Shown here piece after piece: positions 1 through 62,309 of a DNA stretch of 62,309 nt. Source of the stretch: Bacilli bacterium. GTDB lineage: Bacteria; Bacillota_I; Bacilli_A; RFN20; CAG-826. The notes under the pieces are model-generated. The model saw only the letters and a list, made by a program, of their open reading frames with translations. It was not told the DNA's origin and made no database searches. The DNA lies in NCBI GenBank assembly GCA_045597865.1, contig JAZLKX010000018.1, positions 1 through 62,309 of the forward strand, read 5' to 3'. Within the stretch, counting starts at the first letter, position 1, and each line of letters begins with the position of its first letter. Both the position numbers and the translations under genes were made by a program.

Positions 1-63
1 TTCATTAAGTAAAAAAATCTTTATTTAAATAAAAGATTGTGATAATATTTTTCTCGCTGATTA

Positions 64-139
64 GGAACATTGGTCTATCGGTTTATGATGCCTCCCTGTC
101 ACGGAGGCGAGACGAGTTCGACTCTCGTATGTTCCGCCA
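64..139 (+). tRNA. tRNA-Asp(GTC)
   Basis: Acceptor stem GGAACAT/ATGTTCC, anticodon arm CCTCC-CTGTCAC-GGAGG, T-loop GTTCGAC, encoded CCA. Confidence 0.95.
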
Positions 140-144
140 GTCAT

Positions 145-218
145 GCAGATGTAGTTCAGTGGTAGAACTTCAGCCTTCCAAGCTGACTATACGGGTTCGA
201 TTCCCGCCATCTGCTCCA
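145..218 (+). tRNA. tRNA-Gly(TCC)
   Basis: GCAGATG/CATCTGC acceptor, TCAGC-CTTCCAA-GCTGA anticodon arm, GGTTCGATTCC, CCA. Confidence 0.95.
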
Positions 219-228
219 TTAAAAATAT

Positions 229-253
229 AATGCTGACTTGTCAGCATTTTTTT
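229..253 (+). terminator. Intrinsic terminator after tRNA pair
   Basis: AATGCTGAC/GTCAGCATT stem followed by T run. Confidence 0.7.
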
Positions 254-276
254 ATTAGTATATAATACTACCAATT

Positions 277-1308
277 ATGACACCTACAGCTTGGTTATTA
301 ATTTATCTAGCATTAGCAGCAGTTGTTGTGTTTTTAGCTATCAAATTATCCAACTATGTTGATTTACTAGATAAGAAAACAAAACTATCTGGAGCATTAC
401 TTGGCGGCATTCTTTTAGCTGCTGTAACTTCGTTACCAGAATTATTCACATCTTTAACCGGAACAATTGGACTTGGAAACAATCAACTTGTTCTCGGGAA
501 TATTATGGGTAGTGATTTCTTTGACATCATTATCTTTGGCGTTATTTACTTCTTGTTCTTTAAAAAACTTACTGAAGGCAAGGTTGGCAAACAACATTAC
601 TACACAATGTTTTTTACATTAGCAATGGTTATTGCAGTAACAGTTGCAGCATTTGTCTTTAATAAACAAGGCTGGTTAATTGGCGGTTACTTCAATCCAA
701 TGTCTCTTGCAATTATTGCAATTTACATTGTTTCTGTTTGGAAAACACCAAAAACTGAAGAAAAAGAAAAAGAGGAAGACACATCCAAACTCTCAGTTAA
801 ACAAATTTGGATTTTATTCTCAATTTGTTCTGTTTTATTAATTGGTGCTTCAATTGGTGTTACTTATGTAACAGATGAAGTTGTTAGCGGTTTTAAAATT
901 GGTGCCACCTTTGGTGGATCATTATTCCTTGGCCTTGCTACTTCACTCCCAGAAGTTACTGCTACAATTGCTTTATGCAAGAAAAGAAACTTTAATGCAG
1001 CATATGGTGATATCTTTGGAAGTTGCGTTTTCAACATTATTATTCTTGCAATCGCCGATGCATTATCATTTAAAGCGGGTCCTTTATACATAATCGATAC
1101 AACAGTTGATCCAACACCATTCTTCTTAATTGTTGGTACCATTTTTGCGCTTCTTATTGCATGTGCATCAATTATCTTTATTCGTTCCAAAAAATTCAAA
1201 TTTGATGTAAAATCTCGCATTATTCTTTATATTTTCGGTATTTTATTAATCGGTTCTTATATCGCTTACTTAGTTTTATCAAATACCGGAATGACATTTA
1301 GTTTATAG
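277..1308 (+). CDS. Sodium:calcium antiporter (CaCA family) membrane protein
   Basis: About 10 hydrophobic segments; duplicated alpha-repeat motifs TSLPEL...GNIMGS and TSLPEV...GDIFGS. Confidence 0.85.
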   Translation: MTPTAWLLIYLALAAVVVFLAIKLSNYVDLLDKKTKLSGALLGGILLAAVTSLPELFTSLTGTIGLGNNQLVLGNIMGSDFFDIIIFGVIYFLFFKKLTEGKVGKQHYYTMFFTLAMVIAVTVAAFVFNKQGWLIGGYFNPMSLAIIAIYIVSVWKTPKTEEKEKEEDTSKLSVKQIWILFSICSVLLIGASIGVTYVTDEVVSGFKIGATFGGSLFLGLATSLPEVTATIALCKKRNFNAAYGDIFGSCVFNIIILAIADALSFKAGPLYIIDTTVDPTPFFLIVGTIFALLIACASIIFIRSKKFKFDVKSRIILYIFGILLIGSYIAYLVLSNTGMTFSL

Positions 1309-1309
1309 T

Positions 1310-1903
1310 ATGTTTGAATTACTTGTAGCATCTAATAATCAGCATAAAATTCATGAGTATGAAGAGATGTTTTCGGGCTACGACATCAAGATTCATTCTC
1401 CAAAAGAATTAGGAATTAATGTCAATCCTGATGAAACAGGAGAAACTTACGAAGCCAATTCTTTAATTAAAGCTAAAGCTTTAGCTGAATTTACTAAGAT
1501 GCCAATAATTGCAGATGACTCAGGTTTAAATGTTGTTGCACTAAATAACTTTCCAGGAATTCATTCATCACGTTTTGCAGACTCATGCGGAGGCAATAAA
1601 TTTGCTAACCCAGAACTCATTAAAAAACTTGAACCATATGAAGACAAATCAGCCTTCTTCACATGTGTCATTACTTTGTTAAATATTGAGGAAAAACCAG
1701 TGATTTTCAAGGGAATTTGCCCAGGAATCATACTTTCTAAGCCTAAAGGAGAAGGTGGTTTTGGCTACGATCCAATCTTCTATTCTAACGAGGCAAAACA
1801 ATGCTTTGGAACTGCTTCTGAAGACGTAAAAAATAAATACTCTCATCGTGCAAAAGCTATGGCACAATTAATCGAGTATTTAAAATCTAAAAAATTAATT
1901 TAA
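1310..1903 (+). CDS. rdgB: Non-canonical purine NTP pyrophosphatase (RdgB/HAM1)
   Basis: ASNNQHK, ADDSGL, GFGYDPIF and SHRAKA motifs. Confidence 0.92.
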   Translation: MFELLVASNNQHKIHEYEEMFSGYDIKIHSPKELGINVNPDETGETYEANSLIKAKALAEFTKMPIIADDSGLNVVALNNFPGIHSSRFADSCGGNKFANPELIKKLEPYEDKSAFFTCVITLLNIEEKPVIFKGICPGIILSKPKGEGGFGYDPIFYSNEAKQCFGTASEDVKNKYSHRAKAMAQLIEYLKSKKLI

Positions 1904-2565
1904 GCTAAGGTTAATACGAAACCAGAAATAATAAATACTTCCGCTAAAAGGTACGTGAGCATAATGTAAAAATCGTACCTTTTAAATTTGCTTCCAAAAT
2001 GAGTTTTGACAAGGATGCAATCAGATAAGATAAATAAGATTGCGCCAGCTAAAGAGAAATACATAGTATTTCCAGCTTGAATAATCGAGAAAATAAAGGT
2101 TGGAATGTAAGCTGTTTGAACAGCAAAATAAACAGACTGTCCAATTACATCAACTTTGCTGTGATGAGTTTTAAATTTGCAAACCAAGAACATTGCAGTA
2201 AAAACAATTAAGAATGTTCCCGCAATTACGATTGGTTGCCAGACTAAGATATTTTCAAAACCAACAATGTGCCAAAGTGCCTCAAAAATATAACAAAGAT
2301 GGCCAATCAAAAATGCAACAGTTCCAGCAATAAATGTTTTCTTTCTAAGAACAAGTATATCGCCCAACATTCCTAGGAATGCTCCAACATATATAAGTGG
2401 TTCATTTGGGAATGCAAAAACTGCTGCAATACCAAGCATGAGCAAGCATAAAAACTTCTCTCTTCTTCTTAATTTTTGATTTTCAATAAATGCAAAAATA
2501 AGTTGAATTATTGATGCTACTACGAACAATCCCAAGAAAATATAAGCCGGAATTGGAAATTTCAT
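1900..2565 (-). CDS. YhhN/lysoplasmalogenase-family membrane protein
   Basis: LGDILVL, FLIGHLCY, GAILFILSD, MLTYLLA motifs; ATG at 2565 lies 6 nt after TATAAT. Confidence 0.8.
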   Translation of the reverse strand: MKFPIPAYIFLGLFVVASIIQLIFAFIENQKLRRREKFLCLLMLGIAAVFAFPNEPLIYVGAFLGMLGDILVLRKKTFIAGTVAFLIGHLCYIFEALWHIVGFENILVWQPIVIAGTFLIVFTAMFLVCKFKTHHSKVDVIGQSVYFAVQTAYIPTFIFSIIQAGNTMYFSLAGAILFILSDCILVKTHFGSKFKRYDFYIMLTYLLAEVFIISGFVLTLA

Positions 2566-2628
2566 ACCACAATTATACAATGTTTTCGCTTTATTTAAAT
2601 AAAAATAATGTTATAATACTTTTCGCTT

Positions 2629-2719
2629 GGAGTAGTACCCAAGAGGCTCAAGGGGACGGTTTGCTAAACCGTTAGGTCGGGTAACTGGCGCAAGGGTTCG
2701 AACCCCTTCTACTCCGCCA
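2629..2719 (+). tRNA. tRNA-Ser(GCT)
   Basis: GGAGTAG/CTACTCC acceptor, ACGGT-TTGCTAA-ACCGT, long variable arm, CCA. Confidence 0.95.
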
Positions 2720-2729
2720 CTTTATTACT

Positions 2730-2758
2730 AAAACATCCGATAAATTGGATGTTTTTTT
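2730..2758 (+). terminator. Intrinsic terminator after tRNA-Ser
   Basis: AAACATCCGA/TTGGATGTTT stem plus T run. Confidence 0.65.
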
Positions 2759-2829
2759 ATAAAATATTTTTCTGTTTTTTATTCTATGTGTCATAATATT
2801 TACGTCTTTTCTATGAAAGGAACATTAAT

Positions 2830-3492
2830 ATGGACAAGATAGCTGTTAAAGATCTCTTCGGAAAAAGTGATATCGACTACATCGATTCATATATTTTTTC
2901 AAAAGAAAATCCTTGGGATTTACTTGGCGGTATAAAAGAATACGTCAAGACACTTTGTGCAAGAGGTATTGATGGCTTCACCATAATCGATGAAGATGTC
3001 CTTGTTGGCAAAAACGTCAAGATTGCAAAGACCGCAACAATTGTTGGACCAACCATCATTGGAAATAATGTTGAAATTAGACCAGGAGCTTACATCCGTG
3101 GTTCTGTCATTGTTGGTGATGATTCAGTCGTTGGTAATTCTTCAGAATTAAAAAACGCAATCTTAATGAGACACGCTCAAGTTCCACATTATAACTATGT
3201 TGGGGATTCCATTATTGGAAACTTCGCTCATATGGGGGCAGGATCAATTCTTTCTAATCTTAAGAGCGATGGCAAAAACATTGTTATTCATGGCGAAGTT
3301 GATCACGAAACAGGACTTAGAAAAATCGGCGGTTTCTTAGGAGACCATGCTGATATCGGTTGTGGATCCGTATTAAATCCAGGAACCGTTATTGGACAAA
3401 ACACACAAGTTTATCCACTCACAATGTTAAGAGGAGTAGTCAAAGCAAACAAAATTGTTAAGGCTCAAGACAACATTGTCGACAAAAAGTAG
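2830..3492 (+). CDS. Hexapeptide-repeat acyltransferase resembling the GlmU C-terminal acetyltransferase domain
   Basis: Left-handed beta-helix repeats, HYNYVGDSIIG, GAGSILSN; no N-terminal uridyltransferase domain; next to nagB. Confidence 0.75.
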   Translation: MDKIAVKDLFGKSDIDYIDSYIFSKENPWDLLGGIKEYVKTLCARGIDGFTIIDEDVLVGKNVKIAKTATIVGPTIIGNNVEIRPGAYIRGSVIVGDDSVVGNSSELKNAILMRHAQVPHYNYVGDSIIGNFAHMGAGSILSNLKSDGKNIVIHGEVDHETGLRKIGGFLGDHADIGCGSVLNPGTVIGQNTQVYPLTMLRGVVKANKIVKAQDNIVDKK

Positions 3493-3509
3493 AAAGAAGG
3501 CTAATTAAA

Positions 3510-4232
3510 ATGAAAGTTGTTGTAAATACAAATGAAGTCATCTCAAGAATGATTGCAGAAGACTTCATCGAAGTTGTTAATAAAAAACCAAACGCAGTCT
3601 TAGGACTTGCAACAGGAACATCACCACTCGATGTTTATGCAAACATGGCAAAGGCAAACAAAGAAGGTCGTGTTTCATTCGCTAAATGTAAATCATTTAA
3701 CCTTGATGAATATGTTGGCTTAGAAGGGACTCATAACCAATCATATCGTTACTTCATGAACGAGAATTTATTCAATCATATCGATATCGATAAAAAGAAT
3801 ACAAACGTTCTTCTCGGTGTTGGTGATTACAAAAAGTTTATGAATGAATATGATGGAATGATTGCCGCTGCAGGCGGAATTGATATTCAAATTCTTGGTA
3901 TTGGATCAGATGGTCATATCGCATTCAATGAACCAGGTACATCATTTGATTCACTCACTCACGAAACAGAACTCACTGAACAAACTATCAAAGATAACTC
4001 TCGTTTATTTAATGATATTTCAGAAGTTCCAACACGTGCAGTTACAATGGGTCTTAAATCAATTATGAATGCTAGAAAGATTGTTCTTATCGCAACTGGT
4101 AAAAACAAAGCTAAAGCAGTCTATGGATTAATCAAAGGTCCAATTGATGAATCAATGCCATGTTCAATACTTCAAAAACATCCAGATGTAACAGTCTATG
4201 TTGATGAAGATGCTTACTCACTTTGTAAATAA
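3510..4232 (+). CDS. nagB: Glucosamine-6-phosphate deaminase
   Basis: LGLATGTSP, FNLDEYVGL, GIGSDGHIAFNEPG. Confidence 0.95.
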   Translation: MKVVVNTNEVISRMIAEDFIEVVNKKPNAVLGLATGTSPLDVYANMAKANKEGRVSFAKCKSFNLDEYVGLEGTHNQSYRYFMNENLFNHIDIDKKNTNVLLGVGDYKKFMNEYDGMIAAAGGIDIQILGIGSDGHIAFNEPGTSFDSLTHETELTEQTIKDNSRLFNDISEVPTRAVTMGLKSIMNARKIVLIATGKNKAKAVYGLIKGPIDESMPCSILQKHPDVTVYVDEDAYSLCK

Positions 4233-4302
4233 CTATTAAAACATATAAAGATTGGAGACAAATAATATTGTCTCTTTTCTTTTACTTATATATAATAACG
4301 TT

Positions 4303-5172
4303 ATGGAAATGCTTAAATTAATTAATGTTTGTAAAACATATCCAAAGTTCAAATTGGATAATGTTTCGTTCTCAATAGAAGAAGGCAGCATTTGCGGATT
4401 TATTGGCCGTAATGGTGCAGGCAAAACCACCACTTTAAAAGGTATGATGAATCTTCTCCATTTTGATTCTGGAGAGGTTCATGTATTTGGTCACAACTTC
4501 TTTGAAAATGAATTAGAAAATCGCCAAAATATCTCATTTTCCCTATCAGAAATCAATTATTTTCCAGATATGAAGATTGGTAAACTTACGAGAGTCACCT
4601 CGCGTTTTTATAGAAATTGGAACCAAGAAATATACGAAAAAATATGTAAAAAATTTATGCTAGATCAAGATAAAAGAGTCAAAGAATTATCTAGTGGCAT
4701 GAAAGTTAAATACAATCTTGCAATCGCACTTTCGCACGATGCAAAACTTTTAATTCTTGATGAACCGACTTCCGGTCTTGATCCTGTAAGTAGAGACGAG
4801 ATTCTCGACATTTTTAAGAGTCTAGTAAAAACAGGCAAAAGAAGTATTCTTTTCTCAACACATATTACTTCAGATTTAGAAAAATGCGCTGATCACATTG
4901 TGTATATCAAAAAAGGCAAAATCATTTCATCAAAATCAAAAGATGATTTTACTTCTAGCTACAAATATATTGAAGGTAATATTTCATTATTTGAAGAAAC
5001 AAAAAACAAACTAATTTCGTATAAAAAAGATGAAAAAGTTTTTACTGGCTTAGTTCGTATTGAAAACGCAAAAGGATTGAACAAGAAACTAAAAGTTTCT
5101 AATCCTGATTTAGAAACAGTTATGGTTTATGAAGAAAAGGAGGGAGAAGAAGATGAAGAATTTATTTTTTAA
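4303..5172 (+). CDS. ABC transporter ATP-binding protein
   Basis: Walker A GRNGAGKTT, signature LSSGMK, Walker B LILDEPT; start placed 6 nt after TATAAT. Confidence 0.9.
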   Translation: MEMLKLINVCKTYPKFKLDNVSFSIEEGSICGFIGRNGAGKTTTLKGMMNLLHFDSGEVHVFGHNFFENELENRQNISFSLSEINYFPDMKIGKLTRVTSRFYRNWNQEIYEKICKKFMLDQDKRVKELSSGMKVKYNLAIALSHDAKLLILDEPTSGLDPVSRDEILDIFKSLVKTGKRSILFSTHITSDLEKCADHIVYIKKGKIISSKSKDDFTSSYKYIEGNISLFEETKNKLISYKKDEKVFTGLVRIENAKGLNKKLKVSNPDLETVMVYEEKEGEEDEEFIF

Positions 5173-5848
5173 AGAATTAAAACTCTCAATTCACCCACTT
5201 TGCTACATTTTTGTTTTGGTCTTCTCTTTAATGGGGTTAATTCCAAACTATCCTGCTTGTATTGGCCCAATCTACATTATTGCAGCATACACTTTTCTTT
5301 TCTTGGGCGCTAATAAAGGTCAAACAACAAATGACTTATTTTACTCATGCAATTTGCCACTAAGAAAACAAGATGTTGTCACCGCTCGTTTGGTTTCAAT
5401 CAATTTCTTAAAACTTTTACTTTTTGTTCCACTTGTTGGGGCATTATTAATCAGATATTTTGTTATTTATCCTGGTATCTTAAAGAATGGCGGAGAAATT
5501 CCTAATCTTGGTTTTGATATCAATCAAGGCTTTGCCTTGTTTGGCATTCTTATTCTTGTTTTATCTCTAACTGATTTAATTTATTTGCCATGGTTCTACA
5601 AGAGTGGGAAAAGCATTGTTGGGCCAACTTTAGTTGGCGTTATATTTTACATTGTTGTTGCAAGCGTAGGAACAATAGTGCTACCAACTCTCTTGCCAAA
5701 CGTACAAAAAGCATTAACAATTGGAGGACCAGAAGAAAACGTTCTTGCACAAGTATTGGTTTTTTGCGGATGCATCCTCGCTTCAGTAGGAATCGAAATT
5801 CTTACACATAAATTATCAAAGGACAACTTATTAAAATTGGATTTCTAA
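5153..5848 (+). CDS. ABC-2 type transporter permease
   Basis: About 6 TM segments, overlaps the ATPase gene, AGGAGG-like RBS upstream of 5153. Confidence 0.75.
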   Translation: MKNLFFKELKLSIHPLCYIFVLVFSLMGLIPNYPACIGPIYIIAAYTFLFLGANKGQTTNDLFYSCNLPLRKQDVVTARLVSINFLKLLLFVPLVGALLIRYFVIYPGILKNGGEIPNLGFDINQGFALFGILILVLSLTDLIYLPWFYKSGKSIVGPTLVGVIFYIVVASVGTIVLPTLLPNVQKALTIGGPEENVLAQVLVFCGCILASVGIEILTHKLSKDNLLKLDF

Positions 5849-5849
5849 T

Positions 5850-6290
5850 ATGATTCAAAACGGTGTAAACAAAGAATTTGTGAAGAAAGATAAATCTCAC
5901 AAACAAAAAGTAACAAAGTTAACTATCATGTGCATGGTCTATAACGATGATGGTTCTTTTCTAGTTGAGAACAGAGTTAAAAAAGACTGGCCAGGTTTAA
6001 CTTTCCCAGGCGGACACGTTGAAGATGATGAGCTAATTGTTGATGCCGTAATTCGTGAGATGAAAGAAGAAACGGGCCTTGAAGTTTCAAATATTGAACC
6101 TAGAGGTTATATTGAGTGGAATGAATTTGGTGATGATGTTCGTCATTTAGCAATGCTATTTAAAACAAAATCATACAAAGGAAAATTAACTTCATCTAAG
6201 GAAGGAAACATCTTCTTCATTAAAGAAAATGAGATTGAAAATTATCCTTTATCAAACGACTTTCTTGAAATCTACAAAAAGTTAAAATAA
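5850..6290 (+). CDS. NUDIX hydrolase (MutT-like)
   Basis: Nudix box GGHVEDDELIVDAVIREMKEETGL. Confidence 0.9.
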   Translation: MIQNGVNKEFVKKDKSHKQKVTKLTIMCMVYNDDGSFLVENRVKKDWPGLTFPGGHVEDDELIVDAVIREMKEETGLEVSNIEPRGYIEWNEFGDDVRHLAMLFKTKSYKGKLTSSKEGNIFFIKENEIENYPLSNDFLEIYKKLK

Positions 6291-6325
6291 TAAAAAATAT
6301 CCAGGAAAACCCAGATATTTTAAAG

Positions 6326-6355
6326 AAAATCCCCGAGAAATCTCGAGGATTTTTT
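6326..6355. terminator. Probable bidirectional terminator between NUDIX gene and proS
   Basis: AAAATCCCCGAG-AAAT-CTCGAGGATTTT between convergent genes. Confidence 0.6.
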
Positions 6356-6357
6356 GT

Positions 6358-7785
6358 TTAATAAGCTCTAGCGAAGAAGACAACTTTCTTTGCTTCTTTT
6401 CCACAAACAGCACATTTTGTGTCAAATGGAATTTGATCAAATGGTAAGCATCTTGCAGTAGCTTGATAGAGTTCTTTAATCTTGTCCTCACAAGCTTGAT
6501 CACCGCACCACATAACCTTTGCGTATCCACCACGATTTAGAACTGCTTCTAATTCATCAAGTGAATGAACTTCTGTGGTGTGATCAAGTAAGTACTTGAA
6601 TGCTTTCTTGTACATTTCATCATGAATGACATCAAGTAAACGAGCGGCTTCTTTAACAACATCAGCATCATTAACAGTAACTTTGCTTCCATCATTACGT
6701 TTTGCTAAAACTGCAACGCCTTGTCCAACATCTCTTGGGCCAATTTCCACTCTAAGTGGAATACCCTTCATTTCGTGTTCAGCAAACTTCCATCCTGGTG
6801 ATTTATCACTATCATCGAGTTTGACTCTAATGCCTGCTTTTTGAAGTGCTGCATAATATTCTTGAGCCTTCTTCATAACATCAGGATTCTTTTGCATGAT
6901 TGGAACAATAACAACTTGAGTTGGAGCAACTCTTGGAGGCAAGACTAAACCATTGTCATCGCCATGGACCATAATAATGGAACCAAGTAAACGAGTTGAA
7001 ACACCCCATGAAGTTTGATGTGGAGTTGAGATTTTTTGATCTCTTGTTTGATATGAAATGCCAAATGCTTTAGCAAATCCATCACCAAAATAGTGAGTTG
7101 TACCTGATTGGAGAGCTTTTCCATCTGGCATTAAAGCTTCGATTGTATAAGTCTCTCTTGCACCAGCAAATTTTTCTTTATCAGTCTTGATACCTTTAAC
7201 GAACGGAACAGCAAGTAAATCTCTTCCTAAATCATCATAGATTTCAAGCATACGTAAAGCATCTTTTCTTGCTTCTTCTTCAGTTTCATACATAGTATGA
7301 CCTTCTTGCCAAAGGAATTCGCTGCCCCTTAAGAAAGGACGTGTTGTCTTTTCCCAACGGACAACTGAACACCATTGGTTATAACGTTTTGGAAGATCAC
7401 GATATGATTGGATAATATTTTTATAATGTTCACAGAACAAAACTTCTGATGTTGGTCTTACAATAAGCTCATCATCTAATGTAGCTCCACCACCTTTTGT
7501 ACAAACTAAAGTTTCAGGGGCGAAACCAGAAATGTGATCTTTTTCCTTTTGGAATAAAGATGCTGGAATAACCATAGGCATGTAGACATTCTCTACACCT
7601 ACAGATTTGAATCTTTTATCCAAATAAGCTTGGATTTGTTCCCAAATGGCATAGCCATAAGGTCTGTAAATAATAAAACCTTTAACGGATGAATAGTCCA
7701 TTAATTCAGCTTTCTTACATACATCTGTGTACCATTGAGCGAAATCTTGCTCTTGTGTGGTAATTGCACTGTTCTTAATATCCAT
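6358..7785 (-). CDS. proS: Proline--tRNA ligase (archaeal/eukaryote-like type)
   Basis: RPTSE, VVRWEKTTRPFLRGSEFLWQEGHT, SWGVSTR, C-terminal Zn motif ending FARAY. Confidence 0.96.
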   Translation of the reverse strand: MDIKNSAITTQEQDFAQWYTDVCKKAELMDYSSVKGFIIYRPYGYAIWEQIQAYLDKRFKSVGVENVYMPMVIPASLFQKEKDHISGFAPETLVCTKGGGATLDDELIVRPTSEVLFCEHYKNIIQSYRDLPKRYNQWCSVVRWEKTTRPFLRGSEFLWQEGHTMYETEEEARKDALRMLEIYDDLGRDLLAVPFVKGIKTDKEKFAGARETYTIEALMPDGKALQSGTTHYFGDGFAKAFGISYQTRDQKISTPHQTSWGVSTRLLGSIIMVHGDDNGLVLPPRVAPTQVVIVPIMQKNPDVMKKAQEYYAALQKAGIRVKLDDSDKSPGWKFAEHEMKGIPLRVEIGPRDVGQGVAVLAKRNDGSKVTVNDADVVKEAARLLDVIHDEMYKKAFKYLLDHTTEVHSLDELEAVLNRGGYAKVMWCGDQACEDKIKELYQATARCLPFDQIPFDTKCAVCGKEAKKVVFFARAY

Positions 7786-7799
7786 AAATTTATCTCCTT

Positions 7800-9527
7800 T
7801 TATGATTTAAGATTTTCAATCTTTGTTAATATTTTTCTTGAAAGTGGAACGATATTTTCGTCAGGTAATGCAATAGCATCACTACAAATAATCGAGACTC
7901 CAAGTTTGTAAACTAATTCAACTAAATCCCAAGTTGGAACATTCATTGCAACAATAGGTTTTTGATAATGAAGTAACTTTTCAATCAAACCTTGGAATGT
8001 TGGCAATTGTGAGCCAGCATTCTTCTTCTGCAAGTGTGAAGCAACAGAAAGGTTGAAGTAGTCAAATAAACCATAAATATTTGGTGATAATGTCAAAACA
8101 TCATCATCAATTTCAAGGGCAATTGAATAGCCCTTTGATTTGAAGGAACGAGCAGCATTAATAAATGATTCTTGTCCTTCATCCTCAGGAATTGCACCTA
8201 AGTCTTTTTCCCTCATAACTAAAACAATATTGGCGTTTTCAACGCCAGGGATGTGACCTAACGATCTATTAACGTAGTTAATTTCGTTATATGAAATAGG
8301 TAAGAATAATTGAAGATTTGGATCATCTTTCTCTTGAACAAATTTAGAAATAGCATTCTTAACAATTGTTGAGAATAATCCTTTATCATCTTCAGTACGC
8401 AAAGCGTAATTCTTTAAATCATCAATATTTTTAAAATATGAATCGAGTGGAACGACAGTATTTTGATATCCTGTAACACGATTTCTTTCAAAATTGAAAA
8501 TTGGTTGGAAATAATAACCTAACTTATTATCTTGAATAATAGTTTCAACGTCAGTTCTATAGTGTTGAACAGAATCTTCATTATCTACGGCTTTTTTATC
8601 ACTAAAGAATAAGACGCTTTGTGCTTCATCTTTAGCGAGCTCTGATAAAGATAAAACGTTCTTAATTAAACTGTTAACATCTCTGAAATAAATTTGGTTT
8701 TCAATAACGCCGACAGTAAAGTCAATTTCGTCTGCAAATGATTCGATTAATAAGAACCTATTAATTTTGTTCTTTATTTGTTCGATAAATGCAAATTGGT
8801 CAACTTTAGCATTAATATTGAGGTTTGTTATGATGATTTGACCATATTGATGTTCTGTCATCATTACAGTATTCGAAATAAATGAGCTCATGATATTTTT
8901 AATATCAACATAAGCTAAACGTGAAAATTCAGAAGTCTTTGTCAACTTATTAAAGAAGTTAAAACAGAATGTTGAACCTTTGCCGTTATTAGACAAAACA
9001 TTCTTTGCAAGAACTTCCTTTGAAATAAGAAGATGGTGTTCTCCCTTTTTATGAGCTTTACTTGTAAATTTAAGCAATCTGGATTCTAAATAAATGATTT
9101 GCTTTTTGTAATCGATTTTTTGAACTTGAAGTAAAGATAATACATATGATTTCTTAACTTTAATAAAAACTTTAATTTCAAGAAACTTAGCAGCTTCTTT
9201 GTTTTCTAAAAGATCTCCAACCCAAGAGATAAGTTTTTCTCTTTCGCGAGATTCAAATTGGTTATAAAAAGAAGTGATTGATGAACTCTTCCTTGATGTT
9301 AATTGAGATGAGTTAAAGTACGAAACATTGTCATTCTTAACATCGATAACATAAATTCTTAAAGTATTAGATGCATTTTCAATGTCGTTAATAAACTTTT
9401 TTTGTGAAAAATGCAAAACCAAAAACATAATAAAAATGACAATTAGTGCAATAATTGCTAAAGCAATAACTGCCATACCTAATATGTTAATTGGATTTGT
9501 AAAGTCAAATTCGATCAATGAACGCAT
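7800..9527 (-). CDS. Membrane protein with degenerate EAL-like C-terminal domain
   Basis: N-terminal TM; YYFQPIFNFERNRVTGY and GYSIALEIDD resemble EAL-domain segments, but EAL and DDFGTG motifs are absent. Confidence 0.55.
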   Translation of the reverse strand: MRSLIEFDFTNPINILGMAVIALAIIALIVIFIMFLVLHFSQKKFINDIENASNTLRIYVIDVKNDNVSYFNSSQLTSRKSSSITSFYNQFESREREKLISWVGDLLENKEAAKFLEIKVFIKVKKSYVLSLLQVQKIDYKKQIIYLESRLLKFTSKAHKKGEHHLLISKEVLAKNVLSNNGKGSTFCFNFFNKLTKTSEFSRLAYVDIKNIMSSFISNTVMMTEHQYGQIIITNLNINAKVDQFAFIEQIKNKINRFLLIESFADEIDFTVGVIENQIYFRDVNSLIKNVLSLSELAKDEAQSVLFFSDKKAVDNEDSVQHYRTDVETIIQDNKLGYYFQPIFNFERNRVTGYQNTVVPLDSYFKNIDDLKNYALRTEDDKGLFSTIVKNAISKFVQEKDDPNLQLFLPISYNEINYVNRSLGHIPGVENANIVLVMREKDLGAIPEDEGQESFINAARSFKSKGYSIALEIDDDVLTLSPNIYGLFDYFNLSVASHLQKKNAGSQLPTFQGLIEKLLHYQKPIVAMNVPTWDLVELVYKLGVSIICSDAIALPDENIVPLSRKILTKIENLKS

Positions 9528-9676
9528 GCAAGTATTATACAACATTACGTGTTTTATACAATGTATGTTTACAAAAATAAGAAAAGAAATCTTTGATTTG
9601 ATGCCTTATATCGCTAACAATTGTTTTTATAGAAAATTGTAAATATAGTAATGATTTTTGTGTTATAATCTTCCAC

Positions 9677-9767
9677 GGAGGAATACCCAAGCGGCTGAAG
9701 GGGGCGGTTTCGAAAACCGCTAGTAGGGTCACACCTAGCAAGGGTTCAAATCCCTTTTCCTCCGCCA
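9677..9767 (+). tRNA. tRNA-Ser(CGA)
   Basis: GGAGGAA/TTCCTCC acceptor, GCGGT-TTCGAAA-ACCGC, long variable arm, CCA. Confidence 0.95.
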
Positions 9768-9800
9768 GAAAATGTTAGAAAAAAGTGAGTCTCAATTGGC

Positions 9801-10313
9801 TCACTTTTCTTGTTCTCTGTTTTTGGAAAATATTGGCTTTTTTGCGAAAAATAATATCAAAATCACCAGCAAAACCCCAATAAAATAACCTATGAAGTCG
9901 ATTGCAACATCAGCAGCAGAACCGCTTCTTCCTGGCATAAAAACTTGGACCAATTCACTAAACCAAGCAAGCACTAAACCAGCGAATGTTGATGTTCCTG
10001 CAAAGTATAAAAAGTAATTGTATTTTCCGTCTCTACAAAATAAATAAGCAGACCAGGTTGAAACAAAACCTGACAATGCAAATAATCCAAAGTGACCAAA
10101 CAATTTCCTAACAACACCAGTAAAGTGTTCTAAATTTTCACTGGTAACTAATCCTGGAGAGATTCCGTTGATAACTCCAGCTGTTGTTGAAACTACGGCG
10201 CTAGATTCAGCAGTAGAAGCATCACCAGAAACAAATGAATTTGCAATAATAAAAAGATTAATTGCTATAGCAAATCCGAATATTATCCATTTCAAAATAT
10301 TTCTTTTGTTCAT
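9801..10313 (-). CDS. VanZ-family membrane protein
   Basis: VRKLFGHFGLF, SELVQVFMPGRSGSAADVAIDFIG. Confidence 0.85.
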   Translation of the reverse strand: MNKRNILKWIIFGFAIAINLFIIANSFVSGDASTAESSAVVSTTAGVINGISPGLVTSENLEHFTGVVRKLFGHFGLFALSGFVSTWSAYLFCRDGKYNYFLYFAGTSTFAGLVLAWFSELVQVFMPGRSGSAADVAIDFIGYFIGVLLVILILFFAKKPIFSKNREQEK

Positions 10314-11326
10314 TATTTAATTGGCTTCATGTGGAAGTGACCATAAACTTGTTGAAGTGAAGTTACATTAACAAAGCTTTCTGGATCTAGCTCTCTAATA
10401 ACTTTAACAGCATGTTTAATTTCTGTAGTTGAAACAACCATATAAATAATATAACGTTCGTTTTCGCTATAAGCACCTTTTGCGTTAACAACAGTAGCGC
10501 CATGAGGAATATTTGCAAGAAGTAATCTTGCTAAATCTTTTTTATTGGTAATAATTTGTATTTGTGCTTTCTTATTACGAACATTGATTACATCAATAAC
10601 AAGCATAACAGTTAATAAATAGACAGAGGAGAAGAAGATTAATCCAATGCCTTCACCCCATTCAGAAGTTGTGATTGAAGTAATGATGGAGAATGCTGCA
10701 ATAATTATGGAATTAATGATTACTCCATATTTGCCTGCAAGAGAAGATTTTCTTTCAGAAAAATAGTATGAAATGATATCAAATCCGCCTGCGGATGAAT
10801 CAATTTTGTATGCAATTGCGCTGCTCAAGCCAGTGCACATACCAGCAAATAGAGCACGAGCGAGCATGCCGCCATGACCATTTACAAACAAAGCAATATC
10901 AACAAAGAATTGTCCTTGCATTGCGTTTGTAAGGATGAAAACAGAAACAACATTAATAACCGTAAAGACTGCAAATCTTTTTCCAATGTATCTAAACGCA
11001 ATATAGATTAGTGGTAAATTAATTACCAAGTAAAATATTGAGAATAAAAGTGATGGATTGTTTGGAATCGTAATGCCATTGATTTGAAATAGTAAATTAA
11101 ATACCTGTGCGGCACCTGATGATCCACCTGAGACGAGCGATTGAATATTTGCACATTCGCCCCCAAGTACGCTAGGTTGTAAAAATACGTTAATACTTAA
11201 AGCAAATATTGCAGCACTGAAAAGTGTTGCAATAAGTGCGAATCCATAATCAACAATAAATTTTAACCATAAATGGTTATATAAGAAACTATTAGTTCTT
11301 TTTTGTAATTTTTCAATTCTTTTCAT
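10313..11326 (-). CDS. YitT-family membrane protein
   Basis: SGGSSG, INLPL, SAGGFD, C-terminal GAT...KGAYS...IRELDPESFV. Confidence 0.88.
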   Translation of the reverse strand: MKRIEKLQKRTNSFLYNHLWLKFIVDYGFALIATLFSAAIFALSINVFLQPSVLGGECANIQSLVSGGSSGAAQVFNLLFQINGITIPNNPSLLFSIFYLVINLPLIYIAFRYIGKRFAVFTVINVVSVFILTNAMQGQFFVDIALFVNGHGGMLARALFAGMCTGLSSAIAYKIDSSAGGFDIISYYFSERKSSLAGKYGVIINSIIIAAFSIITSITTSEWGEGIGLIFFSSVYLLTVMLVIDVINVRNKKAQIQIITNKKDLARLLLANIPHGATVVNAKGAYSENERYIIYMVVSTTEIKHAVKVIRELDPESFVNVTSLQQVYGHFHMKPIK

Positions 11327-11478
11327 ATGTTTGCTAGATATATGATATACATTTTTATGTATAAAGCAAAGAAAATCGATTAAAGTTGAGACATAGAATG
11401 TCTTCTTAAAAAAGTGCTTGTTGCTATATAAATATAGTGGTACAATAGTACAGCATTCTATCGGGAGGCAACTAAATT

Positions 11479-12300
11479 ATGGTAATTATCGCAGCTATCG
11501 GAGCATTCTTTAAAAAGATCTGGGATTGGATTAAGCAAACAGCTTGGATTCAACCTTTATTAATCGTCGGATTAATCTTCGGCGTTATTTTCTCAATCAA
11601 ACCAATTGTCGACGCAGTCAAAGCAGGTTCATCTGCACAAAAAGCAGCATCAACTTTCTACCACAATTATCAAAAATCTCTCGAAGGTGGTAAAGACTCA
11701 GAAGCAGACAAATTCACAACAATCATTGAAAATGTTATGAATGACTCCAACACTGATACTTCTGAAATTAAAGACAAAAAAGGCAACAGAATGTACAAAT
11801 TCTTCTTGGTCTATGTTGCAGAAACATGTCCAAACTGTGAATCAGCAAAAGAAGGATTTGACCTTTTATTAAAAGGTGACGACAACTTTAAATCCTCAGA
11901 TTATGATTTTAATATGGTCACAATCTTTGCAGACCAAGAAACATCTGAAACTGAAGAAAATAAAACAGCATTCGTTAAATATCTCGAACGCCATCAATCA
12001 TTCTTTGAAGATTGTGGTTCAAATGCATGGCAAACACCATACTGCACAAACAAACCACTTGCTCCAACTGATATTGAATACATGGAAACTTCAGATCCAG
12101 ACAACTTCTTAACTCCAACAATTCTACTTGTAGAATTAGAAGATCCAAACAACAAAAAAGGAGAGTATGGTGTCTTCCTAAATCCAGGCGTTACAGAAGT
12201 TATGTTCGGTGTTGATGGAGAAAAAGCCTATGACAAAGCACAAACATTATATGACTGCTGGAATCATACTGGTAAATTCTCACACAACGACAATAAATAA
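11479..12300 (+). CDS. Membrane-anchored hypothetical protein with thioredoxin-like CxxC
   Basis: GGGAGG RBS, N-terminal TM, VYVAETCPNCESAK and later TPTILLV. Confidence 0.55.
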   Translation: MVIIAAIGAFFKKIWDWIKQTAWIQPLLIVGLIFGVIFSIKPIVDAVKAGSSAQKAASTFYHNYQKSLEGGKDSEADKFTTIIENVMNDSNTDTSEIKDKKGNRMYKFFLVYVAETCPNCESAKEGFDLLLKGDDNFKSSDYDFNMVTIFADQETSETEENKTAFVKYLERHQSFFEDCGSNAWQTPYCTNKPLAPTDIEYMETSDPDNFLTPTILLVELEDPNNKKGEYGVFLNPGVTEVMFGVDGEKAYDKAQTLYDCWNHTGKFSHNDNK

Positions 12301-12336
12301 TTAATTATTTATAAAATAAAAAGTAAGTCGATTGAC

Positions 12337-12807
12337 TTACTTTTTTTGATACTTTTTACTAACTGATTCCGGAACTAAATCTTTAACGTCTTTATTTAAT
12401 TTAGCAAGTTCATCAACCTTACTACTAGAGATTGAAGAATGTTCCTCGTCTGCCATAAAGAAGACTAAATCAATTGTTGGATCAACTTTATGATAAGCTT
12501 CTGCGAGCTTGTATTCATATTTGAAATCAGTAACTGTTCTTAATCCTCTAACTAAGTGTTTTGTTTTAACTTTGTTAGCATAATCAACTGTAAGACCAGA
12601 TGTTGAATCAACTTTAACACCTTTCATTCCTTTAGTTGCATCTTTAATCATTTGTACTCTATCTTCAACAGAGAATCTTGATTTCTTGTCCGGATTATCT
12701 GCGACAAGCACGATTACTTCATCAAAGACCTTTAGTGCTCTTTGTAAGATATCAATGTGACCATTAGTTATTGGATCGAATGAACCTGGATAAACTGCTC
12801 TATTCAT
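12337..12807 (-). CDS. coaD: Phosphopantetheine adenylyltransferase
   Basis: YPGSFDPITNGH, VRGLR, ISSS. Confidence 0.96.
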   Translation of the reverse strand: MNRAVYPGSFDPITNGHIDILQRALKVFDEVIVLVADNPDKKSRFSVEDRVQMIKDATKGMKGVKVDSTSGLTVDYANKVKTKHLVRGLRTVTDFKYEYKLAEAYHKVDPTIDLVFFMADEEHSSISSSKVDELAKLNKDVKDLVPESVSKKYQKK

Positions 12808-12809
12808 AC

Positions 12810-13343
12810 TTAATTCCTTATTATATATATTTTCGCGAGACCGTATTTATAGAAGCGAACACTTTTGAACATTGAATTATCAAGATTTAATTCGCGTTCA
12901 CTTTCTAAAACTATTATACCATTCTCTTCAAGCATATTTCCTTTTATAAGCGTTTCCACAATCTTCTCATAAACGTCTAATTTATATGGAGGATCTACAA
13001 AAACAATCGAGAATTTACGGTGATTTTCGCTCAAAAACGCCAACGAATCACCAAAAACAAGTTCAACATTTTCACATCCAAGGTTCTTAGCATTTTCCTT
13101 AATTGAATTATATGCGTCATGTGACTTATCAACAAAAACTGCAGAGGCTGCGCCACGAGACAATGCTTCAAAACCATAGGAACCTGAACCTGCAAATAAA
13201 TCTAAAACTTTTGCATCTTTAACTGCATCGCCAAGTGCAGAAAAAACTGCAGCTCTAACTTTATCCATAGTTGGTTTTGTTAACTCTGAATTTGGAGTGG
13301 CAAGTAATCTTGACCTATTTGTTCCGCCAGTAATTCTAATCAT
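12810..13343 (-). CDS. rsmD: 16S rRNA m2G966 methyltransferase
   Basis: RITGG, PTMDKVRAAVF, LDLFAGSG, VDPPY; adjacent to coaD. Confidence 0.92.
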   Translation of the reverse strand: MIRITGGTNRSRLLATPNSELTKPTMDKVRAAVFSALGDAVKDAKVLDLFAGSGSYGFEALSRGAASAVFVDKSHDAYNSIKENAKNLGCENVELVFGDSLAFLSENHRKFSIVFVDPPYKLDVYEKIVETLIKGNMLEENGIIVLESERELNLDNSMFKSVRFYKYGLAKIYIIRN

Positions 13344-13345
13344 AG

Positions 13346-13684
13346 CTATTTAAAAGGATTAAAAATTTCCTCATTTATTTTATCATAAATTTTACGAACA
13401 ATTTTAAATTGTTCATTGTATTTTTGTACAAGTTTGTTTGAATCAAGCGCAAGCTTTGCTTGATGTAATTCTTTTTGAGCAGCAAGAGCTTCGTCAGAAT
13501 TCTCGCCAAAATGTTTTAGTGCATCCTCAAATTTAGTGACAGCACAATCTTTCTTGTAACAAAGTTTCATAACCTCTTCGTCATTCTCTAGAAGAGAATT
13601 AAGTCTATTGAGTTCTTTGACTTCTGAAGAGTTAGCAATTTCTTCTTTTAATTTTGATACTTTTTCAAAAAGTTTTTCGTTCAT
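13346..13684 (-). CDS. YlbF/YmcA-like helical protein
   Basis: Short helical protein upstream of rsmD-coaD (Bacilli synteny); ATG 13684 lies 6 nt after TATTAT. Confidence 0.65.
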   Translation of the reverse strand: MNEKLFEKVSKLKEEIANSSEVKELNRLNSLLENDEEVMKLCYKKDCAVTKFEDALKHFGENSDEALAAQKELHQAKLALDSNKLVQKYNEQFKIVRKIYDKINEEIFNPFK

Positions 13685-13730
13685 ACAAATATAATACCAA
13701 ATTAGTATCATTTGTGATACAATTTGCTTT

Positions 13731-14288
13731 ATGAAAAACGTTTTAAAGATTGTAAAAGATTCAAATCCTAATTTAAGAAAAAGATGTGAAGAAGTCTCAG
13801 AAATTACTCCTGAGATTGTTGATCTTGTAAACGACATGCACGAATACCTTGTTCTTTCTCAAGACGAAGAGTACGCAAAAAAACACAATATTAGGGAAGG
13901 TGTTGGCTTAGCTGCACCACAAATTGGTAAAAATATTAGAGCGCTTTGTGTTTATTTTGAAGAAGAAACAGAAAATGGTCTCAACATAGTTGACCACCGC
14001 TTAATCAATCCAAAAATCATCCTTGAATCTATTAAGGAAGTCTATCTTTCAGGAGGAGAAGGATGTTTATCAGTTGATAAAGAACATGAAGGTTATATTT
14101 ATCGTAAATACAAAATTCAAGTTAAAGCATTTGATGTTTTAACAATGAAAGAAAAAATCATTACTGCTCGTGGCTATGAAGCAATTGTTCTCCAACACGA
14201 GATTGATCATTTAAATGGTGTACTCTTCTACGATCACATCAACAAAAAAGATCCTTTCCAAGTTAAAGAAGACGCTATTCGTCTTTAA
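13731..14288 (+). CDS. def: Peptide deformylase
   Basis: GVGLAAPQIG, EGCLS, QHEIDHLNG. Confidence 0.96.
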   Translation: MKNVLKIVKDSNPNLRKRCEEVSEITPEIVDLVNDMHEYLVLSQDEEYAKKHNIREGVGLAAPQIGKNIRALCVYFEEETENGLNIVDHRLINPKIILESIKEVYLSGGEGCLSVDKEHEGYIYRKYKIQVKAFDVLTMKEKIITARGYEAIVLQHEIDHLNGVLFYDHINKKDPFQVKEDAIRL

Positions 14289-14380
14289 TTATTGACTTAT
14301 TTTTTATATTTTTTATAATATAAATAGCTTTTACAAGCAACGAAGATAATTCAACTATCGTTTTTCGTAGGAGGTTAACT

Positions 14381-16048
14381 ATGACAGTTACCGATGCTCC
14401 AATTTCAATTTATGCTTTAGGCGGATTATGTGAAGTTGGAAAGAATACCTACTGTATTGAATCTGAGAATTCCCTCATCATTATTGATGCAGGTGTCTTA
14501 TTCCCAGGAGCAGATTTACCAGGTGTTGACTATGTCATTCCTGATTATCAAAAGCTTAGAAATTCAAGACAGAAAATTAAGGCTCTTTTCATCACTCACG
14601 GACATGAAGACCACATTGGTGGTATTCCATTTTTAGTGCAAAACCTTCACATTCCAGTAATCTATGCACCAAAATTAGCCGCCGCACTTATTAAACACAA
14701 ACTCGCTGATATGAGAATCAGAGAGGAAGTTAAAATCGTAGAATACGATTCAGATACAATCATCAACATTGATGAATTTAAAGTATCATTCTTTTACGTT
14801 ACACACTCAATTCCTGATTCATACGGAATCGTTGTTGATACACCACACGGTAGAATTGTTCATACCGGCGACTTTAAGATTGACTTAACACCAGTTGGAC
14901 ACAAGATTGAATTATCTAAAATTGCACAAATTGGAGTTGAAGGTGTTGATCTTCTTTTATCAGATTCAACAAATGCTGAAATTGAAGGATACACACCAAG
15001 TGAGAAAAACGTTTTACAATCGATCGTTGATATTTTCGAAGCTGCACATGGTAGGTTGATTTTATCAACCTTCTCCAGCAACATTTCGCGTATTCAACAA
15101 ATATGCCAAGTTGCTGTTGAACATGGTAGAAAAATTGCAATTATTGGAAGAAGCATGGAACATGCTGTTGATGTAGCAAGAGACTTTGGTTACATTAAGA
15201 TACCTGATACATCATTTATTCCAATTAATGAAATTAATGAACACTCATTAAAAGAGATTTGTGTTCTTTGCACTGGTTCTCAAGGAGAACCAATGGCCGC
15301 ATTGTCTAGAATTGCAAACGGAGAACATAAAGATCTTCATATCATGCCTGGAGATACAGTTGTCTTTTCATCAAGCGCTATTCCTGGAAATGGAATTATG
15401 ATTGATAAAGTTGTTAATCAATTAGTTAGAAAAGGTGCAGATGTTTTAGTTAACTCGGTTTTGTTCTCTGTTCACTCTTCTGGACACCCTTCAAAACAAG
15501 AACTTCGCATTATGCTTCACCTTATGAATCCAAAGTATTTTATGCCAATTCATGGTGAATACAGAATGTTAAAATTACACGGACAAATTGCAGAATCCCT
15601 AGGAATTCCTCATCAAAATGTCTTTATTATGGAAAATGGAGACTCGTTATTATTAACAAAACATCGTATTGCTGTTGGACCACATTATCCTGCAGATCCT
15701 ATTTATATTGATAGCAGAGATTTTACTGGTACAAACGAAGCAGTTATTAACGATAGAGAAATTATGTCTGAAGATGGAATGATTTCTATCATTGTTGGAA
15801 TTGACTCTAAAAATGGCACAATTATTGTTAATCCAAAGTGTGTTACAAAAGCATTTTCATCTAATGATGAACAAATGTCAAAACGTATTGAAGACATTGT
15901 CTTATACTCATTGCAATCTTTAATGGCACAAAAAACAACATTCTCTAACATTAAATCAACTATTAAACGTGTTGTTGAACAATATGTCTATCGTAAAACA
16001 GAAAGGAAACCACTTGTTATTCCAGTGGTTATGGATTCAAATAAATGA
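14381..16048 (+). CDS. rnj: Ribonuclease J
   Basis: ALGGLCEVGKN, THGHEDHIG, HTGDFK, HSSGH, PIHGEYR. Confidence 0.95.
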   Translation: MTVTDAPISIYALGGLCEVGKNTYCIESENSLIIIDAGVLFPGADLPGVDYVIPDYQKLRNSRQKIKALFITHGHEDHIGGIPFLVQNLHIPVIYAPKLAAALIKHKLADMRIREEVKIVEYDSDTIINIDEFKVSFFYVTHSIPDSYGIVVDTPHGRIVHTGDFKIDLTPVGHKIELSKIAQIGVEGVDLLLSDSTNAEIEGYTPSEKNVLQSIVDIFEAAHGRLILSTFSSNISRIQQICQVAVEHGRKIAIIGRSMEHAVDVARDFGYIKIPDTSFIPINEINEHSLKEICVLCTGSQGEPMAALSRIANGEHKDLHIMPGDTVVFSSSAIPGNGIMIDKVVNQLVRKGADVLVNSVLFSVHSSGHPSKQELRIMLHLMNPKYFMPIHGEYRMLKLHGQIAESLGIPHQNVFIMENGDSLLLTKHRIAVGPHYPADPIYIDSRDFTGTNEAVINDREIMSEDGMISIIVGIDSKNGTIIVNPKCVTKAFSSNDEQMSKRIEDIVLYSLQSLMAQKTTFSNIKSTIKRVVEQYVYRKTERKPLVIPVVMDSNK

Positions 16049-16584
16049 TTATTTTAGCGTCTGGATCTCCAAGAAGAAGAGAATTAATTAAGAAAATTAC
16101 GTCAGATTTTACTGTAATTCCTGCAGATGTCGATGAATCTATCATTCACGTTCCTGCTTGTGATTTACCAGGAGAACTTTCAAAACTCAAAGCTTATGAC
16201 GTTTTTCAAAAGTATCCAAATGACAAAGTTCTAGCATGCGATACTGTTGTTATTATTGATGGCGAAGTTTTAGGCAAACCTCACACAAAAGAAAAAGCTT
16301 TCGAAATGTTAAAGAAACTTTCTGGAAGAAAACACGTTGTTATTTCTGGTTATACTTTAATATCAAAAGAAAAAGAAATTACAAGAACAGTCAGAACTTA
16401 TGTTTACTTCAATGAACTAAGTGATGAGCTCATTAATAAATACATCGAAACTGGTTCACCAATGGATAAGGCTGGAGCTTATGGAATTCAAGATCGCGAA
16501 TTCGATTTAGTCAACCATATTGAAGGTAGTTTTGATAACGTAATTGGCCTTCCAACTGAAGACTTAAAAGCACACTGGTTTTAA
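16045..16584 (+). CDS. maf: Maf-family nucleotide pyrophosphatase
   Basis: IILASGSPRR, DTVV, GKP, DKAGAYGIQ, NVIGLP. Confidence 0.93.
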   Translation: MIILASGSPRRRELIKKITSDFTVIPADVDESIIHVPACDLPGELSKLKAYDVFQKYPNDKVLACDTVVIIDGEVLGKPHTKEKAFEMLKKLSGRKHVVISGYTLISKEKEITRTVRTYVYFNELSDELINKYIETGSPMDKAGAYGIQDREFDLVNHIEGSFDNVIGLPTEDLKAHWF

Positions 16585-16585
16585 T

Positions 16586-17158
16586 ATGCCAACAAACTTA
16601 GAAATTGAATCAAAATCAATGCTTAAAAAAGAGGACTATAAAACCTTAATTTCAGCATACAAAAAAGTTAAAAAATACAAACAAATTAACTACTATATTT
16701 CATCAAAAGAGATGTTAGAAAAAGTTAAAAATTTTGGTTTAAGAATTAGACAAATTGGCCATGATTATGAACTTACTTTGAAGGTAACCGAAAAGGTAGG
16801 GAAAACTGAAATTAACCAGGAAATACCGGGGATTTTCCTATCAAATCTCGTATATTTTGGAAAATTTCCAGATGGAGAAGTTAAGGAATATTTAATCAAA
16901 AATAATGTTTGCGATGTCTCGAAACTTCAAGTAATTGGCATGCTTGAAACCAAGAGAAAAGACATTGATTTTAATGGATCAAAAATCTCAATCGATAAAT
17001 CAAAATATAACGGTGTTGTTGATTACGAAATTGAATGTGAATCTTCAAGTAAAGAAAAGGCAGAAAATGACCTCAAAAATTTCTTAGAAATCCACCACAT
17101 TTTGTATCAAAAAAGCGAGCACAATAAGCTCGCTAGATTCTTACAAACTTTACGTTAA
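16586..17158 (+). CDS. CYTH domain protein (YjbK-like)
   Basis: EIESK, QINYY, LRIR, LTLK, DYEIECE, NKLARF. Confidence 0.85.
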   Translation: MPTNLEIESKSMLKKEDYKTLISAYKKVKKYKQINYYISSKEMLEKVKNFGLRIRQIGHDYELTLKVTEKVGKTEINQEIPGIFLSNLVYFGKFPDGEVKEYLIKNNVCDVSKLQVIGMLETKRKDIDFNGSKISIDKSKYNGVVDYEIECESSSKEKAENDLKNFLEIHHILYQKSEHNKLARFLQTLR

Positions 17159-17559
17159 TTTTTTTCAACGTCTTCACAAGTATCACAAACAAATTCTTTA
17201 AGGCGTCTTGCCTTTGGAATAAATGTTGTCATTTCATCCGTGTCGTAGCCGACTTGGATGTGTGAATCATCAACCATAATTGGTCGTTTAAGAACTGTTG
17301 GGTTCTGACGAATGAATTGTATCATTTCTGATACAGACATATCATCAAGCTTAACGTTCTTTTCTTTTATGATTTTGCTACGCAAAGAGATGATATCGTC
17401 AGTCCCGTTTTCAGATTTCTCTAACATCTCTCTTAATTCCTTCTCGCTTAAGCCTTGTCCATTAATGTTTTTCTCGACATAAGGAATATTTTGCTCGTCA
17501 AACCATTTTTTGACTTTGATGCAAGAAGAACAGGTTGGAGAAACATAAATCTTAATCAT
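17155..17559 (-). CDS. spx: Spx/ArsC-family transcriptional regulator
   Basis: IYVSPTCSSCIKVKKW, SENGTDDIIS, LKRPIM, VGY. Confidence 0.88.
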   Translation of the reverse strand: MIKIYVSPTCSSCIKVKKWFDEQNIPYVEKNINGQGLSEKELREMLEKSENGTDDIISLRSKIIKEKNVKLDDMSVSEMIQFIRQNPTVLKRPIMVDDSHIQVGYDTDEMTTFIPKARRLKEFVCDTCEDVEKN

Positions 17560-17650
17560 GGTTTTTATTGTATAGAGAAATAGGACAAAGTCAATAAAAT
17601 TGACATTAAACATTTAATTAATCTATAATATTGCCATTACTTGGAGGTAA

Positions 17651-18643
17651 ATGACTATGGATCATATTCTCAGTGGTATTAAACCAACAGGCCAACTTAC
17701 TCTTGGCAATTATATTGGAGCAATTAAGAACTTCGCACGTGTTCAAAATGAAGGCGAAGCATTTTTATTCATTGCAGACTTACACGCTTTAACTCTCCCA
17801 ATTGAGCCAGCAGATTTAAACAAAAACTCAAGAGACATTGCAGCTTACTATTTAGCAGCAGGCCTTGATCCAAAGAAAGCAACAATCTTCCTCCAAAGTG
17901 ATGTTCCAGCACACTCTGAACTCGCAATCATTCTCCAAAACTATCTCTACATGGGAGAGTTATCAAGAATGACTCAATTCAAAGATAAATCATCCAAAAT
18001 GAAAGAAGAAGCCATAGGCTTAGGCTTATTCGCCTACCCTGTCTTAATGGCTGCAGATATTGTCATTTATGACTCTAAACGTATTCCAGTTGGTGAAGAC
18101 CAAACTCAACACGTTGAGTTAGCAAGAGACTTAGTAAAACGTTTCAATAATCGTTATGGAGACGTTTTAGTAATGCCGAAGGCAGAAGTCGCTAAAGTAG
18201 GTAAAAGAATTATGTCTTTATCTGATCCAACAAAGAAGATGTCTAAATCAGATCCAAAAGGTGACATTTACCTTAGTGATGACATTAATGTCATGAGAAA
18301 GAAAATTATGTCTGCAGTTACAGATATGGAAGCTCATGTGCATTATGACCCAGAAAAACAGCCAGGTATCTCTAACCTCATGACAATTATGTCAGCACTC
18401 ACTGACAAATCCTTTGAAGATATTGAAAAGGAATTTGAAGGTAAAGGTTATGGAGACTTCAAACGTGCTGTTGCAGACTGCGTTGTCGCAGAAATGGAAC
18501 CATACAAAGCACGTTATGAAGAAATCGTTAAATCCGGACTCGTAGACAAAGTCTTAGAGGACGGCGCCGCTAAAGCCTCTGTTATCGCTAATGCAACTCT
18601 TGCAAGAGTCCAAAAAGCAGTCGGATTATACAACAAAAAATAA
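17651..18643 (+). CDS. trpS: Tryptophan--tRNA ligase
   Basis: SGIKPTG, TLGNYIGA, YPVLMAADI, KMSKS. Confidence 0.96.
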   Translation: MTMDHILSGIKPTGQLTLGNYIGAIKNFARVQNEGEAFLFIADLHALTLPIEPADLNKNSRDIAAYYLAAGLDPKKATIFLQSDVPAHSELAIILQNYLYMGELSRMTQFKDKSSKMKEEAIGLGLFAYPVLMAADIVIYDSKRIPVGEDQTQHVELARDLVKRFNNRYGDVLVMPKAEVAKVGKRIMSLSDPTKKMSKSDPKGDIYLSDDINVMRKKIMSAVTDMEAHVHYDPEKQPGISNLMTIMSALTDKSFEDIEKEFEGKGYGDFKRAVADCVVAEMEPYKARYEEIVKSGLVDKVLEDGAAKASVIANATLARVQKAVGLYNKK

Positions 18644-18645
18644 TA

Positions 18646-19461
18646 ATGAAAAAAGTCGTTGAACCATACATTATTGCCTTTGACATGGACGGCACTCTTC
18701 TTAACTCAAAGAAGAAAATATCCAGGAAAACCGCCCGTTTTTTGAGAAAACTCAGCAAAATGGGCCACCACATTGTCATTGCATCAGGTAGACCTCCAAG
18801 AAGTATTAAGGGCTACTATGAAGAGCTAAAATTAGACACTCCAGTTGTCGCATACAATGGTGAATGGATTTACTCTCCAGTTGATCCAAATTTCAAAGAA
18901 GTTAGACGTAGCTTCCCGAAAGAAGTTGTTTTAGAAGTTATCGATAAAGTTGGCCAAAATGTTCGTAATGTTATGTGCGAAAGTGACGCTGATATTTGGG
19001 TTGACCAAGAAGACACTTACTTAGGTAATTTCTTCTGGTACAAAGGAATGGATGTCCACCACGGCAATCTAAAAGATATTCTAGACAAAGACACAATGAC
19101 TTGTTTAATTCATTGCCCTGAAGAATATAGACACGCCAATGAGATTGAAAAAATCTGTGAAAAATGGCCCGATATTTTACCAATCTTTTGGATTGGAAAA
19201 CCATATTTTGAACTCCACCACAAAGATGCTTCAAAAGGTGATGGTTTAAGAGTTGTTGCAGAACACTACAACATTCCAAGAGAAAGAATTATCGCCTTTG
19301 GCGATGCCACTAACGATATTGAAATGTTTGAGTTTGCAAAAACATCAGTTTTAATGTCTAACGCAAAATATGATTTAAAAGAAAAAGTCACCATGGTATC
19401 CATTAAGGATAATGACCACGATGGCATTTATCACACATTAAAGAAAATACTTAATGCTTAA
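18646..19461 (+). CDS. Cof-type HAD hydrolase
   Basis: FDMDGTLL, ASGR, SKG, AFGDATNDIEM. Confidence 0.9.
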   Translation: MKKVVEPYIIAFDMDGTLLNSKKKISRKTARFLRKLSKMGHHIVIASGRPPRSIKGYYEELKLDTPVVAYNGEWIYSPVDPNFKEVRRSFPKEVVLEVIDKVGQNVRNVMCESDADIWVDQEDTYLGNFFWYKGMDVHHGNLKDILDKDTMTCLIHCPEEYRHANEIEKICEKWPDILPIFWIGKPYFELHHKDASKGDGLRVVAEHYNIPRERIIAFGDATNDIEMFEFAKTSVLMSNAKYDLKEKVTMVSIKDNDHDGIYHTLKKILNA

Positions 19462-20341
19462 TTTTGAAATAATCTAACTTATCACAAAGGATGTCTTGCC
19501 CATGTTTACATGTATCAATGAGATATCCTTTTTCTTTTGAATACTCTTTAAGTCCTCTATAGTAGAAATCCTTGAAATCATCTTTAATAAGAATAGGAAC
19601 GAGATTATTCTTTAAACATTCTTTTAGCATAATCAGTCTCCCAACTCTACCATTTCCATCAAAAAATGGATGAATTGATTCAAATTTATAATGAAAATCA
19701 ATTATTTCTTCAATTGTATGTGAATCCTTTTTGTTATATTCTGAAACAAGTTTTTCCATCATTTCAGGAACTAATAATGGATCGACTGTCTTGACGTCGC
19801 CAATTACATTGCCAATTTTTTTATATTCTCCTAAAGGATAGATTTTATTTTTTACTTTTGATGTACCTCTTTTAAGAGTTGCATGTAATTCCTTGATAAA
19901 ATGTTCAGATAATTGGTAATTTGCAAAATCAATAACTCTGCTAATACAATCAAAATGATTGATCGTTTCTATAACATCATCAACCTTAATAAATTCTTTA
20001 TCGTCAGTATTAACTGAGTTTGTTTCAAAAATATATCTAGTTTGTTCAGAAGATAATGTCGAACCTTCCATATGATTTGAATTGTATGTAAATTCAATTT
20101 GTAATTCGTGATAAATTCCACCAGAAATATGTTTAGCTTTTTCAATTCTTAATCTTTCAAGCAAATAATTTTTACTTTCGTTTTCATTTATTCTTTTAGG
20201 CAAACTAGCATCTTCAGGAATTGCCCACACACCAAAATTTAATCTTGCTCCAGGTATTTTTCCATTGGAACAATAATTTCTTATGGTTCTTTCACTTAGT
20301 CCCCATTTTTTTGCGTAGTCTTTAATAGTTAAGTAAATCAT
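19451..20341 (-). CDS. HTH-Fic family protein
   Basis: N-terminal HTH (YAKKWGLSERTIRNYC), inhibitory-type SNHMEG, Fic motif HPFFDGNGRVGR. Confidence 0.9.
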   Translation of the reverse strand: MIYLTIKDYAKKWGLSERTIRNYCSNGKIPGARLNFGVWAIPEDASLPKRINENESKNYLLERLRIEKAKHISGGIYHELQIEFTYNSNHMEGSTLSSEQTRYIFETNSVNTDDKEFIKVDDVIETINHFDCISRVIDFANYQLSEHFIKELHATLKRGTSKVKNKIYPLGEYKKIGNVIGDVKTVDPLLVPEMMEKLVSEYNKKDSHTIEEIIDFHYKFESIHPFFDGNGRVGRLIMLKECLKNNLVPILIKDDFKDFYYRGLKEYSKEKGYLIDTCKHGQDILCDKLDYFKIKH

Positions 20342-20436
20342 ACACTAATATTATATTTCGTTCGGCAAAAAAGTCAAAAGTTAATTATAGTTTTATTTTT
20401 CTTGCCGTTTGACAAAAGAAAAGGAAGCATAGCTTC

Positions 20437-21393
20437 CTATTTAATTTTCTCTAATAATTTTGATTCATTTATCGGCAAACTTGATTCAAAAATCTTGCCA
20501 CTTAAGTATTCTAACTTACCTTTAAGATTTCCAAATGTAAGTTTGTATGCATGTAAGAATTGATTTTCAAATTTATATAAATCTCTAAATTCTTTATTAA
20601 CTTTAAAGTCTCCGTATTTGGCGTCCCCTACTACTGGAAAACCAATCGAAGCAAGGTGAACTCTTATTTGATGAGTTCTTCCTGTGAAGATTTGAACGTT
20701 CACTAAAGTGTAATCACCATAATATTTCACTGGTTTTACCTTCGTTAAGGCACTTTTGCCGTCTCTAGCAACTTTTACTAGTCCTGTGTTCATATCCTTC
20801 TTTAATGGGGCATCAATTGTTCTTTCGCCTTCTAGGTGTCCAACCACTAAAGCTAAGTATTCCTTTTTGATATCTTCCTTTTCTTTGAAAAGAAGTTCTA
20901 ATTCTTGAAGCGAAACAAGGTTCTTTGCGAACACCACTAAACCAGATGTATTTCGATCAAGTCTATGCGCTGGTGCCGGAGCAAAACCTTTATCACTCTT
21001 TGGATCATATTCACCTTTGAAATAAAGGTAGTTAATAACTTCATTTGATAAAGTTACTCTCTTTTCTCCTTCATCTCCATGGACTAAAAGTCCTCTAGGT
21101 TTATTCACCACTAAAATATTGTCATCTTCAAAAACGATTGGATGATTAAGATTAACTTTTTCGATTTCTTTTGGCTTGTTAAATTCTTCTACTTGGGAAT
21201 CTGTGACAAAGATGGTTAATTCTTCACCTTCTTTAAGAATGTAAGACTCTTTAACCCAATGTCCGTTAATCTTAACATCTTTCTTTCTAAAAAGTTTGTA
21301 TATAAAAGAAAGAGGAGCAAGGTTAAGATATTTCTTAACATACTTATCTACTCTTTGATTTGCTTCTTTAGAAGAAATAACAATCTTTTTCAT
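20437..21393 (-). CDS. RluA-family pseudouridine synthase with S4 domain
   Basis: QRVDKYV, NKPRGL, HRLDRNTSGL, TGRTHQIRVHL, GDAKYG. Confidence 0.93.
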   Translation of the reverse strand: MKKIVISSKEANQRVDKYVKKYLNLAPLSFIYKLFRKKDVKINGHWVKESYILKEGEELTIFVTDSQVEEFNKPKEIEKVNLNHPIVFEDDNILVVNKPRGLLVHGDEGEKRVTLSNEVINYLYFKGEYDPKSDKGFAPAPAHRLDRNTSGLVVFAKNLVSLQELELLFKEKEDIKKEYLALVVGHLEGERTIDAPLKKDMNTGLVKVARDGKSALTKVKPVKYYGDYTLVNVQIFTGRTHQIRVHLASIGFPVVGDAKYGDFKVNKEFRDLYKFENQFLHAYKLTFGNLKGKLEYLSGKIFESSLPINESKLLEKIK

Positions 21394-21443
21394 AAAATCA
21401 ATTATACTTTTAATTTCGAATAATGTATAATACATTTCGCACT

Positions 21444-21534
21444 GGAGAATTACCCAAGAGGCTGAAGGGGCGGGCTTGGAAAGCTCGTAGGTTCCGAAAG
21501 GGGCGCTAGGGTTCAAATCCCTAATTCTCCGCCA
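21444..21534 (+). tRNA. tRNA-Ser(GGA)
   Basis: GGAGAAT/ATTCTCC acceptor, CGGGC-TTGGAAA-GCTCG, long variable arm, CCA. Confidence 0.95.
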
Positions 21535-21613
21535 TTACATATAACATCTCTTAGAGATGTTTTTTATTTTTTTAAAAGCCTCCCGGGTTAGGAGGCTAAT
21601 TTTGGCTTATTAA

Positions 21614-22996
21614 TTACCAAGCAAGTGAAGCTCTGAATGCAGCTTCGCTATCTAATACAGTTGTGGAATCTAATCCAACATTGCAATAGATACTGTTTTC
21701 TTCAAAGATTCTAACTTGAATTGTTTTGGTCATACAGTCAACAACTTCACAGAATGTTGTTTCCCAGAACTGATTAGCGTTTTGTTTATCTTCTCTAGTT
21801 GGGAATTGTTGATAAACAGATAATGCATAGTAATTGAAATAAAACTTAATGTAGGCTTGAAGAACTGGATCTGGATCAAATAGAATGCCATAAGTCAAAC
21901 CAGGACCTTCTCCAACGTTTTCGGTACGTGGATCAAAATGTTCATTCATACATAAATCATATGCTTCATAGAACCAGTGATATGAAATTTTGTCCATAAG
22001 ATTAAACATATCTACTTTATTTTCAACATCACCAATATTTTCTTGGATAGTTCTGAATCTACCTTCACCTGATTTAGTGTCTTCAAGTGTCCAAGCATAT
22101 TTATTTAAGTAGAAATTTGTTTGTGCTAAACCATTGATAGGAATGTCTTGAGCTGCACCAGCAGGACCCCAAGTTAAGTATTCATCGATTTTACCTAAAT
22201 CTTCTTTATTATCATCAAACCAGCTAACACGTTTTGCAGATGTAATATTAAATGCTTCACTTAAACCGATTTCGTTAAATTCGACTAATGAGGCAGCACC
22301 TGTAGCATCTGAAATAAGGAAACAATAGTTCCAGTATCCATATTTAGAATAGATATCAAGTGTTTTAACGTATTCTTTGGCTTCTGCTACAGTTGTACAA
22401 TTTTCACCAATATAACGTGGAAGCTCAAACATATGAATACGTCTTTTACCTTTAAAGTTTTTAGGATCAGAGTGTTCCATTGAAAACATATCATCACCAT
22501 TTGGATAATGTTCGCCATGTCTCATATTAACTTCAATATGAAGACCAGTATCATTTAATACATCGTCACACATAAATGGTAGGATCTTGTAGAAGTGTTC
22601 TGAAATACCATCTTTTTCAACATCAACATAATCTGGAGAATAATCTCTGAATGTGTAGGCTAGTCCGACAGTCTTGTGTCCACCTTCAACATTTGTGCGG
22701 ACAACGTATGCGCACTTATTTGAAATGTTAAGGTCCATATTACGACCAACAACACGATGTGGATTACCATCTTCATCATATAAGAGTTTTGTAACTGCGC
22801 TACAACCACCACCCCAGTTATCATTATTGTCAGCCCAGAACTTATCGGCATAATCCCAATCAAGTTCTTTGTAGGTGTCAACTTCATAAACATATGGTGC
22901 TATTGCGTGTAATTCCTTTTTGATATTGCCACAGCTAGAAAGCCCTGCTGTAGCACCAAGCACTAAAATTGAAGTAATTAATTTTGTTCTTTTCAT
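21614..22996 (-). CDS. Lipoprotein Ntn-hydrolase (choloylglycine hydrolase/acid ceramidase-like)
   Basis: Lipobox LSSC; GGGCSA putative catalytic Cys, GRNMD, LNDTGL, QTNF; GGAGG RBS before 22996. Confidence 0.75.
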   Translation of the reverse strand: MKRTKLITSILVLGATAGLSSCGNIKKELHAIAPYVYEVDTYKELDWDYADKFWADNNDNWGGGCSAVTKLLYDEDGNPHRVVGRNMDLNISNKCAYVVRTNVEGGHKTVGLAYTFRDYSPDYVDVEKDGISEHFYKILPFMCDDVLNDTGLHIEVNMRHGEHYPNGDDMFSMEHSDPKNFKGKRRIHMFELPRYIGENCTTVAEAKEYVKTLDIYSKYGYWNYCFLISDATGAASLVEFNEIGLSEAFNITSAKRVSWFDDNKEDLGKIDEYLTWGPAGAAQDIPINGLAQTNFYLNKYAWTLEDTKSGEGRFRTIQENIGDVENKVDMFNLMDKISYHWFYEAYDLCMNEHFDPRTENVGEGPGLTYGILFDPDPVLQAYIKFYFNYYALSVYQQFPTREDKQNANQFWETTFCEVVDCMTKTIQVRIFEENSIYCNVGLDSTTVLDSEAAFRASLAW

Positions 22997-23112
22997 AAAA
23001 ATCATACCTCCACATTTATATTTAACCATATATTTGTGATTAATAAAAACACAAATGTATGATTTAGTTTTCAAAATAGATAACAAAATCGTATCTTGAA
23101 AACTCTCAACAA

Positions 23113-23146
23113 AAAAACGCAACCATAGGATTATAGCTGCGTTTTA
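23113..23146 (-). terminator. Intrinsic terminator ending the 8-gene operon
   Basis: Minus strand AAAACGCAGC...GTTGCGTTTTTTT downstream of 23168. Confidence 0.6.
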
Positions 23147-23167
23147 GTTTGTTTTAAGTTCTACTAA

Positions 23168-24799
23168 TTAGCGAACAACGTGTTGCATTATATAGTATTC
23201 GTATGAACCTGTTGAATTATTGTAAGCAGAGAATGTGCTATAGCATGTATTGCTTGCAGAAATTACGAATGAACCTCTGTTAGTAAATGAATTATGTGAA
23301 TCTAAGCTTAATCTTGTTGTTCCTTTATTTGCATCTTGAATAACAATCTTGCCATCACTGTATGTGAAGACTAATTCACCAGTTGGTAAAGTAGAAAGTG
23401 CTGATAAGTTTGCCATTTCTTCTGCATAATAACGGCTTGGGCTTGTGACAGAGAAATTAATTAAATATGTCTTGCCGTCTTTCTTGCCATATGCAATGTT
23501 TGAAGATGTAATAGCATTAATTGAAGAATATTCAAATGGAACAATGACTTTTCCATCAATTGAGAATAAACCATACTTGCTGTTTTGCATTCCAACAAAT
23601 ACGTTTGCATTTGCATTGAAGCTTCTTCCAATTGATGAGAAGTCATTCAATAATTCAAGCTTCATTGAGTAAACTTTGCAGTTTTGTCCATCAACAATAA
23701 CATCGTTACCCATTGTGTCTTTAGCAACAATTGGATTATTAAGATTTGTAACATCATCATGCAAATTTAAATCTGCATCTACAATAAACATTCTGTAAAG
23801 ATTTTGATTGACAACCTTCTTGTCGGTTAATTCGTAAGCTTGAATTCCACCATAGGTGTAGAAATTACTTGCATCTTTAACAAGTTGGATGTAGCGGAAA
23901 TTTCCATAATAAGGAACTTCAATTTCTTTAGAAGCTCCGTTTGTGTAATCGATTCTTGTCATTGTGTAATCGTATTTATATCCGCCTCTTGAAATATCAA
24001 AATCTTTTGCATCTTCAGGTAATTCAATTTCGCTGTAGAAGAAGAAATACTTGCCAATTGTGAATGTTGGTTGTGCAAGTGGCATAATAAATTCAGAAAC
24101 AGTTCTGCCGTTGTATTCGACTTTTGCGTTGAAATCATGGAATGATGCTTTATATCCAGCATAACCAAAATCATCTAATTTGATTGCTGAACCATCATCT
24201 GTAATTTGATCACCGACATGGTATGTGTTATCAACAATATGTGAACCTTCAGCAGTGTAAGTTATATTGATAGATTGACCAGATGCATAAATTTCAAATT
24301 GAATAGAGGTATCAGAGTATGATCGTTCATATACACTGAATGAAGAATTTGAACTAAAAACTTCTTTTCCAAACATATCGTAGAAAACGAATCTGTAAGA
24401 AGTATTATTGTTAATGTATTCTTGAACAAGAACAAATTCGCCAAAATTAGAATAATTAATATTGTTGCTAAATGAAGTGTAATAAAGTCTATTAGAGCTT
24501 AAGGTGTTGTTAGCTGCAAAATATAAATAGGAATATCCATTATTATTATCTCTTAAAATATAGAACATTCCATAGTTTGAAGAAGAATACACAGTGTAAT
24601 CATTTAAATAGCTGTCAGCAACTCTCTTGAGTGAGGTGTATTCATAAGTTGATGAGGATGATGATGCATTATTTAAAATCATCTCTCTAGAAATAACGCT
24701 TTCCTTTTGTAATTTTAAAAGAGGATTTGCGTTTGTTTTTCCACATGAAGCAAGCGAAGCTGCTACAAGAGGAATAAATAAAAGTGCAGTTTTTTTCAT
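23168..24799 (-). CDS. Lipoprotein with WG-repeat-like segment
   Basis: Lipobox LASC; KYGLFSIDGKVIVPFEYSSI; Tyr/Ser-rich beta-type sequence. Confidence 0.6.
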   Translation of the reverse strand: MKKTALLFIPLVAASLASCGKTNANPLLKLQKESVISREMILNNASSSSSTYEYTSLKRVADSYLNDYTVYSSSNYGMFYILRDNNNGYSYLYFAANNTLSSNRLYYTSFSNNINYSNFGEFVLVQEYINNNTSYRFVFYDMFGKEVFSSNSSFSVYERSYSDTSIQFEIYASGQSINITYTAEGSHIVDNTYHVGDQITDDGSAIKLDDFGYAGYKASFHDFNAKVEYNGRTVSEFIMPLAQPTFTIGKYFFFYSEIELPEDAKDFDISRGGYKYDYTMTRIDYTNGASKEIEVPYYGNFRYIQLVKDASNFYTYGGIQAYELTDKKVVNQNLYRMFIVDADLNLHDDVTNLNNPIVAKDTMGNDVIVDGQNCKVYSMKLELLNDFSSIGRSFNANANVFVGMQNSKYGLFSIDGKVIVPFEYSSINAITSSNIAYGKKDGKTYLINFSVTSPSRYYAEEMANLSALSTLPTGELVFTYSDGKIVIQDANKGTTRLSLDSHNSFTNRGSFVISASNTCYSTFSAYNNSTGSYEYYIMQHVVR

Positions 24800-24817
24800 T
24801 TTTTTAATTTCCTTTCA

Positions 24818-26389
24818 TTAAATTTTTGTTAATTGATGAATGTATTCAACACATTTAGGCATAGAGTCTTGTCCAAATGTTTCATCAAGTTCTTGAATTA
24901 ACTCTTCTGAACGAAGTTTAATTACAACAGGGTTCTTTGATTCTAACTTACGGAGAATCTTTTTGCAAATCAAATCATCAACAGCATCACTTTCTTTACC
25001 ACCGCATGCGACATAGATTGAAACGTATTTTCTTAATTGTCTTAAGATACGGTTTCCAAATGTAATATGGAAGGTTTTGATCATGTATTGATCAAATGAT
25101 TTGATGTTTTCATACATACCAGGGGATAACGGATTATCTACAAGTGCTGTAGAAATCATACTTTCAAAATTATCCATTGATAATTTAATTGAAGATTGAG
25201 AGATACCACTTACCTCTTTTTCAGCTTTCTTATCAAGGTTAAGTACCATTGCTCTATCATAAACCTTGTCAGAAATGGAGAATGTTGAGTCATCGTTATT
25301 AGCAGTTCCAATAAACCAAACGTTATTAGGAAGCTCAATCTTACCCCTTTTCATCTTCTTAGGATCACCGAATGCTCCAGTTGAAGAAACAACTAATTGT
25401 CTTTCTTGACCATAAGGGAGTTCAAGTAATGATAAGAATTCAGAGAAATAATACTCTACACGGGCAATATTCATTTCATCTAATACGATAATGTGTAGCG
25501 TATTATCGAAATTAGCCTCATAGAGAACCTTTAAAATGGTTGTCTCGTTGAACTTACCAGTGAATTCATTATAGTAACCTAATAGATCGCTTTTTTCTTT
25601 CCACATGGATTGGATTGGAACAACTGTTGATTCAACTCCAATAAATTTACCAAAGGCTAAGGCTAAGGATGTTTTACCTGTACCAGATAAGCCTTGTAAG
25701 ATAAGAAGTTTTGAAACACCTAGGGATGCAATAAATGCTCTAATGTTTTCAATTGAATAATATAAGCCTAATTCGTTAGCGAGATACTCTTTAAAGTTAT
25801 CGCATAAATTTGAAAGAGTTAAACCGTTTGTGGTATTAATTTTTTCAAAGTCAGAATGCTTAGCATCGAAGTCGAGAAGTTCAGGAAATCTAGACATGAT
25901 TTTAACTTCATCAAGTTTGGCCTCATTTCTAATAAATTCTTGATATGATGGAATGCTTCCTGATGTTGCAGCGTTAACAATAGCGACCACTACAAGGTTT
26001 AAAATAAGAATTCCAACCAAGACAAAGAAGATAATTGTTAATGCCCCACCATCAAAATAGAATCTTTGATACTTTGAACCTAAAAATAGAATTAAGATTA
26101 CAATCAAAAATGCTACTGCAATAAATGAAGCAATAAACGAAACCAATTCAAGTTTTGAAACAGGTGTTGAGAAGAAATGACGTCTTTGTTCAAATGTTTG
26201 TTGATCTTTGCTACCAAATTGATCCTTATCAGCTTTAACCTTTCTAACTTTTTCAGGTTTTTCAACTGGTGGAATCTCTTTAGCTTCATCTTTACTACTT
26301 GAATTACGGAAAAGTCTTCTTAAATTTCCATCTGAATCATACTTAAGAATAAGCTGGAATCGTTTAAACATGAATTTTAATTTATTCAT
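24818..26389 (-). CDS. Membrane-anchored McrB-like AAA+ GTPase (2 TM)
   Basis: Two TM helices; GLSGTGKTS, LDEMNIARVEYYFS, GTANNDD (NxxD), KVYDRA. Confidence 0.75.
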   Translation of the reverse strand: MNKLKFMFKRFQLILKYDSDGNLRRLFRNSSSKDEAKEIPPVEKPEKVRKVKADKDQFGSKDQQTFEQRRHFFSTPVSKLELVSFIASFIAVAFLIVILILFLGSKYQRFYFDGGALTIIFFVLVGILILNLVVVAIVNAATSGSIPSYQEFIRNEAKLDEVKIMSRFPELLDFDAKHSDFEKINTTNGLTLSNLCDNFKEYLANELGLYYSIENIRAFIASLGVSKLLILQGLSGTGKTSLALAFGKFIGVESTVVPIQSMWKEKSDLLGYYNEFTGKFNETTILKVLYEANFDNTLHIIVLDEMNIARVEYYFSEFLSLLELPYGQERQLVVSSTGAFGDPKKMKRGKIELPNNVWFIGTANNDDSTFSISDKVYDRAMVLNLDKKAEKEVSGISQSSIKLSMDNFESMISTALVDNPLSPGMYENIKSFDQYMIKTFHITFGNRILRQLRKYVSIYVACGGKESDAVDDLICKKILRKLESKNPVVIKLRSEELIQELDETFGQDSMPKCVEYIHQLTKI

Positions 26390-28433
26390 CTAAGCCTCCT
26401 TCCTCGTTATTTTCGTTTTTAGTAGGCTCCTCTAAAGCTTCTTCAGCTTCAGATTGAACCTCGTTATTTTCTTCACTAGTAGGCACTTCTTCGCTATTAA
26501 TAGCTTCAGATTGAGCCTCGGAAGTTTCGCTTGAAGAGGCTTCTTCTTCAACGTTAGTGGCCTCAGGTTCTTCAGGAACTTCATCTTCCTTTGTGTTTTC
26601 TGGGGTTAACACTACATCCTCTTCTTTAAGCATTTTATATTCAGGGTTAGTAATTTCTTCCATACCCTCAATAACTTTATTAACGCTTTCTTGTTCTTCT
26701 TTTGTCTTCACAAGAGCTTCTGCTTCTTTTGAATCGACGTATTCATTTTCTTTAACAATTTCTTCTACATCTTCAGAAGCTTTTCTTTTAAAGTAAGAAT
26801 TACGAATTTCGCGTTTAGCCTCTACCCATGACGCTTTATATAGCTTATCAAAGGCTTCTTTTTCCTTTTCTAATTGAAGGAATCTATCCTTTGATTTGAA
26901 CTCACTTGGAAGAGGTGGGTTTCTATCTTGAGTTCTAATAGCAGTTAATTCTGCTTCTTTTAGGGTAATAGCATCTTCATATGATTTATGAATTTGCTCA
27001 ATTTCTACTGTAGCAGCTTCTTTAATAGCGGCTACTTCGTTTTGACAATTGCTCACTATACCCTTAAGTTCAAAGATGTATGCTTGCTTTGTAGAAACCT
27101 TATTTTCAAGATTTGCAATTCTTGCATCATAATCGTTAATCATTTGAGCTTTTTCAGCTTCAAATTGAGCACGCATTTGATTTAATTCTTCTTCATGTGC
27201 AAATCTTAGTTCGCTCATTCTTTCTTCAGCATCACGCTTTAAATCATCTATTTCTTCTTGATGCTTTTGATTTAATTCAGCAATTTCTTGTTCATGTTTT
27301 TCGACAATGTTTGTTATTTCTGCTTTGAGTTCTTCAACTCTTTCAGTGAGAACTTTATAGCCGTTTTCCAATAAGTAAAGATATTCTTTGATGTTGCTAT
27401 TCTTTTCTAAAGCGTTCTTCATCATTTCATCAAGACGCTTTAACATCTCATCTTCTTGTTCTTTTTTACGGCGTTTCTCTTCTTCTAAATAGTTGACTCT
27501 AAGCTTTTCTTCAAGGTGGTTATTGTATTCATAGCCAAGGAATGAAGATAACTCAATGATGTCTACAAATGCATCATTTTGTTCTTGATTAAGGGGACAA
27601 ATCATCTCTTCGCTCTCAATGATTTCGTATCCTGGCTTATCATATGCGCAGGCATAATCATAAACAGCGAGCATTTCCTTGAAGTTAATATTCATCTTAA
27701 GGACATTTGTTTTTGTAATAGGTCTGGTGACCATTGGTGCTTTTGCAACTTCCAACATAAGTGGAGTTTTAAGAAGAACCATAATGTCATTAAGCATTAA
27801 TTTAATTCTTTCAACGAGTTTAGCGATCTTTGAATTTGCCATTGCAATAGGATCGTTTAAACGTTTTTCGTTGAGTTCTAATGTGAAGTCAACAGTACGA
27901 TTGACAAGAACAACGTTTTTGCGAACAAAAACTTTGCCTTCATACTTATTTACTGTTTCTTCAATTTTATCTAACTTAGTCGCAATAAAATCTCTAAGGA
28001 AAGATAAGCACGCGTATAAAACACGGTTTTCATAAATCTTGTAATCAATTTCCCTAGAAATCATAAGGAGTTTCTCTGGAAGAACATTTTCTTGTTCAGC
28101 GTCTGGAAGCTTAGTGATGTAATCACTATGCTTTGCTAAATCAGAAATCGATTCCTTAGAAACTCTTCTAATTTTTTCGATTGGTAAAACTTCGCCTTCA
28201 TTACGAATGAATTGGCGATCTTCCTTAATACATTTCTCTAGATACACTACTTTTGATTCAATTTCGTTAATCCAGTCTTCATCAATCTTACATTCGACTT
28301 TGATTTTAGAAATGTAGTTAGGATCCTTTTTTAAAGGTTGGGAGGCTTTCTTAAAGAGGTGATCTTCACGATTACCCTCAAGATTAGCCTTGTAATCCTT
28401 AAACGCTCTATAAAAATAATCTAATTGTTCCAT
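26382..28433 (-). CDS. DUF2357-domain protein with long coiled coil and acidic tail
   Basis: DYKIYENR motif typical of DUF2357/McrC-N; E/K/Q heptad region approx aa 310-560; E-rich low-complexity C-terminus; no PD-(D/E)XK seen. Confidence 0.65.
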   Translation of the reverse strand: MEQLDYFYRAFKDYKANLEGNREDHLFKKASQPLKKDPNYISKIKVECKIDEDWINEIESKVVYLEKCIKEDRQFIRNEGEVLPIEKIRRVSKESISDLAKHSDYITKLPDAEQENVLPEKLLMISREIDYKIYENRVLYACLSFLRDFIATKLDKIEETVNKYEGKVFVRKNVVLVNRTVDFTLELNEKRLNDPIAMANSKIAKLVERIKLMLNDIMVLLKTPLMLEVAKAPMVTRPITKTNVLKMNINFKEMLAVYDYACAYDKPGYEIIESEEMICPLNQEQNDAFVDIIELSSFLGYEYNNHLEEKLRVNYLEEEKRRKKEQEDEMLKRLDEMMKNALEKNSNIKEYLYLLENGYKVLTERVEELKAEITNIVEKHEQEIAELNQKHQEEIDDLKRDAEERMSELRFAHEEELNQMRAQFEAEKAQMINDYDARIANLENKVSTKQAYIFELKGIVSNCQNEVAAIKEAATVEIEQIHKSYEDAITLKEAELTAIRTQDRNPPLPSEFKSKDRFLQLEKEKEAFDKLYKASWVEAKREIRNSYFKRKASEDVEEIVKENEYVDSKEAEALVKTKEEQESVNKVIEGMEEITNPEYKMLKEEDVVLTPENTKEDEVPEEPEATNVEEEASSSETSEAQSEAINSEEVPTSEENNEVQSEAEEALEEPTKNENNEEGGLDE

Positions 28434-28438
28434 ATACG

Positions 28439-29710
28439 TTATGCGTTATTTGCGAATTGACGGACAACCTCTATACAATTAACCATTTCATCTTGGCCAA
28501 AGATTTCATCAAACTTAGCAATTAAATCTTCAGCTTTGGATTTAATGTAAACTGGGTTTTGGGTTTCAAGCTTTCTTAAAATCTTCTTAGCAATGATGTC
28601 ATCAACAGCTTCAAGCTCTTGTCCACCACAGCCCATGTAAATTGGAACGTATTTTTCGATTTGCATCATAATACGGTTACCAAATGTAACATGGAAGGTT
28701 GAAAGAAGGTATGCGTCCAATTCTTCAATCCTTTTCTTTGTTTGCTCAGATAAGTGATAATTTTGTAAGGCTGATTCACATAGAGCATTGAAACAGTCTT
28801 TTGAAATATGAATAGAGTTACAATCTCCAACAGGAACGAATTGTTCTGCTCTATTATCAAAGTTCATAATCATAGCACGGTCATAAACCTTATCTGAGAT
28901 AGCGAATGTAGAGTCATCGTTATTTGCAGTGCCAATAAACCAAACGTTATTAGTAAGAGCAATCTTACCATGGTGCATCTTTCTTGGGTCACCATTAGCG
29001 CCTGCAGCAGCAACGACTAAATTTCTTGTACTTGATGGAGGAAGTTCAAGTAAAGAAAGGAATTCTGAGAAATAATATTCAACTCTAGCAATATTAAGTT
29101 CATCAAGAACAATAACGAACATCTTGTTAGAGAAAGCAGCTTCATAAAGCTTTTCAAGAATCATTGTTTCGTTAAACTTACCAGTAAATTCGTTATAGTA
29201 GCCTAGTAAATCGCTTCTTTCCTTCCACATTGGTTGAACAGGAACGACTGTGGAACTAACGTTAATGAACTTACCAAAAGCAACGGCAATGGATGTTTTA
29301 CCAGTACCAGACATACCTTGTAAAATCATGGTTTTAGAAACACCAAGTGAGGCGATGAACTTTCTAATATCAATAATGTTGTAATAAAGACCAAGGTCAT
29401 GGGCCATGTAGTTTCTAAAAGTATCGCAAAGGGATGCTAGTGTTAAATTATCTGTACTCTTTTCTTCAGTCCAATCTGGATTGTTTCTGTCAAATTCAAG
29501 TAATTCTGGGAATCTTGACATTTTCTTTTTACGGTCTTTTTCTGCTTGATCCGTATTGTATTGACGTTTAAATTCTTGTTTTTTCTTAACGTCTAAAATC
29601 GTTGAGATTGTAATAACAAGAATAAGCAATGCCACTATAACGACATAAACGGCAATAGCGGTATTGGATGTAAAGAAATTATTTGAGTCAAATGTTCTTA
29701 ATGAATTCAT
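28439..29710 (-). CDS. Membrane-anchored McrB-like AAA+ GTPase (1 TM)
   Basis: One TM; GMSGTGKTS, LDELNIARVEYYFS, GTANNDD, KVYDRA; close paralog of 24818..26389. Confidence 0.75.
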   Translation of the reverse strand: MNSLRTFDSNNFFTSNTAIAVYVVIVALLILVITISTILDVKKKQEFKRQYNTDQAEKDRKKKMSRFPELLEFDRNNPDWTEEKSTDNLTLASLCDTFRNYMAHDLGLYYNIIDIRKFIASLGVSKTMILQGMSGTGKTSIAVAFGKFINVSSTVVPVQPMWKERSDLLGYYNEFTGKFNETMILEKLYEAAFSNKMFVIVLDELNIARVEYYFSEFLSLLELPPSSTRNLVVAAAGANGDPRKMHHGKIALTNNVWFIGTANNDDSTFAISDKVYDRAMIMNFDNRAEQFVPVGDCNSIHISKDCFNALCESALQNYHLSEQTKKRIEELDAYLLSTFHVTFGNRIMMQIEKYVPIYMGCGGQELEAVDDIIAKKILRKLETQNPVYIKSKAEDLIAKFDEIFGQDEMVNCIEVVRQFANNA

Positions 29711-29739
29711 AATGTTTTCCTCCTTTTTGACTAGTTTCT

Positions 29740-32700
29740 TTATTCTGTTGTTTCTGGAGCTTGAAGAACTTCAATTTCTCCAGAGGAATTATAATGCCAA
29801 TAATTGTTCTTATCTCCTGGGTGTTTATCGGCATAATAATAAATTGTTGCAGTTTTATTTTTGGTATTTGTAAAGCCTGAAAAGTCTTTAGCAGTACCAT
29901 GGAAATATATTGCAGATAAGCCAGTAAAGTGCTCTAGGGTATCAGTTTTTAAACCTTTTTCCACTACAACAGCATCTGCTTCAATCGTACTTGAATTATA
30001 TGTAAAGTTTCTATTAACCTTAACAAGTTCAACATTTAGTATGTTATAGAATGTAGATGATGTTGCACAAACAATGGTTGCATTTCCAAAGTCAATATTG
30101 CTAACCCATGTTCCATAAAATACATTGCTACCTAAATTAACTGTACCACTTGCGAAGGTAACACTGTTAACTATGTCGCTTGTTGAATAATTGCTATAGT
30201 AATAGTAAGAGAAGGCATAATCACCAATAGTAATGCTTGTTGAATCAACCTTAATGCTTCTAACGGTTGGCATGCCGTAGAAAGCATATGATTCAAGAGT
30301 TGTAACCTTTGAAGGAATTACAATTGAAGTTAACTTATTGCTTGCAAATGCATATGAGCCTATGTAAGTTAATCCTGTTGGGAAAGAAATTGAAGATAAT
30401 GAACAGTTTTGGAATGCACAACTTTCAATTCTTGTAACGCCTGAAGGAAGATTAATTGAAGTAAGTGAACTACAATTTGATAGGAATCCTGAAGGAATAG
30501 TTGTTACCGAAGAATTAAGTGTTAATGTTTTTAATTCATCATTACCGTATAACATGCTGCTTGACAATGTTCCGGTATAACTAGATAAATCGACAGATGT
30601 AAGACTACAATAAGCAAATGCTTCGCTACCGATTGACTTAACAGTTGATGGAATAACAAGGGTTGTTAAACCAGTTGAAGCAAATGCACCATATCCAATA
30701 GTTGATAATTTTGAAGGGAAAGTGAATGATTTTAGATCGTAGCAGCAATTAAATGCAGAACTACCAATTGTGGTAAGTGAGGAAGCGCTGCTTGTGTCAA
30801 CACTAACTAACTCATCGTTGTTATAGAAAGCACTATTACCAATTGAAACAAGATTAGAACCAAGTTTTAAACTCCTAATATCGTTTTGAATGAATGCATT
30901 ATCACCAATAGTAGTTAAACTATTTGGGAAATTAACTGTAGACAATCTACTACAATATTCAAATGCGTAATTGCCAATTGTTTCAAGTGATGTGGCACTT
31001 AAATTAATATTTGTGATATTTGTGCAGTTAGAGAATGCATAATCTCCAATTGTAACTAAGCCACTACCAAAGGTAACGCTATTAATACTTTGACAATAAT
31101 AGAATGCTTGATAACCAATACTCTTTAAAGTGGATGGGAATGTAACACTAGTGAGTGTTGAGTTATTTGAGAATGCTGATTGTCCAATAGCAGTAACACC
31201 CTCTGGGATCTTTAAGCTAGTAAGACTTGATGGAACTCTAATAATTTGAGTGTAATCAGCACTATATAAGACTTTTTCATATGAAACGTATGTTGTGTTT
31301 CCTTCTTCACATACGTATTCTTTAACGTTGTAATTTGAAGGGGCGTTGTCAAGACTTGACATGTTGCTTGTAACAACGAATGTACCTCTCCATTGATATG
31401 GAACACAAACTACTCTACTTCTATCATTGGAATAAACTATTCCATTAATTACTTTGAAATAGGTATTTTTACCGTTATCAACAAAGTTTTCAAAATTGTA
31501 ACATGAATTAAATGCATAAGAACCAATTGATGTTAAATTCACAGGAATTTCAAATTCAGTGAAACAACATTCAGAGAATGCATTAGAACCAATTGAAGTT
31601 ACATTATCACCTAATGAAACGTTTCTTAAATTTGAGCAGTAATAGAAAGCACTAGAACCAATTGAACATCTAGCGTCATTAATGGTTAATGTTTCCAAAT
31701 AATAGCATGAACTGAATGCTGAATCAGAAATTGTCTCGACTGAACTTGGAATAGTAACGCTTCTAAGTATGTTCTTATTATAGAAAGCATTATAACCAAT
31801 AGTTTTAACACCTTCAGGTATAACTAAATTAGTTTCATCAAAGCCTGGAAGTGCATAATAAAGTGTTTCTTTATCTTTAGAATATAAAATATTGTCTTCA
31901 ATTACTAAGAATGGGTTTTCTTCATCAATATTAATTTCCGTAATTGAACTTGAATAAATAGTTTCTCTATCAAGACTAACTAGATCTGGGCCTAAGCTAA
32001 TTGAATGAAGGTTAGGACAATCATAGAAAACATTGTAGCTCATTGTTTGAAGCTTATTGGAAAGATAAATCTCTCTTAAATTTGTACAATAAGCAAAAGC
32101 AAAATAATCAATGAAGGTAACGTTATCTTCAATAAAGACTTTTGTAATTTCAGAATGATTTTCAAATGCATAGCTTGAAATACCTGCAACATCATATGTT
32201 TTATAACCATTGTTATATGTCTTTGGAATATAAATGTCGCTCTCTGAATAGCCTGAATAGCTGTAGACATAACATGTTGATGTTGCGTCATCAAAAGAGT
32301 AATTAAGACCATAAGTTCCAGATCTCACTACTTTCTTATATAAAGCGTAAACATCAATATCGTTATAAACTTTATCAAGGTTTCTATCCCAAGATGTGAA
32401 TTGGTATTCATAACGACCGTCTAGTGGTCTAGTAGGATTTGAGTTTGGATAAGTTGATGCTTCACCATAATTTACGTAGTCTGTATAAAGTAAAGTACCA
32501 TCATAGTTCTTATAATTAACTGTACAAACAGTTGGGCATGATTCATAACATGCGTGGACTATTGTGTCTTCAACGATGTAATCAATATCTACATCCCAAC
32601 CAATAAATGTAAAGCTTTCGCCACTTGAAGCTGGTTTTACTGGTGTATTACCGCTATAAACGGCTGTTCCACCATAAGGAACACTTGTAATATCCAAAAC

Positions 32701-33276
32701 TGAGTCATCATAGTTAAGGAATTTAACTTTGTAACCAAAGTCTTTTTCAACGTATTGAGCCACAAAGGTTGTATTTTCATTAATGTTATCGAGCGATTTG
32801 TTCCAACCAATAAATGTGTAGGTTGTGTTACCTTCATCTGGTCTAGTTGGTGTTTGGCCACCATAAACAGCGTTCTCGCCTTCTTTAACGTAAGAAAAAT
32901 CAAGCTCGCTACCATCATAGTTAACAAAGTCAACAAAGTAAGTTGGTATTCTTTCTGATTTATAAACAGCGTAGACGTTTAAATCACTTTGGATGTTATT
33001 AAGGTTTCTATTCCAACCAGCAAAGTTGTATCTAAAGTTTTCATCATTTGGTCTAGTTGGGTTTGCACCTTTATATACAGCGTTTTTGCCTACATTTACA
33101 GTAGTTGAGTATAAGAAAGAGTCATCATAGTTATAGAAGGAAACAAGGAAAGATTTTTCAACGTCTGGAATGACAACGTCTCCTCCAGGTTCGTCAAAAC
33201 TTTCGCAACCACTTGCGAATCCTGCTATCAGCGATAGTGACAGCACCGAAATTAATAAATGTTTAGTCCTTTTCAT
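29740..33276 (-). CDS. BspA-type leucine-rich-repeat (LRR_5) lipoprotein with InlB-B/Flg_new-like repeats
   Basis: Lipobox FASGC; four V.F.NYD...GW repeats; many IG..AF..C..L..I.IP..V repeats. Confidence 0.85.
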   Translation of the reverse strand: MKRTKHLLISVLSLSLIAGFASGCESFDEPGGDVVIPDVEKSFLVSFYNYDDSFLYSTTVNVGKNAVYKGANPTRPNDENFRYNFAGWNRNLNNIQSDLNVYAVYKSERIPTYFVDFVNYDGSELDFSYVKEGENAVYGGQTPTRPDEGNTTYTFIGWNKSLDNINENTTFVAQYVEKDFGYKVKFLNYDDSVLDITSVPYGGTAVYSGNTPVKPASSGESFTFIGWDVDIDYIVEDTIVHACYESCPTVCTVNYKNYDGTLLYTDYVNYGEASTYPNSNPTRPLDGRYEYQFTSWDRNLDKVYNDIDVYALYKKVVRSGTYGLNYSFDDATSTCYVYSYSGYSESDIYIPKTYNNGYKTYDVAGISSYAFENHSEITKVFIEDNVTFIDYFAFAYCTNLREIYLSNKLQTMSYNVFYDCPNLHSISLGPDLVSLDRETIYSSSITEINIDEENPFLVIEDNILYSKDKETLYYALPGFDETNLVIPEGVKTIGYNAFYNKNILRSVTIPSSVETISDSAFSSCYYLETLTINDARCSIGSSAFYYCSNLRNVSLGDNVTSIGSNAFSECCFTEFEIPVNLTSIGSYAFNSCYNFENFVDNGKNTYFKVINGIVYSNDRSRVVCVPYQWRGTFVVTSNMSSLDNAPSNYNVKEYVCEEGNTTYVSYEKVLYSADYTQIIRVPSSLTSLKIPEGVTAIGQSAFSNNSTLTSVTFPSTLKSIGYQAFYYCQSINSVTFGSGLVTIGDYAFSNCTNITNINLSATSLETIGNYAFEYCSRLSTVNFPNSLTTIGDNAFIQNDIRSLKLGSNLVSIGNSAFYNNDELVSVDTSSASSLTTIGSSAFNCCYDLKSFTFPSKLSTIGYGAFASTGLTTLVIPSTVKSIGSEAFAYCSLTSVDLSSYTGTLSSSMLYGNDELKTLTLNSSVTTIPSGFLSNCSSLTSINLPSGVTRIESCAFQNCSLSSISFPTGLTYIGSYAFASNKLTSIVIPSKVTTLESYAFYGMPTVRSIKVDSTSITIGDYAFSYYYYSNYSTSDIVNSVTFASGTVNLGSNVFYGTWVSNIDFGNATIVCATSSTFYNILNVELVKVNRNFTYNSSTIEADAVVVEKGLKTDTLEHFTGLSAIYFHGTAKDFSGFTNTKNKTATIYYYADKHPGDKNNYWHYNSSGEIEVLQAPETTE

Positions 33277-36200
33277 AAATAACTACCTTTCCTGGTTTTA
33301 ACTCAATACTATAGTTGTAGGTTACCTCTACCTTTTCGCCCATTGTGTTGTAGCGATAAATATGAGGTGTACCAATTGGATTAATGACGCCTTCTTCGCC
33401 AGTTATATCAATTGGTTTATTAACTTTTTCATATTCAATAAATTCACCTGGAGCAAGCGTACCCACTAAGAAGTAAGGTGTTGAATCAAATGGAAGACCA
33501 TCAAATTCTTTTGAACCGCTTGGTGATGTAATTACAAGTTGACGTTTAACAACATAACGTTCAACATCTCCAAATGTTAAATCAAAGTCATTATCACGTA
33601 TGTCAGTGTCTCTTGTTGAGTGATAAGTTGGGCTTGCTACAAAGTCGTTTCCGTATACATAAGTACCAACGTCTATCATCTTTTTAAGCTCTGTCCATGT
33701 CATATCTAACGAATAAGTAAGTGGCAATTCACCATCTGAAATGTATGATGGGCTTGAGAACTCTGTAACATTGGTTTGAAGAATTTCATCATTCTCAAAT
33801 CCGTGATCAGTACCATCATATGTTAATTTTTCTTCGATAAGTGATATTTCAATTGGGCATGGTTCAATAACAATGGATCCATAAATAAATGTAATATCGT
33901 AATCAAGTGTGACATCTAATCCTTGAGGATTTGTAATTTTTACTGTAACTTCATTGTCACCTGAATCATCAACGTGTTTAGCGCTTGTTGCAGAGAAATT
34001 TGAGTAAGCAATTTCATCTCCATCTGCTAGTGTTCCTTTTGTAATAGCGGCAGATGAACTTTCAAATGGTAAGCCATCAAATACTTTCTCGTGGTCTTCT
34101 GTTGTAATTGTGATTGGTCTAGGATCAATCCAAATATTTTGAGCTTTTAAGGTAATGTTGTAATTGCTTGTTACATCAATATCTTCACTTGTATAAACTT
34201 CAACACTTGTTGGCATATTCTTTGTAACGCCATCAACACCATCAAATGTATGAGTGATGGATGGTAAGCCATAGAACTTCAAGTAATCACCCTCAAGAAG
34301 TCTATCAACTGAGTGAAGTGTTGAAGTAAATGGTGTTCCGTCATAAACCTTTGAGTTTTCAAGCATCACTACGCTTATGTCGCGTGGTCTAATAGTTAAA
34401 ATACCGTTATTTTCAAATGTAACGTTATAGTTATCTGTTGCATCATAAAGTCCAAGAGATGGTGAGTTATGAGTAATTTTAAACTTGCTGTAGTCGAAAT
34501 TTAATACGTACATGCCAGCATCAATACCATTACAAGTGACTTCAATGCCACTAATCGATTCGTATTCAGCTAAGCCATCTCCTACTACTTCCCAAGTTTT
34601 AACCTTGCTTGAAATATCAGAGTTGCGATCGTATTCATCAATACAATCAATTGTTCTAACAGTGATGTTACGTTTGTTAATGATTAAGGTGCCATTTGTA
34701 ACAACTGTAATGTCATAGCAATCTGTAACATCAACATAACCATTGCCTTCTTCAAGGTGTTCAATCTTAATTTCACCAAGGGCTGAACATGGGGTTTCAC
34801 TTACTTTGAATGGGTTGTTAGTTGGAGTAAATCTAATAACGTCAGTGTCTGCTAAGGAACCAGAAGAAATTTGAACTGGTTTGCTAACATAATTATAAAT
34901 ATGGTCACCCATATACGTAATAGTTTGGGATGAAATGTTAATTGTGATTGGACGTTTATTAATGATAATTGAGTCTACTTTAGATGCTTCATCTGGAATA
35001 ACGTTGTAGTTTCCAAGAACGTTTGTTCCGTATCTAGAATCAATAATCTTTGTTAATTCGAAGTCTTCATTGGTGTATGTTCCAACTTTGTAGAAACTTG
35101 AATTATTAAAGCATGTTGCATCAATTACATCTTTGCTTAAAAGAGCTGAGGTGTCATACCAATAACCTGAAGTATGGTATTTGCCATCATATGTGTATGT
35201 ATTAGTGATAGCTTTGACTTCAAGATCAATCTTATTAATCTTAATTGTGCCTGGGTCTTTGCTAATGAGGTAACAATCAGTAAAGTCTTCACGTGTGTTT
35301 TTATCAACAATGGTAACGTTTAAAGCTTTTTCGTGTGTTCCAACATCAGTAGCAGTTCCATCTGCAGTAACAATGATGTCATCTTTGTCTGCAAGGCTAC
35401 CTTCAGTAATAGACCAGTTAGTATTAGTGATTGAATAACCTGAATAATCAACTTCTACATTTTCACCTTGAACTGAGATTTCTCTTTGGGCAATGGTTGT
35501 ATAACCATAGTCATAATCAATAATGTAGTTACTTGAAATATCTACATCACCTTCATAGATCTTTGCAGTAAATGTATTTTCGTATGTGCTTGCGCGGACA
35601 AATTGTTCAGGATTTGTCATTGTGTATTTAACTGACAACTTCTCTGTAATACCATCACTACCTTCTTTGATATAGATTTCATCACCAGTGAATGTAAAAG
35701 AATGATCTTCGCCATCATAGGTTAAATCAATGTCTTTACTCGCAAAGGTAATAGGCTTCTTTTCAATTTCAAGACTTCCGTAATTGGTTTTAATTGAATA
35801 GTGCTTAGTTACGTCTAAACCGTTTTCATCCTTAATAATGTATTCTTGAACGTTATCTTTAACGCCTACATTTGAAAACGCTGTAGAGGAAACTACATTT
35901 AATACGTCACCACTAACAAGTGATCCTGAGGTAATAGTATAACTTTCATCACTTAAGTTAGTGCCATCAAAACCTTTTACTGAGGAACCACTAGCTATAG
36001 TAATGCTTCTTGCTAAAATATTGATATCTTTTGGATAAGATGCAAATGTATAGTTTTTAGTAACATCTTTTCCATCAAGAGATAAAACTTTAAGCTTAGT
36101 GCTATCAACCATTACTTTAAATGTATTGGTTTGTTTATTTTGATAAATATAGCTAATTGTACTTGTGTCACAATGATCTGATTTAACAAAGTCTTCAGTA

Positions 36201-36631
36201 AAAACTGCAGATGGAGTGTCACCATATGTCATTTCGTTAGTGACAATTTGAACTCCAATCTCTTTTGGAACAATATCAAAGTATTGGGTTTTACCATAAT
36301 AGTAAGAACCACCGCTTTTCTTTCCTAAGCTTCTAAACTTGTATGAACCTACATCACTTGGACATTCTTCAAACCATTCTTCACCATCTCTAGTCGCAAA
36401 TTCATACTTAACTGAAGACATGAATGCATTTGATTTATAAGTAATGTTTTCGCCATACTCATAACGAGCTTTAAGCTTTTCTACATCCGAAACAATGCCT
36501 TTAGTAGTAATTAATGTAACGGTTGTAGCTACGACAAGAGCACTAATACCACCAATTAAGAAACGATGCTTAAAAGCGCTATGACGAATCTTAGCGAGTT
36601 TAATAATCTTCTGCTCGTACTCTTTATACAT
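33263..36631 (-). CDS. Membrane-anchored surface protein with MBG-like Ig-fold repeats
   Basis: N-terminal TM; repeated RPITI....K.YDG...G.L..GD...DVT.NY.I...G.L.I units. Confidence 0.7.
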   Translation of the reverse strand: MYKEYEQKIIKLAKIRHSAFKHRFLIGGISALVVATTVTLITTKGIVSDVEKLKARYEYGENITYKSNAFMSSVKYEFATRDGEEWFEECPSDVGSYKFRSLGKKSGGSYYYGKTQYFDIVPKEIGVQIVTNEMTYGDTPSAVFTEDFVKSDHCDTSTISYIYQNKQTNTFKVMVDSTKLKVLSLDGKDVTKNYTFASYPKDINILARSITIASGSSVKGFDGTNLSDESYTITSGSLVSGDVLNVVSSTAFSNVGVKDNVQEYIIKDENGLDVTKHYSIKTNYGSLEIEKKPITFASKDIDLTYDGEDHSFTFTGDEIYIKEGSDGITEKLSVKYTMTNPEQFVRASTYENTFTAKIYEGDVDISSNYIIDYDYGYTTIAQREISVQGENVEVDYSGYSITNTNWSITEGSLADKDDIIVTADGTATDVGTHEKALNVTIVDKNTREDFTDCYLISKDPGTIKINKIDLEVKAITNTYTYDGKYHTSGYWYDTSALLSKDVIDATCFNNSSFYKVGTYTNEDFELTKIIDSRYGTNVLGNYNVIPDEASKVDSIIINKRPITINISSQTITYMGDHIYNYVSKPVQISSGSLADTDVIRFTPTNNPFKVSETPCSALGEIKIEHLEEGNGYVDVTDCYDITVVTNGTLIINKRNITVRTIDCIDEYDRNSDISSKVKTWEVVGDGLAEYESISGIEVTCNGIDAGMYVLNFDYSKFKITHNSPSLGLYDATDNYNVTFENNGILTIRPRDISVVMLENSKVYDGTPFTSTLHSVDRLLEGDYLKFYGLPSITHTFDGVDGVTKNMPTSVEVYTSEDIDVTSNYNITLKAQNIWIDPRPITITTEDHEKVFDGLPFESSSAAITKGTLADGDEIAYSNFSATSAKHVDDSGDNEVTVKITNPQGLDVTLDYDITFIYGSIVIEPCPIEISLIEEKLTYDGTDHGFENDEILQTNVTEFSSPSYISDGELPLTYSLDMTWTELKKMIDVGTYVYGNDFVASPTYHSTRDTDIRDNDFDLTFGDVERYVVKRQLVITSPSGSKEFDGLPFDSTPYFLVGTLAPGEFIEYEKVNKPIDITGEEGVINPIGTPHIYRYNTMGEKVEVTYNYSIELKPGKVVIYEKD

Positions 36632-36632
36632 C

Positions 36633-39600
36633 CTATAATACCGTCAACTTTCCATAGACAAAGCTAACAATGTAGTAGTTAGTAACGTCGTTTCCATATG
36701 TATCAGTAATACTTAATGTGTCATAGTCAATAAAGTTATCTGAAACACCAGGTTTAGTTTGTGAACCTGTCATCTTAACACTTACTGTATGGTTTGCAGG
36801 CATTGCACCTGAAAGAACATTTACAGTAAATGTATTGTTAGTTAATGGGGTTCCATCACGAACCTTTGTAGCATCACCTGAAATAATTTGAATGCTACAT
36901 TGAGTAATCCTGTATGATTCGTAAATTAAATTTACTCTGCCTTTGTATTCACTTGTTACATCTGCACCGTATTCATTGAAGATCTTTGGTTGTGCACGTG
37001 TAACGTATGTACCTGGAATGGATTCACCAGTTTCAGTATTTGCCTCAAGATGATGGCCTGGTTTAAGGCTACCTATGAGTGATGCGTGTGCAGTCATTGG
37101 AGTTCCGTCAAATGGTTTAGACGATTGATCTGGAGAAACTCTAATTGTGATATCTGCATCTGGATTTGCAGGTCCAAATGGATTATATGGATTTAAGTGT
37201 GTGCCTGTACCAGTGTCATCTGGAGTTCCATCAATTGCAATCCAACCAAGATTTGAAATATAAACTTCACACCAAGCGTATGAGTTATTTGTGGTAACAG
37301 TTGCGTAACCACCGTTTGATTCTGAAGCATAACCAGTAACGTAACGAGCTGGAATACCAAGTGATCTATAAATAGCAGTTAATGCTGAAGCAAAGTCACT
37401 TGCTACACCACTCTTGGCTGTGTATAAGAAGTGTTCGATATAGTTAGAACCTGTTGGGTAGGTTTCAAATCCATAATCGTGTTTTGCGTATTCTTTAATA
37501 AAGTTAGAAATTCTAATAATATTTGAAATAGATGTACCTTGAAGGTTGTTTTCTGAAACAAATCTACTTGCAACACCTTTAGTGTAATTATCTAATTGAG
37601 TGTAATGTGAGTATGCGTAATCTCTATACGCCATTTCTTCTAATCTAATTTCGTCATTAGAGAATGTAACGTTGTTGACTAAAGACTCAAGGTTAATTGA
37701 GTTAACTGTAAGTGGAGAGAATGTGTAATCAGTTGGATTATCAACATTGTGTTTAGTGTAGGCATCACTACCTAATGTATCAATTTGGGTTTGGCTATAC
37801 ATTGGAAGTAATGAGTACTTATGGTATTCAAAGTCTTTGTATTCAATTGATATGTCGTATTCATTTAATCCAATGCGGTCAATCTTATCGCTTGCAAAGT
37901 AAAGTGGAGAAATTGAAGTCATGTCAAAATTATCGACCTTAGTTGGTTTAGTCCAAACGTTATGATCTAAGTTTTGATATGAATACTCTCTAAATAAGAG
38001 TTTACCTTTTGCTTCTGTCTCGTATGAGAAAATTGAAGTTGGTTTTTCTCTATCAACTGGTGTAGATGCAATATTTCCAGGAGTACCTGCTCCACCATGA
38101 CCAAGTCCACCTGCTAAAGCGTATTTAGCTTGTAATGTATAGGATTCATCTGCTGGATATGGTTTCATGTGCCATCCAGTAAAGACTGTTTCTTTTTTAT
38201 TAACTTTGGAAACTGGTTCACCTAAAGTTTCTTCTGGGTAAACTGGCATTTCACCATCACTTACGTAATTTTCATACAAAAGTGAGAAGTCGTCATTTCT
38301 AAATGTAACTATGTGTTTTTCGCCATAAGCTGGATTATAGGCTTCATAAGTAGCGAAATCATATTCAATCCAGACACCACCTGAGAGAAAAAGGAATTTA
38401 TCAAACTTACCAGTCCATGTGTAAGTCCAGCCATTGCTATCTTCTCTAGTTAAGTCTTTGCCTTTATAGTGGGATTCACCATAAACCTCCAAATCACCAT
38501 CTATAATCTTGTAAACGTATTGGTCAATAGTTAACAAAGTGAAGTCCCAGTCATAGAAGTAAGCTTGAATTATATCTCCTTCTTCCTTTTCGGTTTCACC
38601 ACCACCTGTACCGCTTCCGCCTTGGCCTCCGCCACCAGAGCCGCCTCCACCAGGACCGCCAGTACCGATATCTTCTGGACCAATGGAGTGTTCTTTTGGA
38701 ATAGCGTCAAATAAGGCATATGTTGTTGTGTCATCATAAACTTCAGTTACATCAACACTCCAGCCTTTAAATTCATATGTATAGGTTTCATCTTCTTCTC
38801 TAGTTGGGGTTTCACCAGAATAGTAAGCTGTTTCGCCTGCGTATACATGTGTTTCGTGTAAAACAGTTTTGTCCCAGTTACAGAAAGTGACGGTTAATTC
38901 ATCATCGATCTCATCAAACACTGGGTAAACAGAGAAGTCATTTTGAACGTTCTCGAGCATTCTATCCCAACCTCTAAACTCATAAATCTTGTGATCTGAG
39001 TCTGGTTTAGTTGGTAAAGCGCCTTCGTAATGGGCAGTTTCACCACGTTCCACTGTATCAACAAATAAAATGGTATCGTCATAGTTTCTAAATGTAACTG
39101 TGTATTGCTCAACAGCTTCTTGATATACAGCGTGCACTGTTAAGTCTTCAGTTACAGTTTCAATTGATTTGTCCCATCCAATAAAGTCATAACGGACTCC
39201 GTTTTCACTTGGTTTAATTGGAAGATCTCCATCGTAGTAGGCACTTTCTCCTACAGATACGACATCATAACCAAGTAATGTGTCATCATAGTTAAGGAAT
39301 GTAACACGTACAGTAAGTGGTTCTTCAACAAATTGGGCAGTAAATGTTGTGTCTTCCGTAACACCATTAACGTTATTGTCCCAACCTGAGAATGTATATT
39401 TAAAGTTACCAGTTGATTCTTTAACTGGTGTAAATCCTCTATATTCTGCTGTTCCGTTATATGGAACTCTTGAATCTTTGTAAAGGAAAGTTCCGTCATA
39501 GTTCACAAATGTTGCAGTGAAATAACGGTCTTCTGGTTTATATGTAGCAGTATATGTTGCATTTTTGGTTGCTGCTACAATTCTTGGATCCCATCCATCA

Positions 39601-40052
39601 AAGACATAATCAAATGCTGGTGAACTTTCTCTTGTTGGAACTTCACCAATGTATTGTGGAGTAGAACCATATTCAAAATAATCTTCGTATAACTTCTCGC
39701 CATCATAGTTAACAAAGGAAATCAAAAAGTCTTTCTTCTTTGTCTCATACACAGCGTGGAAGGACATATCAGAGGTAATGTTAGTGAGTGATTGATCCCA
39801 GCCTCTAAATAAGTACTTGTTCATTGTGGTTTCATCTTTAACTGGTGTTGGTCCATCATAAACAGCGTCATGTGATGGAGCAACATTACAAGAGTATAAG
39901 AAAGTACCATCTTCATTGTAGAATCTACATTTGTATCTTAAAGATGGATCTGCAAGTTTAATTGCACCACTTGCAGATAAACCAACAAAACCTGCTACAA
40001 GTACAGATAATGCAGCGGATGAAATAATAATAGCTTTATATAACTTCTTCAT
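36633..40052 (-). CDS. Surface protein: Flg_new-like repeats + Gly linker + inactive transglutaminase-like domain + MBG-like repeats
   Basis: N-terminal signal/TM; RSLGIPARYVTGY and AWCEVYISNLGWIAIDGTP mark a transglutaminase-like fold. Confidence 0.75.
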   Translation of the reverse strand: MKKLYKAIIISSAALSVLVAGFVGLSASGAIKLADPSLRYKCRFYNEDGTFLYSCNVAPSHDAVYDGPTPVKDETTMNKYLFRGWDQSLTNITSDMSFHAVYETKKKDFLISFVNYDGEKLYEDYFEYGSTPQYIGEVPTRESSPAFDYVFDGWDPRIVAATKNATYTATYKPEDRYFTATFVNYDGTFLYKDSRVPYNGTAEYRGFTPVKESTGNFKYTFSGWDNNVNGVTEDTTFTAQFVEEPLTVRVTFLNYDDTLLGYDVVSVGESAYYDGDLPIKPSENGVRYDFIGWDKSIETVTEDLTVHAVYQEAVEQYTVTFRNYDDTILFVDTVERGETAHYEGALPTKPDSDHKIYEFRGWDRMLENVQNDFSVYPVFDEIDDELTVTFCNWDKTVLHETHVYAGETAYYSGETPTREEDETYTYEFKGWSVDVTEVYDDTTTYALFDAIPKEHSIGPEDIGTGGPGGGGSGGGGQGGSGTGGGETEKEEGDIIQAYFYDWDFTLLTIDQYVYKIIDGDLEVYGESHYKGKDLTREDSNGWTYTWTGKFDKFLFLSGGVWIEYDFATYEAYNPAYGEKHIVTFRNDDFSLLYENYVSDGEMPVYPEETLGEPVSKVNKKETVFTGWHMKPYPADESYTLQAKYALAGGLGHGGAGTPGNIASTPVDREKPTSIFSYETEAKGKLLFREYSYQNLDHNVWTKPTKVDNFDMTSISPLYFASDKIDRIGLNEYDISIEYKDFEYHKYSLLPMYSQTQIDTLGSDAYTKHNVDNPTDYTFSPLTVNSINLESLVNNVTFSNDEIRLEEMAYRDYAYSHYTQLDNYTKGVASRFVSENNLQGTSISNIIRISNFIKEYAKHDYGFETYPTGSNYIEHFLYTAKSGVASDFASALTAIYRSLGIPARYVTGYASESNGGYATVTTNNSYAWCEVYISNLGWIAIDGTPDDTGTGTHLNPYNPFGPANPDADITIRVSPDQSSKPFDGTPMTAHASLIGSLKPGHHLEANTETGESIPGTYVTRAQPKIFNEYGADVTSEYKGRVNLIYESYRITQCSIQIISGDATKVRDGTPLTNNTFTVNVLSGAMPANHTVSVKMTGSQTKPGVSDNFIDYDTLSITDTYGNDVTNYYIVSFVYGKLTVL

Positions 40053-40062
40053 AGCTAATTCC

Positions 40063-41862
40063 TCATTCCTCTTCCTCTGCTACATCATAAACTGGGTAGA
40101 CAGTTATTGAATCGGTAATATAACTTGTGTCTTTTGACCAACCTATAAATCCCAATTCTGGATCTAAAAAGGAATAATCTTCACCACCATAGGTTGAAGA
40201 TTCTCCTTCATAAACAAAGTCTTCAAAAAGAAGTTCACCATTGCTACTACGGTAAGTGACAATGTATTCTCCATATGAAGTTACGTATTCTGCGTATGTA
40301 TTAAATGATGCTTCAGGAACAGAATCAAGGTATTCCTCTTTATCCCAATGAACAAAGTAGAATTCTCTATCACCTTGAGCTGGTCTAACAGGTGTTGGGC
40401 CATAGTATTCTGCTTTTTCTCCAACTTCCGCTACATCGGAGTCATATAAAATACCGTTATAGTTAATAAAGTTAATTGAGCTATAAAGTTGATGAGCGCC
40501 ACCGCCTTCTTGAACAAGTTCATATTGAGCAGTGAAAACTGTATTCTTTGTTAAATCTTTTAATGATTTGTCCCAACCAATAAATTTCCAGACATTAATT
40601 CTGTCTCCAACTCTAACAGGGGTTGGTCCAAAGTATGTAACAGTACCACCGTATTCAACGTATTCGGTTGATAAGTATGTTCCGTCATAGTTTTGGAAAA
40701 TACACATAATGTCCTTATGTATTACTTCCCAAGTTGGATAAACATCAATTGATCCAACAATAAAGTCAGTGTCTCTATCCCAACCAGTAAAGATATATTT
40801 AGTGGTTTCTGTACTTGGTCTAGATGGAAGTTCACCTTTGTATTCAACACCTTCACCATAGCTAGCTTTAGATTCTTGAAGTATTGTGCCATCATAGTTT
40901 TTGAAAATAACATCGTATTCACGTAACTTCTTATCAAATTCAGCTGTGATAACCATATCTTGGTGAATATTAGTGAGTGGTTTGTTCCATCCTGAGAAGA
41001 AATATGAATAAGTACCATCACTTGGATGATAAGGAACAGAACCAACGTATTCTGCTGTTCCATTATTTCCGACATAATCTACATAAAGAAGTTCGCCATC
41101 ATAGTTAAGGAAGTCAACTTCATATCTTGCTACTTCTTCATCAAATACAGCGTATGTTGAAAAATCTTCTACAACGTTGGTAATACTTTTATCCCAACCT
41201 GAGAATGTGTAGTCAATTCTATTTGTGGATGGTTTAATTGGAATGATACCTTCATACTCAGCATCTGAACCATAAGATACTTCATCTACAAATAAAACTT
41301 TGTCATCATAATTTAAAAATGTAACGTGATACTTTGTCGGAACAAGAGTGTATTCAGCGTTAAATACTGTGTCATGTGTTATAGCTTCAAGAGGTTTGTT
41401 CCAACCAATAAAGTCATAATAACCATATTCATCTTGAGGTTTAACTGGAGCTGCACCAATGTAAGTAGCTTTTGAACCATATGGAATTTGATCTGTATAT
41501 AAAACAGTTCCGTCAAAGTTCACAAACTTACATTCAATATCTCTTTTCTCTGAGAAGTATTGAGCATAGAAAATTGTATCTTGTTTTACATTTTCTAAGG
41601 ATTTATCCCAGTTAGAGAATGTATATTTCTTTGTTTCGTCTGGTTCTCTTGTAGGAACTGGACCTTCGTAGACTAAAGCTTGGTCTGCTCTAAACTCGGT
41701 TGTCCAAATAACTGAATCATCGTAGTTACGGAACTCAGCTTTGCATAATTTCTTGATAGTTAAGTCGATTGCTCCACTTGCGTCTAAAATTGCAAATGTG
41801 CCAAAAGCTGCAACGCAAACGCCACAAGCAATTGGTAAAATCCATAAACGACTAAACTTCAT
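40063..41862 (-). CDS. Membrane-anchored protein made of about 8 InlB-B/Flg_new-like repeats
   Basis: N-terminal hydrophobic helix, then tandem F.NYDG..L...V.YG..A.Y.G..P.KP...Y.F.GWD repeats. Confidence 0.75.
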   Translation of the reverse strand: MKFSRLWILPIACGVCVAAFGTFAILDASGAIDLTIKKLCKAEFRNYDDSVIWTTEFRADQALVYEGPVPTREPDETKKYTFSNWDKSLENVKQDTIFYAQYFSEKRDIECKFVNFDGTVLYTDQIPYGSKATYIGAAPVKPQDEYGYYDFIGWNKPLEAITHDTVFNAEYTLVPTKYHVTFLNYDDKVLFVDEVSYGSDAEYEGIIPIKPSTNRIDYTFSGWDKSITNVVEDFSTYAVFDEEVARYEVDFLNYDGELLYVDYVGNNGTAEYVGSVPYHPSDGTYSYFFSGWNKPLTNIHQDMVITAEFDKKLREYDVIFKNYDGTILQESKASYGEGVEYKGELPSRPSTETTKYIFTGWDRDTDFIVGSIDVYPTWEVIHKDIMCIFQNYDGTYLSTEYVEYGGTVTYFGPTPVRVGDRINVWKFIGWDKSLKDLTKNTVFTAQYELVQEGGGAHQLYSSINFINYNGILYDSDVAEVGEKAEYYGPTPVRPAQGDREFYFVHWDKEEYLDSVPEASFNTYAEYVTSYGEYIVTYRSSNGELLFEDFVYEGESSTYGGEDYSFLDPELGFIGWSKDTSYITDSITVYPVYDVAEEEE

Positions 41863-41898
41863 ATTCACTTATAATGAACCGACTAATTGTACGTGTAT

Positions 41899-41926
41899 AT
41901 TATACACTCGAACAATTTATAGGCAA
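41899..41926 (-). promoter_or_regulatory. Sigma-A-like promoter of the surface-protein/McrB-like operon
   Basis: Minus strand TTGCCT-N16-TATAAT upstream of the first gene. Confidence 0.55.
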
Positions 41927-42010
41927 GTACATGTGTGTACGTGAATAATTTAAAATGAAAAAAATAATGTGTTTGCAGATCTGAATTTAAACATAGCTTT
42001 TTCGTAATAA

Positions 42011-42521
42011 TTAGAGGCAATCATACACTACTATTTCTTTGCTTTAAATTTCTGATAACATTTCTAGTGCAACAGTAAAGTTAGTCCAGAAATCAACTGG
42101 ACAATCAATCATTAATGATTGGACATGTTCTTTTTTCGACAATTCAACATAGAAATCGATGTCAAATTCATAAGTGCATTTATGTGTTATTTTTGGAGTC
42201 AAAAACTACTATTTTTTGAATCGATTTGTATTGCTTTAATGCATCAATAATTTTCTCAATTCTAGCTTGTTAAATTGAGTGAATATTTATACTTTCTTTT
42301 CCTACAAATTTTGAATACGTTTTTAGGTGAATAAAGTACTTAAAAACATCAATATATTCCTCATCAGTAATACCATCTTGTATTAACGCCATTAGGTATG
42401 GCAAAGGTTCTGCAGCGCCTTGTTCCAATTCTTTGAGTATGGGTACAGGTATTCCATATTTCTCAGCAAATTGAGATTGTGACAAATCTGCCTGTTTGCG
42501 TAAGTCTTTAACCTTGTTCAT
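42011..42521 (-). pseudogene. Disrupted HTH-nucleotidyltransferase (MNT-type) gene
   Basis: XRE HTH ORF stops at TAA 42270; downstream reading continues QARIEKII..KIVVFDS / frameshift / FDIDFYVE..EI*SKEIVVY. Confidence 0.65.
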
Positions 42522-42660
42522 GGCTCCACTACACTCTATTTAGATATAGTTGCAAATTGCTAGTTCAATAAGCTTTTACCTATAACACATATCAAATTAT
42601 TGTATTTTTCATTGGGTTGACTTCGCTAGAGAATAAAGGTGCAAGGAGGAGGAACTTGCA

Positions 42661-43467
42661 ATGAAAAATAAAAAGAAAAATTACTTCTTTGGAAAGTATT
42701 ATAAGTTTGTGAATCAGCTTGGTTATTCTTTCGCTTTAATAGACGCTGATACGTCAAAAGGAAAAGTGATCCAACTTATCAATAAGAATGAGTCATACGT
42801 CATTGATGATCCTAAACAAATATGTGTTGGAGAGAATAATATTGAGTTTAATGTAAATCAGAAAGGTCTAACCATTATAGGTTGTTTATCTATTGGGACA
42901 TTGCATCCGCTTGATAGGGATGTGATGGGTTGCCTTAGATACATGAACCTTCAATGTAAACATAATATCTACTCAATGTACCATAAAGTCGGAGGGAGAC
43001 TAATAATAAATGGTATCTTACATTCTTTCCTTAATGGAGTTGGGTATATTGAAGGGGATGAAGGTACTTCATTCCCTAAAAAATACATCTGGTTCAACTC
43101 CATTAACTATGACTATGGACTTACTCTTGCTATTGCAACCATTCCTCTTTGTAAGGTATTTCGCTTTACTGGTTGTTTTTTAACCATTAAAGACGAAGAC
43201 CAAGAATTCGTTTTCTCCAGTTTAAACGGTCTTCGTATATGTAAGATATCGAAATACCTTCTGATACTTAGAAAAGGTAGTTATGTATTTAAACTCTATC
43301 TAGATGATTCTATAGGACAAAAATTGTACGCTCCAGATCATGGAGAGATGAAATATTTCATACATGAGGCTATTAAAGTAATCTCAGGATTTGAATTATT
43401 CCATAAAGGTAAACTCATATTTTCTAGATATGATGTTCAAGGATCCCTAGAAAGAGTAAATCTATAA
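42661..43467 (+). CDS. Tocopherol-cyclase-like family protein
   Basis: YFFGKYYKF and GYIEGDEGTSFPKKYIW resemble the family motifs YFEGWY.K and GYIEKDWG.SFP..YIW; AGGAGG RBS. Confidence 0.6.
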   Translation: MKNKKKNYFFGKYYKFVNQLGYSFALIDADTSKGKVIQLINKNESYVIDDPKQICVGENNIEFNVNQKGLTIIGCLSIGTLHPLDRDVMGCLRYMNLQCKHNIYSMYHKVGGRLIINGILHSFLNGVGYIEGDEGTSFPKKYIWFNSINYDYGLTLAIATIPLCKVFRFTGCFLTIKDEDQEFVFSSLNGLRICKISKYLLILRKGSYVFKLYLDDSIGQKLYAPDHGEMKYFIHEAIKVISGFELFHKGKLIFSRYDVQGSLERVNL

Positions 43468-43563
43468 CTAACTATATAAACACTGAAAGGAGCAGATTCC
43501 CGTTTCTGCTCCTTTCTTTTGTTTTTCGTAAAGGATTTATTAATCCGTATTAAGAAAAACCGA
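43403..43563 (+). repeat. Repeat unit A: gene 3' end + terminator (43486-43520) + conserved hairpin (43521-43560)
   Basis: Near-identical to 46982-47148, partly to 45554-45660. Confidence 0.9.
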
Positions 43564-43590
43564 CAACTTTTTTATATTCCTTTAAAATTA

Positions 43591-43723
43591 ATTCAATATT
43601 TTATAAAAAAGGATAATAAAATTAAATTATTTAAAATAATTTATCGAATATTTTTTTGCATTTTCTTGTAAATATTTTATAAAAACAAAGCAAAAAAACA
43701 TTCAATATTTTATAAAAAAGGAT
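43591..43723 (+). promoter_or_regulatory. 24-bp direct repeat ATTCAATATTTTATAAAAAAGGAT, probable operators
   Basis: Exact copies at 43591-43614 and 43700-43723, partial copy at 43671-43685, upstream of an HTH gene. Confidence 0.6.
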
Positions 43724-43736
43724 TACAATATTGAAT

Positions 43737-44618
43737 ATGAAAACAGTTATCCTTAACTTAAATTATGTATTAGAAAAAATAAAGAAAGATTCAAATCTTT
43801 CTAATTCTTTTATTGCAAAGGATATTTTAAGAGTCGTTCCTTCTCAAGTAACAAATTATCTAAACTATAGTAGTATTTTACCAAAAGAAAAAGGATTGCT
43901 GCTTAACGAATATTTAAAAAACCATCATAATAAGACAATCTATGATTATATATTTACTCTAATTAACGAAGATGGGTTTTATTTTCATGGCTCAAAAAAT
44001 AAAATAATAGGAGAAATTAATCTTAACATTTCAGTAGATACACACGATTTTGGAAAAGGTTTTTATTTAGGAGAAACTTTTCTTCAATCATCAACATGGG
44101 CATCAGATCAATTTAATGACGGAAATATTTACAAATGCAAACTTGATTTAGATGGTCTTGATTGCCTTATCTTAGAAGGAATCGAATGGATCTTGTTTGT
44201 CGGTTTTTGTAGAGGAAAAATAGAAAATATCCCTGAAAACAAAGAGATTTTGAAATATTGCAATGAAATTATTGAACACAAATATGACGTTATAATTGGA
44301 AAAATCGCAGATGATAAAATGGGATTTTCAATGGAATCATTTTTTGCAAATAGAATAACCGACAAAACAGTTTATGAATGCCTTCAAAAATTGAAAATCG
44401 GAAATCAATATTGCATTAAAACCGAAAAAGCAAAAACACATCTTAAATTACTTGAACATTATCATTTAGAAAATTCATTAAAAGAAATCATTGATGAATA
44501 TGGTCATAAATCTAGAGAAACAGCAGCAATCGAAGCCAAAATTCTAATGGACAATGAGGATAATGACGGATTAAAGTTTTCAAAATTAAGAACTCGATAT
44601 GAATACAAAAAACGATAG
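43737..44618 (+). CDS. HTH + DUF3990 protein
   Basis: N-terminal HTH-like region; FHGS, DFGKGFYL, YDVIIGKIADD, GNQYCIKTEKA. Confidence 0.75.
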   Translation: MKTVILNLNYVLEKIKKDSNLSNSFIAKDILRVVPSQVTNYLNYSSILPKEKGLLLNEYLKNHHNKTIYDYIFTLINEDGFYFHGSKNKIIGEINLNISVDTHDFGKGFYLGETFLQSSTWASDQFNDGNIYKCKLDLDGLDCLILEGIEWILFVGFCRGKIENIPENKEILKYCNEIIEHKYDVIIGKIADDKMGFSMESFFANRITDKTVYECLQKLKIGNQYCIKTEKAKTHLKLLEHYHLENSLKEIIDEYGHKSRETAAIEAKILMDNEDNDGLKFSKLRTRYEYKKR

Positions 44619-45537
44619 CTACAATATTTATCTTTGCGAACTTCAAGGCAGAATATTTTATTTAGCCTCTTTTTTAGAATATGATTTGCCAACACTAATA
44701 AAAGTCTATATGAAAAGTAGGATTGCCAAAATGATGGATAATGAATATTCAAGTATTCAAGGAAGAAGTCCGGCTTCATTGCTAGACATATTTATATTAG
44801 AAAATAAAAAGGAACTAAAAAAACAATCTGTCAAATACAATCCAGATGCTGCAGAATGGCTTGGATACTTTTATAAGTATTGGCAATTAAATACAAAAGA
44901 ACCATCAAGTAAAATTGTTGGAAAGTTAAAACCAATTGATGGTCTAAAAAAATACTTTAATTTTCATCAAATGGATTTTGTTCAGGCAATTGATCTATGT
45001 AAAAAAGAATACAATTTAAAAAGAAACGCTCATAGAAAATATGAAATTAAAAAGAATCAAGTTAAAAATAGTGAAATATTAAATCAAAATTCAAAAGAAT
45101 CTTTTGCAAAAACACTTCTAATTAAAGCCTATGGAAGCGAAATATTTAAAGATTTAACAGAAGACTATTCTAGCAAAACTCGCTACGACCTTATTTCAAT
45201 AAATTTAGAAGTTGGAGTAGATATTAAAGTAGTTAATAAATTTGATAACAACCAACTTCTAAATTTATACTTAAGCGAAAATGAAGAAATGTTGTATTCA
45301 AAAATATGTGCAGATAATTCAATATTGTTTATTTTTGTTACATCAAGTGACTATGATGAAATTTATATAAATAGAGAATTAATCAATCTATACAATGAAT
45401 ATTTAAATAAACGAAGTAAATTTGACACTTTATTTATTTATATTGATAGTGTTCTCTACGAAATAAATAAACCATTAGGAATAAGTAAAATTTATTTAGG
45501 CACCACTTTAAATAAAGTAAATAAGCAAGAAAAGTGA
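44599..45537 (+). CDS. DUF3990-associated hypothetical protein
   Basis: Overlaps the DUF3990 gene; AEWLGYFYKYW and FHQMD; possible D..DIK nuclease-like motif in the C-terminal half. Confidence 0.55.
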   Translation: MNTKNDSYNIYLCELQGRIFYLASFLEYDLPTLIKVYMKSRIAKMMDNEYSSIQGRSPASLLDIFILENKKELKKQSVKYNPDAAEWLGYFYKYWQLNTKEPSSKIVGKLKPIDGLKKYFNFHQMDFVQAIDLCKKEYNLKRNAHRKYEIKKNQVKNSEILNQNSKESFAKTLLIKAYGSEIFKDLTEDYSSKTRYDLISINLEVGVDIKVVNKFDNNQLLNLYLSENEEMLYSKICADNSILFIFVTSSDYDEIYINRELINLYNEYLNKRSKFDTLFIYIDSVLYEINKPLGISKIYLGTTLNKVNKQEK

Positions 45538-45553
45538 AGCAAACTATTATTAT

Positions 45554-45660
45554 AGAGTAAATTTATTACACTACTACATACCAAAAGGACGCGACCCAAT
45601 GCGTTCTTTTCTCTTGTTTTTCGAAAAGGATTCCTTATTAATCCATATTAAGAAAAACCG
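45554..45660 (+). repeat. Repeat unit B: eroded gene end + terminator (45583-45610) + hairpin (45616-45658)
   Basis: AGAGTAAAT remnant; GTTTTTCGAAAAGGATT-CCTTATT-AATCCATATTAAGAAAAAC. Confidence 0.8.
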
Positions 45661-45730
45661 GATTTTCATATACCTATAAAACAGGTATTCTAATTACTAT
45701 TGACAAAACTCGGTAGAAAAAGTTTAAAAA

Positions 45731-46168
45731 TCAATCTAATAATTTGAAATGATTAGAATATTCATTCTTTAACACATCATAAATAAACATTGTCTCAGGT
45801 TTATTTTTAGGTAAGTGTGTTTTAGCGTATATTAATAAGATTTCTAATTTGTTTGAAGCATTGTCAATAAAACAAATACAACGGTTGCCAGAAGCTTTAG
45901 TCGAAAGATTGGTTCCCGCTACTCTAAAGTCATATTTAAACAACCAGTATTGCCCTTTATGTTTTAATTCATCAACTTGTTGACTACGTTGAGTTGTGTT
46001 GTTCGGAAGCCTAAGACGTGCTAGGTCAAACTTAATAGATAAATCTGTTTTCTCCCATTGTTTGCCTTTGTAATCTTTTGTAAAACTCTTTAAATAATGT
46101 GACTCAGCATATTTTGAGTAAGTCACACTAAATAAGTTATTAGAGTTTGGCAAAAGATTAGTAAACAT
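45731..46168 (-). CDS. Putative RelE/HigB-like toxin
   Basis: KASGNRCICF...EILLIYAK resembles KSGG.RVIY...LL.IYAK; overlaps the upstream antitoxin gene. Confidence 0.5.
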   Translation of the reverse strand: MFTNLLPNSNNLFSVTYSKYAESHYLKSFTKDYKGKQWEKTDLSIKFDLARLRLPNNTTQRSQQVDELKHKGQYWLFKYDFRVAGTNLSTKASGNRCICFIDNASNKLEILLIYAKTHLPKNKPETMFIYDVLKNEYSNHFKLLD

Positions 46169-46829
46169 TCTCTGGATCCTCTTGGAGAATTAACTCATAT
46201 GGGATGGCCTCATTTTCTCTACATGCCATCCATGGCTTTTGTTTATGTGTAAAGTTAACAATCTCTTGAGTTGTTGATTTAGCCCATTTCTTGCAGATGT
46301 TATCCATCTCTTTCTTTTCTTCATCACTTAATAAGGAAAGATGCTTTGTATCGCATGAGCGGGATAAGGTTAACATTTGAGCACCTTCACTTAATGGATC
46401 AAGATGCATCTCACCACCATCAATCATTTCATCAACAATTTCTAAAAATGGTTCTGCAAGTGGCCCATAATCTTTGCATTTATAAATAACTGAACTCATT
46501 GATTCTAAATTGTTGTAATAGTGATTAAAGTCAGTTAAGTATAAAAGTTTTGCAAGTTTTGTTTTCGGTAATCCTTTAACACCAAACTTGGAAAGAATAT
46601 AAACAAGCATTTCTTTAAATTTATTTGTGTTTTGAACTTCATAATAGAATTCATTAATATGAACTCCAAAAATATTAGCTAGTTGTTCAAGCTGAGTTGT
46701 GCTTAATGATGCAGTACCATTTTCAAACTTCATATAGGTTTGTCTAGTAATGCCCATTTTACTTGCAATATCATCTTGTGAATAACCTAAATTTTTTCTA
46801 ATTTGGAATACATTTGAATTAATGCTCAT
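46158..46829 (-). CDS. XRE-HTH + Panacea (DUF4065/SocA-like) antitoxin
   Basis: HTH SQDDIASKMGITRQTYMKFENG; KTKLAKLLYLTDF...YGP; THKQKPW; GAGGAG RBS. Confidence 0.85.
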   Translation of the reverse strand: MSINSNVFQIRKNLGYSQDDIASKMGITRQTYMKFENGTASLSTTQLEQLANIFGVHINEFYYEVQNTNKFKEMLVYILSKFGVKGLPKTKLAKLLYLTDFNHYYNNLESMSSVIYKCKDYGPLAEPFLEIVDEMIDGGEMHLDPLSEGAQMLTLSRSCDTKHLSLLSDEEKKEMDNICKKWAKSTTQEIVNFTHKQKPWMACRENEAIPYELILQEDPENVY

Positions 46830-46981
46830 TGTTTTACTCCTCAAATTATGTTAATCAATTTTTACTTAACTTTGTTAATATTATATAACATTTGAAAATC
46901 ATTTCAAGTAAGTTTTAAAGATGTATTTTAACCTAAACAAGAAGAAGTATTAGAAACTTCAAAAAAGATTAAATTACATTA

Positions 46982-47148
46982 ATAAAAGTAAACTTATACT
47001 AATAGATATGATGTCCAAGGATCCCTTGAAAGAGTAAATATGTAATCTAACTATATAAACCCTGAAAAGGAGCAGATTCCCGTTTCTGCTTCTTTCTTTT
47101 TTTGTTTTTCATAAAGGATTCCTTACTAATCCGTATTAAGAAAAACCC
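46982..47148 (+). repeat. Repeat unit C: displaced 3' end of the tocopherol-cyclase-like gene + terminator + hairpin (47104-47146)
   Basis: Encodes RYDVQGSLERVNM* versus gene RYDVQGSLERVNL*. Confidence 0.9.
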
Positions 47149-47170
47149 AACCATATATCCTTATATATTA

Positions 47171-47198
47171 AAAGGCACAATCATAATGACTGTGCCCT
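47171..47198 (-). terminator. Terminator of the giant-gene/peptide transcript
   Basis: Minus strand GGCACAGTC-ATTAT-GATTGTGCC-TTTT. Confidence 0.65.
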
Positions 47199-47227
47199 AT
47201 TGTCTCTAATGATATGAGACTTGATAG

Positions 47228-47344
47228 TTAATCCACAATGACTTCTTCTTCTGTCGGATCATAAGTTTGTTCTTGACCAGAAGTACAAATTATATCTTCC
47301 AAAAGAACAACAACTTCGATACTTGGTTTTATATATTTTTCCAT
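47228..47344 (-). CDS. 38-aa peptide MEKYIKPSIEVVVLLEDIICTSGQEQTYDPTEEEVIVD
   Basis: Not in the ORF track; GGAGG RBS right after the stop of the 2857-aa gene; followed by a terminator. Confidence 0.75.
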   Translation of the reverse strand: MEKYIKPSIEVVVLLEDIICTSGQEQTYDPTEEEVIVD

Positions 47345-47357
47345 AATTTGTTCCTCC

Positions 47358-50300
47358 TTATTCTGCTTGAACTCCAAGTTCAACTAACGCTAAGAGAATG
47401 TGATCAAGATTTGGGTCTTTAGCATGATCATCAGCTATTGAATATTTCAACTCATTAAATGATCCTGAAACAACATTACTATAGTCGACCAAATTACCAT
47501 CTTTATCGACAACAACAATTGCAACGGAGTAAACTCTATCAAATTTAGCTGTATCAGTTCCTTTAAACTTAAGAACTAACGATGCTTGATTTTGAATAAG
47601 CTTATCGTCGCCAATCAATTTTGTGTTATAAGATGAATTCCAAAGTTCATCGAATGTCATTGCTTCATCGCTATATCCATATATAAACATAACTGTGTAT
47701 TCATCTGAACCTTGATATTGACTCAATCTTTCGTCTTCGTATTTATATTCATAAGCAATACCAGCATAAATATCTGATACGGTATTATTATCGTGGTATG
47801 TATATGAAACATATCCATAAGCATTTTCTTCCATTGTGCCTGCTGCTTTTCTAAGCGATAATCCCATTAAGGTATCTTCATCTTTTGCAATGAATTTTAC
47901 GTATTGAATGTCGCCTTCTATTTCATCCCACTCAACATAATTAATTCCATCGGAAGAAACAAGAATTTGACATTCAGTATCATTCAATAAGACAATGTCG
48001 GCTTCGACAAATCTCTTATATTCGCCAGCTTCAGCAACAACTACATAACCCTCATCAGTTTGTTTAATTGTTCCATTTTCGTTTACACCATTAATAACAG
48101 CCTCGGTCTTGACATCACTATATTCGTTTTTAACATCAACAGTAAATGTGCCGCTAGTTGTATCATAATTTTCTCTTTCAATTGGTGCATATGTTTCTGG
48201 AGAAGCAATTGTCTTAAAGACTGCTTGATATGTTGCTTCTCCCTTAACTGATACTACTGATGGTGACCAACCAACGAATGCTTTATTGTCACTATTTGGT
48301 GTAGCTCCACTATATTGTGGAATTGAACCATATTCGAATGAGCTTGATTGTAATACAACATCACCATTTTTAAACGTAATAGTATATGATTTAACAGTTT
48401 CTTTAAATACAGCTGTATAAACCGCATCTTCAGTTATAGCAACTACATTTGGAGTCCAACCTACAAATTCATATTCATATTGTGCTGTATCTGGTTTCAC
48501 TGGATCAGAACCATATGATGGAGTTTCGCCATATTGAACTTCGCGTTTATCTTCAACGCCATCAACAATCCATGTTACATAATAGATTCTGTCTTCTTCT
48601 TTAAATTGTGCAGTATAAGTTATATCACCTGTGACAACATCAATTTCAGGATCCCAGCAATTAAATGTATAAACCTTGTAGACTGTAGATGGTTTTGTTG
48701 GGGTTTCGCCATTAAATTCAGGGGTTGTTCCATAATTAACATTAGGGTCTGTTTCTAAGATAGTTCCGTCATAATTTTTCCAAATTACTGTATAACTTCT
48801 AAGTTCTGACGAGAATTGTGCAACATAGGTTACATCACCAGTTACTGAAGAAACTTCTGGAGCCCAACCACTAAAGGTGTAATTGTATTGAGCATCACTT
48901 GCTTTTGTTGGTGTTGTACCATTGTATTCAGGCATGGTTCCATATGGAACATTTGCATCAGTTTCTAATGTAGAATCGCCGTCTTTCCAAGTAACTGTAT
49001 AGCTTCTAAGTTCTGACGAGAATTGTGCAACATAAGTTACATCGCCTGTTACTGAAGAAACTTCTGGTGCCCAACCGGTAAATGTATAGTTATACTGAGC
49101 ATCACTTGCTTTTGTTGGTGTTGTACCATTGTATTCAGGCATGGTTCCATATGGAACATTTGTGTCAATTTCTAAGACAGTATCACCATTTTTCCATGTA
49201 ACTGTATATTTATTTATTTCCCATTTAGCATATAAAGTAACATCTTCGTGCATGTTAAATTTGCCTGTTTCTTGTTTGCCCCAGTCACCAGTAGAAGTGC
49301 CATCTTTTGTAAACCAACCTTTGAATGTATAACCTTCTTTTTTAACATCAGTTGGCAAAGTTATTTCAGAACCGGCTTGATAAGAATCACTACTGCTGCC
49401 ATCACTAATGATCGCATCTTCAATGTTCTCATAAACGAGATTGTACACTTCATATTCAACCTCCCTATCTAACTCATTATATGAAGGACCGTATTTTGCA
49501 ACAATTTCATCATAAGTAGTAATAAAGTCTGCGAACATTTCTGTAGTAACTTTTGTGCCATCTTTACTTTCAACAACTGCATATTGTAATAAAACTTTAT
49601 CATCTTTATTTAAAACAGCATATTCAGTAGATTCAAAGATGTTTTTCCAGTTTGCGATATCTAAATTATCGCCACCCCAGGCATATACAAAGTCAAATAA
49701 TGCATCTGTGATGTTGTCAGTATTGTCTTTATAGCCTATTGTTGATTGACCTGGTACATACTTATATAAGTAGACAAAATCATAATCTCCAATGTTACTT
49801 GTTGCATAGCACTTAACACCAGTATGATTACCGTTAGTAAATCCAAGGAATCTATTACTGTTACTAGCATTTTGAATGTAGAAATAACCTGACTCTGAAT
49901 CCTTAGTGAAATAGAATGTTGAGCCGCTATCATTCCAGGAAGCGGATGTCGAACTGCTATTTGCTAAATACTTGTTAGAAGTTCTACCAGGACAATAAAT
50001 TAAATATCCGCCATCTATAGCTGAAAGTCTAAATTCAGTTTCTGTTGAACTAATCTGGTATGCACTGCTTGATGCATTGCTGCTATTAATAAATGCTCCG
50101 GTTGTGCCAAGTGCATATTGACCATTTACAGTAATCTGACTTGCATCTGTTACTAATTGATATGAACCTTCTCCTGGAATTTCGTAATAAGTAACAATAT
50201 TCAAATCATCAGGTTTATTAACAGTAATACTAAACGAATCTTGAATTGATGTATTGTTTAATGTAACTGTTACGTTATGATTTCCTCTTGTTAATTCTAA

Positions 50301-53300
50301 GACAGCAACATCATATTCATTATCTTCAAGAACTCTTGTATTACCTGAAGCATAAGTTGCAGTGACTGTCATTTCATAGTTGAAATCATCTCCAACTGTG
50401 TATTCTTCTTGATAATTTGAAACTTCAATTGATTCAATATAGTCTTCAATTGCAGTAAATGAGAGAACGACGTCAACATCTTTTTCTCCATCAGATACTG
50501 TAATGATGTATTCTTGGTCATCCATTACCTTGCTTACTTCAATTTCGCCATAGTAAATACTATTTACAACGGATCCATCAAAGGATAAGCCATCAACTGC
50601 TGTTTTTTCTAAAACATCTACATCATCACCGAAGTTAATTAATTTAATTTCAAATGAAACAGTATTTCCGACATAGCCTTCAAATGAACCGGATTTTTCA
50701 TCAATTAAGTTGACGGTAGTTCCAAGATCTTCTGAAGTTAATGAAACTAAATTAGCATCTTTTTCTGCAGTAACAGTAATTATATAAGTTGCAGTTTTTG
50801 AAACACCACCTTCAGTATATGTAACTGTAACTGTTTTTTCACCAGCAGTTGTCATATCTGGACTACTGAATGAAACATTTGCGCTATTTGTTACATCTTC
50901 CGATTTATAACCATTTGCATAATTTGCAGTAACTATGACACCTTCATGTGTAAATGTATCATTAAGACCAAATTGATCCTTGAATGAATCGCCATAAGAT
51001 AATGAAATACTATTTAGTGTTTTTTCTGCAGCTGGAACAGTAATTTCTTTTTCAACTGTATAAGTGACACCATCATATGTTTCACTATATGTTAATTTAA
51101 AGATGTTATCACCCGCGCTTAATGTGCAATCATTACTATAGGTGTTTCCAATCTTCTTTTGAATTGAGGTTGGAGTAATTTTATTTTTCTTGGCATCTTC
51201 ACTAACCGGAGTTGTAGAAGTATCATATTGAACGGAAATATTAAAATCATCTTTAGTAAGTGAATCTCCAATTAATACAGAAGTATTATCGACTAAATTA
51301 GCATCTACAATTCTAATTGGATGTTTTTCAAGACTAGGAACTTTGCCTCCACCAGTAGGAGTATCAACATATTTATAAAGTTTAATAAGTGTACTACCTA
51401 AATATCTAAATTTCATTTGATTAGATGCAGTATTAAATGATAAAGTTTTTCCACCATTGCCAGTTATAATAAATGTACCATTGCTATAAGTAATTGTATT
51501 ATCATAGCTAGAAGAGTACGTTGTACTACCATCAATACCGTTACCGCTTGCATTACGTCCTATATAATATCCAGCAGCATTCTTAATTGAGTATTTACCT
51601 TCGCTAGATTTTGCAATTGTAAAACACTTTCCATTTATTTCATCTGTAGGAACGATTTCATTATTAACAATTCCTACTTCAAATGTATTAGGAGTAGAAT
51701 CAACCGCAGTTAAGCTTCCATCAAACGCTAAACTATTGTTATCATCTTCGTAAACTATTAAATATTGTCCAGACCAATCAGATAAATCTTCTGTAACTAA
51801 TTTATATGAATAATGATGCTGAATTGGTTCAGTTTCCCAATATTGTGCTAATTTATATGTAACATTGAATGTTCCTGTAGCACCAGTTGTTTTATGGGTA
51901 ACAGTAATTGTTTGTTGATCAGTAATAAATTTATTAACTTGTCCAATTGTAACATCGCTTAAATTAACTGATTGTGTCTTACCATTTGACATATTTGCGG
52001 TAATTGAACCTGCAAATGTGAAGTCAGTGCCTAAAACAGGTTGGCCACCAGTGTAGTTGATAGTTAATGAATCCATTGTTACTGCTTTAACTTCAATACC
52101 TGAAATTTCTTTAGTTGCTGTTAATCCTTGATATGTTGCTGTAACTGTAATTGATGTTGTTTCAGTAGCAACAACGGCATTTGTACTATATTGAACGTTT
52201 TCTGCAACTATAGAAGCAGTTTCCTTTGAATTCATTTCACCAGTTATTGAAAGACCTGAGAAATCCCAAGAATCTCCAACCCAATAAGATTTTTTAGTCA
52301 TATCGCAACCATCTGCAAATGCAATACTCTTAAGAGAATCATCTGCTAAAGTAATTAAATTAACAGTGACAGTTAGTTTTGTATTTTCTTTGTAAGTACC
52401 AACTGGATGATCGCCTGTTGTATCCCATTCAAAATCATCTTCGTAAAAAACGTAATACGTTTCATCGGCATAAACGCCATGAATTTCAATACCGCTTAAG
52501 TTGAGTTCAAATGAATCATTCCTGAATTGTTCGGATACATCTGGGGTACCTGTTGCAACAAATTCAGTTAATGGATTTGCAGTAACAACAACAGTTAATG
52601 CAGCTGTTTTGCTTCCAGCAGTAAATGTAATTATTCCTGATTCACTTTCTGTTGTTTGTGAATTAACAGTCAACTCTCCAGTTGTTTCGTCATATGTAAG
52701 GAATGAAGTTGGATTTGAAACAGTAATTTCTTCATCACCATCTTTACTAAATGATAAAGTTACTTTATTTTCAACTCCACAATTTAGGGTATAAATTCCA
52801 TTTGAACCTACAATATCTTTACCAGAAAGATTGAGATATGTTGAAACAATTGGATTAACTGTAATTTGATATGAAGTTGTTTTTTTAACCTCATTTTCTT
52901 CATATGAAACATTGATTGTTTTTGTTCCAGCTTTATCCATATCATCTGGTGCAGGTATATTTGCTTTAGCTGTTACATCAACATCAGGATATGTTGTTGA
53001 ATCTGTATAATGGGCAATTACATGAATGCCATTATGAGTGAATGTTTCACATCTAGTAAACACATCATCACATCCAACGTCCTTAGTGATACTGATGCTC
53101 TCTAAAACTGCAGGTGCTTGAGCAGTTAATTGGATAACTTTTGTAACTGTATCATTGTATGATCCTGTGTATGTGATTGTGTAATCATGTGTACCTGCAA
53201 CTAATGTTGTTGGAGAAACACTTGTTGGAACCAAATTAGAAGTTAAAGCAGTTCCAGTATCGTATTGGACTTGAATCTTAAAGTCACCTTTGCTAATTGT

Positions 53301-55931
53301 TTCCCCTGCAATAAGCGGTGATTTACTACAAGTTACCTCACCAATTCTAATTGCGTGTTTCTCAGTAGAAGATTTTTGGTCAACTGTAACATAGTTAATT
53401 GTAATGCCTTTCATTCTAAACAAACTGTTACAGCTTACTTCAATTTCAATCGCTCCTGTTGCTTTCTCAAAAGTAAATTCACGATCTGCATTACCTGCAC
53501 CACTAAAGTTTATTGGAGTTTTTTTAATAGAACCTACAGAAACTGTAGTTGATCCGCTTGATGCGGATTTATTGCCTCCACAAACAACTGTAATTCCAGT
53601 AATTTTAACATTAGTAGGGGTTGAAGATGTAAATGTGATGCTTCCTGTTGTAGATTGTCCTAATCTGTGACCATCTGTGTCACCACCCCAACCATTATAT
53701 CCATTGTGTTCCCAATTGAATGAGAAAATTCCGACATCCAAGGTTCCGCTTGTAGATGATTGATTTTTATAAAGATTATCATTTTTATTAGCAGTCCATG
53801 AAGCTGAACCTGATGTTTCTACATCTTCAGTATATGATTTAACTTGATATTGAACATTAAATGTTCCAGTAGCACCTGTTGTTTTATGGGTAACATTAAC
53901 AGTTTGTTGATCTGTTATATATGGATTAACATCAAAATCAACATCGGAAACTGAAACGTTTTGTTCTGTGCCATTCGACATATTGCCTTTGATAGTACCA
54001 GCAAAAACAATGTCTTCACCTAAATATGGTTTTCCGCCAGTATAAGAAACAGTTAATGAATCCATGGTAACTGCTTTAACTTCAATATCTGAAACCACTT
54101 TTGGTGTAGTTGTGGTTAATCCTTGATATGTTGCTGTTACACTAATTTGTGTTGTAGTTGTTGCAACAACATCATTTGAACTAAAGGTGACATCAGATGA
54201 AGCAATGGATTGTACTTTTGCGCCAGAATCCATTGTTCCTACAATTGAAAGACCTGAGAAATCCCAAGAATCTCCAACCCAGTAAGTTTTTTTAGTCATA
54301 TCGCAACCATCTGCAAACGCAATGGAAACGAGTGTATCATTAACAACTGTAACTCCTGTGATTGTTACTGTGAATTCACCATCAGCACATAAATATGTAC
54401 CGGTTGGATTTGATCCAGCTACCAATGCATTCCATGAAATATCATCAGCGGTAATTTCTACATCTTCGTGATCGCCTTCTGACCAACTTGGTGCAAAAGA
54501 GAAACCTTGAGGATTAAATGCATCACCGACATATTGTTTTTCAATGATTGCGCCTGTTGCAGACGCGCTAACACCAGTTATATGTGCAATTTGAGTGGCT
54601 TCAATTGTATAAACGACATCCGCTGATTTGGAACTATCTCCATCTGCGGTTGCAACAAAGGTGATTGTTCCTTCACCTGTGTTGTTTGCTGCAATAGAAA
54701 GTGTTCCATTTTCAAATGTATATGAAATTTCTCCGCTTGTTGCACTAACAATTGGATCACCCCAAGAAAAACCTTGATTTGCGTTAGCAGGTAAAATAGT
54801 AACTCCTGGCAATGTGGCTTCCCCACCCTTTCCAAGAGTGCCCTCTTCATAGTCTAAAACAAATGAAGCAATATCTGCATAATCGACATGCACGTTAAAT
54901 GTTCCTGAAGTGTATGTATTATTTGCATCTTCTGCTTTTGTGATTGTGATTGTTGCATCACCAAGTCCAACGACATGTAATTGATTATTAACGATACTGA
55001 TAACATTCGTGTTTCCAGATGTTAGTGTAAATCCAGAGACTGCTGAACCTCCTGCAGTGACTGTTACAGATTTGTCACTATCACCAAGCTTCATATTTAC
55101 ATCAGCTGCGGTCAATGTCAAAGCAGTTTTTGCTGTCCATTTAGCATATAAAACTTTTGTTCCAGAAATAGTTCCAGTACTAAAATTCCACTTATTTGTA
55201 CAAGCAGCTTCTTCATACCAGCCACCAAATATATAACCACTTACGCTAGGTGCTGTAGGTTCTGCAACTTTTCCGCCTGCCTCAATTGACTGAGTACTAG
55301 GTGCACTACCATGGCCTTGCATATTAAAGGAAACATCGTACTTTGTCACAGCTTTTTCATAAGTTACTGTTATTGCATCACTTGAAGCTAGTTTGTTTGT
55401 GCCAGAGGCGGCTTTACCATTTTGATAAAAAGCAAAATAAGTATAATTAGTGCCTTCAGCAGGAGTCCAAGTTAATGTTTTAGCAGTAGAATTCCATGTA
55501 CCAGCACTGCCACCTGATAAACTAGAAATTGCAGAAGTGCCACCAACAAAACATAATTTGCTTGCATCACTTACTGTTAATGCAGCAAATGTAATAACAA
55601 CACTCTTTATTTTTCCAGGAAATGCAGATGTATTTTTAAAATTGAATTCGCTTCCTGCTGAACTTTGGTTAGTTTTTATTTGCAAAGTGCTCGGATTCCA
55701 TTGGTTAAAACTCCACTCAATATTATTGTGAGTAAAAGAATATGCACTAGTAACATAGCTTGTGGCGCTATTGCTAGAAGTACTTGCGTCTGGTGTAAAT
55801 TTATAAGTTACATCAGCTGCTCTAGTCTCACCAGCAGCTCCTGCATACCCTGCAGCCCCTACTCCTAAGGTCATAACAAAACCTAAGAGTCCTGCGGTTA
55901 ATTTTCTAAGAAAGTGATTGTGTTTTTTCAT
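47358..55931 (-). CDS. Giant (2857 aa) secreted surface protein with bacterial Ig-like and InlB-B/Flg_new repeats
   Basis: Signal peptide ending TRA; G.F.GW B-repeats, VTA.Y..G...DVT Ig-like units, Thr/Val-rich. Confidence 0.85.
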   Translation of the reverse strand: MKKHNHFLRKLTAGLLGFVMTLGVGAAGYAGAAGETRAADVTYKFTPDASTSSNSATSYVTSAYSFTHNNIEWSFNQWNPSTLQIKTNQSSAGSEFNFKNTSAFPGKIKSVVITFAALTVSDASKLCFVGGTSAISSLSGGSAGTWNSTAKTLTWTPAEGTNYTYFAFYQNGKAASGTNKLASSDAITVTYEKAVTKYDVSFNMQGHGSAPSTQSIEAGGKVAEPTAPSVSGYIFGGWYEEAACTNKWNFSTGTISGTKVLYAKWTAKTALTLTAADVNMKLGDSDKSVTVTAGGSAVSGFTLTSGNTNVISIVNNQLHVVGLGDATITITKAEDANNTYTSGTFNVHVDYADIASFVLDYEEGTLGKGGEATLPGVTILPANANQGFSWGDPIVSATSGEISYTFENGTLSIAANNTGEGTITFVATADGDSSKSADVVYTIEATQIAHITGVSASATGAIIEKQYVGDAFNPQGFSFAPSWSEGDHEDVEITADDISWNALVAGSNPTGTYLCADGEFTVTITGVTVVNDTLVSIAFADGCDMTKKTYWVGDSWDFSGLSIVGTMDSGAKVQSIASSDVTFSSNDVVATTTTQISVTATYQGLTTTTPKVVSDIEVKAVTMDSLTVSYTGGKPYLGEDIVFAGTIKGNMSNGTEQNVSVSDVDFDVNPYITDQQTVNVTHKTTGATGTFNVQYQVKSYTEDVETSGSASWTANKNDNLYKNQSSTSGTLDVGIFSFNWEHNGYNGWGGDTDGHRLGQSTTGSITFTSSTPTNVKITGITVVCGGNKSASSGSTTVSVGSIKKTPINFSGAGNADREFTFEKATGAIEIEVSCNSLFRMKGITINYVTVDQKSSTEKHAIRIGEVTCSKSPLIAGETISKGDFKIQVQYDTGTALTSNLVPTSVSPTTLVAGTHDYTITYTGSYNDTVTKVIQLTAQAPAVLESISITKDVGCDDVFTRCETFTHNGIHVIAHYTDSTTYPDVDVTAKANIPAPDDMDKAGTKTINVSYEENEVKKTTSYQITVNPIVSTYLNLSGKDIVGSNGIYTLNCGVENKVTLSFSKDGDEEITVSNPTSFLTYDETTGELTVNSQTTESESGIITFTAGSKTAALTVVVTANPLTEFVATGTPDVSEQFRNDSFELNLSGIEIHGVYADETYYVFYEDDFEWDTTGDHPVGTYKENTKLTVTVNLITLADDSLKSIAFADGCDMTKKSYWVGDSWDFSGLSITGEMNSKETASIVAENVQYSTNAVVATETTSITVTATYQGLTATKEISGIEVKAVTMDSLTINYTGGQPVLGTDFTFAGSITANMSNGKTQSVNLSDVTIGQVNKFITDQQTITVTHKTTGATGTFNVTYKLAQYWETEPIQHHYSYKLVTEDLSDWSGQYLIVYEDDNNSLAFDGSLTAVDSTPNTFEVGIVNNEIVPTDEINGKCFTIAKSSEGKYSIKNAAGYYIGRNASGNGIDGSTTYSSSYDNTITYSNGTFIITGNGGKTLSFNTASNQMKFRYLGSTLIKLYKYVDTPTGGGKVPSLEKHPIRIVDANLVDNTSVLIGDSLTKDDFNISVQYDTSTTPVSEDAKKNKITPTSIQKKIGNTYSNDCTLSAGDNIFKLTYSETYDGVTYTVEKEITVPAAEKTLNSISLSYGDSFKDQFGLNDTFTHEGVIVTANYANGYKSEDVTNSANVSFSSPDMTTAGEKTVTVTYTEGGVSKTATYIITVTAEKDANLVSLTSEDLGTTVNLIDEKSGSFEGYVGNTVSFEIKLINFGDDVDVLEKTAVDGLSFDGSVVNSIYYGEIEVSKVMDDQEYIITVSDGEKDVDVVLSFTAIEDYIESIEVSNYQEEYTVGDDFNYEMTVTATYASGNTRVLEDNEYDVAVLELTRGNHNVTVTLNNTSIQDSFSITVNKPDDLNIVTYYEIPGEGSYQLVTDASQITVNGQYALGTTGAFINSSNASSSAYQISSTETEFRLSAIDGGYLIYCPGRTSNKYLANSSSTSASWNDSGSTFYFTKDSESGYFYIQNASNSNRFLGFTNGNHTGVKCYATSNIGDYDFVYLYKYVPGQSTIGYKDNTDNITDALFDFVYAWGGDNLDIANWKNIFESTEYAVLNKDDKVLLQYAVVESKDGTKVTTEMFADFITTYDEIVAKYGPSYNELDREVEYEVYNLVYENIEDAIISDGSSSDSYQAGSEITLPTDVKKEGYTFKGWFTKDGTSTGDWGKQETGKFNMHEDVTLYAKWEINKYTVTWKNGDTVLEIDTNVPYGTMPEYNGTTPTKASDAQYNYTFTGWAPEVSSVTGDVTYVAQFSSELRSYTVTWKDGDSTLETDANVPYGTMPEYNGTTPTKASDAQYNYTFSGWAPEVSSVTGDVTYVAQFSSELRSYTVIWKNYDGTILETDPNVNYGTTPEFNGETPTKPSTVYKVYTFNCWDPEIDVVTGDITYTAQFKEEDRIYYVTWIVDGVEDKREVQYGETPSYGSDPVKPDTAQYEYEFVGWTPNVVAITEDAVYTAVFKETVKSYTITFKNGDVVLQSSSFEYGSIPQYSGATPNSDNKAFVGWSPSVVSVKGEATYQAVFKTIASPETYAPIERENYDTTSGTFTVDVKNEYSDVKTEAVINGVNENGTIKQTDEGYVVVAEAGEYKRFVEADIVLLNDTECQILVSSDGINYVEWDEIEGDIQYVKFIAKDEDTLMGLSLRKAAGTMEENAYGYVSYTYHDNNTVSDIYAGIAYEYKYEDERLSQYQGSDEYTVMFIYGYSDEAMTFDELWNSSYNTKLIGDDKLIQNQASLVLKFKGTDTAKFDRVYSVAIVVVDKDGNLVDYSNVVSGSFNELKYSIADDHAKDPNLDHILLALVELGVQAE
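48787..49200 (-). repeat. Tandem 207-bp (69-aa) near-identical domain duplication in the giant gene
   Basis: CTTCTAAGTTCTGACGAGAATTGTGCAACATA at 48796 and 49003. Confidence 0.85.
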
Positions 55932-56233
55932 ATTGGGTTTCCTTCTTTCTAATAAAATTTCAAGTTAACTCGCTACTAGATAGCTAGAGGAGAATTATTA
56001 GGTATTAGTCTTAATAACGACAAAAAGTCACTCCGGTAAGATCAATACTTAATAATTCTTTTCAATAGTTCTACCCCCGTACGTATAACTTTGTTGTGTA
56101 TATAATACATATGTGTGTAAAGATACATATGAACCCCCTAACAATATGTCCGATAAAATAACAACTTTTATAAAATAACAAATTTGGCGTGTTTTCAGTT
56201 GCGCCACTACTTAAACTCATCTATAATGTAGAC

Positions 56234-56737
56234 ATGCAAACATTAAAACAATTAAGAAAAGAACGTGGCTTTACACAAGAAGAAATGAGCTCAATTGTCA
56301 ACATTCCTCATCGAACATATCAAAGATATGAAGCAGATGATACAAATGTTGAAATGGAAAAACTTAATGAGCTTATTTCAAAGATTCTAAAATTAAGTGA
56401 AGTTGATGAAGAACACGGAATTCTTTCAATTCCTGAAATTGCAAATAAAATCAAATTCGTATGTGCTAATTACCCACAAGTAAAATGCATCTACTTATTT
56501 GGTAGTTATGCTAGAGGAGAGATGAAAGAAACAAGCGATATAGATCTTTACTATATAGCAGATAATATGAAAGCATTAGATGTTGCAAACCTAGCTTTTG
56601 ATTTAAAGGAAAAACTTCATAAGAATATAGACTTACTCTGTGCTGCTAATATTAGTGATAACGAAAAGTTTATCGATGATATGCTTTATGAAGGTATCAA
56701 GATATATGACAAGAGAAGAAGAAACCAGATTATTTAG
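56234..56737 (+). CDS. XRE-HTH + MNT nucleotidyltransferase antitoxin
   Basis: LKQLRKERGFTQEEM HTH; YLFGSYARG...SDIDL; ATG 6 nt after TATAAT. Confidence 0.85.
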   Translation: MQTLKQLRKERGFTQEEMSSIVNIPHRTYQRYEADDTNVEMEKLNELISKILKLSEVDEEHGILSIPEIANKIKFVCANYPQVKCIYLFGSYARGEMKETSDIDLYYIADNMKALDVANLAFDLKEKLHKNIDLLCAANISDNEKFIDDMLYEGIKIYDKRRRNQII

Positions 56738-57068
56738 GTTTGACAAAATACTTGAATATTGTGATGAAATCATATCAATGATGAAGGATGTCACATATGA
56801 TGAATTTTGTAATTTCTCTATGCTTGCAAAGACAACTATATTTAATCTTGAACAAATAAGCGAACATATAACTAGATTGTCTGATTTTCTTAACAATAAC
56901 TATCCAGATCCAACCTGGAACAAAATAATCGGTTTAAGAATTATCATTGCTCACATCTATTGGAAAATTGATTTTGTAAAAATTTATGAGATAGCAACCG
57001 AAAACGTTAAGCCTTTGAGAGATTCAATACAAAAAATTAAAAACGAACTCTCTAAAAAAAGACCATAA
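56706..57068 (+). CDS. HepT-like (DUF86/HEPN) RNase toxin
   Basis: LEQISE, WNKIIGLRIIIAHIYWKID; overlaps the MNT gene. Confidence 0.85.
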   Translation: MTREEETRLFRFDKILEYCDEIISMMKDVTYDEFCNFSMLAKTTIFNLEQISEHITRLSDFLNNNYPDPTWNKIIGLRIIIAHIYWKIDFVKIYEIATENVKPLRDSIQKIKNELSKKRP

Positions 57069-57368
57069 AAAGAAAAAAAGTCGGCATTTGAGCAATTACT
57101 CTGTCGACTTTTTAAGTGGAAGATAACATGGTTCCAATCACCACGATCACTTCCGACAAATATTATATTACTATTAAGTAAATATAAAAACAAATAAATT
57201 TATTTCATTTCAACTTGTCAGTGCAAAACTGCACCAACAAGTTTTTTAATAATTATTTTATGTGCATTTTATTCTTTTGATTTGTGGTTTCACTACTTTT
57301 AAAAAGTATTGATGAAACCTAATGTTTTTATATTATGAACCCCTTACAATTCAAAAGATTGAGTTTAA

Positions 57369-57421
57369 TTTATGAACCCCCTAAAGTTTATAAATCACTT
57401 TAAACTTGAGAGGTTCATAAA
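57369..57421. repeat. Inverted repeat TTTATGAACC..AAGTTTA / TAAACTT..GGTTCATAAA
   Basis: Directly before ATG 57424; the half-site recurs at 56128 and 57334. Confidence 0.75.
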
Positions 57422-57423
57422 AA

Positions 57424-57825
57424 ATGCACTGGAGATACTCAAAAATAAATCAATATGACTTAGAAGGTCACTACATCAAATCATTTAAATCATGTACGGA
57501 AGCTTCTAAAGAAGTATTCGCGTATCATAGATGTATAGAGAAAGCATCTAAAGGCTTACTTAAATCTGTCGCTGGATACCAATGGAGAAAATTAGACGCT
57601 CAAGCACCTAATGATGATATAGAGCCATTAATTAAACCAAAAGGCACTAATATCAAGAAACCAGTAATCGCTATTAATCTAGAAACAAAAGAAGAGAAAG
57701 AATTCCCTTCTGTCCTTGATTGTGCACACTACTTACATATTGATCCTAAAAACATAAGAGAAACTATTAAAGGAAACCAAACTCAATCTAAAGGTTATAC
57801 TTTCAAATTAAAAGAAGAGGAATAA
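57424..57825 (+). CDS. Tandem NUMOD1/IENR1-type DNA-binding domain protein
   Basis: INQYDLEGHYIKSFKSCTEA...GYQWR and KPVIAIN...EFPSVLDCA...GYTFK; no nuclease domain. Confidence 0.75.
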   Translation: MHWRYSKINQYDLEGHYIKSFKSCTEASKEVFAYHRCIEKASKGLLKSVAGYQWRKLDAQAPNDDIEPLIKPKGTNIKKPVIAINLETKEEKEFPSVLDCAHYLHIDPKNIRETIKGNQTQSKGYTFKLKEEE

Positions 57826-57898
57826 TTCCTCTTCATTTATCTCTTTTCAATCAAGGTTACTTGATTACTTTAACCGTAGGTTGAAAAGACCGAATTTT
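57711..57898 (+). repeat. Repeat unit D: NUMOD1 gene 3' end + terminator + hairpin (57842-57889)
   Basis: Homologous to 59764-59928 and 61671-61845. Confidence 0.9.
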
Positions 57899-58020
57899 TC
57901 ATAATAAAAACGGGCCAAATGCCCGTATTATGTGGGAGCTCGACTTCTTCCCCGCACCAACCTAAGCTGGTGTTCCCTCTTTGCGGTCTAGCAATATTTA
58001 ACATTAAATAAGGCTATTTA

Positions 58021-59031
58021 TCAAGATATTTTATAGTAAGATTTTTTAGCTTTAATAAGAGCGAACTCTTTGATAATGCTTGGAATAAGTTTACTTCTGC
58101 CCTTTGAATCCACTATTTCAGTATCCGATATTGAAATAATTTGTTTGTTGGATTTTAAAGATTTGCTAGTCTTCTTATCATTTGCCACCACTAATACCTT
58201 TCTATAATGTTTCATGTACTCATCCACTAACTTAACAATGTCTTCGTATGTAGCATTATTTTCAGTAAAAAACTTAATTACTTTTTCTTTTGAAACTAAG
58301 GATTCATCATCCATATCATATTCATAGTCAAAACCTAATTCTTGAGTGTTAAAAAACAAGTAAGTGTCTTTTCGAATCATTGCTTCTTCATTTTTACTTA
58401 ACTTTGATATTGCAGGAATAGATATATAAATATTCTTCATAAAGATATTTGGGTTAACCTCTAATATCTGAGATATAAGCATAATATAGTCAAATCTAGC
58501 CCCATAAAGAATATCGTCAGATTTAGAATATCCATTTAAGGTATGAATGCTTATACCAGATAACACCGACAACTGTTTAGTGGTTAATCCTTTTTCATTC
58601 AATAATTTCGATAACAAAGTTTGAGATTTTTGTTTACTTTCAAAATAATTAAATATTTGAGACACATCCATTTCATGATAAAGTGGAAATCTCTCCACTG
58701 CATCTTCTAATGAGAAATACAAAAACAAATAAGAAAAACTTTTTTTGTATTGGAAAAATAAGTTTAAATAAGTCATTGAAATCCAATAAGCTAAATCAGT
58801 GATTCTTACTTCTATTTTTTCTTCATCTGAGATATTGCAAATATCTCTTATAATTTGATCGCTATTATAGTTATCAATAATTGAGTCACTATTCTTTTCT
58901 AGTGAGTTCACTAATTTAGAGGCACAAAGTCTACTTTCAATGCTTTTAGGAGAATACATTTTATCAAAGCCATATTGAAAAATAGATGCTAACAATTCTT
59001 CTAATAAATCTAAATTTCCATAACTAATCAT
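58021..59031 (-). CDS. DUF3990-associated protein with internal HTH
   Basis: AYWISMTY, YHEMD; HTH LTTKQLSVLSGISIHTLNGY; overlaps the DUF3990 gene. Confidence 0.65.
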   Translation of the reverse strand: MISYGNLDLLEELLASIFQYGFDKMYSPKSIESRLCASKLVNSLEKNSDSIIDNYNSDQIIRDICNISDEEKIEVRITDLAYWISMTYLNLFFQYKKSFSYLFLYFSLEDAVERFPLYHEMDVSQIFNYFESKQKSQTLLSKLLNEKGLTTKQLSVLSGISIHTLNGYSKSDDILYGARFDYIMLISQILEVNPNIFMKNIYISIPAISKLSKNEEAMIRKDTYLFFNTQELGFDYEYDMDDESLVSKEKVIKFFTENNATYEDIVKLVDEYMKHYRKVLVVANDKKTSKSLKSNKQIISISDTEIVDSKGRSKLIPSIIKEFALIKAKKSYYKIS

Positions 59032-59683
59032 TTTTGCTCACCAAATCCCTCATAAAGGTTCCTTTCTCTTCATTACAAATTTCTAAAAGTTCTTCATATT
59101 TTAATTTTGCATTATTTATTCGAGTTACATACCTAACATGATATTCTTGACCAACTTCACTACTATTTAGATGTTTAATTAGATCGAACATTGGCTTTGT
59201 TTTAAATGCATACTGAACACCAAGTTCACCAAGAAAATAAATTTCTTCTAATCTTTCAAGTGATATTTTGTTTTCAATGAATGCTCTAGGGAAAGCAAAG
59301 TATGAGTCATCTGCTCTATATCCAATAATTAAGTCATATTGCTCTACATCAATGTAATATTTTGATAAGAATTCAAATGCTCTTTTATTTCTCTTTACAA
59401 AATCATCTGATAAGAATCTAAATTTAAGAAGTATTGCAATCCAATTCAAAGCTGAATATTTGGTTTTATCAGTTAGGTCTAATATCTTTGCATTCTCAGG
59501 AATAGAAATTGAGAAAGTATTTAAATATCCAAAGTTAGATTCTTTACACGCCCATTCTTTTCCTAGTTCTTCATCAATTGCACAATAAAAACATAAACCA
59601 TAATCGTTATGTTTATTACCATAACCAAATACTGGTTTTTTAATCAGTCTTTCAGAGCCGTGATAAACAACAATATTTTTCAT
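59024..59683 (-). CDS. DUF3990 protein
   Basis: VYHGS, NDYGLCFYC, YDLIIGYRADDSYF, LGELGVQY. Confidence 0.8.
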   Translation of the reverse strand: MKNIVVYHGSERLIKKPVFGYGNKHNDYGLCFYCAIDEELGKEWACKESNFGYLNTFSISIPENAKILDLTDKTKYSALNWIAILLKFRFLSDDFVKRNKRAFEFLSKYYIDVEQYDLIIGYRADDSYFAFPRAFIENKISLERLEEIYFLGELGVQYAFKTKPMFDLIKHLNSSEVGQEYHVRYVTRINNAKLKYEELLEICNEEKGTFMRDLVSKND

Positions 59684-59763
59684 GTCTCAATTATAAATCA
59701 TAAAATTATAAAGTTCAATATTATAGTAGTGTTTTTTCACTACTGATTTTATATTATAAGTTT

Positions 59764-59928
59764 ACTACTTCCATATTGATTCTAAAAACATAAGAGAAAC
59801 AATTAAAGGCAACCAAACCCAATCTAAGGGTTATACCTTTAAATTAAAAGAGGAGAATTAATCTCCTTTTTATCTCTTTTCATTCTAGGTTACTAACCTT
59901 TAACCGTAGGATGAAAAGACCGAATTTT
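59764..59928 (+). repeat. Repeat unit E: displaced NUMOD1 3' end + terminator + hairpin (59875-59919)
   Basis: Encodes YFHIDSKNIRETIKGNQTQSKGYTFKLKEEN* with mostly synonymous differences from the gene. Confidence 0.9.
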
Positions 59929-60021
59929 AATCTCGCATATATAGGTTTAATCTCGCAAAAACCATATGAAATTGCGAGAATAACGCCTAATACTTTGACT
60001 TTTTTAAAAAATTAAAAGCCG

Positions 60022-61005
60022 TCAGAAAATGTGTGTTTTCCAAAATAAGTCGCCAGAAAAAGTGTTATTAATAAGGTCTTTAATATTGCTAGTCACTAAT
60101 TTTGCCCATCTTGTTTTCGCATTTTGATTCAATGATGAACGATTAATTATTTCGATAATAATATCTTTTTTATTATCAATGCTATTGATTATATTATCTG
60201 CAGCTTTTTCATCTATACCTACATTAGATGCAAATTTGTAGAAGTCTCTTTTTAATAAAGATTTCTTTTTTCCGTTAAATCTCATTCCAAGTTCTTCAGC
60301 GTCAGTAGTTAAAATAACCTTAGTTGGTAGTAAGTCATAAAATTTAGATAATGATAATTTCCCATCATCATCCATAATAAAAGAAAAGTTTTTTAAATGA
60401 ACATCACTATTTCCTATAACAAAACAGAAATATAAGCATCTAAACAAGTTTAATTTATCAAGAGTAGGATTTTTACTACGATTATCTATTAATTTCATAC
60501 ATTCTTCATAAGAAGAACGATATTTATTTTCTGTTGTGGTTAATGTTGCTTGAGCAAAATCTTCCATATGTATTTTGTTGATTCCATTTCGATCTATACG
60601 TTTAGTAATGTATGCCAATTCTTTTTGCTCATTTATTTCTATCAAAGCATGCGGAACAACTGATAAACCACATTCTTCAGCGATAAGCATTGCAGTATGT
60701 TCAAATTCTGGCAATTGCTTATATTTACTCGTTTGTGGCTTTAAAATGTAACCTGATGGAAAACCAATAATAGTTAATCTTGGTCTTCTTGTTTTTTCTA
60801 AGTCTAGGTGCAATGATAGTTTTTCTTGCACTCCTGCAATTGCACTACTTTTTTCTAATTGAGCGATAGCAAGCTTTTTTATATCTTTGTCATTAATAGA
60901 GATTTCTGGTAAAGATGACGTGCCAAAAAAGTGTTTAATGCAACTTTTATGCCATAAACCTTCTTTAATTTCTTTTCCACAACACTGGCAATATTTCTTT
61001 TCCAT
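60022..61005 (-). CDS. HipA-family kinase (HipT-like)
   Basis: AIAGVQEKLS, YILKP, HMEDF, GNSDVHLKNFS, FYDL; N-terminal CQCC..HKSC. Confidence 0.9.
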   Translation of the reverse strand: MEKKYCQCCGKEIKEGLWHKSCIKHFFGTSSLPEISINDKDIKKLAIAQLEKSSAIAGVQEKLSLHLDLEKTRRPRLTIIGFPSGYILKPQTSKYKQLPEFEHTAMLIAEECGLSVVPHALIEINEQKELAYITKRIDRNGINKIHMEDFAQATLTTTENKYRSSYEECMKLIDNRSKNPTLDKLNLFRCLYFCFVIGNSDVHLKNFSFIMDDDGKLSLSKFYDLLPTKVILTTDAEELGMRFNGKKKSLLKRDFYKFASNVGIDEKAADNIINSIDNKKDIIIEIINRSSLNQNAKTRWAKLVTSNIKDLINNTFSGDLFWKTHIF

Positions 61006-61316
61006 TACTTGACCTCTTTAACCGATACAGCTCCAATAGTGTCATTACCAAGTAATAATAATAACGACATCCTGTCATTTTGATTTAGTTTCCAGTTTTC
61101 CTTAGCAACATCAAGAAGCCATCCTTCCACAATAAGGCCATCAAAAAACGGAAACAAAGTTTTCGAAACAAAAACTTCTTTCTGAAGAGGAAAATTAACC
61201 GATATTGGATGGCCTTTCTCAATAAAGTCTAAAGTGTATTGAAATTCATAATGATCATCAAAGTCAGTTAGAAAACCTGCTAATAAATCTTGAAAATATA
61301 CTTCTGCTCTTCTCAT
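61005..61316 (-). CDS. HipA N-terminal domain protein (HipS-like)
   Basis: AGFL, YEFQY, PISVNFP, LFPFFDGLIVEGW, DTIGAVSV. Confidence 0.88.
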   Translation of the reverse strand: MRRAEVYFQDLLAGFLTDFDDHYEFQYTLDFIEKGHPISVNFPLQKEVFVSKTLFPFFDGLIVEGWLLDVAKENWKLNQNDRMSLLLLLGNDTIGAVSVKEVK

Positions 61317-61318
61317 GT

Positions 61319-61525
61319 CTATTTATTAATTTGTGTTACTGTTAACTCCAAACTAAATAATTTAAGTATCTTATTTAAACTATTTACATTAGGAGAAGAT
61401 GTTCCTTGTTCAATAGCTCTTATTGTTGCAAGTGAAACACCGGAAAGTAACGCAAGTTCCTCTTGTGACATATTATGCTCTCTACGAGCTTTTTTAATAA
61501 TTTGAGAAAAATATAAATCTTTCAT
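61319..61525 (-). CDS. XRE HTH regulator (HipB-like)
   Basis: MSQEELALLSGVSLATIRAIEQG. Confidence 0.88.
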   Translation of the reverse strand: MKDLYFSQIIKKARREHNMSQEELALLSGVSLATIRAIEQGTSSPNVNSLNKILKLFSLELTVTQINK

Positions 61526-61670
61526 GGCAATATTATCTTATTAATTATTATAAATATCAAGAAAATTATATAGAAAAATAGATAATTCTACATTTTCTAA
61601 TACCAATTATATACTTTTTTATATAGTTTGTATCGATTTAATGATGTTTTTTTATTGAATTTATTATTAA

Positions 61671-61845
61671 TGTTTTTGGATGTGCTCACTACTTACATAT
61701 TGATCCTAAAAACATAAGAGAAACTATTAAAGAAAAACAAAGTCAATCTAAAGGATATACCTTCAAATTAAAAGAAGAGGAATTATCCTCTTCTCTTGTC
61801 TCTTTTCAATCAAGGTTACTTGATTACTTTAACCGTAGTTTGAAA
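61671..61845 (+). repeat. Repeat unit F: displaced NUMOD1 3' end + terminator + hairpin (61801-61845) truncated by IS
   Basis: Encodes CAHYLHIDPKNIRETIKEKQSQSKGYTFKLKEEE; hairpin nearly identical to D up to GAAA. Confidence 0.9.
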
Positions 61846-62309
61846 GGCTCTCCACTTTTTAATGGGGGTGGGTATTTTTCACTACCCCCACTAGAGTGTG
61901 GAGCTAGAATAGTAATTTTATTAAATCCTTGTAAAATAAGTTTGGGCAACAATTTACAAGGGGGGATCATATGACTGATACCATTAATATTCTATCATTT
62001 TTAGGTATTCCATAAAAAGAAATAAAAAAACATTTCGATTGAATACGAAAACGAAGAAGCTTTTGTTATTATTGATTTGAAGGACATAAGAGAAAAATGC
62101 CCAAAAGTGGATCAAAAAATATAGCAATAAAAGATTATTACGACGTTTGCATCAGAAATTCAGTTCTTACAAATAAAAAGATGCATGTTGAAATACACAT
62201 GCGCAGGTATGTTTGTAAGGACTGCAAAAAATCATTTAGACAAAAAATTAATTTCTATGATGCGTATTGTGACATTTCTAATGAAACAAAGTTTCAAATT
62301 GCCCAGGAA
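61846..62309 (+). mobile_element. ISL3-family element, left end (runs off the window)
   Basis: Begins GGCTCT (ISL3-type terminus), followed by an ISL3-like transposase start. Confidence 0.65.
61971..62309 (+). pseudogene. Frameshifted ISL3-like transposase N-terminus
   Basis: Fragments in different frames: MTDTINILSFLGIP*, EKCPK, IKDYY, RRYVCKDCKKSF (zinc finger). Confidence 0.65.

Follow-up and report, generated by a model that had tools for sequence, protein, structure and literature searches.

Predicted McrB-type GTPases beside giant surface-protein genes in gut Bacillota: a candidate envelope system

The window, that is, the whole 62,309-nucleotide stretch of DNA analysed here, carries a cluster of eight co-directional ORFs on its minus strand (23168..41862; Table 1). 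The ORF coordinates bear out the eight-gene layout and the spacing given in the initial annotation: from gene 1 to gene 8, the intergenic distances are 10 nt, 1 nt, an overlap, 29 nt, 5 nt, an overlap, and 18 nt. Regarding the boundaries, the terminator placed behind the operon was found as a hairpin with a T-run, and only two other minus-strand hairpins occur inside the cluster, both weak, with 5-6 pairs. As for the single promoter claimed in front, a promoter-like site does precede gene 1, but its being the only one is not deducible from sequence because such sites are not enriched (6 seen against 10.7 expected from shuffles in the same scan; in the operon itself, 40 were seen and 83 expected). 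By layout, with gaps of at most 29 nt, no strong internal terminator, and one behind, genes 1-8 form a putative single transcription unit. On the flanks of the cluster, the window carries toxin-antitoxin-like genes (HTH/Fic, SocA-Panacea, HipA_C, DUF3990, and nucleotidyltransferase).

Table 1. Features of the gene cluster, from the upstream to the downstream end, with their positions in the window.
Feature	Position	Strand	Remarks
Promoter-like site TTGCCT-16 nt-TATAAT before gene 1	41899..41926	-	Consensus match only, 10/12
Gene 1, 599-aa exported protein; 69-aa InlB-B-repeat-like module in 8 copies behind a hydrophobic N-terminus	40063..41862	-	ORF 40063-41862/8
Gene 2, 1139 aa; 6-7 copies of the 69-aa repeat, Gly-rich linker, transglutaminase-like core, C-terminal MBG-like repeats	36633..40052	-	
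Transglutaminase-like core, gene 2 aa 843-941	37230..37526	-	Pfam PF01841, 1.3e-19
Gene 3, 1122 aa; 23-aa cytoplasmic tail, one TM helix, MBG/YDG-like repeats	33263..36631	-	
Gene-3 cytoplasmic tail, aa 1-23, motif Y-x-x-Y-x-x-(K/R)-I-x-(K/R)-x-A	36563..36631	-	
Gene 4, 1178-aa lipoprotein; 4 copies of the 69-aa repeat and a BspA-type LRR_5 region	29740..33276	-	Lipobox
Gene 5, 423-aa McrB-like GTPase (predicted); one N-terminal TM helix, motif TSxxAIxxY	28439..29710	-	AAA_5; anchor type conserved
Gene 6, 683-aa DUF2357 (McrC N-domain)-like protein; long helix, acidic tail, no nuclease domain	26382..28433	-	
Gene-6 most conserved stretch, aa 73-128, proposed GTPase-contacting stalk	28050..28217	-	Low pLDDT in monomer model
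Gene-6 single predicted helix, aa 348-503, about 155 residues, coiled-coil-like	26925..27392	-	AlphaFold model
Gene 7, 523-aa McrB-like GTPase (predicted) paralogue; 80-aa basic N-terminus, two-TM hairpin	24818..26389	-	TM 85-103, 119-137
Gene 8, 543-aa lipoprotein outside the conserved system	23168..24799	-	Lipobox
Intrinsic-terminator-like hairpin, 14 pairs, then T-run	23114..23145	-	About 22 nt past the gene-8 stop; closes the unit

The N-terminal anchoring assigned to all the surface proteins holds in that genes 1-3 have hydrophobic N-termini and genes 4 and 8 have lipoboxes, with the reservation that in genes 1 and 2 the segment is either an anchor or a cleaved signal peptide. The sharing of modules also stands: the 69-aa repeat is common to genes 1, 2, and 4, and gene 2 resembles the gene-3 repeats over its last 189 residues (BLASTP 5e-10, in several registers). 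As for the family labels, LRR_5 (gene 4, Pfam 3.3e-155, in 6 stretches), Transglut_core, and AAA_5 are solid, but Flg_new and WG are below threshold, and MBG and DUF2357 are unmatched on the window's own proteins. The 69-aa repeat reached E = 0.019 with Pfam Flg_new (PF09479), below the cut-off, and hhalign with a true Flg_new copy, taken from the window's 2857-aa ORF, gave E 0.006 and a probability of 6%; the AlphaFold model of the repeat (pLDDT 92) had the InlB B-repeat (2y5p) as its top PDB match in Foldseek, with a probability of 0.92-0.94, a TM of 0.57-0.63, and an E of 0.15-0.3. WG_beta_rep scored 18.4 bits on gene 8, against the required 25.6. MBG had no Pfam match on gene 2 or gene 3; among relatives, MBG_2 was found on the gene-3-like protein of locus L017 (1.7e-6) and YDG on the gene-2-like protein of locus L037 (1.4e-7), and the protein-atlas neighbours are MBG/YDG clusters (0.88-0.90). 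All 36 gene-3-family sequences compared carry Y2 and Y5 in the cytoplasmic tail, and all 36 also carry G45, past the TM helix.

The core of gene 2 scored 70.9 bits with Transglut_core, against a cut-off of 23. The parallel with MoxR-DUF58-transglutaminase operons, drawn in the initial annotation, proved apt since the best solved match of this core is TgpA (6g49, 1e-9). In the alignment to 6g49, the catalytic Cys/His/Asp positions are occupied by Ala, Tyr, and Asp in the window, while C-H-D/E is kept in 24 of 25 relatives; having lost the catalytic Cys and His, the window's domain is predicted to be dead. PA2875 and PA2874 are, presumably, MoxR and DUF58. These two genes lie upstream of that of TgpA and are co-transcribed with it, and the periplasmic domain of TgpA is described as having transglutaminase activity (PMC3507681).

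Genes 5 and 7, 57% identical, encode predicted McrB-type GTPases with intact motifs. Both passed Pfam AAA_5 (29.8 and 30.4 bits, respectively, against a cut-off of 22), and phmmer against the PDB returned E. coli McrB as the sole match (6hz4, 6ut6, and 7vsr; E from 6e-4 to 1.5e-3). In the alignment of gene 5 with 6hz4 (E 6e-4), GMSGTGKT falls under GPPGVGKT, DELNIA under DEINRA, and NNDD under NTAD, all ungapped; Walker A, DE(L/M)N, and NNDD are invariant in 24 homologues and are also present in gene 7. At the level of sequence, the likeness to McrB is weak: McrB is the top NCBIfam match of gene 5 at 21.7 bits, the equivalog cut-off being 637, and gene 7 has no McrB match in NCBIfam. No N-terminal DNA- or modified-base-binding domain was found in either protein; the N-termini are TM anchors of two types, each conserved among relatives and distinct from the other. 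The two GTPase genes of one locus are usually homogenised: in 25 of 32 loci they share about 1.1 kb at a DNA identity of 98% or more, and even then the membrane anchors remain distinct. PDC-M26A, a candidate-defence model of PADLOC, matches gene 5 (8e-45) and gene 7 (1e-47), the better-scoring of two matched stretches being positions 300-430 of 724; the PDC-x models are described as unpublished, unvalidated candidates (PMC11811056), and the name PDC-M26 occurs in no paper of the literature set searched.

As for gene 6, it had no family match in Pfam, DUF2357 being absent even at E up to 10, and it is termed DUF2357-like from its homologues and atlas neighbours: PF09823 is a precomputed match in 12 of the 120 gene-6 homologues listed, with one named DUF2357 protein; 5 of 22 aligned homologues match DUF2357 (best 2.9e-7); the homologue from locus L037 reaches 26 bits, against a cut-off of 23.3, at its aa 77-155; and all 30 protein-atlas neighbours are DUF2357 clusters (0.92). 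The gene-6 alignment gave no match to E. coli McrC by hhalign (E 0.91), and Foldseek found no PDB match for the model at E 0.001 or better. Neither a nuclease, C-terminal PD-(D/E)xK included, nor any other effector domain was found in gene 6 and 21 aligned homologues. The AlphaFold model is helical at 283-594, with helices alone after residue 345, and disordered beyond; the long helix differs in length and sequence between relatives. The conserved stretch, where R73, Q74, F75, I76, I85, E86, L99, H102, and P119 are invariant, has pLDDT <50 for 74-128.

A gene-6 relative is encoded in 255 of 185,579 species genomes, and the lineage amounts to 1,619 clusters at 50% identity. The locus comparison covers the best 80 of these 255 loci, with fetched flanks that end short of the gene-1 position; the GTPase family is far larger, with at least 7,989 relatives among 8,000 candidates scored, and the contexts given here are those of the gene-6 loci alone. 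The GTPase-DUF2357-GTPase triad adjoins giant surface genes of the gene-2/gene-3 type in 29 of 29 loci having at least 4 kb on both flanks and in 37 of 40 having at least 4 kb on one flank; in the 3 exceptions, less than 700 bp lie downstream of the DUF2357-like gene, which leaves no space for partner genes. This adjacency spans Bacilli and Clostridia despite a differing gene order (gene 2, gene 3, LRR gene, and triad in L001, L003, L007, and the window; triad followed by gene-2-like and gene-3-like genes in other loci), so that the coupling of the triad to surface genes is real as a conserved neighbourhood. In related loci, the median gap between core genes is 17 nt, and 205 of the 229 gaps do not exceed 60 nt. 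Every giant partner is N-terminally anchored and very large, at about 750-2100 aa, gene 3 being the most constant of them. Triads mostly devoid of surface genes, named beforehand in the initial annotation as the contrary outcome, were not seen, as all the well-flanked loci keep both. Its proposal that all eight genes make up the apparatus did not stand: gene 8 has a relative in none of the 80 loci, LRR_5 genes occur in 8 of 29 well-flanked loci (12 of 79 overall), the transglutaminase core was detected in 13 of those 29 and not in the other 16, and the conserved core is genes 2-7. Taken as a whole, the observation is partly confirmed and its interpretation partly supported. The system is not mobile-defence-like: none of 72,556 plasmids matched, and among 50,697 phage records there was a single weak match, at 23.6% identity.

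In McrBC systems, the pairing of an McrB-like GTPase with a DUF2357 partner is described as the hallmark, and the ring contacts the stalk-like extension of McrC and threads no substrate (PMC11090510). The present cluster resembles them in its AAA_5-family GTPase, whose Walker A/B and N-x-x-D-type signature align to McrB, and in the adjoining gene for a DUF2357-like partner, the most conserved stretch of which is the candidate ring-contacting stalk. It differs in several respects: TM anchors replace the DNA-binding N-domain, the partner gene is bracketed by two GTPase paralogues, its product lacks a PD-(D/E)xK nuclease and any detectable similarity to E. coli McrC and carries a helix of about 155 residues, and giant surface-protein genes always stand beside the system in the well-flanked loci.

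The closest described relatives are CoCoPALM and the MoxR-vWA-transglutaminase operons. CoCoPALM (representative RHC33375.1) is compared here by description alone; its 2024 source gives it one paragraph and defers the description (PMC11090510). Going by that paragraph, the points in common are a TM-containing segment at the N-terminus of an McrB homologue, an McrC homologue with a coiled-coil (the long helix of gene 6 is coiled-coil-like), and a proposed link to surface structures, not to DNA; for the TM/FtsB-like segment, that source itself gives FtsB an HHpred E-value of 1.2 (supplementary file 2). It assigns CoCoPALM to the NxD clade, and NNDD also fits the wording "NxD followed by a second D" of that source, but its ungapped HMMER alignment to NTAD favours NxxD. 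A further difference is that no coiled-coil is evident on the window GTPases; moreover, the signal-peptidase-family gene (SipA-like or S24/S26) that neighbours CoCoPALM was found neither among the window proteins, nor in 28 neighbour proteins (from L001, L003, L004, L017, L019, and L037), nor with the profiles of three accessory families (A3-A5) against the PDB, in searches less sensitive than the HHpred of PMC11090510.

MoxR-vWA(DUF58)-transglutaminase operons are described for the YebA type (PMC3495828), TgpA of P. aeruginosa (PMC3507681), and the bifidobacterial PFNA cluster, which also holds a large FN3 surface protein (PMC8430577). In them, too, the gene for an AAA_5-family NTPase is clustered with those for an adaptor and for a transglutaminase-like protein anchored in the membrane; here, instead, the NTPases are McrB-like, membrane-anchored, and duplicated, the adaptor is DUF2357-like and not vWA/DUF58, and the transglutaminase-like domain is embedded in a giant repeat protein, many loci dispensing with it. 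MoxR, vWA, and DUF58 had no match in genes 1-11.

The reading preferred here, with a probability of about one half, is that genes 2-7 locally represent an envelope system conserved in gut Bacillota in which GTP turnover controls the surface layer, genes 1 and 8 being lineage-specific passengers. Its cytoplasmic side would be an McrBC-derived module with two McrB-type GTPases that have separate membrane anchors, a single TM helix for gene 5 and, for gene 7, a basic tail with a two-TM hairpin; in gene 6, a conserved C-terminal helix and the long helix would have taken the nuclease's place. The outer side would consist of N-terminally anchored giants built of MBG/YDG-like and InlB-B-repeat-like modules, one with a transglutaminase-like thiol-enzyme domain and one with BspA-type LRRs. 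The GTPases may form membrane-bound rings that gene 6 activates via its conserved stalk, as McrC does McrB, and the giants may be touched at their TM helices or tails by the ring or by the gene-6 helix; GTP turnover would then govern from inside the assembly, processing, or conformation of the surface adhesion layer, and no DNA would be restricted. That the apparatus is powered or signalled by the GTPase, as the initial annotation suggested, is likewise an inference. It counts against this reading that the transglutaminase-like domain is outside and the GTPases inside, so that any coupling has to cross short TM segments. The weak likeness to McrB, the failure of gene 6 to match a Pfam family, E. 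coli McrC, or a PDB structure, the PDC-M26A matches, the toxin-antitoxin-like genes, and a transglutaminase-like domain that is dead in the window and undetected in 16 of the 29 well-flanked loci also speak against it.

A bolder form of it, which we regard as unlikely, is a new class of envelope machine, where the nuclease-less McrBC derivative would be a GTP-driven motor or switch acting via gene-3-type tails. A pull or a signal would pass from the McrC-like shaft and long helix to the invariant tails of giant MBG-repeat fibrils, giving inside-out control of adhesin extension, retraction, or shedding, loosely like integrin activation or like gliding mycoplasmas with their internal motor and surface legs. 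Such a machine would occur in uncultured gut Bacillota, in hundreds of their species.

The GTPase ring and gene 6 might instead insert, fold, or export the giants and have no role after assembly, on the model of MoxR-type ATPases, which are thought to mature partner proteins. The very large size and N-terminal anchoring of all the partners would suit such a chaperone, the conserved gene-3 tail could be its recognition tag, and an AAA_5-family ATPase with an adaptor and a membrane transglutaminase-like protein is a known three-gene theme (PMC3495828); yet no channel-forming or Sec-like component is present among the 28 neighbour proteins scanned, the McrBC ring is described as binding a stalk and not threading substrates (PMC11090510), and two anchor-specific paralogues and a long helix would be superfluous for a simple chaperone. 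This option is doubtful.

Regulation by the GTPase module of a transglutaminase-like enzyme that cuts or cross-links the repeat proteins appears distinctly improbable. It would agree with the closeness of the gene-2 core to TgpA, with the C-H-D/E residues kept in 24 of 25 relatives, and with the activity and co-transcription of TgpA reported in PMC3507681, but the core is detected in fewer than half of the well-flanked loci, the L017-type first downstream protein has no Pfam match, and the window retains an otherwise intact cluster around a domain devoid of the catalytic Cys and His, so that this enzyme cannot be the indispensable output.

Finally, anti-phage or anti-plasmid defence, with genes 5-7 as a variant Type IV (McrBC-like) or abortive infection system and the surface proteins as unrelated genes, phage sensors, or decoys, is very unlikely: the McrBC-hallmark pairing (PMC11090510), the PDC-M26A matches, and the toxin-antitoxin-like genes close by speak for it, but gene 6 and its 21 aligned homologues show no nuclease or other effector domain, TM anchors occupy the position of McrB's DNA-binding domain, the PADLOC model is unvalidated (PMC11811056) and matched best over a short stretch, plasmids and phages gave the near-null counts above, and unrelated neighbours would not persist through the rearrangement seen in the 29 loci.

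In conclusion, the cluster occurs across hundreds of species of gut Firmicutes, and its pairing of a membrane-anchored McrBC relative devoid of a nuclease with giant surface repeat proteins suggests an envelope machine not described so far and not a DNA-cutting defence. If the preferred reading is true, the homogenised GTPase paralogues would account for the frequent breaks of metagenome assemblies at this locus, a point of use to annotators, and matches of defence finders to McrB-like models, such as PDC-M26A here, can mislead. McrBC modules are treated as restriction enzymes, and the present data suggest that a widespread lineage of them has apparently been rebuilt into a membrane device tied to the surface. 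If so, the range of functions of the AAA+ GTPase/McrC pair would widen, and there would be a handle on how giant adhesin-like proteins are built or regulated in the poorly known gut Bacilli and Christensenellales.

The region 23168-41868 of the window is filled by eight minus-strand ORFs (genes 1-8 in transcription order), in which a triad composed of two GTPases (genes 5 and 7) and the DUF2357-like gene 6 stands among genes for exported proteins. The reading of these genes as one coupled, non-restriction envelope system is given a probability of about one half, and any particular mechanical version of it is far less probable. What is observed at its base is a membrane GTPase pair with intact motifs, a partner resembling the N-domain of McrC and devoid of a nuclease, giant outward-facing partners, and a neighbourhood conserved across two classes.

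Regarding the layout, genes 1 and 2 are 10 nt apart and genes 2 and 3 are 1 nt apart, genes 3 and 4 overlap by 14 nt, the next two gaps measure 29 and 5 nt, genes 6 and 7 overlap by 8 nt, and gene 8 follows after 18 nt, as expected from the initial annotation of eight closely spaced co-directional genes, and Shine-Dalgarno-like motifs are found upstream of genes 2, 4, 5, 7 and 8. The terminator that the same annotation placed behind the operon is present as a long hairpin followed by a T-run, and the cluster itself contains only two weak minus-strand hairpins, of 5-6 pairs; overall, terminator-like sites show no excess, with 9 observed versus 8.6 expected from shuffles. As for the single promoter proposed in front, a suitable site lies before gene 1, but in both scans shuffled sequence contained more promoter-like sites, and the site is for this reason only compatible with a single promoter. 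The lipoprotein gene that begins just after the terminator is a separate unit; its hydrolase-type matches are both far below equivalog level, and it probably starts at the internal MKRTKL, because the long TTG-started ORF overlaps the terminator.

Coordinates of the features discussed, in the window or in related loci from other genomes (L numbers)
Feature	Location	Strand	Details
Promoter-like site	41926..41899	-	TTGCCT-16-TATAAT; within the ~400-nt spacer before gene 1
Transglutaminase-like core of gene 2	37230-37526	-	aa 843-941; Transglut_core 1.3e-19
Terminator-like hairpin	23145..23114	-	14 pairs and T-run; ~22 nt past the last stop codon (gene 8)
Lipoprotein, weak choloylglycine-hydrolase/C45-type matches	21614-23002	-	CBAH 1e-4; C45 proenzyme 2e-7
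Further giant surface protein	47358-55931	-	2857 aa; Flg_new above threshold (7e-24) and Big_3 domains; 5.5 kb upstream of the cluster
~1100-aa third component	L017:5181-8522, L019:5258-8623, L037:5162-8374 and equivalents
Upstream LRR_5 giants	L036:317-5296, L045:339-5195, L033:1242-5057, L056:1189-5214

A gene-6 relative is encoded in 255 genomes in a scan that took one genome per species. The best 80 of these 255 loci, all metagenome-assembled and labelled Bacilli, Clostridia, Christensenellaceae, Oscillospiraceae and similar, were compared with 10-kb flanks, their called ORFs being matched against the window proteins. A gene-6-like ORF is present in 79 of the 80 loci (the ORF procedure used gave none in L012), and in 33 loci it stands between two full GTPase genes. 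Wherever at least 4 kb is available on both flanks (29 of 29 loci), same-orientation genes similar to genes 2 and 3 directly adjoin the triad; where one flank or both reach 4 kb, such genes occur in 37 of 40, and in the three loci lacking them (L033, L056 and L059) the sequence stops within 700 bp downstream of the gene-6-like ORF. The window order (gene 2, gene 3, LRR gene, GTPase, DUF2357, GTPase) is common to L001, L003 and L007, while in every other informative locus the triad leads, with a gene-2-like and then a gene-3-like gene behind it; intergenic gaps have a median of 17 nt and are at most 60 nt in 205 of 229 cases. The coupling of surface genes to the McrB-like module, as initially proposed, is thus borne out by adjacency, and triads occurring mostly without surface genes were not what was found; it does not extend to gene 8, which has no relative in any of the 80 loci, and gene 1 falls outside the 10-kb flanks of each of the three close relatives. 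Among the 29 loci flanked on both sides, a transglutaminase core is detectable in 13 and an LRR_5-type gene in 8.

The first GTPase gene is preceded, in 32 loci, by one for a protein weakly similar to those of genes 5 and 7. In well-flanked Clostridia-type loci this protein has about 1100 aa, with Glyco_hydro_3_C and Fn3-like domains in its N-terminal half (3/3 scanned) and TM helices near residue 700 (three of four examined); that of L019, the one sequence read through, has no signal peptide and has an AAA-like C-terminus without Walker A. The window has no counterpart of this third component. Upstream of the system, the LRR_5 giants of Clostridia-type loci carry no N-terminal signal or anchor, and open with a conserved ~90-aa domain that by eye is like the start of the family A4 ORFs, small accessory ORFs of Bacilli-type loci. 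The flanks of the window (42270-61005 and 19451-20341) carry many small genes of regulatory or toxin-antitoxin-like type, including HTH_3 proteins, two DUF3990 proteins, HTH with SocA/Panacea, HTH with nucleotidyltransferase, HipA_C and HTH-Fic; the cluster seems to be located in a variable region.

As for the exported proteins, hydrophobic N-termini and lipoboxes compatible with the N-terminal anchors described initially are present: genes 1-3 each have one hydrophobic N-terminal segment and no later one by simple hydropathy, so that everything beyond the anchor is predicted to lie outside the cell, and genes 4 and 8 are lipoproteins. Gene 1 (599 aa) continues after its hydrophobic N-terminus with eight copies of a 69-aa repeat, found also in gene 2 (six good copies and one weak) and in gene 4 (four). 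Sharing of this repeat by the three genes therefore holds; its assignment to Flg_new is less secure, the Pfam match on gene 1 having only E=0.019. The AlphaFold model of the repeat has a pLDDT of 92, and its top PDB matches are to the InlB B-repeat, the prototype of the Flg_new family, with probability 0.92-0.94 and TM ~0.6 but E of only 0.15-0.3; a profile search of the PDB gave no significant match. The MBG-like assignment of genes 2 and 3 stands in a similar way: the C-terminal repeats of gene 2 (1139 aa) match gene 3 (1122 aa) in several registers (5e-10), related proteins match MBG_2 and YDG, and in the protein atlas gene 3 neighbours MBG/YDG/AgI_II_C2 clusters (0.88-0.90), but gene 3 itself has no Pfam match, and neither gene 3 nor the 917-aa protein of L017 has a match in the PDB. 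Gene 4 has the strong LRR_5 region expected (3e-155), and the WG repeat attributed to gene 8 is a sub-threshold match. Such giant exported proteins, adjoining a membrane GTPase pair, may also be read as the setting of a biogenesis chaperone, an alternative that is considered unlikely.

The family of gene 3 opens with a predicted cytoplasmic tail of ~22 residues, behind which come a TM helix and a Gly that never varies (window and 35 locus sequences). Within the tail, Y2 and Y5 are invariant (36/36), and I9, K/R11, A13, K/R21 and K/R23 are each retained in 29-34 of 36; the tail as a whole is not more conserved than the first outer domain, mean identity to the window being 35% and 32-33%, respectively. 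Two invariant tyrosines in the short tail of a fast-evolving surface protein suggest an intracellular contact.

Gene 2 bears the transglutaminase-like core; of the solved structures, the periplasmic domain of TgpA from P. aeruginosa (6g49, 1e-9) comes nearest to it. Catalytic C-H-D or C-H-E residues are kept in 24 of 25 relatives, including L003 and L007, the two closest relatives containing the region, and to this extent a processing system centred on the transglutaminase can be envisaged. When aligned to 6g49, the window core shows Ala in place of the catalytic Cys and Tyr in place of the His, and no further Transglut_core was found among the 42 window ORFs scanned; judged from these residues, the core is a pseudoenzyme in an otherwise intact cluster and in this genome can at most bind, and a transglutaminase-centred function is distinctly improbable.

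Genes 5 and 7 are 57% identical as proteins, and both match AAA_5. Among solved structures, gene 5 finds relatives only in E. coli McrB chains (E 6e-4); its Walker A, DE(L/M)N and NNDD motifs align ungapped under those of McrB, with residues invariant in 24 homologues, and in the place of McrB's DNA-binding domain gene 5 carries a single TM helix and gene 7 a basic N-terminus of 80 residues with two TM helices behind it. These anchors are constant in Bacilli and Clostridia: one TM helix opening with TSxxA(I/L)xxY is found in every upstream GTPase, and the basic N-terminus with the two-TM hairpin in every downstream one. Within one locus, the GTPase domains have a median protein identity of 95.9%, reaching at least 95% in 19 of 32 loci, and the gene pairs are at least 98% identical in DNA across 1,081-1,179 nt in 25 of 32, with differing N-terminal anchor regions (e.g. 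L002, L004, L014, L017-L019 and L024). The window pair (24818-26389 versus 28439-29710; 74-75% nt identity over the best pieces) is not homogenised, and likewise those of L001, L003, L005 and L075. The pattern looks like recurrent gene conversion, as expected from pressure for interchangeable domains, for instance in a mixed ring; the copies, being direct repeats ~3 kb apart, could also loop out the gene-6 homologue. Thirty-seven of the 80 loci are contigs below 4 kb holding little beyond the gene-6 homologue (e.g. L009-L013 and L021-L023), and many assemblies break both before and after it, inside the GTPase genes, probably because these paralogues are near-identical; the system is therefore under-represented in annotated MAG gene neighbourhoods.

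Gene 6 itself has no Pfam match, yet its family appears DUF2357-like: a precomputed PF09823 match is found in 12 of the 120 homologues listed, a DUF2357 match in 5 of 22 aligned homologues, that of L037 being above the cut-off, and all 30 protein-atlas neighbours are DUF2357 clusters. In the predicted model (mean pLDDT 70), the N-domain is folded, a single helix spans 348-503, a conserved C-terminal helix spans 505-547, and a disordered acidic tail follows; no nuclease is present. Residues 74-128 are of low confidence, are the most conserved stretch of the family, and contain the DUF2357 match in L037. In the available text of PMC11090510, DUF2357 is equated with the N-domain of McrC, which touches and activates McrB within the hexamer by means of a stalk-like extension; by this analogy, gene-6 residues 73-128 may be the contact element. 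Foldseek of the full model against the PDB gave no match at E 0.001 or better, its top entries being long-helix proteins, hhalign of the family against E. coli McrC (L081) found nothing, and complex prediction of gene 5 (60-423) with gene 6 (1-345), both as alignments, scored 0.00 in a run without controls, a result that speaks neither for nor against binding. The family is a large one: clustering at 50% identity yields 1,619 clusters (E up to 0.001), 687 of them at E up to 1e-30; among the 150 listed of the 1,619 representatives, only close full-length relatives occur, and canonical nuclease-bearing McrC was not reached. The conserved C-terminal helix (F-D-E-L-E ... F-D-x-F/Y ... A-W-K) is duplicated in some homologues (P0170, P0174 and P0189; columns 640-700 and 900-960 of the family alignment A1), suggesting a discrete binding module.

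Among known systems, McrBC is similar in its core pair, which the module would resemble in its working, but the cluster lacks two defining McrBC features, the nuclease and the DNA-binding domain. A PADLOC match was obtained to PDC-M26A, an unpublished candidate model; the match does not make the cluster a defence system, and defence is held to be about as improbable as transglutaminase-centred processing. The view of genes 5-7 as a restriction system that merely happens to lie next to surface genes is rejected, because the adjacency survives rearrangement of the gene order among the loci compared. The only published relative found in the searched literature, as far as the available text of the source goes, is CoCoPALM, a McrB-like clade represented by RHC33375.1 and RHC33374.1, in which the GTPase is fused to a TM/FtsB-like segment, coiled-coils occur and the neighbour is a signal peptidase of SipA-like type (PMC11090510, Bell et al.); the clade is described there in one paragraph, with the full account deferred to a later paper. 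The NNDD signature of the cluster GTPases can be read as NxxD or as NxD then D, and no SipA-like peptidase was found in the neighbour proteins scanned or in the accessory ORF families A3-A5 of related loci; identity of the cluster with CoCoPALM is given about one chance in three. The initial parallel with MoxR-DUF58-transglutaminase operons is sound: in the available text of their sources, the MoxR-vWA-transglutaminase-like operons (PMC3495828), TgpA (PMC3507681), closest to the gene-2 core, and the bifidobacterial PFNA cluster (PMC8430577) are functional analogues, built from other AAA+ and adaptor families. A description of the present cluster was not found in the searched literature.

In conclusion, in the favoured coupled envelope system, the GTPases of genes 5 and 7 would form membrane-bound rings, possibly mixed, into which the conserved stalk of gene 6 would insert and stimulate GTP hydrolysis. 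The long and C-terminal helices of gene 6, or the GTPase anchors, may engage the TM helices or tails of genes 2 and 3, and nucleotide turnover would set the assembly, processing or conformation of a surface layer that, by the nature of its LRR_5, B-repeat and MBG modules, would be adhesive.

Follow-up and report, generated by a model that had tools for sequence, protein, structure and literature searches.

What a McrB-like GTPase might do in the cell when membrane helices take the place of its DNA-reading domain and its partner lacks a nuclease was the question raised by a three-gene locus (G1, M, and G2; the trio) in the window, i.e., the whole 62,309-nucleotide stretch of Bacilli DNA analyzed here. 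The first-pass annotation had left two functional options, a membrane-acting defense system or a restriction motor repurposed for surface proteins, and the second is favored because giant secreted proteins adjoined the trio in 40 of the 44 long loci. In the main reading, which was given a probability of about 0.5, the locus encodes a nuclease-free, membrane-anchored GTPase machine of McrBC descent that serves the co-transcribed giant surface proteins and not nucleic-acid restriction. An envelope role, proposed from the gene neighborhood, was judged more likely than restriction, and the conservation of the trio in many gut Bacillota within giant-surface-protein operons hints at the re-use of a restriction motor for a cell-envelope job.

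Locus Organization and Gene Neighborhood

The three open reading frames of the first-pass annotation were recovered in place, co-oriented on the minus strand (Table 1), with 5 nt between G1 and M and an 8-nt overlap between M and G2. They belonged to eight window genes spaced by -14 to +29 nt, the last of which was followed by a terminator-like hairpin. The gene for a 543-aa lipoprotein is probably the last of the operon; its product had no match to the neighbor clusters and was not kept in related loci.

Table 1. Features of the G1-M-G2 locus and adjoining genes in the window.
Feature	Position	Strand	Description
Terminator-like hairpin	23114..23145	-	14 pairs plus T run, 3' of the 543-aa gene (consensus scan only)
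543-aa lipoprotein gene	23168..24799	-	18 nt downstream of G2; weak WG_beta_rep match
G2	24818..26389	-	523 aa; McrB-like GTPase; a basic N-tail of 80 aa precedes two TM helices
G2 signature	25283..25309	-	GTANNDDST
G2 TM helix 2	25967..26041	-	Residues 117-141; Kyte-Doolittle 19-residue peak 3.27
G2 TM helix 1	26078..26143	-	Residues 83-104; Kyte-Doolittle 19-residue peak 3.26
M	26382..28433	-	683 aa; McrC_N (DUF2357-type), coiled coil, short conserved C-motif, acidic tail
M acidic low-complexity tail	26385..26789	-	Residues 549-683; variable or missing in orthologues
M conserved C-terminal motif	26790..26906	-	Residues 510-548; invariant F518, L521, W536, K540, I543
M coiled-coil region	26934..27521	-	Residues ~305-500; length differs among orthologues
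M N-domain	27504..28433	-	Residues 1-310; block conserved in both family alignments
M YENR region	28014..28043	-	Residues 131-140
M best-conserved stretch	28128..28244	-	Residues 64-102, KEDRQFIRN..PIEK
G1	28439..29710	-	423 aa; McrB-like GTPase, one N-terminal TM helix (predicted)
G1 signature	28907..28933	-	GTANNDDST (N-x-D-D)
G1 Walker B block	29069..29113	-	IVLDELNIARVEYYF
G1 Walker A	29291..29323	-	LQGMSGTGKTS
G1 TM helix	29597..29662	-	Residues 17-38; Kyte-Doolittle 19-residue peak 3.03
1178-aa BspA-type LRR lipoprotein	29740..33276	-	29 nt upstream of G1; Pfam LRR_5 E 3.3e-155; lipobox by eye
1122-aa giant protein	33263..36631	-	N-terminal TM anchor; member of MBG/YDG-type neighbor cluster c2
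1139-aa secreted protein	36633..40052	-	Pfam Transglut_core E 1.3e-19; signal-like N-terminus; matches c2/c3
601-aa secreted protein	40063..41868	-	First gene of run; related to N-part of LRR giants

The window trio also adjoined giant secreted proteins, and its 1122-, 1139-, and 1178-aa proteins were relatives, full-length or partial, of neighbors at three further trio loci (L035, L037, and L041). The 1178-aa protein showed full-length similarity to the LRR gene 5' of G1 at all three, and the 1122-aa protein gave a full-length match (36% identity) to the cluster c2 genes of L035 and L037, the L035 counterpart bearing a weak MBG_2 match. The 601-aa protein had no Pfam match.

Membrane-Anchored McrB-Like GTPases

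G1 and G2 were 57% identical (238/415 residues, E 4e-175), and the motifs noted at the first pass (Walker A GTGKT, a Walker B block with DE(L/M)NIARVEYYF, and GTANNDDST) were read in both, along with MSRFPELL(E/D)FD. The latter had been described as a linker and proved instead to be a conserved element that opens the GTPase module, with F67 and L70 invariant in 36 relatives. Both proteins exceeded the Pfam cut-off for AAA_5 (E 7.1e-7 for G1 and 4.5e-7 for G2) and matched the PADLOC model PDC-M26A (E 8.3e-45 and 1e-47, respectively), which E. coli McrB matched at E 5.5e-4 only and which spans nearly the whole of a CoCoNuT-like GTPase adjoining an SF1 helicase. The McrB affinity claimed earlier was upheld: E. 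coli McrB was the best PDB sequence match of G1 (E 6e-4), phmmer against the PDB gave five matches up to E 1, four of them McrB and none MoxR, and the GTPase family profile aligned with E. coli McrB in hhalign at 96.8% probability (E 2.1e-10, 166 columns). The best NCBIfam row was likewise McrB, at 21.7 bits and far below the 637-bit cut-off. Fold comparison returned MoxR 2r44 at Z 15.5 and McrB 6ut6_D at Z 14.4, and structure alone did not set the GTPases apart from MoxR. Sequence comparison supported the identification of G1 and G2 as McrB-like GTPases nearer to McrB than to MoxR.

The N-N-D-D of the signature can be read as the McrB-type NxxD of the first-pass annotation since its alignment with NTAD in E. 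coli McrB was gapless, but it is equally readable as the CoCoNuT/CoCoPALM variant, NxD followed by D/E, and held the position of N-M-D-E in published CnuB (by eye). N-[NKI]-D-D was present in 20/20 aligned GTPase family members, Walker A and N-x-D-D were intact in 40/40 G1 and 41/41 G2 proteins, and the DE pair was retained in all of the commonest Walker B blocks of the G1/G2 set. As read from these motifs, both proteins carried the complete McrB-type catalytic set and are predicted to hydrolyze GTP.

The N-terminal TM anchors described previously, one in G1 and two in G2, were confirmed by Kyte-Doolittle hydropathy in 19-residue windows, and an AlphaFold2 model of G1 (pLDDT 87.3) contained one long continuous helix at residues 16-62. 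The positive-inside rule, applied by eye, supported both proteins as membrane-anchored with a cytoplasmic GTPase module and tiny extracellular parts (~16 residues in G1 and ~13 in G2). G1 and G2 differed chiefly in this anchor, a single TM helix versus a TM hairpin.

A Putative DUF2357-Type Partner Without a Detected Nuclease

The assignment of the middle protein to DUF2357 stood in part, as M itself had no Pfam match up to E 10 and no PADLOC match; the family was found in its relatives. DUF2357 (PF09823) exceeded the Pfam cut-off in 5/27 M orthologues (best E 2.9e-7) and in 5/16 partner proteins of paralogous systems, all of these matches covering profile positions ~88-198. The YENR motif lay where it had been noted, at residues 134-137 and within the stretch matching DUF2357 in the relatives, with no variation at Y134, E135, and N136 across 62 aligned relatives and an I-P-E-N-R-Y counterpart in published CnuC (by eye). 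These similarities supported M, which also carries a coiled coil, as a putative McrC_N relative of the DUF2357 type, DUF2357 being reached through relatives only. No TM helix was found in M, where 19-residue Kyte-Doolittle windows never exceeded 1.39. Relatives of M numbered 396 at E<=1e-3, and the N-domain alone retrieved 1202 representative clusters at the same threshold. Residues K67, E71, R73, Q74, F75, I76, and P84-K87 were invariant within the stretch 64-102, which is a candidate GTPase-contacting finger.

The AlphaFold2 model of the N-domain had a pLDDT of 81.1 overall and 50-65 at residues 70-130. VIA-align placed the McrC chains 6ut5_G (Z 8.4, rmsd 6.1, 131 aligned) and 6hz4_M (Z 7.8, rmsd 6.8, 135 aligned) at ranks 3 and 5 of 48,161, both at the noise level of helical folds; no other top row gave an alignment as long. 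Foldseek gave no McrC match at E<=0.001 (6hz4_M was rank 10, E 0.28), and hhalign detected no similarity between the M family and E. coli McrC (probability 0.3%), a weak test because McrC belongs to PF10117 and not to DUF2357.

Past residue 310, the family alignment consisted only of a variable-length coiled coil, then a motif of 40 residues and a tail that also varied, and the PDB matches of the coiled-coil profile were coiled-coil proteins only. The absence of a nuclease claimed at the first pass was borne out in M, the 27 orthologues, and the 16 paralogous partners (by Pfam, and by alignment for the C-terminal region) as well as among the conserved neighbors of the trio loci. A coiled coil of ~200 residues and the short C-motif stood in place of the McrC nuclease.

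Conservation of the Trio and Its Neighborhood

Neighborhood conservation, which the first-pass annotation had named as a check on its proposal, was evident in the 224 trio loci confirmed in species-representative genomes. Where the flank reached at least 900 nt, a GTPase gene lay upstream of M in 42/42 loci and downstream in 45/45; the upstream GTPases had one TM helix in 40/40 cases with a complete N-terminus and the downstream GTPases two in 56/56. Among the 44 loci longer than 10 kb, 40 contained neighbor cluster c2 (transglutaminase core, MBG/YDG, and AgI/II domains) and 16 contained cluster c3 (BspA-LRR), and an N-terminal hydrophobic segment was identified in 69/72 c2 proteins. The gene order G1-M-G2, the anchor types, and the giant-protein neighborhood were kept across Bacilli and Clostridia. 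The occurrence was patchy, the trio being present in 30/401 genomes and 9/70 genera of the order, which fits an accessory system, of which defense could be one. A third, dead GTPase with a GH3-like domain was added in related Clostridia.

The GTPase-module DNA of G1 and G2 was at least 98% identical over at least 900 nt in 26/34 genomes and 100% identical in 10. In a tree, the modules paired by genome and never formed separate G1 and G2 clades, with 38-39 label changes required, the level of shuffled labels. The usual state was a single GTPase module on two different anchors, and the anchors are what is conserved; from the near-identical DNA and the lack of separate clades, the two catalytic modules appear interchangeable. 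The hetero-hexamer of two different GTPases suggested at the first pass, in which G1 and G2 would be distinct subunits of an obligate 3+3 ring, is in consequence very unlikely, although two genes with different anchors were always present and, in the window as in the three relatives nearest to it, the modules had diverged to 69-80% DNA identity, the window's pair being the most diverged. Distinct catalytic subunits were not the conserved feature, and rings may nevertheless be mixed.

Defense, Secretion, or Envelope Function

Anti-phage defense or abortive infection is an unlikely alternative, in which M would sense an invader or its nucleic acid and switch on the GTPase rings, whose TM helices would take over from the lost nuclease as effector by permeabilizing the membrane. 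Abortive-infection systems commonly have TM effectors, and the descent of the family from Type IV restriction together with the match of the GTPase to a PADLOC defense-candidate model (PDC-M26A, E in the order of 1e-45 to 1e-47) counts against an envelope role. The patchy occurrence and the presence of three paralogous systems in the source genome also agree with defense, as does a related GTPase/DUF2357 pair on an unverified phage scaffold, but that pair came with an SF1 helicase and belonged to another, CoCoNuT-like subtype. No conserved defense genes were found around the trio in the 44 long loci, whereas giant surface-protein genes were present in 40 of them across two bacterial classes, and the trio had neither a DNA-/RNA-binding domain nor a nuclease, with no helicase, HEPN, or other nuclease genes of the CoCoNuT kind among its neighbors. 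Furthermore, M and its orthologues lacked PADLOC matches save for one weak, coiled-coil-type match to JetC (E 4.8e-4), and M had no match among the 72,556 plasmids searched.

The TM-GTPase rings might otherwise energize the export of antagonistic or host-directed effectors, like the EssC-type ATPases of type VII secretion, with the transglutaminase/papain-like and LRR giants as exported toxins or adhesins against other cells; this was considered unlikely. The transglutaminase core of the giants is a cysteine-protease fold, the giants bear N-terminal export signals, and the published account of CoCoNuTs describes some with attached EssC-like ATPases and WXG100 proteins (PMC11090510). However, the N-termini of the giants were of ordinary Sec or lipoprotein type, such that they need no special channel, and each subunit brings just one or two TM helices, a small number for a pore that conducts proteins. 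Immunity genes and WXG100, LXG, or Rhs-type elements were not seen among the conserved neighbors, for which small ORFs were partly covered.

The preferred envelope reading may be drawn as a mechanism by analogy with the McrBC structures (Nirwan 2019; Niu 2020) as summarized in PMC11090510. The GTPase modules would assemble into hexameric rings on the cytoplasmic side of the membrane, and M would reach into a ring with its N-domain, which would stimulate GTP hydrolysis. The coiled coil would bring two copies of M together, the part played by the nuclease domains in McrBC; a dimeric M could bridge two rings, possibly one per anchor type. Judged by synteny, the machine would serve the BspA-LRR lipoprotein, the transglutaminase-core protein, and the MBG/YDG-repeat protein, and would not restrict nucleic acid. 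The service could be export, membrane anchoring, clustering, or assembly of the giant proteins, exerted by way of the membrane or of the N-terminal anchors that these proteins carry, and contact would have to occur in or below the membrane, given how little of G1 and G2 is extracellular. A more elaborate version is put forward tentatively, as possible rather than probable: a previously undescribed envelope machine of gut Bacillota with a restriction-derived GTPase ring on two alternative anchors, gene conversion keeping the modules identical, bridging by the McrC relative, GTP-driven handling of the giant-protein cassette, and the dead Clostridial GTPase with its GH3-like domain. If true, the machine, made of McrBC parts, would correspond in function to secretion or gliding motors, using GTP to install, hold, or move adhesin, transglutaminase, and LRR giants.

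Comparison With Known Systems

In common with the canonical McrBC of E. coli and T. gammatolerans (PDB 6hz4, 6ut5, and 6ut6), the trio had an AAA+ core with Walker A/B and sensor Asn/Asp and a separate activator gene adjoining the GTPase. It differed in the TM helices of G1 and G2 versus the N-terminal DNA-reading domain of McrB and in the coiled coil of M versus the PD-(D/E)xK nuclease of McrC, and profile similarity between M and E. coli McrC (PF10117) was not detectable. The bifidobacterial PFNA cluster pkb2-fn3-aaa-atp-duf58-tgm, as described in PMC8430577, unites a MoxR AAA+ protein, DUF58, a membrane transglutaminase, and a large FN3 adhesin. This description resembles the trio in that an AAA_5-class NTPase and its partner are encoded with a membrane transglutaminase-like protein and a large secreted adhesin, and the fold of the trio GTPases matched MoxR structures as well as McrB. 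Unlike MoxR operons as portrayed there, the NTPase sequence matched McrB and none of MoxR, the partner was DUF2357-type and not DUF58/VWA, and the NTPase itself was membrane-anchored. A MoxR AAA+ chaperone identity was rejected on the lack of a MoxR sequence match and on the DUF2357-type partner.

Comparison by eye with published members suggested that the trio belongs to, or adjoins, the NxD (CoCoNuT/CoCoPALM) branch. CoCoNuTs, outlined in PMC11090510 as CnuB/CnuC with the CnuH helicase and HEPN or other nucleases, appeared to share the GTPase motif suite, the G1/G2 motif blocks being near-identical to CnuB sequences of the paper's supplement (by eye); they also shared the strong PDC-M26A match, and some McrC homologues of this branch are reported there to be without a PD-(D/E)xK domain. 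The trio was distinguished by TM anchors on G1 and G2 in the absence of a long coiled coil on the GTPase, by the lack of a helicase or associated nuclease tandem, and by different neighbors.

The CoCoPALM class was named by Bell et al. (eLife 2024; PMC11090510), where it is linked to pilus-assembly signal peptidases, an HHpred E-value of 1.2 is given for FtsB, and details are deferred to a later paper, none being found in a literature search. As outlined there, it resembles the trio in an N-x-D(D/E) McrB-like GTPase with an N-terminal TM helix, an McrC homologue comprising DUF2357 (putative in M) and a coiled coil, no mention of a nuclease in that outline, and a genomic association with genes for cell-surface assembly. 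In the tree, one unresolved 129-row group took in both the G1/G2 clade and the CoCoPALM-like GTPases (group T1) from the same order, and a second locus in the same genome, on contig C16, fitted this outline and contained two signal-peptidase genes. In contrast to the class as so outlined, the trio had two GTPase genes around the partner, giant transglutaminase, LRR, and MBG proteins as neighbors in place of a pilus-type set, and no signal-peptidase (S24/S26, SipA-like) neighbor; Peptidase_S24/S26 had no match among the window genes at 21.6-41.9 kb, and a signal-peptidase cluster was not conserved in the 44 long loci (Pfam scan of conserved-cluster representatives). The post-TM segment of G1 was only ~25 residues long, with an FtsB-like coiled coil not evident. 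From its published outline, CoCoPALM is the closest named kind for the window trio and a closely similar class already in print, of which the first-pass annotation was unaware. Two features of the trio loci extend that annotation, namely one GTPase module on two anchors as the usual state and giant proteins adjoining the trio.

Architecture and distribution of the trio

Two paralogous GTPases sharing 57% identity (238/415 residues), termed G1 and G2, and the McrC-like protein M between them were encoded by closely packed minus-strand genes in the window. Hydropathy analysis (Kyte-Doolittle, 19-residue windows) placed a single TM helix of G1 at residues 17-38 (peak 3.03) and a pair of G2 helices at residues 83-104 (peak 3.26) and 117-141 (peak 3.27); M had none (maximum 1.39). 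Basic residues were located C-terminal to the G1 helix and on both sides of the G2 hairpin, suggesting by the positive-inside rule (applied by eye) that both GTPase modules are cytoplasmic. In the AlphaFold2 model of G1 (mean pLDDT 87.3), residues 16-62 formed a single unbroken helix.

When one genome was scanned for each species, 224 loci with an M relative were confirmed, of which 80 were kept. According to record titles these belonged to Bacilli (Erysipelotrichaceae, Acholeplasmatales, Anaeroplasma, Izemoplasmataceae, and Candidatus Onthovivens) and Clostridia (Christensenellaceae, Borkfalkiaceae, and Pumilibacter), including two cultured carriers, Pumilibacter intestinalis and P. muris. 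A GTPase gene was directly upstream of M in 42/42 and directly downstream in 45/45 loci with at least 900 nt of flank, and the anchors read in the first-pass annotation were reproduced in the copies retaining an N-terminus, with one TM helix in 40/40 upstream and two in 56/56 downstream GTPases. Within the window's order, M orthologues (E≤1e-40) had a patchy distribution, occurring in 30 of 401 genomes and nine of 70 genera and in just one of the 21 other genomes of its genus, and M gave no match to plasmids.

A third GTPase-like gene, absent from the window, was found 5' of G1 in 32 of 39 testable loci. Its module is regarded as a pseudo-GTPase because Walker A, Walker B, and signature were all lost (31 sequences), and in three Clostridia representatives GH3_C and Fn3-like domains preceded two TM helices. 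Most Clostridia loci carried such a GH3_C/Fn3-like/2-TM/pseudo-GTPase protein of ~1100-1350 aa upstream of G1; with two TM helices, both of its large domains should share one side of the membrane.

Coordinates of the trio, its operon, and associated features
Feature	Location	Strand	Description
Operon gene 1			601-aa secreted protein
Operon gene 2			1139-aa transglutaminase-core protein (E 1.3e-19)
Operon gene 3			1122-aa c2 protein, full-length similarity to c2 genes of loci L035 and L037
Operon gene 4			1178-aa BspA-LRR lipoprotein (E 3.3e-155)
G1 (operon gene 5)	window 29710..28439	-	ORF, 423 aa
M (operon gene 6)	window 28433..26382	-	ORF, 683 aa
G2 (operon gene 7)	window 26389..24818	-	ORF, 523 aa
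Operon gene 8			543-aa lipoprotein
M region 1	residues 1-310		conserved N-domain (family alignments)
M region 2	residues ~305-500		coiled coil, variable length (family alignments)
M region 3			40-residue conserved motif: F518, L521, W536, K540, I543 (family alignments)
M region 4			variable tail, acidic in the window (family alignments)
Giant surface protein	window 47358-55931	-	2857 aa; Listeria-Bacteroides repeats and Big_3
Lipoprotein	window 21614-23122	-	weak choloylglycine-hydrolase-family (CBAH) match
359-aa ORF	window 20437-21516	-	
tRNA-Ser(GGA)	window 21444-21534	+	
Fic/Fido-type protein, by eye	window 19451-20341	-	296 aa; HPFxDGNGRxGR motif, likely N-terminal HTH
Pseudo-GTPase proteins (examples)	L050:4181-7522; L059:3647-7528; L087:4001-7537		loci in Clostridia
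C16 pair	L017:4424-13642		513-aa GTPase and 1313-aa DUF2357 partner
C1 pair	L018:7265-10876		686-aa GTPase and 510-aa partner
L115	MT835511.1, 34037-45916		CoCoNuT-like set

The GTPases and their placement

Pfam AAA_5 was assigned to both G1 and G2, and the meaningful PDB sequence matches were McrB only (6hz4, E 6e-4; 6ut6; 7vsr; 6ut3), with MoxR not found among them. A family profile (n=36) aligned with E. coli McrB by hhalign (probability 96.8%, E 2.1e-10, 166 columns), and these comparisons uphold the initial assignment of both proteins as McrB-like GTPases at the level of sequence. The fold left the clade unsettled since dynein, MCM, MoxR, BchI, and McrB tied for G1 in Foldseek and VIA-align, and a fold search ranked MoxR 2r44 at Z 15.5 and McrB 6ut6_D, which had the lowest rmsd and highest identity, at Z 14.4. 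Walker A and signature were intact in the window's pair and in 81/81 further G1/G2 sequences; the window's pair also had an intact Walker B block, and the DE pair was retained in all the commonest forms of this block in the 81 others.

The signature N-N-D-D gave an ungapped alignment with NTAD of E. coli McrB, such that the motif first read as 'NxxD' is admissible; it equally fits 'NxD followed by D or E', which defines the NxD branch, containing CoCoNuT and CoCoPALM, in the excerpts of Bell et al. (2024; PMC11090510) available. In the part of the supplement of that paper available, CnuB resembled G1/G2 by eye in its Walker B (...DEMNLARVEYYF...), in the PV(K/Q)P(N/M)W...DLLGYYN stretch, and in N-M-D-E at the same position (PMC11090510). 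The PADLOC model PDC-M26A matched G1 (E 8.3e-45) and G2 (E 1e-47) compared to just 5.5e-4 for E. coli McrB, and also covered almost the full length of a GTPase with neighboring SF1 helicase and DUF2357 proteins, a CoCoNuT-like set. Motifs compared by eye and this model favor a tentative placing of G1 and G2 in the NxD branch.

A phage search with G1 gave a single match, a faecal scaffold (L115) labelled 'UNVERIFIED Bacteriophage sp.'. The scaffold encodes an 824-aa GTPase (PDC-M26A, E 2.3e-52) with a 689-aa DUF2357-like partner, together with an SF1 helicase (AAA_11/AAA_12) and a 535-aa protein. It was rejected as the same system because its CoCoNuT-like subtype differs from the trio.

Concerted evolution of the twin modules

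The G1 and G2 sequences in a 132-module GTPase tree paired by genome rather than forming separate clades. Twenty-three pairs had identical protein, 26 of 34 had DNA identity of 98% or more across a minimum of 900 nt, and 10 reached 100% over ~1.1 kb, with the near-identical tract beginning just past the anchor region. The conserved feature is therefore one catalytic module on two different anchors rather than a pair of distinct catalytic subunit types. The window's pair was the most diverged (68.9% DNA identity over 888 nt), followed by those of its nearest relatives (L037, L035, and L039; 75-80%). Exact identity may be overstated by assemblers, and the existence of pairs with 1 to 68 mismatches indicates two real copies.

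The near-identity of the modules breaks short-read assemblies around M, and the system is consequently under-seen in MAGs; 36 of the 80 kept loci were on contigs of 4 kb or less, and the twin repeats account for the many contigs that stop within a few hundred bases of M on either side. Across loci L035-L114, a ~1.1-kb near-identical direct repeat was common to G1 and G2 in most genomes, and many assemblies broke at it, leaving M alone on 2-4 kb contigs. The contig of a P. muris isolate (L106) is named 'cov_385', which may denote high copy number or a collapsed repeat. A contig from DNA run X1 joined the N-part of G1 to the C-part of G2 at homologous positions (window 29326 and 25739) with 36 other letters between; its depth was ~5 versus ~9-11 around it. 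This could be a recombinant lacking M or the gene of a relative whose alignment was split in two.

The middle protein

M itself had no match in Pfam, NCBIfam, or PADLOC. Relatives comprised 396 proteins at E≤1e-3 among 8000 candidates scored, and the N-domain alone as query retrieved 1202 clusters at 50% identity. DUF2357 exceeded the Pfam cut-off in 5/27 M orthologues and 5/16 partners of the paralogous systems, always spanning the stretch with an invariant Y-E-N motif. The DUF2357 identity first given to the middle gene was thus not recovered from M directly and stood through its relatives, the assignment being well supported by transitive sequence evidence and weakly by structure. Residues 1-310 were modeled by AlphaFold2 at pLDDT 81.1, and Foldseek gave no match for the N-domain at E≤0.001, with McrC 6hz4_M at rank 10 having the top probability in the list. 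A structure search independent of Foldseek placed two McrC structures third (Z 8.4, 131 residues aligned) and fifth (Z 7.8, 135 residues aligned) among 48,161 chains, a level common for helical folds. The M family showed no similarity to E. coli McrC by hhalign (probability 0.3%), the latter being PF10117 and not DUF2357. The M family profile matched coiled-coil proteins only among PDB sequences, as the alignment included the coiled coil, and M alone gave nothing meaningful there.

Neither M nor its orthologues nor the partners of the paralogous systems yielded a nuclease domain, and by its architecture M has no room for one past residue 310, in agreement with the nuclease-free module initially proposed. 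A hidden PD-(D/E)xK motif in the N-domain was rejected by eye, as the invariant E71, R73, Q74, and P84-K87 lack the D...(D/E)xK pattern. Residues 64-102 were the most conserved stretch, with low pLDDT, and are a candidate contact with the GTPase ring. A complex prediction of G1 module, G2 module, and M N-domain (994 residues, own alignments) scored 0.00, which speaks neither for nor against binding.

Giant proteins in the neighborhood

Two clusters of giant proteins, c2 and c3, dominated the surroundings of the 44 loci longer than 10 kb. The c2 proteins, with a transglutaminase core, MBG/YDG repeats, and AgI/II domains, were present in 40/44 loci and 69/72 had an N-terminal hydrophobic segment, while c3 (BspA-type LRR proteins) occurred in 16/44. 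The same set was found in the window. There, the trio lies in a run of eight genes, numbered in the table in order of transcription, whose intergenic gaps range from -14 to +29 nt; the final lipoprotein gene is followed by a terminator-like hairpin. Short pieces of six operon genes (90-99+% identity) were identified in 13/30 bins of one metatranscriptome (contigs), which is not proof of transcription as DNA carry-over is possible; two raw-read metatranscriptomes (~2% sampled) gave 2 and 0 reads.

Elsewhere in the window, one region of the 2857-aa giant, 5 kb from the operon, resembled the N-part of the LRR giants. The CBAH-like lipoprotein gene lies just past the terminator-like hairpin, and its TTG start is probably too far upstream since the lipoprotein signal starts at an internal Met. 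The tRNA-Ser(GGA) gene overlaps the first ~25 codons of the 359-aa ORF, whose true start must therefore be further in.

Paralogous systems

The window's genome encoded two further TM-GTPase/partner pairs, on contigs C16 and C1. The C16 pair and its relatives (15 loci) had a GTPase in which a short heptad-like segment comes after a TM helix, a DUF2357 partner, and neighboring S24/S26 signal-peptidase-like and EAL/GGDEF genes. On C16 the middle of the partner matched PADLOC PDC-S18, signal-peptidase-like genes stood on both sides, and an EAL-GGDEF protein adjoined; the gene set was kept in relatives along with two ~350-aa upstream genes of no assigned family. The C16 pair is like CoCoPALM, agreeing with the published description in the available excerpts (PMC11090510). 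The C1 GTPase had 4-5 TM helices and was surrounded by polysaccharide-synthesis and UDP-GlcNAc-epimerase genes, with the same layout in L032 and L033. In all 18 C16- and C1-type loci the GTPase was directly upstream of its partner, and GTPases on both sides were confined to the M-type family.

The NxD branch was recognized only in 2024, with CoCoPALM named and not described in those excerpts (PMC11090510). Literature searches for CoCoPALM, or for McrB with pilus, signal peptidase, and coiled coil, returned nothing relevant beyond Bell et al. and the preprint. Among the matches listed, only the CoCoNuT paper and preprint bore on the system for DUF2357, and none gave by title or abstract an account of it for any two or more of McrB, transglutaminase, and BspA. 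The available part of the CoCoNuT paper's large supplementary table contained no CoCoPALM entry, and the paper's authors may have data on this clade that they have not published.

Proposed role and comparison with known systems

Alongside the observed parts and their conservation, we infer by analogy with solved McrBC complexes that the GTPase modules would form hexamers at the inner membrane face, with the M N-domain entering the ring to stimulate GTP hydrolysis. The coiled coil would take over from the nuclease domains in dimerising M, and the dimer might link a G1-anchored ring to a G2-anchored ring.

McrBC is the textbook restriction motor driven by GTP. In this system the DNA-reading and DNA-cutting parts are both missing and an operon of exported giants is linked to it across two classes; an envelope role is therefore thought most likely, and the system probably serves export, anchoring, or assembly of the giant proteins (probability about 0.5). 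The McrB-like motor might instead belong to a membrane-acting defence system, an alternative of the first-pass annotation that is given a minor share of belief, and a delivery motor for antagonistic effectors beside the same exported giants is unlikely. The two genes with their different anchors had also suggested an obligate hetero-hexamer of two distinct GTPases; the concerted evolution of the modules counts against it, and it is considered quite improbable.

The locus and its at least 224 relatives present a stable architecture, a motor in the membrane beside giant surface proteins. A functional link to the giants would mean that abundant gut bacteria, most of them uncultured, have exapted a defence motor for cell-surface biology, and would offer a handle on how these deploy megadalton adhesins; the two cultured Pumilibacter carriers make experiments possible. 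For the export, anchoring, or assembly of surface proteins, precedents include CoCoPALM, linked to pilus-assembly peptidases in the available excerpts (PMC11090510), and the bifidobacterial PFNA cluster with a MoxR AAA+, DUF58, membrane transglutaminase, and FN3 adhesin, as given in part of PMC8430577.

Follow-up and report, generated by a model that had tools for sequence, protein, structure and literature searches.

The 62,309-nucleotide window comes from a Bacilli bacterium genome (G000; 1,741,905 bases, 1.74 Mb) and carries two arrays of toxin-antitoxin (TA) and defence modules, each standing behind an anchor gene and punctuated by bulged hairpins (Table 1). P0001, the anchor gene of array A, matched nothing in Pfam and NCBIfam searches, and its Atlas features, at 0.97 to Tocopherol_cycl clusters, give a lead only. 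In PADLOC, P0002 of array B matched the C-terminal part of HEase, the nuclease domain being absent, cassette A1 matched PDC-M13B/M42A and M42B, and cassette B1 matched PDC-M42A (126 bits).

Table 1. Features of the two arrays and of neighbouring elements in the window; bit scores are from covariance model R2 except where R1 is named.
Feature	Position	Strand	Details
Anchor gene A (P0001, 268 aa)	42661..43467	+	ORF; tocopherol-cyclase-like
Terminator 43485-43516 and hairpin A-1 43521-43560	43485..43560	+	Loop 4 nt; 62.1 bits
Cassette A1	43564..45612	+	DUF3990 protein 43731-44618 (Pfam) and partner 44599-45537
Hairpin A-2	45616..45658	+	Loop 7 nt; unpaired A; 64.7 bits
Cassette A2 cargo	45731..46844	-	HTH-SocA/Panacea antitoxin 46158-46844 (Pfam) and 145-aa partner 45731-46168
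Unit A-3	46982..47146	+	Last ~75 nt of P0001 (46982-47055), terminator 47066-47095, hairpin 47104-47146; 69.9 bits
Possible degenerate hairpin relative	23062..23112	+	Where G208 and G246 carry hairpin C; R1 17.2 bits, E 0.3; weak evidence
Anchor gene B (P0002, 133 aa)	57424..57825	+	Two NUMOD1 and an I-HmuI NUMOD-like domain (Pfam; NCBIfam weak)
Terminator 57814-57834, hairpin B-1 57842-57889 and tail CCGAATTTT	57814..57898	+	Loop 11 nt; 68.7 bits
Cassette B1 cargo	58021..59683	-	DUF3990 protein 59024-59683 (Pfam) and 336-aa HTH protein 58021-59031
Unit B-2	59764..59928	+	NUMOD 3' fragment from ~59764, terminator 59847-59871, hairpin 59875-59919 (loop 8 nt), tail; 60 bits
Cassette B2 cargo	60022..61525	-	Pfam: HipB-like HTH 61319-61525, HipA N-terminal domain 61005-61316, HipA C-terminal kinase 60022-61005
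Unit B-3	61681..61846	+	NUMOD 3' fragment, terminator 61773-61794, hairpin 61801-~61846; 53.4 bits
ISL3-type insertion sequence, left end	61847..62309	+	Zn_ribbon_ISL3 match; runs off contig

The sequence-only reading of this DNA had described six hairpins in one orientation, and all six lie on the + strand at those positions, three in subfamily A and three in subfamily B, with loops of 4, 7, 7, 11, 8 and 11 nt in order, exactly as it had counted, and with the unpaired purine that it had seen after CC in every copy (G in five, A in A-2). A terminator-like site ends 4-8 nt upstream of each of the six, as proposed; such sites number 23 in 19.8 kb, compared with 6.2 +/- 2.9 in shuffles, and the hairpins that follow them often lie between convergent terminators. 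Each hairpin, 40-48 nt long, is built of an outer box of 7-11 bp with a TTTTC/GAAAA core, a partly unpaired spacer with TA and one additional G (or A) on its 3' strand, and an inner box of 5 bp (GGWTW/WAWCC). The covariance model added a third subfamily, C, present in a sister species (G208) and a third carrier genome (G246), whose inner stem, GGAC/GACC, contains a mismatch; the three subfamilies stand behind three unrelated left flanks. The structure test used a model-fitted alignment of six sequences from the three subfamilies, in which 95.9% of cells were paired compared with 79.0% in shuffles (none of 500 reached 95.9%) and 37-60% in slid controls. Double-sided changes at 9 of 17 base pairs bore out the stem covariation noted earlier, and the stems are kept while the loop ranges from 4 to 11 nt. 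The covarying stems and the variation in loop length favour recognition of a folded form. Folding energies as single-stranded DNA are modest, from -4.9 to -10.3 kcal/mol (z -1.7 to -5.4, eight copies), and for two of the eight copies 11-12 of 200 shuffles folded equally well.

The hairpin is rare. Searched as a regular expression, the consensus of the sequence-only reading matched only these six places in G000, which was itself the single matching genome among 401 of the family. Model R2 scored the six window hairpins at 53-70 bits (E 3e-7 to 1e-10 per genome) and recovered nine copies, all of at least 33 bits, in 3 of 37 genomes of the genus, the best non-member in these three genomes reaching 19.8 bits; a scan of 150 other genomes of the family gave zero copies. 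All nine copies, which make up a small sample from one tight clade of gut bacteria, sit at junctions of variable cargo, so that the hairpin is not a general motif placed after many terminators irrespective of cargo. The candidate degenerate relative in Table 1 was not recovered by R2; homology between G000 and G208 ends within it, at 23065.

Comparison of relatives and of contigs assembled from other gut metagenomes revealed that cassettes are gained and lost at the hairpins, in agreement with the earlier proposal that these delimit variable TA and defence modules. In G208 the P0001 ortholog (98% identical in amino acids) is followed by a plain terminator and a convergent surface-protein gene, with neither hairpin nor cassettes. 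Contigs of runs X1, X5 and X9, which come from three studies, run straight from the P0001 hairpin into cassette A2 and skip cassette A1 (joint 43537->45635), the X5 contig of 2552 nt extending more than 255 nt on either side of the joint. In a contig of X1 the P0001 hairpin abuts the far flank (43561->47169), and depth in this run was 270-437 over P0001 compared with 4-16 over the cassettes; an 11.7-kb contig of X9 has NUMOD and hairpin and lacks both B1 and B2. This material, which consisted of contigs only, showed neither circular cassettes nor hybrid sites. At locus C, identity between G208 and G246 is 97% until 6 nt past the hairpin, after which the two carry unrelated cargo, MazE/ParE in one genome and an MNT-like gene with a different gene block in the other. 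G208 also holds a B unit beside a PifA-like KAP NTPase module at a locus lacking a NUMOD gene, indicating that the unit moves to non-homologous places.

The repeated unit is longer than the hairpin: internal copies consist of the hairpin preceded by 15-115 nt from the 3' end of the anchor gene and by a terminator. Copies 3, 5 and 6 hold 75-115 nt of the upstream gene's 3' end with its own terminator, whereas copy 2, at the right end of cassette A1, holds about 15 nt of the P0001 end followed by a different, G208-type terminator (45583-45610), and has little in common with copy 1 beyond the ~50-nt hairpin. The gene fragments are 85-93% identical between copies, and subfamily and fragment match the array's own anchor gene every time, with no A cassette inside the B array. 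Left boundaries vary (15, 75 and 95-115 nt before the stop) and right boundaries are fixed, with CC in eight of eight intact copies and breakpoints that lie no more than about 6-15 nt from the hairpin at each of the three loci. The claim that homology stops about 10 nt past the hairpin held for subfamily B (about 9 nt, CCGAATTTT); in A a weaker common patch reaches about 30 nt. The hairpins do more than mark insertion sites at two genes, the role first claimed for them: each internal unit also drags a piece of the anchor gene, which keeps plain homologous recombination alive as an alternative.

We give about an even chance to the reading that the hairpin is the folded recombination site of a lineage-restricted, integron-like cassette system served in trans. 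A cassette would comprise one TA or defence module and a right-end unit of anchor-gene remnant, terminator and hairpin, and would be gained or lost at one fixed position, a few bases 3' of a hairpin already in place, around its conserved ...GAAAA(R)(A)CC tail, so that arrays would grow behind the anchor gene with all sites co-oriented. The site may be read folded, as a single-stranded hairpin or a cruciform, with a geometry that parallels attC and the two-box core at which a tyrosine recombinase acts. The enzyme would act in trans; candidates for it are the XerC/XerD-like pair of the host and recombinases encoded on a plasmid, phage or ICE outside the bin. A route of cassette genesis is suggested by the anchor-gene pieces in the units: an older cassette of anchor gene, terminator and hairpin would lose most of its gene to new cargo, leaving only the site-bearing 3' part.

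The arrangement resembles an integron, yet has neither integron integrase nor attC sequence. Shared with integrons and CALINs are co-oriented, imperfectly palindromic sites between cassettes, TA and defence cargo, and gain and loss at the sites; shared with attC are paired outer and inner boxes, an unpaired spacer, additional bases on one strand and free loop length. Sections of PMC3053210 describe attC as bound in the form of a folded bottom strand with extrahelical bases, and sections of PMC4889954 describe CALINs as cassette arrays standing without an integrase and report complete integrons as not found in Firmicutes, Tenericutes or Actinobacteria. Protein relatives hint that the present host is a member of Bacillota. 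The differences are several. No integrase was found, TIGR02249 giving 102-139 bits against a cut-off of 265, and none of the three hairpin genomes has a recombinase linked in cis. The attC consensus failed on the hairpins, whose boxes are of the TTTTC/GAAAA type and not RYYYAAC/GTTRRRY, as the sequence-only reading had already noted. One extra G/A and a TA bulge stand where attC has T-N6-G, and at 40-48 nt the hairpin is shorter than attC sites. Cassettes here hold two or three genes with their own promoters and terminators, and each site drags a terminator and an anchor-gene piece.

Passive repeats are the main alternative, possible but rather doubtful. On this account the unit is a direct repeat of 50-190 nt, cassettes arrive by transformation or other transfer with RecA-dependent Campbell-type or double-crossover exchange and are lost by repeat-to-repeat deletion, and the hairpin is kept for another reason, for example as a boundary or insulator beside the terminator. 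The anchor-gene pieces, the variable left boundaries and the failure to find a dedicated recombinase all suit it. Homology-dependent exchange predicts exactly the exceptionless match of subfamily and fragment to anchor gene, and all the gain and loss could arise by RecA recombination between such repeats. It leaves unexplained, however, why one bulged architecture recurs with compensatory changes in three subfamilies with unrelated flanks, why the hairpin is restricted to cargo junctions, and why breakpoints cluster just right of it at three loci. Copies 1 and 2 are alike mainly over the hairpin, yet A1 is the polymorphic cassette, and the B unit of G208 lies where NUMOD homology is lacking. 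No consistent promoter occurs in or after the hairpin (72 promoter-like sites compared with 105 in shuffles) and six of seven cargos read toward it. Tandem accretion of recombinase-less islands at a gene's 3' end is familiar from SCC/pseudo-SCC composites at rlmH and CIME-ICE elements at fda of Streptococcus thermophilus, whose modules are bounded by direct repeats containing the target-gene 3' end and are thought to be moved in trans. Here too such repeats bound successive modules without their own recombinase. In SCC and CIME-ICE elements, however, the repeats are short cores, identical to one another, that a known serine or tyrosine recombinase recognises as duplex DNA, whereas conservation here falls on a folded hairpin downstream of the terminator, the left ends of the gene fragments vary, and G208 yielded no matching recombinase.

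A special case of the integron-like reading names the enzyme: the hairpin would be a disguised XerC/XerD substrate, folded or duplex, of modules of the IMEX/dif type, on the model of CTX-phage attP and the pdif modules of Acinetobacter plasmids. We consider this improbable. XerC- and XerD-like proteins are the only tyrosine recombinases common to all three hairpin genomes (G208 has these two and one unrelated invertase-like gene), and the two-box geometry suits a tyrosine-recombinase core site. Passages of PMC6449649 and PMC13141974 describe dif modules as small TA or accessory modules with short bounding sites that use a host enzyme in place of their own recombinase. The hairpins, however, have no dif-like 11-6-11 sequence, the inner box is just 5 bp, and the duplex distance between the arms differs by up to 7 nt. 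Sites of pdif modules form inverted pairs, whereas those here are direct, chromosomal and behind terminators. The 34 other genomes of the genus presumably have Xer too, yet lack hairpins. The best dif-like candidate, C25:292251, picked by eye from 202 noisy matches, bears no likeness to them.

HUH-type transposition or rolling-circle capture of single-stranded DNA (IS200/IS605, REP/RAYT, IS91 or relaxase-like) is very improbable. Nicking would be guided by the hairpin to a position a few bases 3' of the foot, and DNA between successive nicks would move as one, a piece (cargo, next hairpin and what precedes it) that fits the cassette anatomy. An imperfect bulged hairpin in one orientation behind another stem-loop, with a conserved tail (CCG..TTTT) 3' of the foot, would be in keeping with this. 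IS200/IS605 ends, PATEs and REP/RAYT have subterminal imperfect hairpins read as single-stranded DNA, with the boundary a few nt from the foot; the boundary here is similar, as are conserved unpaired letters (GTAG or GTA-like). In contrast, cargo here is whole TA operons, the nine copies all lie at cargo junctions, and the conserved 5' cassette end is limited to ATTTT. A HUH enzyme of the kind that the earlier reading had suggested looking for did not turn up: neither G000 nor G208, two of the three hairpin genomes, has Y1_Tnp (PF01797), and all three lack Rep_trans and Y2_Tnp, although the control for the Y2_Tnp model was also silent. That the hairpin works as a transcription signal or structured RNA (an sRNA, a processing site or a second terminator) and lies between modules by chance is scarcely credible: RNA folds that include the terminator are stable (z -3.4 to -6.6) and the covariation fits RNA equally, but the setting is unlike that of an RNA, the hairpin standing immediately 3' of an efficient-looking same-strand terminator with no T-run abutting its stem, beyond the cargo's own terminator on the opposite strand, and confined to cargo junctions, and no Rfam family matches even at E<=5.

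At the edges of array B, a contig of run X10 terminates at 57899, just past the tail of hairpin B-1, and the ISL3-type element interrupts the 3' stem of the sixth hairpin, reaches the contig end and continues in contigs C1 and C29.

Reading of the contig confirmed six hairpins of two subfamilies, A and B, all on the plus strand, in a genome (G000) of 1,741,905 bases in 58 contigs with 35% G+C, 96.9% completeness and 5.4% contamination, of which the window is contig C18 in its entirety. The sequence-only reading, which had described these hairpins, had also put an intrinsic terminator in front of each, and the terminator scan agreed: a terminator-like site ended 4-8 nt upstream in all six cases (23 such sites in 19.8 kb vs 6.2 +/- 2.9 in shuffles). 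Terminator and hairpin folded together as RNA with z scores of -3.4 to -6.6, and the hairpins alone folded more weakly as DNA (-4.9 to -10.3 kcal/mol, z -1.7 to -5.4). The folded hairpin is imperfect: its 3' strand exceeds the other by 1-2 nt and has an unpaired G or A that is conserved, and the loop measures 4-11 nt; an Rfam search of the hairpins gave no match. Written as a regular expression, the consensus matched G000 six times, each match being one of the six hairpins, and among 401 genomes of the family it matched G000 alone, a strict pattern that misses real variants in the sister-species genome G208 and in a third carrier, G246.

Coordinates of hairpins, anchor genes, cargo and neighbouring features
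Feature	Sequence	Position	Strand	Description
Subfamily A hairpins	window	43521, 45616, 47104	+	GTTTTTC-N5-GGATT-loop-AATCC-RTATTAA-GAAAAAC
Subfamily B hairpins	window	57842, 59875, 61801	+	TCTTTTC-N6-GGTTA-loop-TAACC-GTAGNNT-GAAAAGA
Array-A anchor gene	window	42661-43467		268-aa product, tocopherol-cyclase-like by Atlas features only
Array-B anchor gene	window	57424-57825		133-aa NUMOD-domain DNA-binding protein without nuclease domain
Cassette A1 cargo	window			DUF3990 protein and partner; match to A and B of PADLOC candidate system PDC-M42
Cassette A2 cargo	window			HTH-Panacea antitoxin and 145-aa partner
Cassette B1 cargo	window			second DUF3990 protein and HTH protein
Cassette B2 cargo	window			three-gene HipB / HipA-N / HipA-C set
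B1 cargo terminator	window	57910-57926	-	
G+C-rich structured stretch	window	57935-58000		between hairpin B-1 and 3' end of B1 cargo
MNT/HepT pair	window	56189-57068		immediately upstream of NUMOD gene
TATGAACCCCCTAA direct repeats	window	~56131, ~57377; also ~57340		flank MNT/HepT pair
CATTCAATATTTTATAAAAAAGGAT, two direct copies	window	43564-43730		upstream of A1 DUF3990 gene
HTH gene (83 aa) and short ORF	window	42044-42521	-	upstream of array-A anchor
Surface-protein block	window	22894-42533		~20 kb, ORFs of 1122-1178 aa and others
Rejected hairpin	window	23062-23112		
ISL3-type IS end	window	61847-62309		inside hairpin 6
ISL3-type IS end	G000:C1	116849-117318		fused to NUMOD paralog remnant
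dif-like 28-mer	G000:C25	292251-292278		GGTTAACATAA TAGCCA TTATGCGAAGT
Recombinase-adjoining segment	G084:C6 (L146)	7405-7434, 9895-9924		
Recombinase-adjoining segment	G232 (L147)			
Recombinase-adjoining segment	G208:C34 (L136)	1-70		

R1, a covariance model trained on four B copies, detected the A copies (E 0.002-0.06) and revealed a third subfamily, C, in G208 (GTTTTCTGATGAAGGAC-loop-GACCGTATTATCAGAAAAC). MAFFT could not align A and B in register, so the combined model R2 rests on a model-fitted alignment with six sequences from the three subfamilies. Standard pairs filled 95.9% of pair cells compared with 79.0% in shuffles (0/500 as high), in an alignment whose fitting to the structure biases pair counts towards it; changes on both sides were seen in 9 of 17 pairs, and sliding the partner columns by 1-3 lowered pairing to 37-60%. 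Compensatory changes keep the bulged architecture behind three unrelated flanks, and the range of loop lengths is tolerated. Scanning with R2, as the sequence-only reading had proposed for such a model, gave positives in three of the 37 genus members, namely G000 (6), G208 (2) and G246 (1); a further 150 genomes from the family, scored under stricter filters, gave none. At E<=10 these nine members scored 33-73 bits and the next best match 19.8 bits. All three carriers fall in one tight clade, with 84-97% identity at one shared locus vs 66-73% for other members of the genus. A weak hairpin at 23062-23112 of the window reached 17 bits with R1, was not found by R2 and was rejected as a member. 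The degenerate consensus of the reading matched at least 118 loci in genome contigs, and 28 of the matches listed had complementary inner stems; by eye none of the 28 had a terminator, extended stem or CC tail, and we regard them as chance. A tighter A/B pattern gave 0 loci in viral contigs and 18 in JGI metagenome contigs, 0/18 being real by eye, and no plasmid matched the B unit in a blastn search.

Pfam and PADLOC assignments for all four intervals between hairpins upheld the claim that each holds one self-contained module. The expected coincidence of hairpins with variable cargo was also found, cassettes being gained or lost at these sites in G208, at a locus we call C and in metagenome contigs, and a role of the hairpins as cassette boundaries is supported. 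In G208 a plain terminator and then a convergent giant surface-protein gene come after the array-A anchor gene (98% amino acid identity), and neither hairpin nor cassettes are present behind it. At locus C, hairpin C precedes a conserved lipoprotein-type gene by ~90 nt in both G208 and G246; the two genomes are 97% identical until 6 nt past the hairpin and unrelated beyond, where G208 carries a MazE/ParE-YafQ pair and then the array-A anchor gene, and G246 a different gene block along with an MNT-like gene. Homology of G000 with this locus ends ~20 nt short of the site of hairpin C, which in G000 is occupied by another, weaker hairpin. G208 further carries a B unit (NUMOD fragment, terminator and hairpin; 89% identical) at a locus lacking any NUMOD gene; next to it come a 204-aa gene and then the gene of an 801-aa PifA-like KAP NTPase.

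For the metagenomes, contigs of four out of 12 sequencing runs (X1, X5, X9 and X10), belonging to four studies whose records name animal gut or faeces, were compared with positions 42310-62309; contigs show arrangements that exist and say nothing on frequencies, starts or circles, nor on depth beyond what they bridge, all 12 runs contain 0.14 or less of the sampled words, and uncovered parts of the stretch in X5, X9 and X10 carry no weight. In X1, X5 and X9, contigs pass straight from a point within hairpin 1 (43537) to one within hairpin 2 (45635), that of X5 (2552 nt) spanning 42567-43537 and 45635-46917, and so A2 lies directly behind the anchor hairpin and A1 is absent in these strains. 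Another join in an X1 contig connects 43561 to 47169 with 15 other letters between, hence both A cassettes are absent there, and an 11.7-kb X9 contig carries NUMOD and a B hairpin with none of B1, B2 or the MNT/HepT pair. Summed contig depth in X1 was 270-437 over the anchor gene vs 4-16 over the cassettes, and hairpins were frequent contig ends, e.g. 57899 and 45640.

Examining the repeats, we found that they exceed the hairpin. Copies 2 and 3 of array B begin within the anchor gene, 95-115 nt ahead of its stop codon, and consist of an anchor-gene fragment, terminator and hairpin with 85-93% identity to the first copy. Left ends vary also in array A, where copy 3 includes ~75 nt from the end of the anchor gene and copy 2 only ~15 nt, together with a different terminator similar to the one native to the sister species. 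The breakpoints on the right side are tight: all 8 intact copies have CC next to the stem, CCGAATTTT after the stem is common to the B copies, and homology at locus C fades within about 6-15 nt past the hairpin. The fragments differ in allele type, that of unit B-2 resembling a NUMOD paralog on contig C1 and the terminator of unit A-2 the G208 type, and the cassettes therefore seem to derive from different donor strains. The 3' stem of hairpin 6 is cut by an ISL3-type IS that leaves the contig end. Array B may once have been longer; its continuation past the IS was not found, the right ends of the IS in contigs C29 and C1 having unrelated flanks and no recombinase. ISL3-type IS ends were seen at NUMOD loci three times, the others being on C1, which has no hairpin, and in run X9, where the end directly follows the NUMOD stop (loose end at 57823).

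Given that the hairpins occur at cargo junctions only, carry compensatory changes and leave the loop free, we propose that the hairpin is a selected DNA-level site that acts in folded form in cargo movement. A cassette would then be cargo plus the unit at its right end, and would insert behind a resident hairpin, at its tail, which fits the tight right breakpoints and the variable left unit ends. Integration at a resident hairpin of a circle carrying cargo, gene fragment, terminator and hairpin would give exactly the order observed. The main rival is RecA-dependent exchange between units of 50-190 nt, which the anchor-gene fragments within units and the strict match of hairpin subfamily to anchor gene both favor. 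However, exchange of this kind leaves unexplained the covariation, the placement at cargo junctions alone, the tight right-hand breakpoints and the B unit at the NUMOD-less locus.

We then considered which enzyme might move cassettes by folded hairpins. As the sequence-only reading had stated, the window holds no recombinase (no PF00589 locus on C18), and neither a tyrosine recombinase nor an HUH/Y1 transposase, which that reading suggested might co-occur, was linked to hairpins in the carriers, an outcome that fits RecA-dependent exchange. PF00589 loci number six in G000, three in G208 and three in G246. The only tyrosine recombinases common to the three are XerD-like (316.8 bits) and XerC-like (318.1 bits), with scores just below the equivalog cut-offs and above subfamily NF001399, their putative counterparts in G208 and G246 being assigned from similar PF00589 scores. 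Three proteins of G000 and G208 scored 139, 120 and 102 bits with the integron integrase model TIGR02249 against a cut-off of 265, a scoring that covered two of the six G000 loci. Serine recombinases numbered 2 in G000, 0 in G208 and several in G246. Readings in which the hairpin is a Xer-dependent site, an HUH-type element or an RNA structure are less likely. For the first, the Xer-like pair is at hand. A dif site has two ~11-bp arms around a 6-bp centre, and the dif-like 28-mer 4 kb from the XerD-like gene, picked by eye among 202 noisy matches to a loose pattern, may be the dif site; by eye it has no likeness to the hairpins. For the second, the Y1 HUH transposase PF01797 was absent from G000 and from G208 (93% complete) and present three times in G246, and Rep_trans and Y2_Tnp were found in 0/3 genomes, the latter with a silent control. 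With bins 93-97% complete, the recombinase may reside on an unbinned plasmid, phage or ICE.

Two candidates for the enzyme were rejected. The array-A anchor product has a tocopherol-cyclase likeness from Atlas features only. A tyrosine recombinase (P0003) 620 nt upstream of the G208 B unit has orthologs in G084 (94%) and G232 (71%) that lack a nearby hairpin, and it is missing from G000 (best match 32%) and G246. This 301-aa protein and its orthologs adjoin a ~2.5-kb segment with 30-nt inverted repeats on either side, which carries a pentapeptide-repeat gene and an ATP-grasp gene, with ThsA-Macro and Fic/DOC genes close by; its layout suggests an invertible segment within a defence island.

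Among known systems, integrons are the closest parallel. The attC boxes R'' and R' read RYYYAAC ... GTTRRRY, and the outer boxes here, GTTTTTC...GAAAAAC (A), TCTTTTC...GAAAAGA (B) and GTTTTCT...AGAAAAC (C), all differ, in line with the earlier remark that the attC layout is lacking. The hairpins share with attC a folded imperfect stem, extrahelical bases on one strand, a variable terminal loop and a geometry of 7-11-bp outer box, partly unpaired spacer, 5-bp inner box and free loop, and with integrons and CALINs the gain and loss of cassettes at sites. They are shorter than attC, and their extra bases differ in spacing and identity from the attC T-N6-G. Given the boxes unlike attC, the shorter hairpin and the lack of IntI among the proteins scored, we file the system as an integron-like variant, neither integron nor CALIN. 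According to PMC3053210, which names the attC box consensus, integron integrases bind attC as a folded bottom strand via extrahelical bases, and a survey found no complete integrons in Firmicutes, Tenericutes or Actinobacteria (PMC4889954). IS200/IS605, PATE and REP/RAYT systems differ in depending on the Y1 transposase that G000 and G208 lack; Xer modules (IMEX, dif modules) have the host XerC/XerD-like genes in common with these genomes. Direct repeats with the 3' end of the target gene bound each module as in SCC/CIME-type accretion, with no cognate integrase or large serine recombinase, G208 having only Xer-like genes and P0003. PeSL cassettes join a terminator to a promoter driving the next module; here the terminator is present in 6/6 and a consistent promoter is not, and the cargo of 6/7 cassettes is transcribed towards the hairpin.

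The data describe a different hairpin that orders defence and TA modules, with readable remnants of previous hosts and with cassette gain and loss at strain level in gut metagenomes. That it represents an independent second integron principle in low-GC gut bacteria, an attC-like but unrelated hairpin serving as portable site for filing TA/defence operons by a recombinase in trans (host Xer or an unseen enzyme), is a speculative proposal that we hold rather unlikely. Filing of genes in the manner of integrons is not known from Gram-positive-type lineages, and the origin of attC-bearing cassettes is, as far as we know, an open question for integrons; if the proposal were true, the gene fragments of the units would be a visible record of new cassettes made from old ones. 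Should movement be site-specific, the arrays would offer a small model in which capture and genesis of cassettes can be tested, with R2 as a search image for similar systems, and RecA exchange at repeats would still leave a clean example of short structured repeats organising defence islands.

The neighbourhood of the arrays holds further features. The X9 contig of 11.7 kb has 133 other letters in place of the MNT/HepT pair (joint 56116->57412), and the flanking copy that precedes the NUMOD start forms one half of an inverted repeat (ATGAACC...GGTTCAT) that may be an operator. The two direct copies ahead of the A1 DUF3990 gene are probably its operator/promoter region. The G+C-rich stretch lies ahead of the B1 cargo terminator, and its sole Rfam match was weak (Bp1_162, E 1.6). 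The block of very large surface-protein genes separates the lipoprotein-type gene from the array-A anchor and is missing in G208, where the gap is 1 kb. The short ORF beside the 83-aa HTH gene by eye resembles a nucleotidyltransferase remnant, like the MNT-like cargo of G246, and G208 has its MazE/ParE pair at this place.
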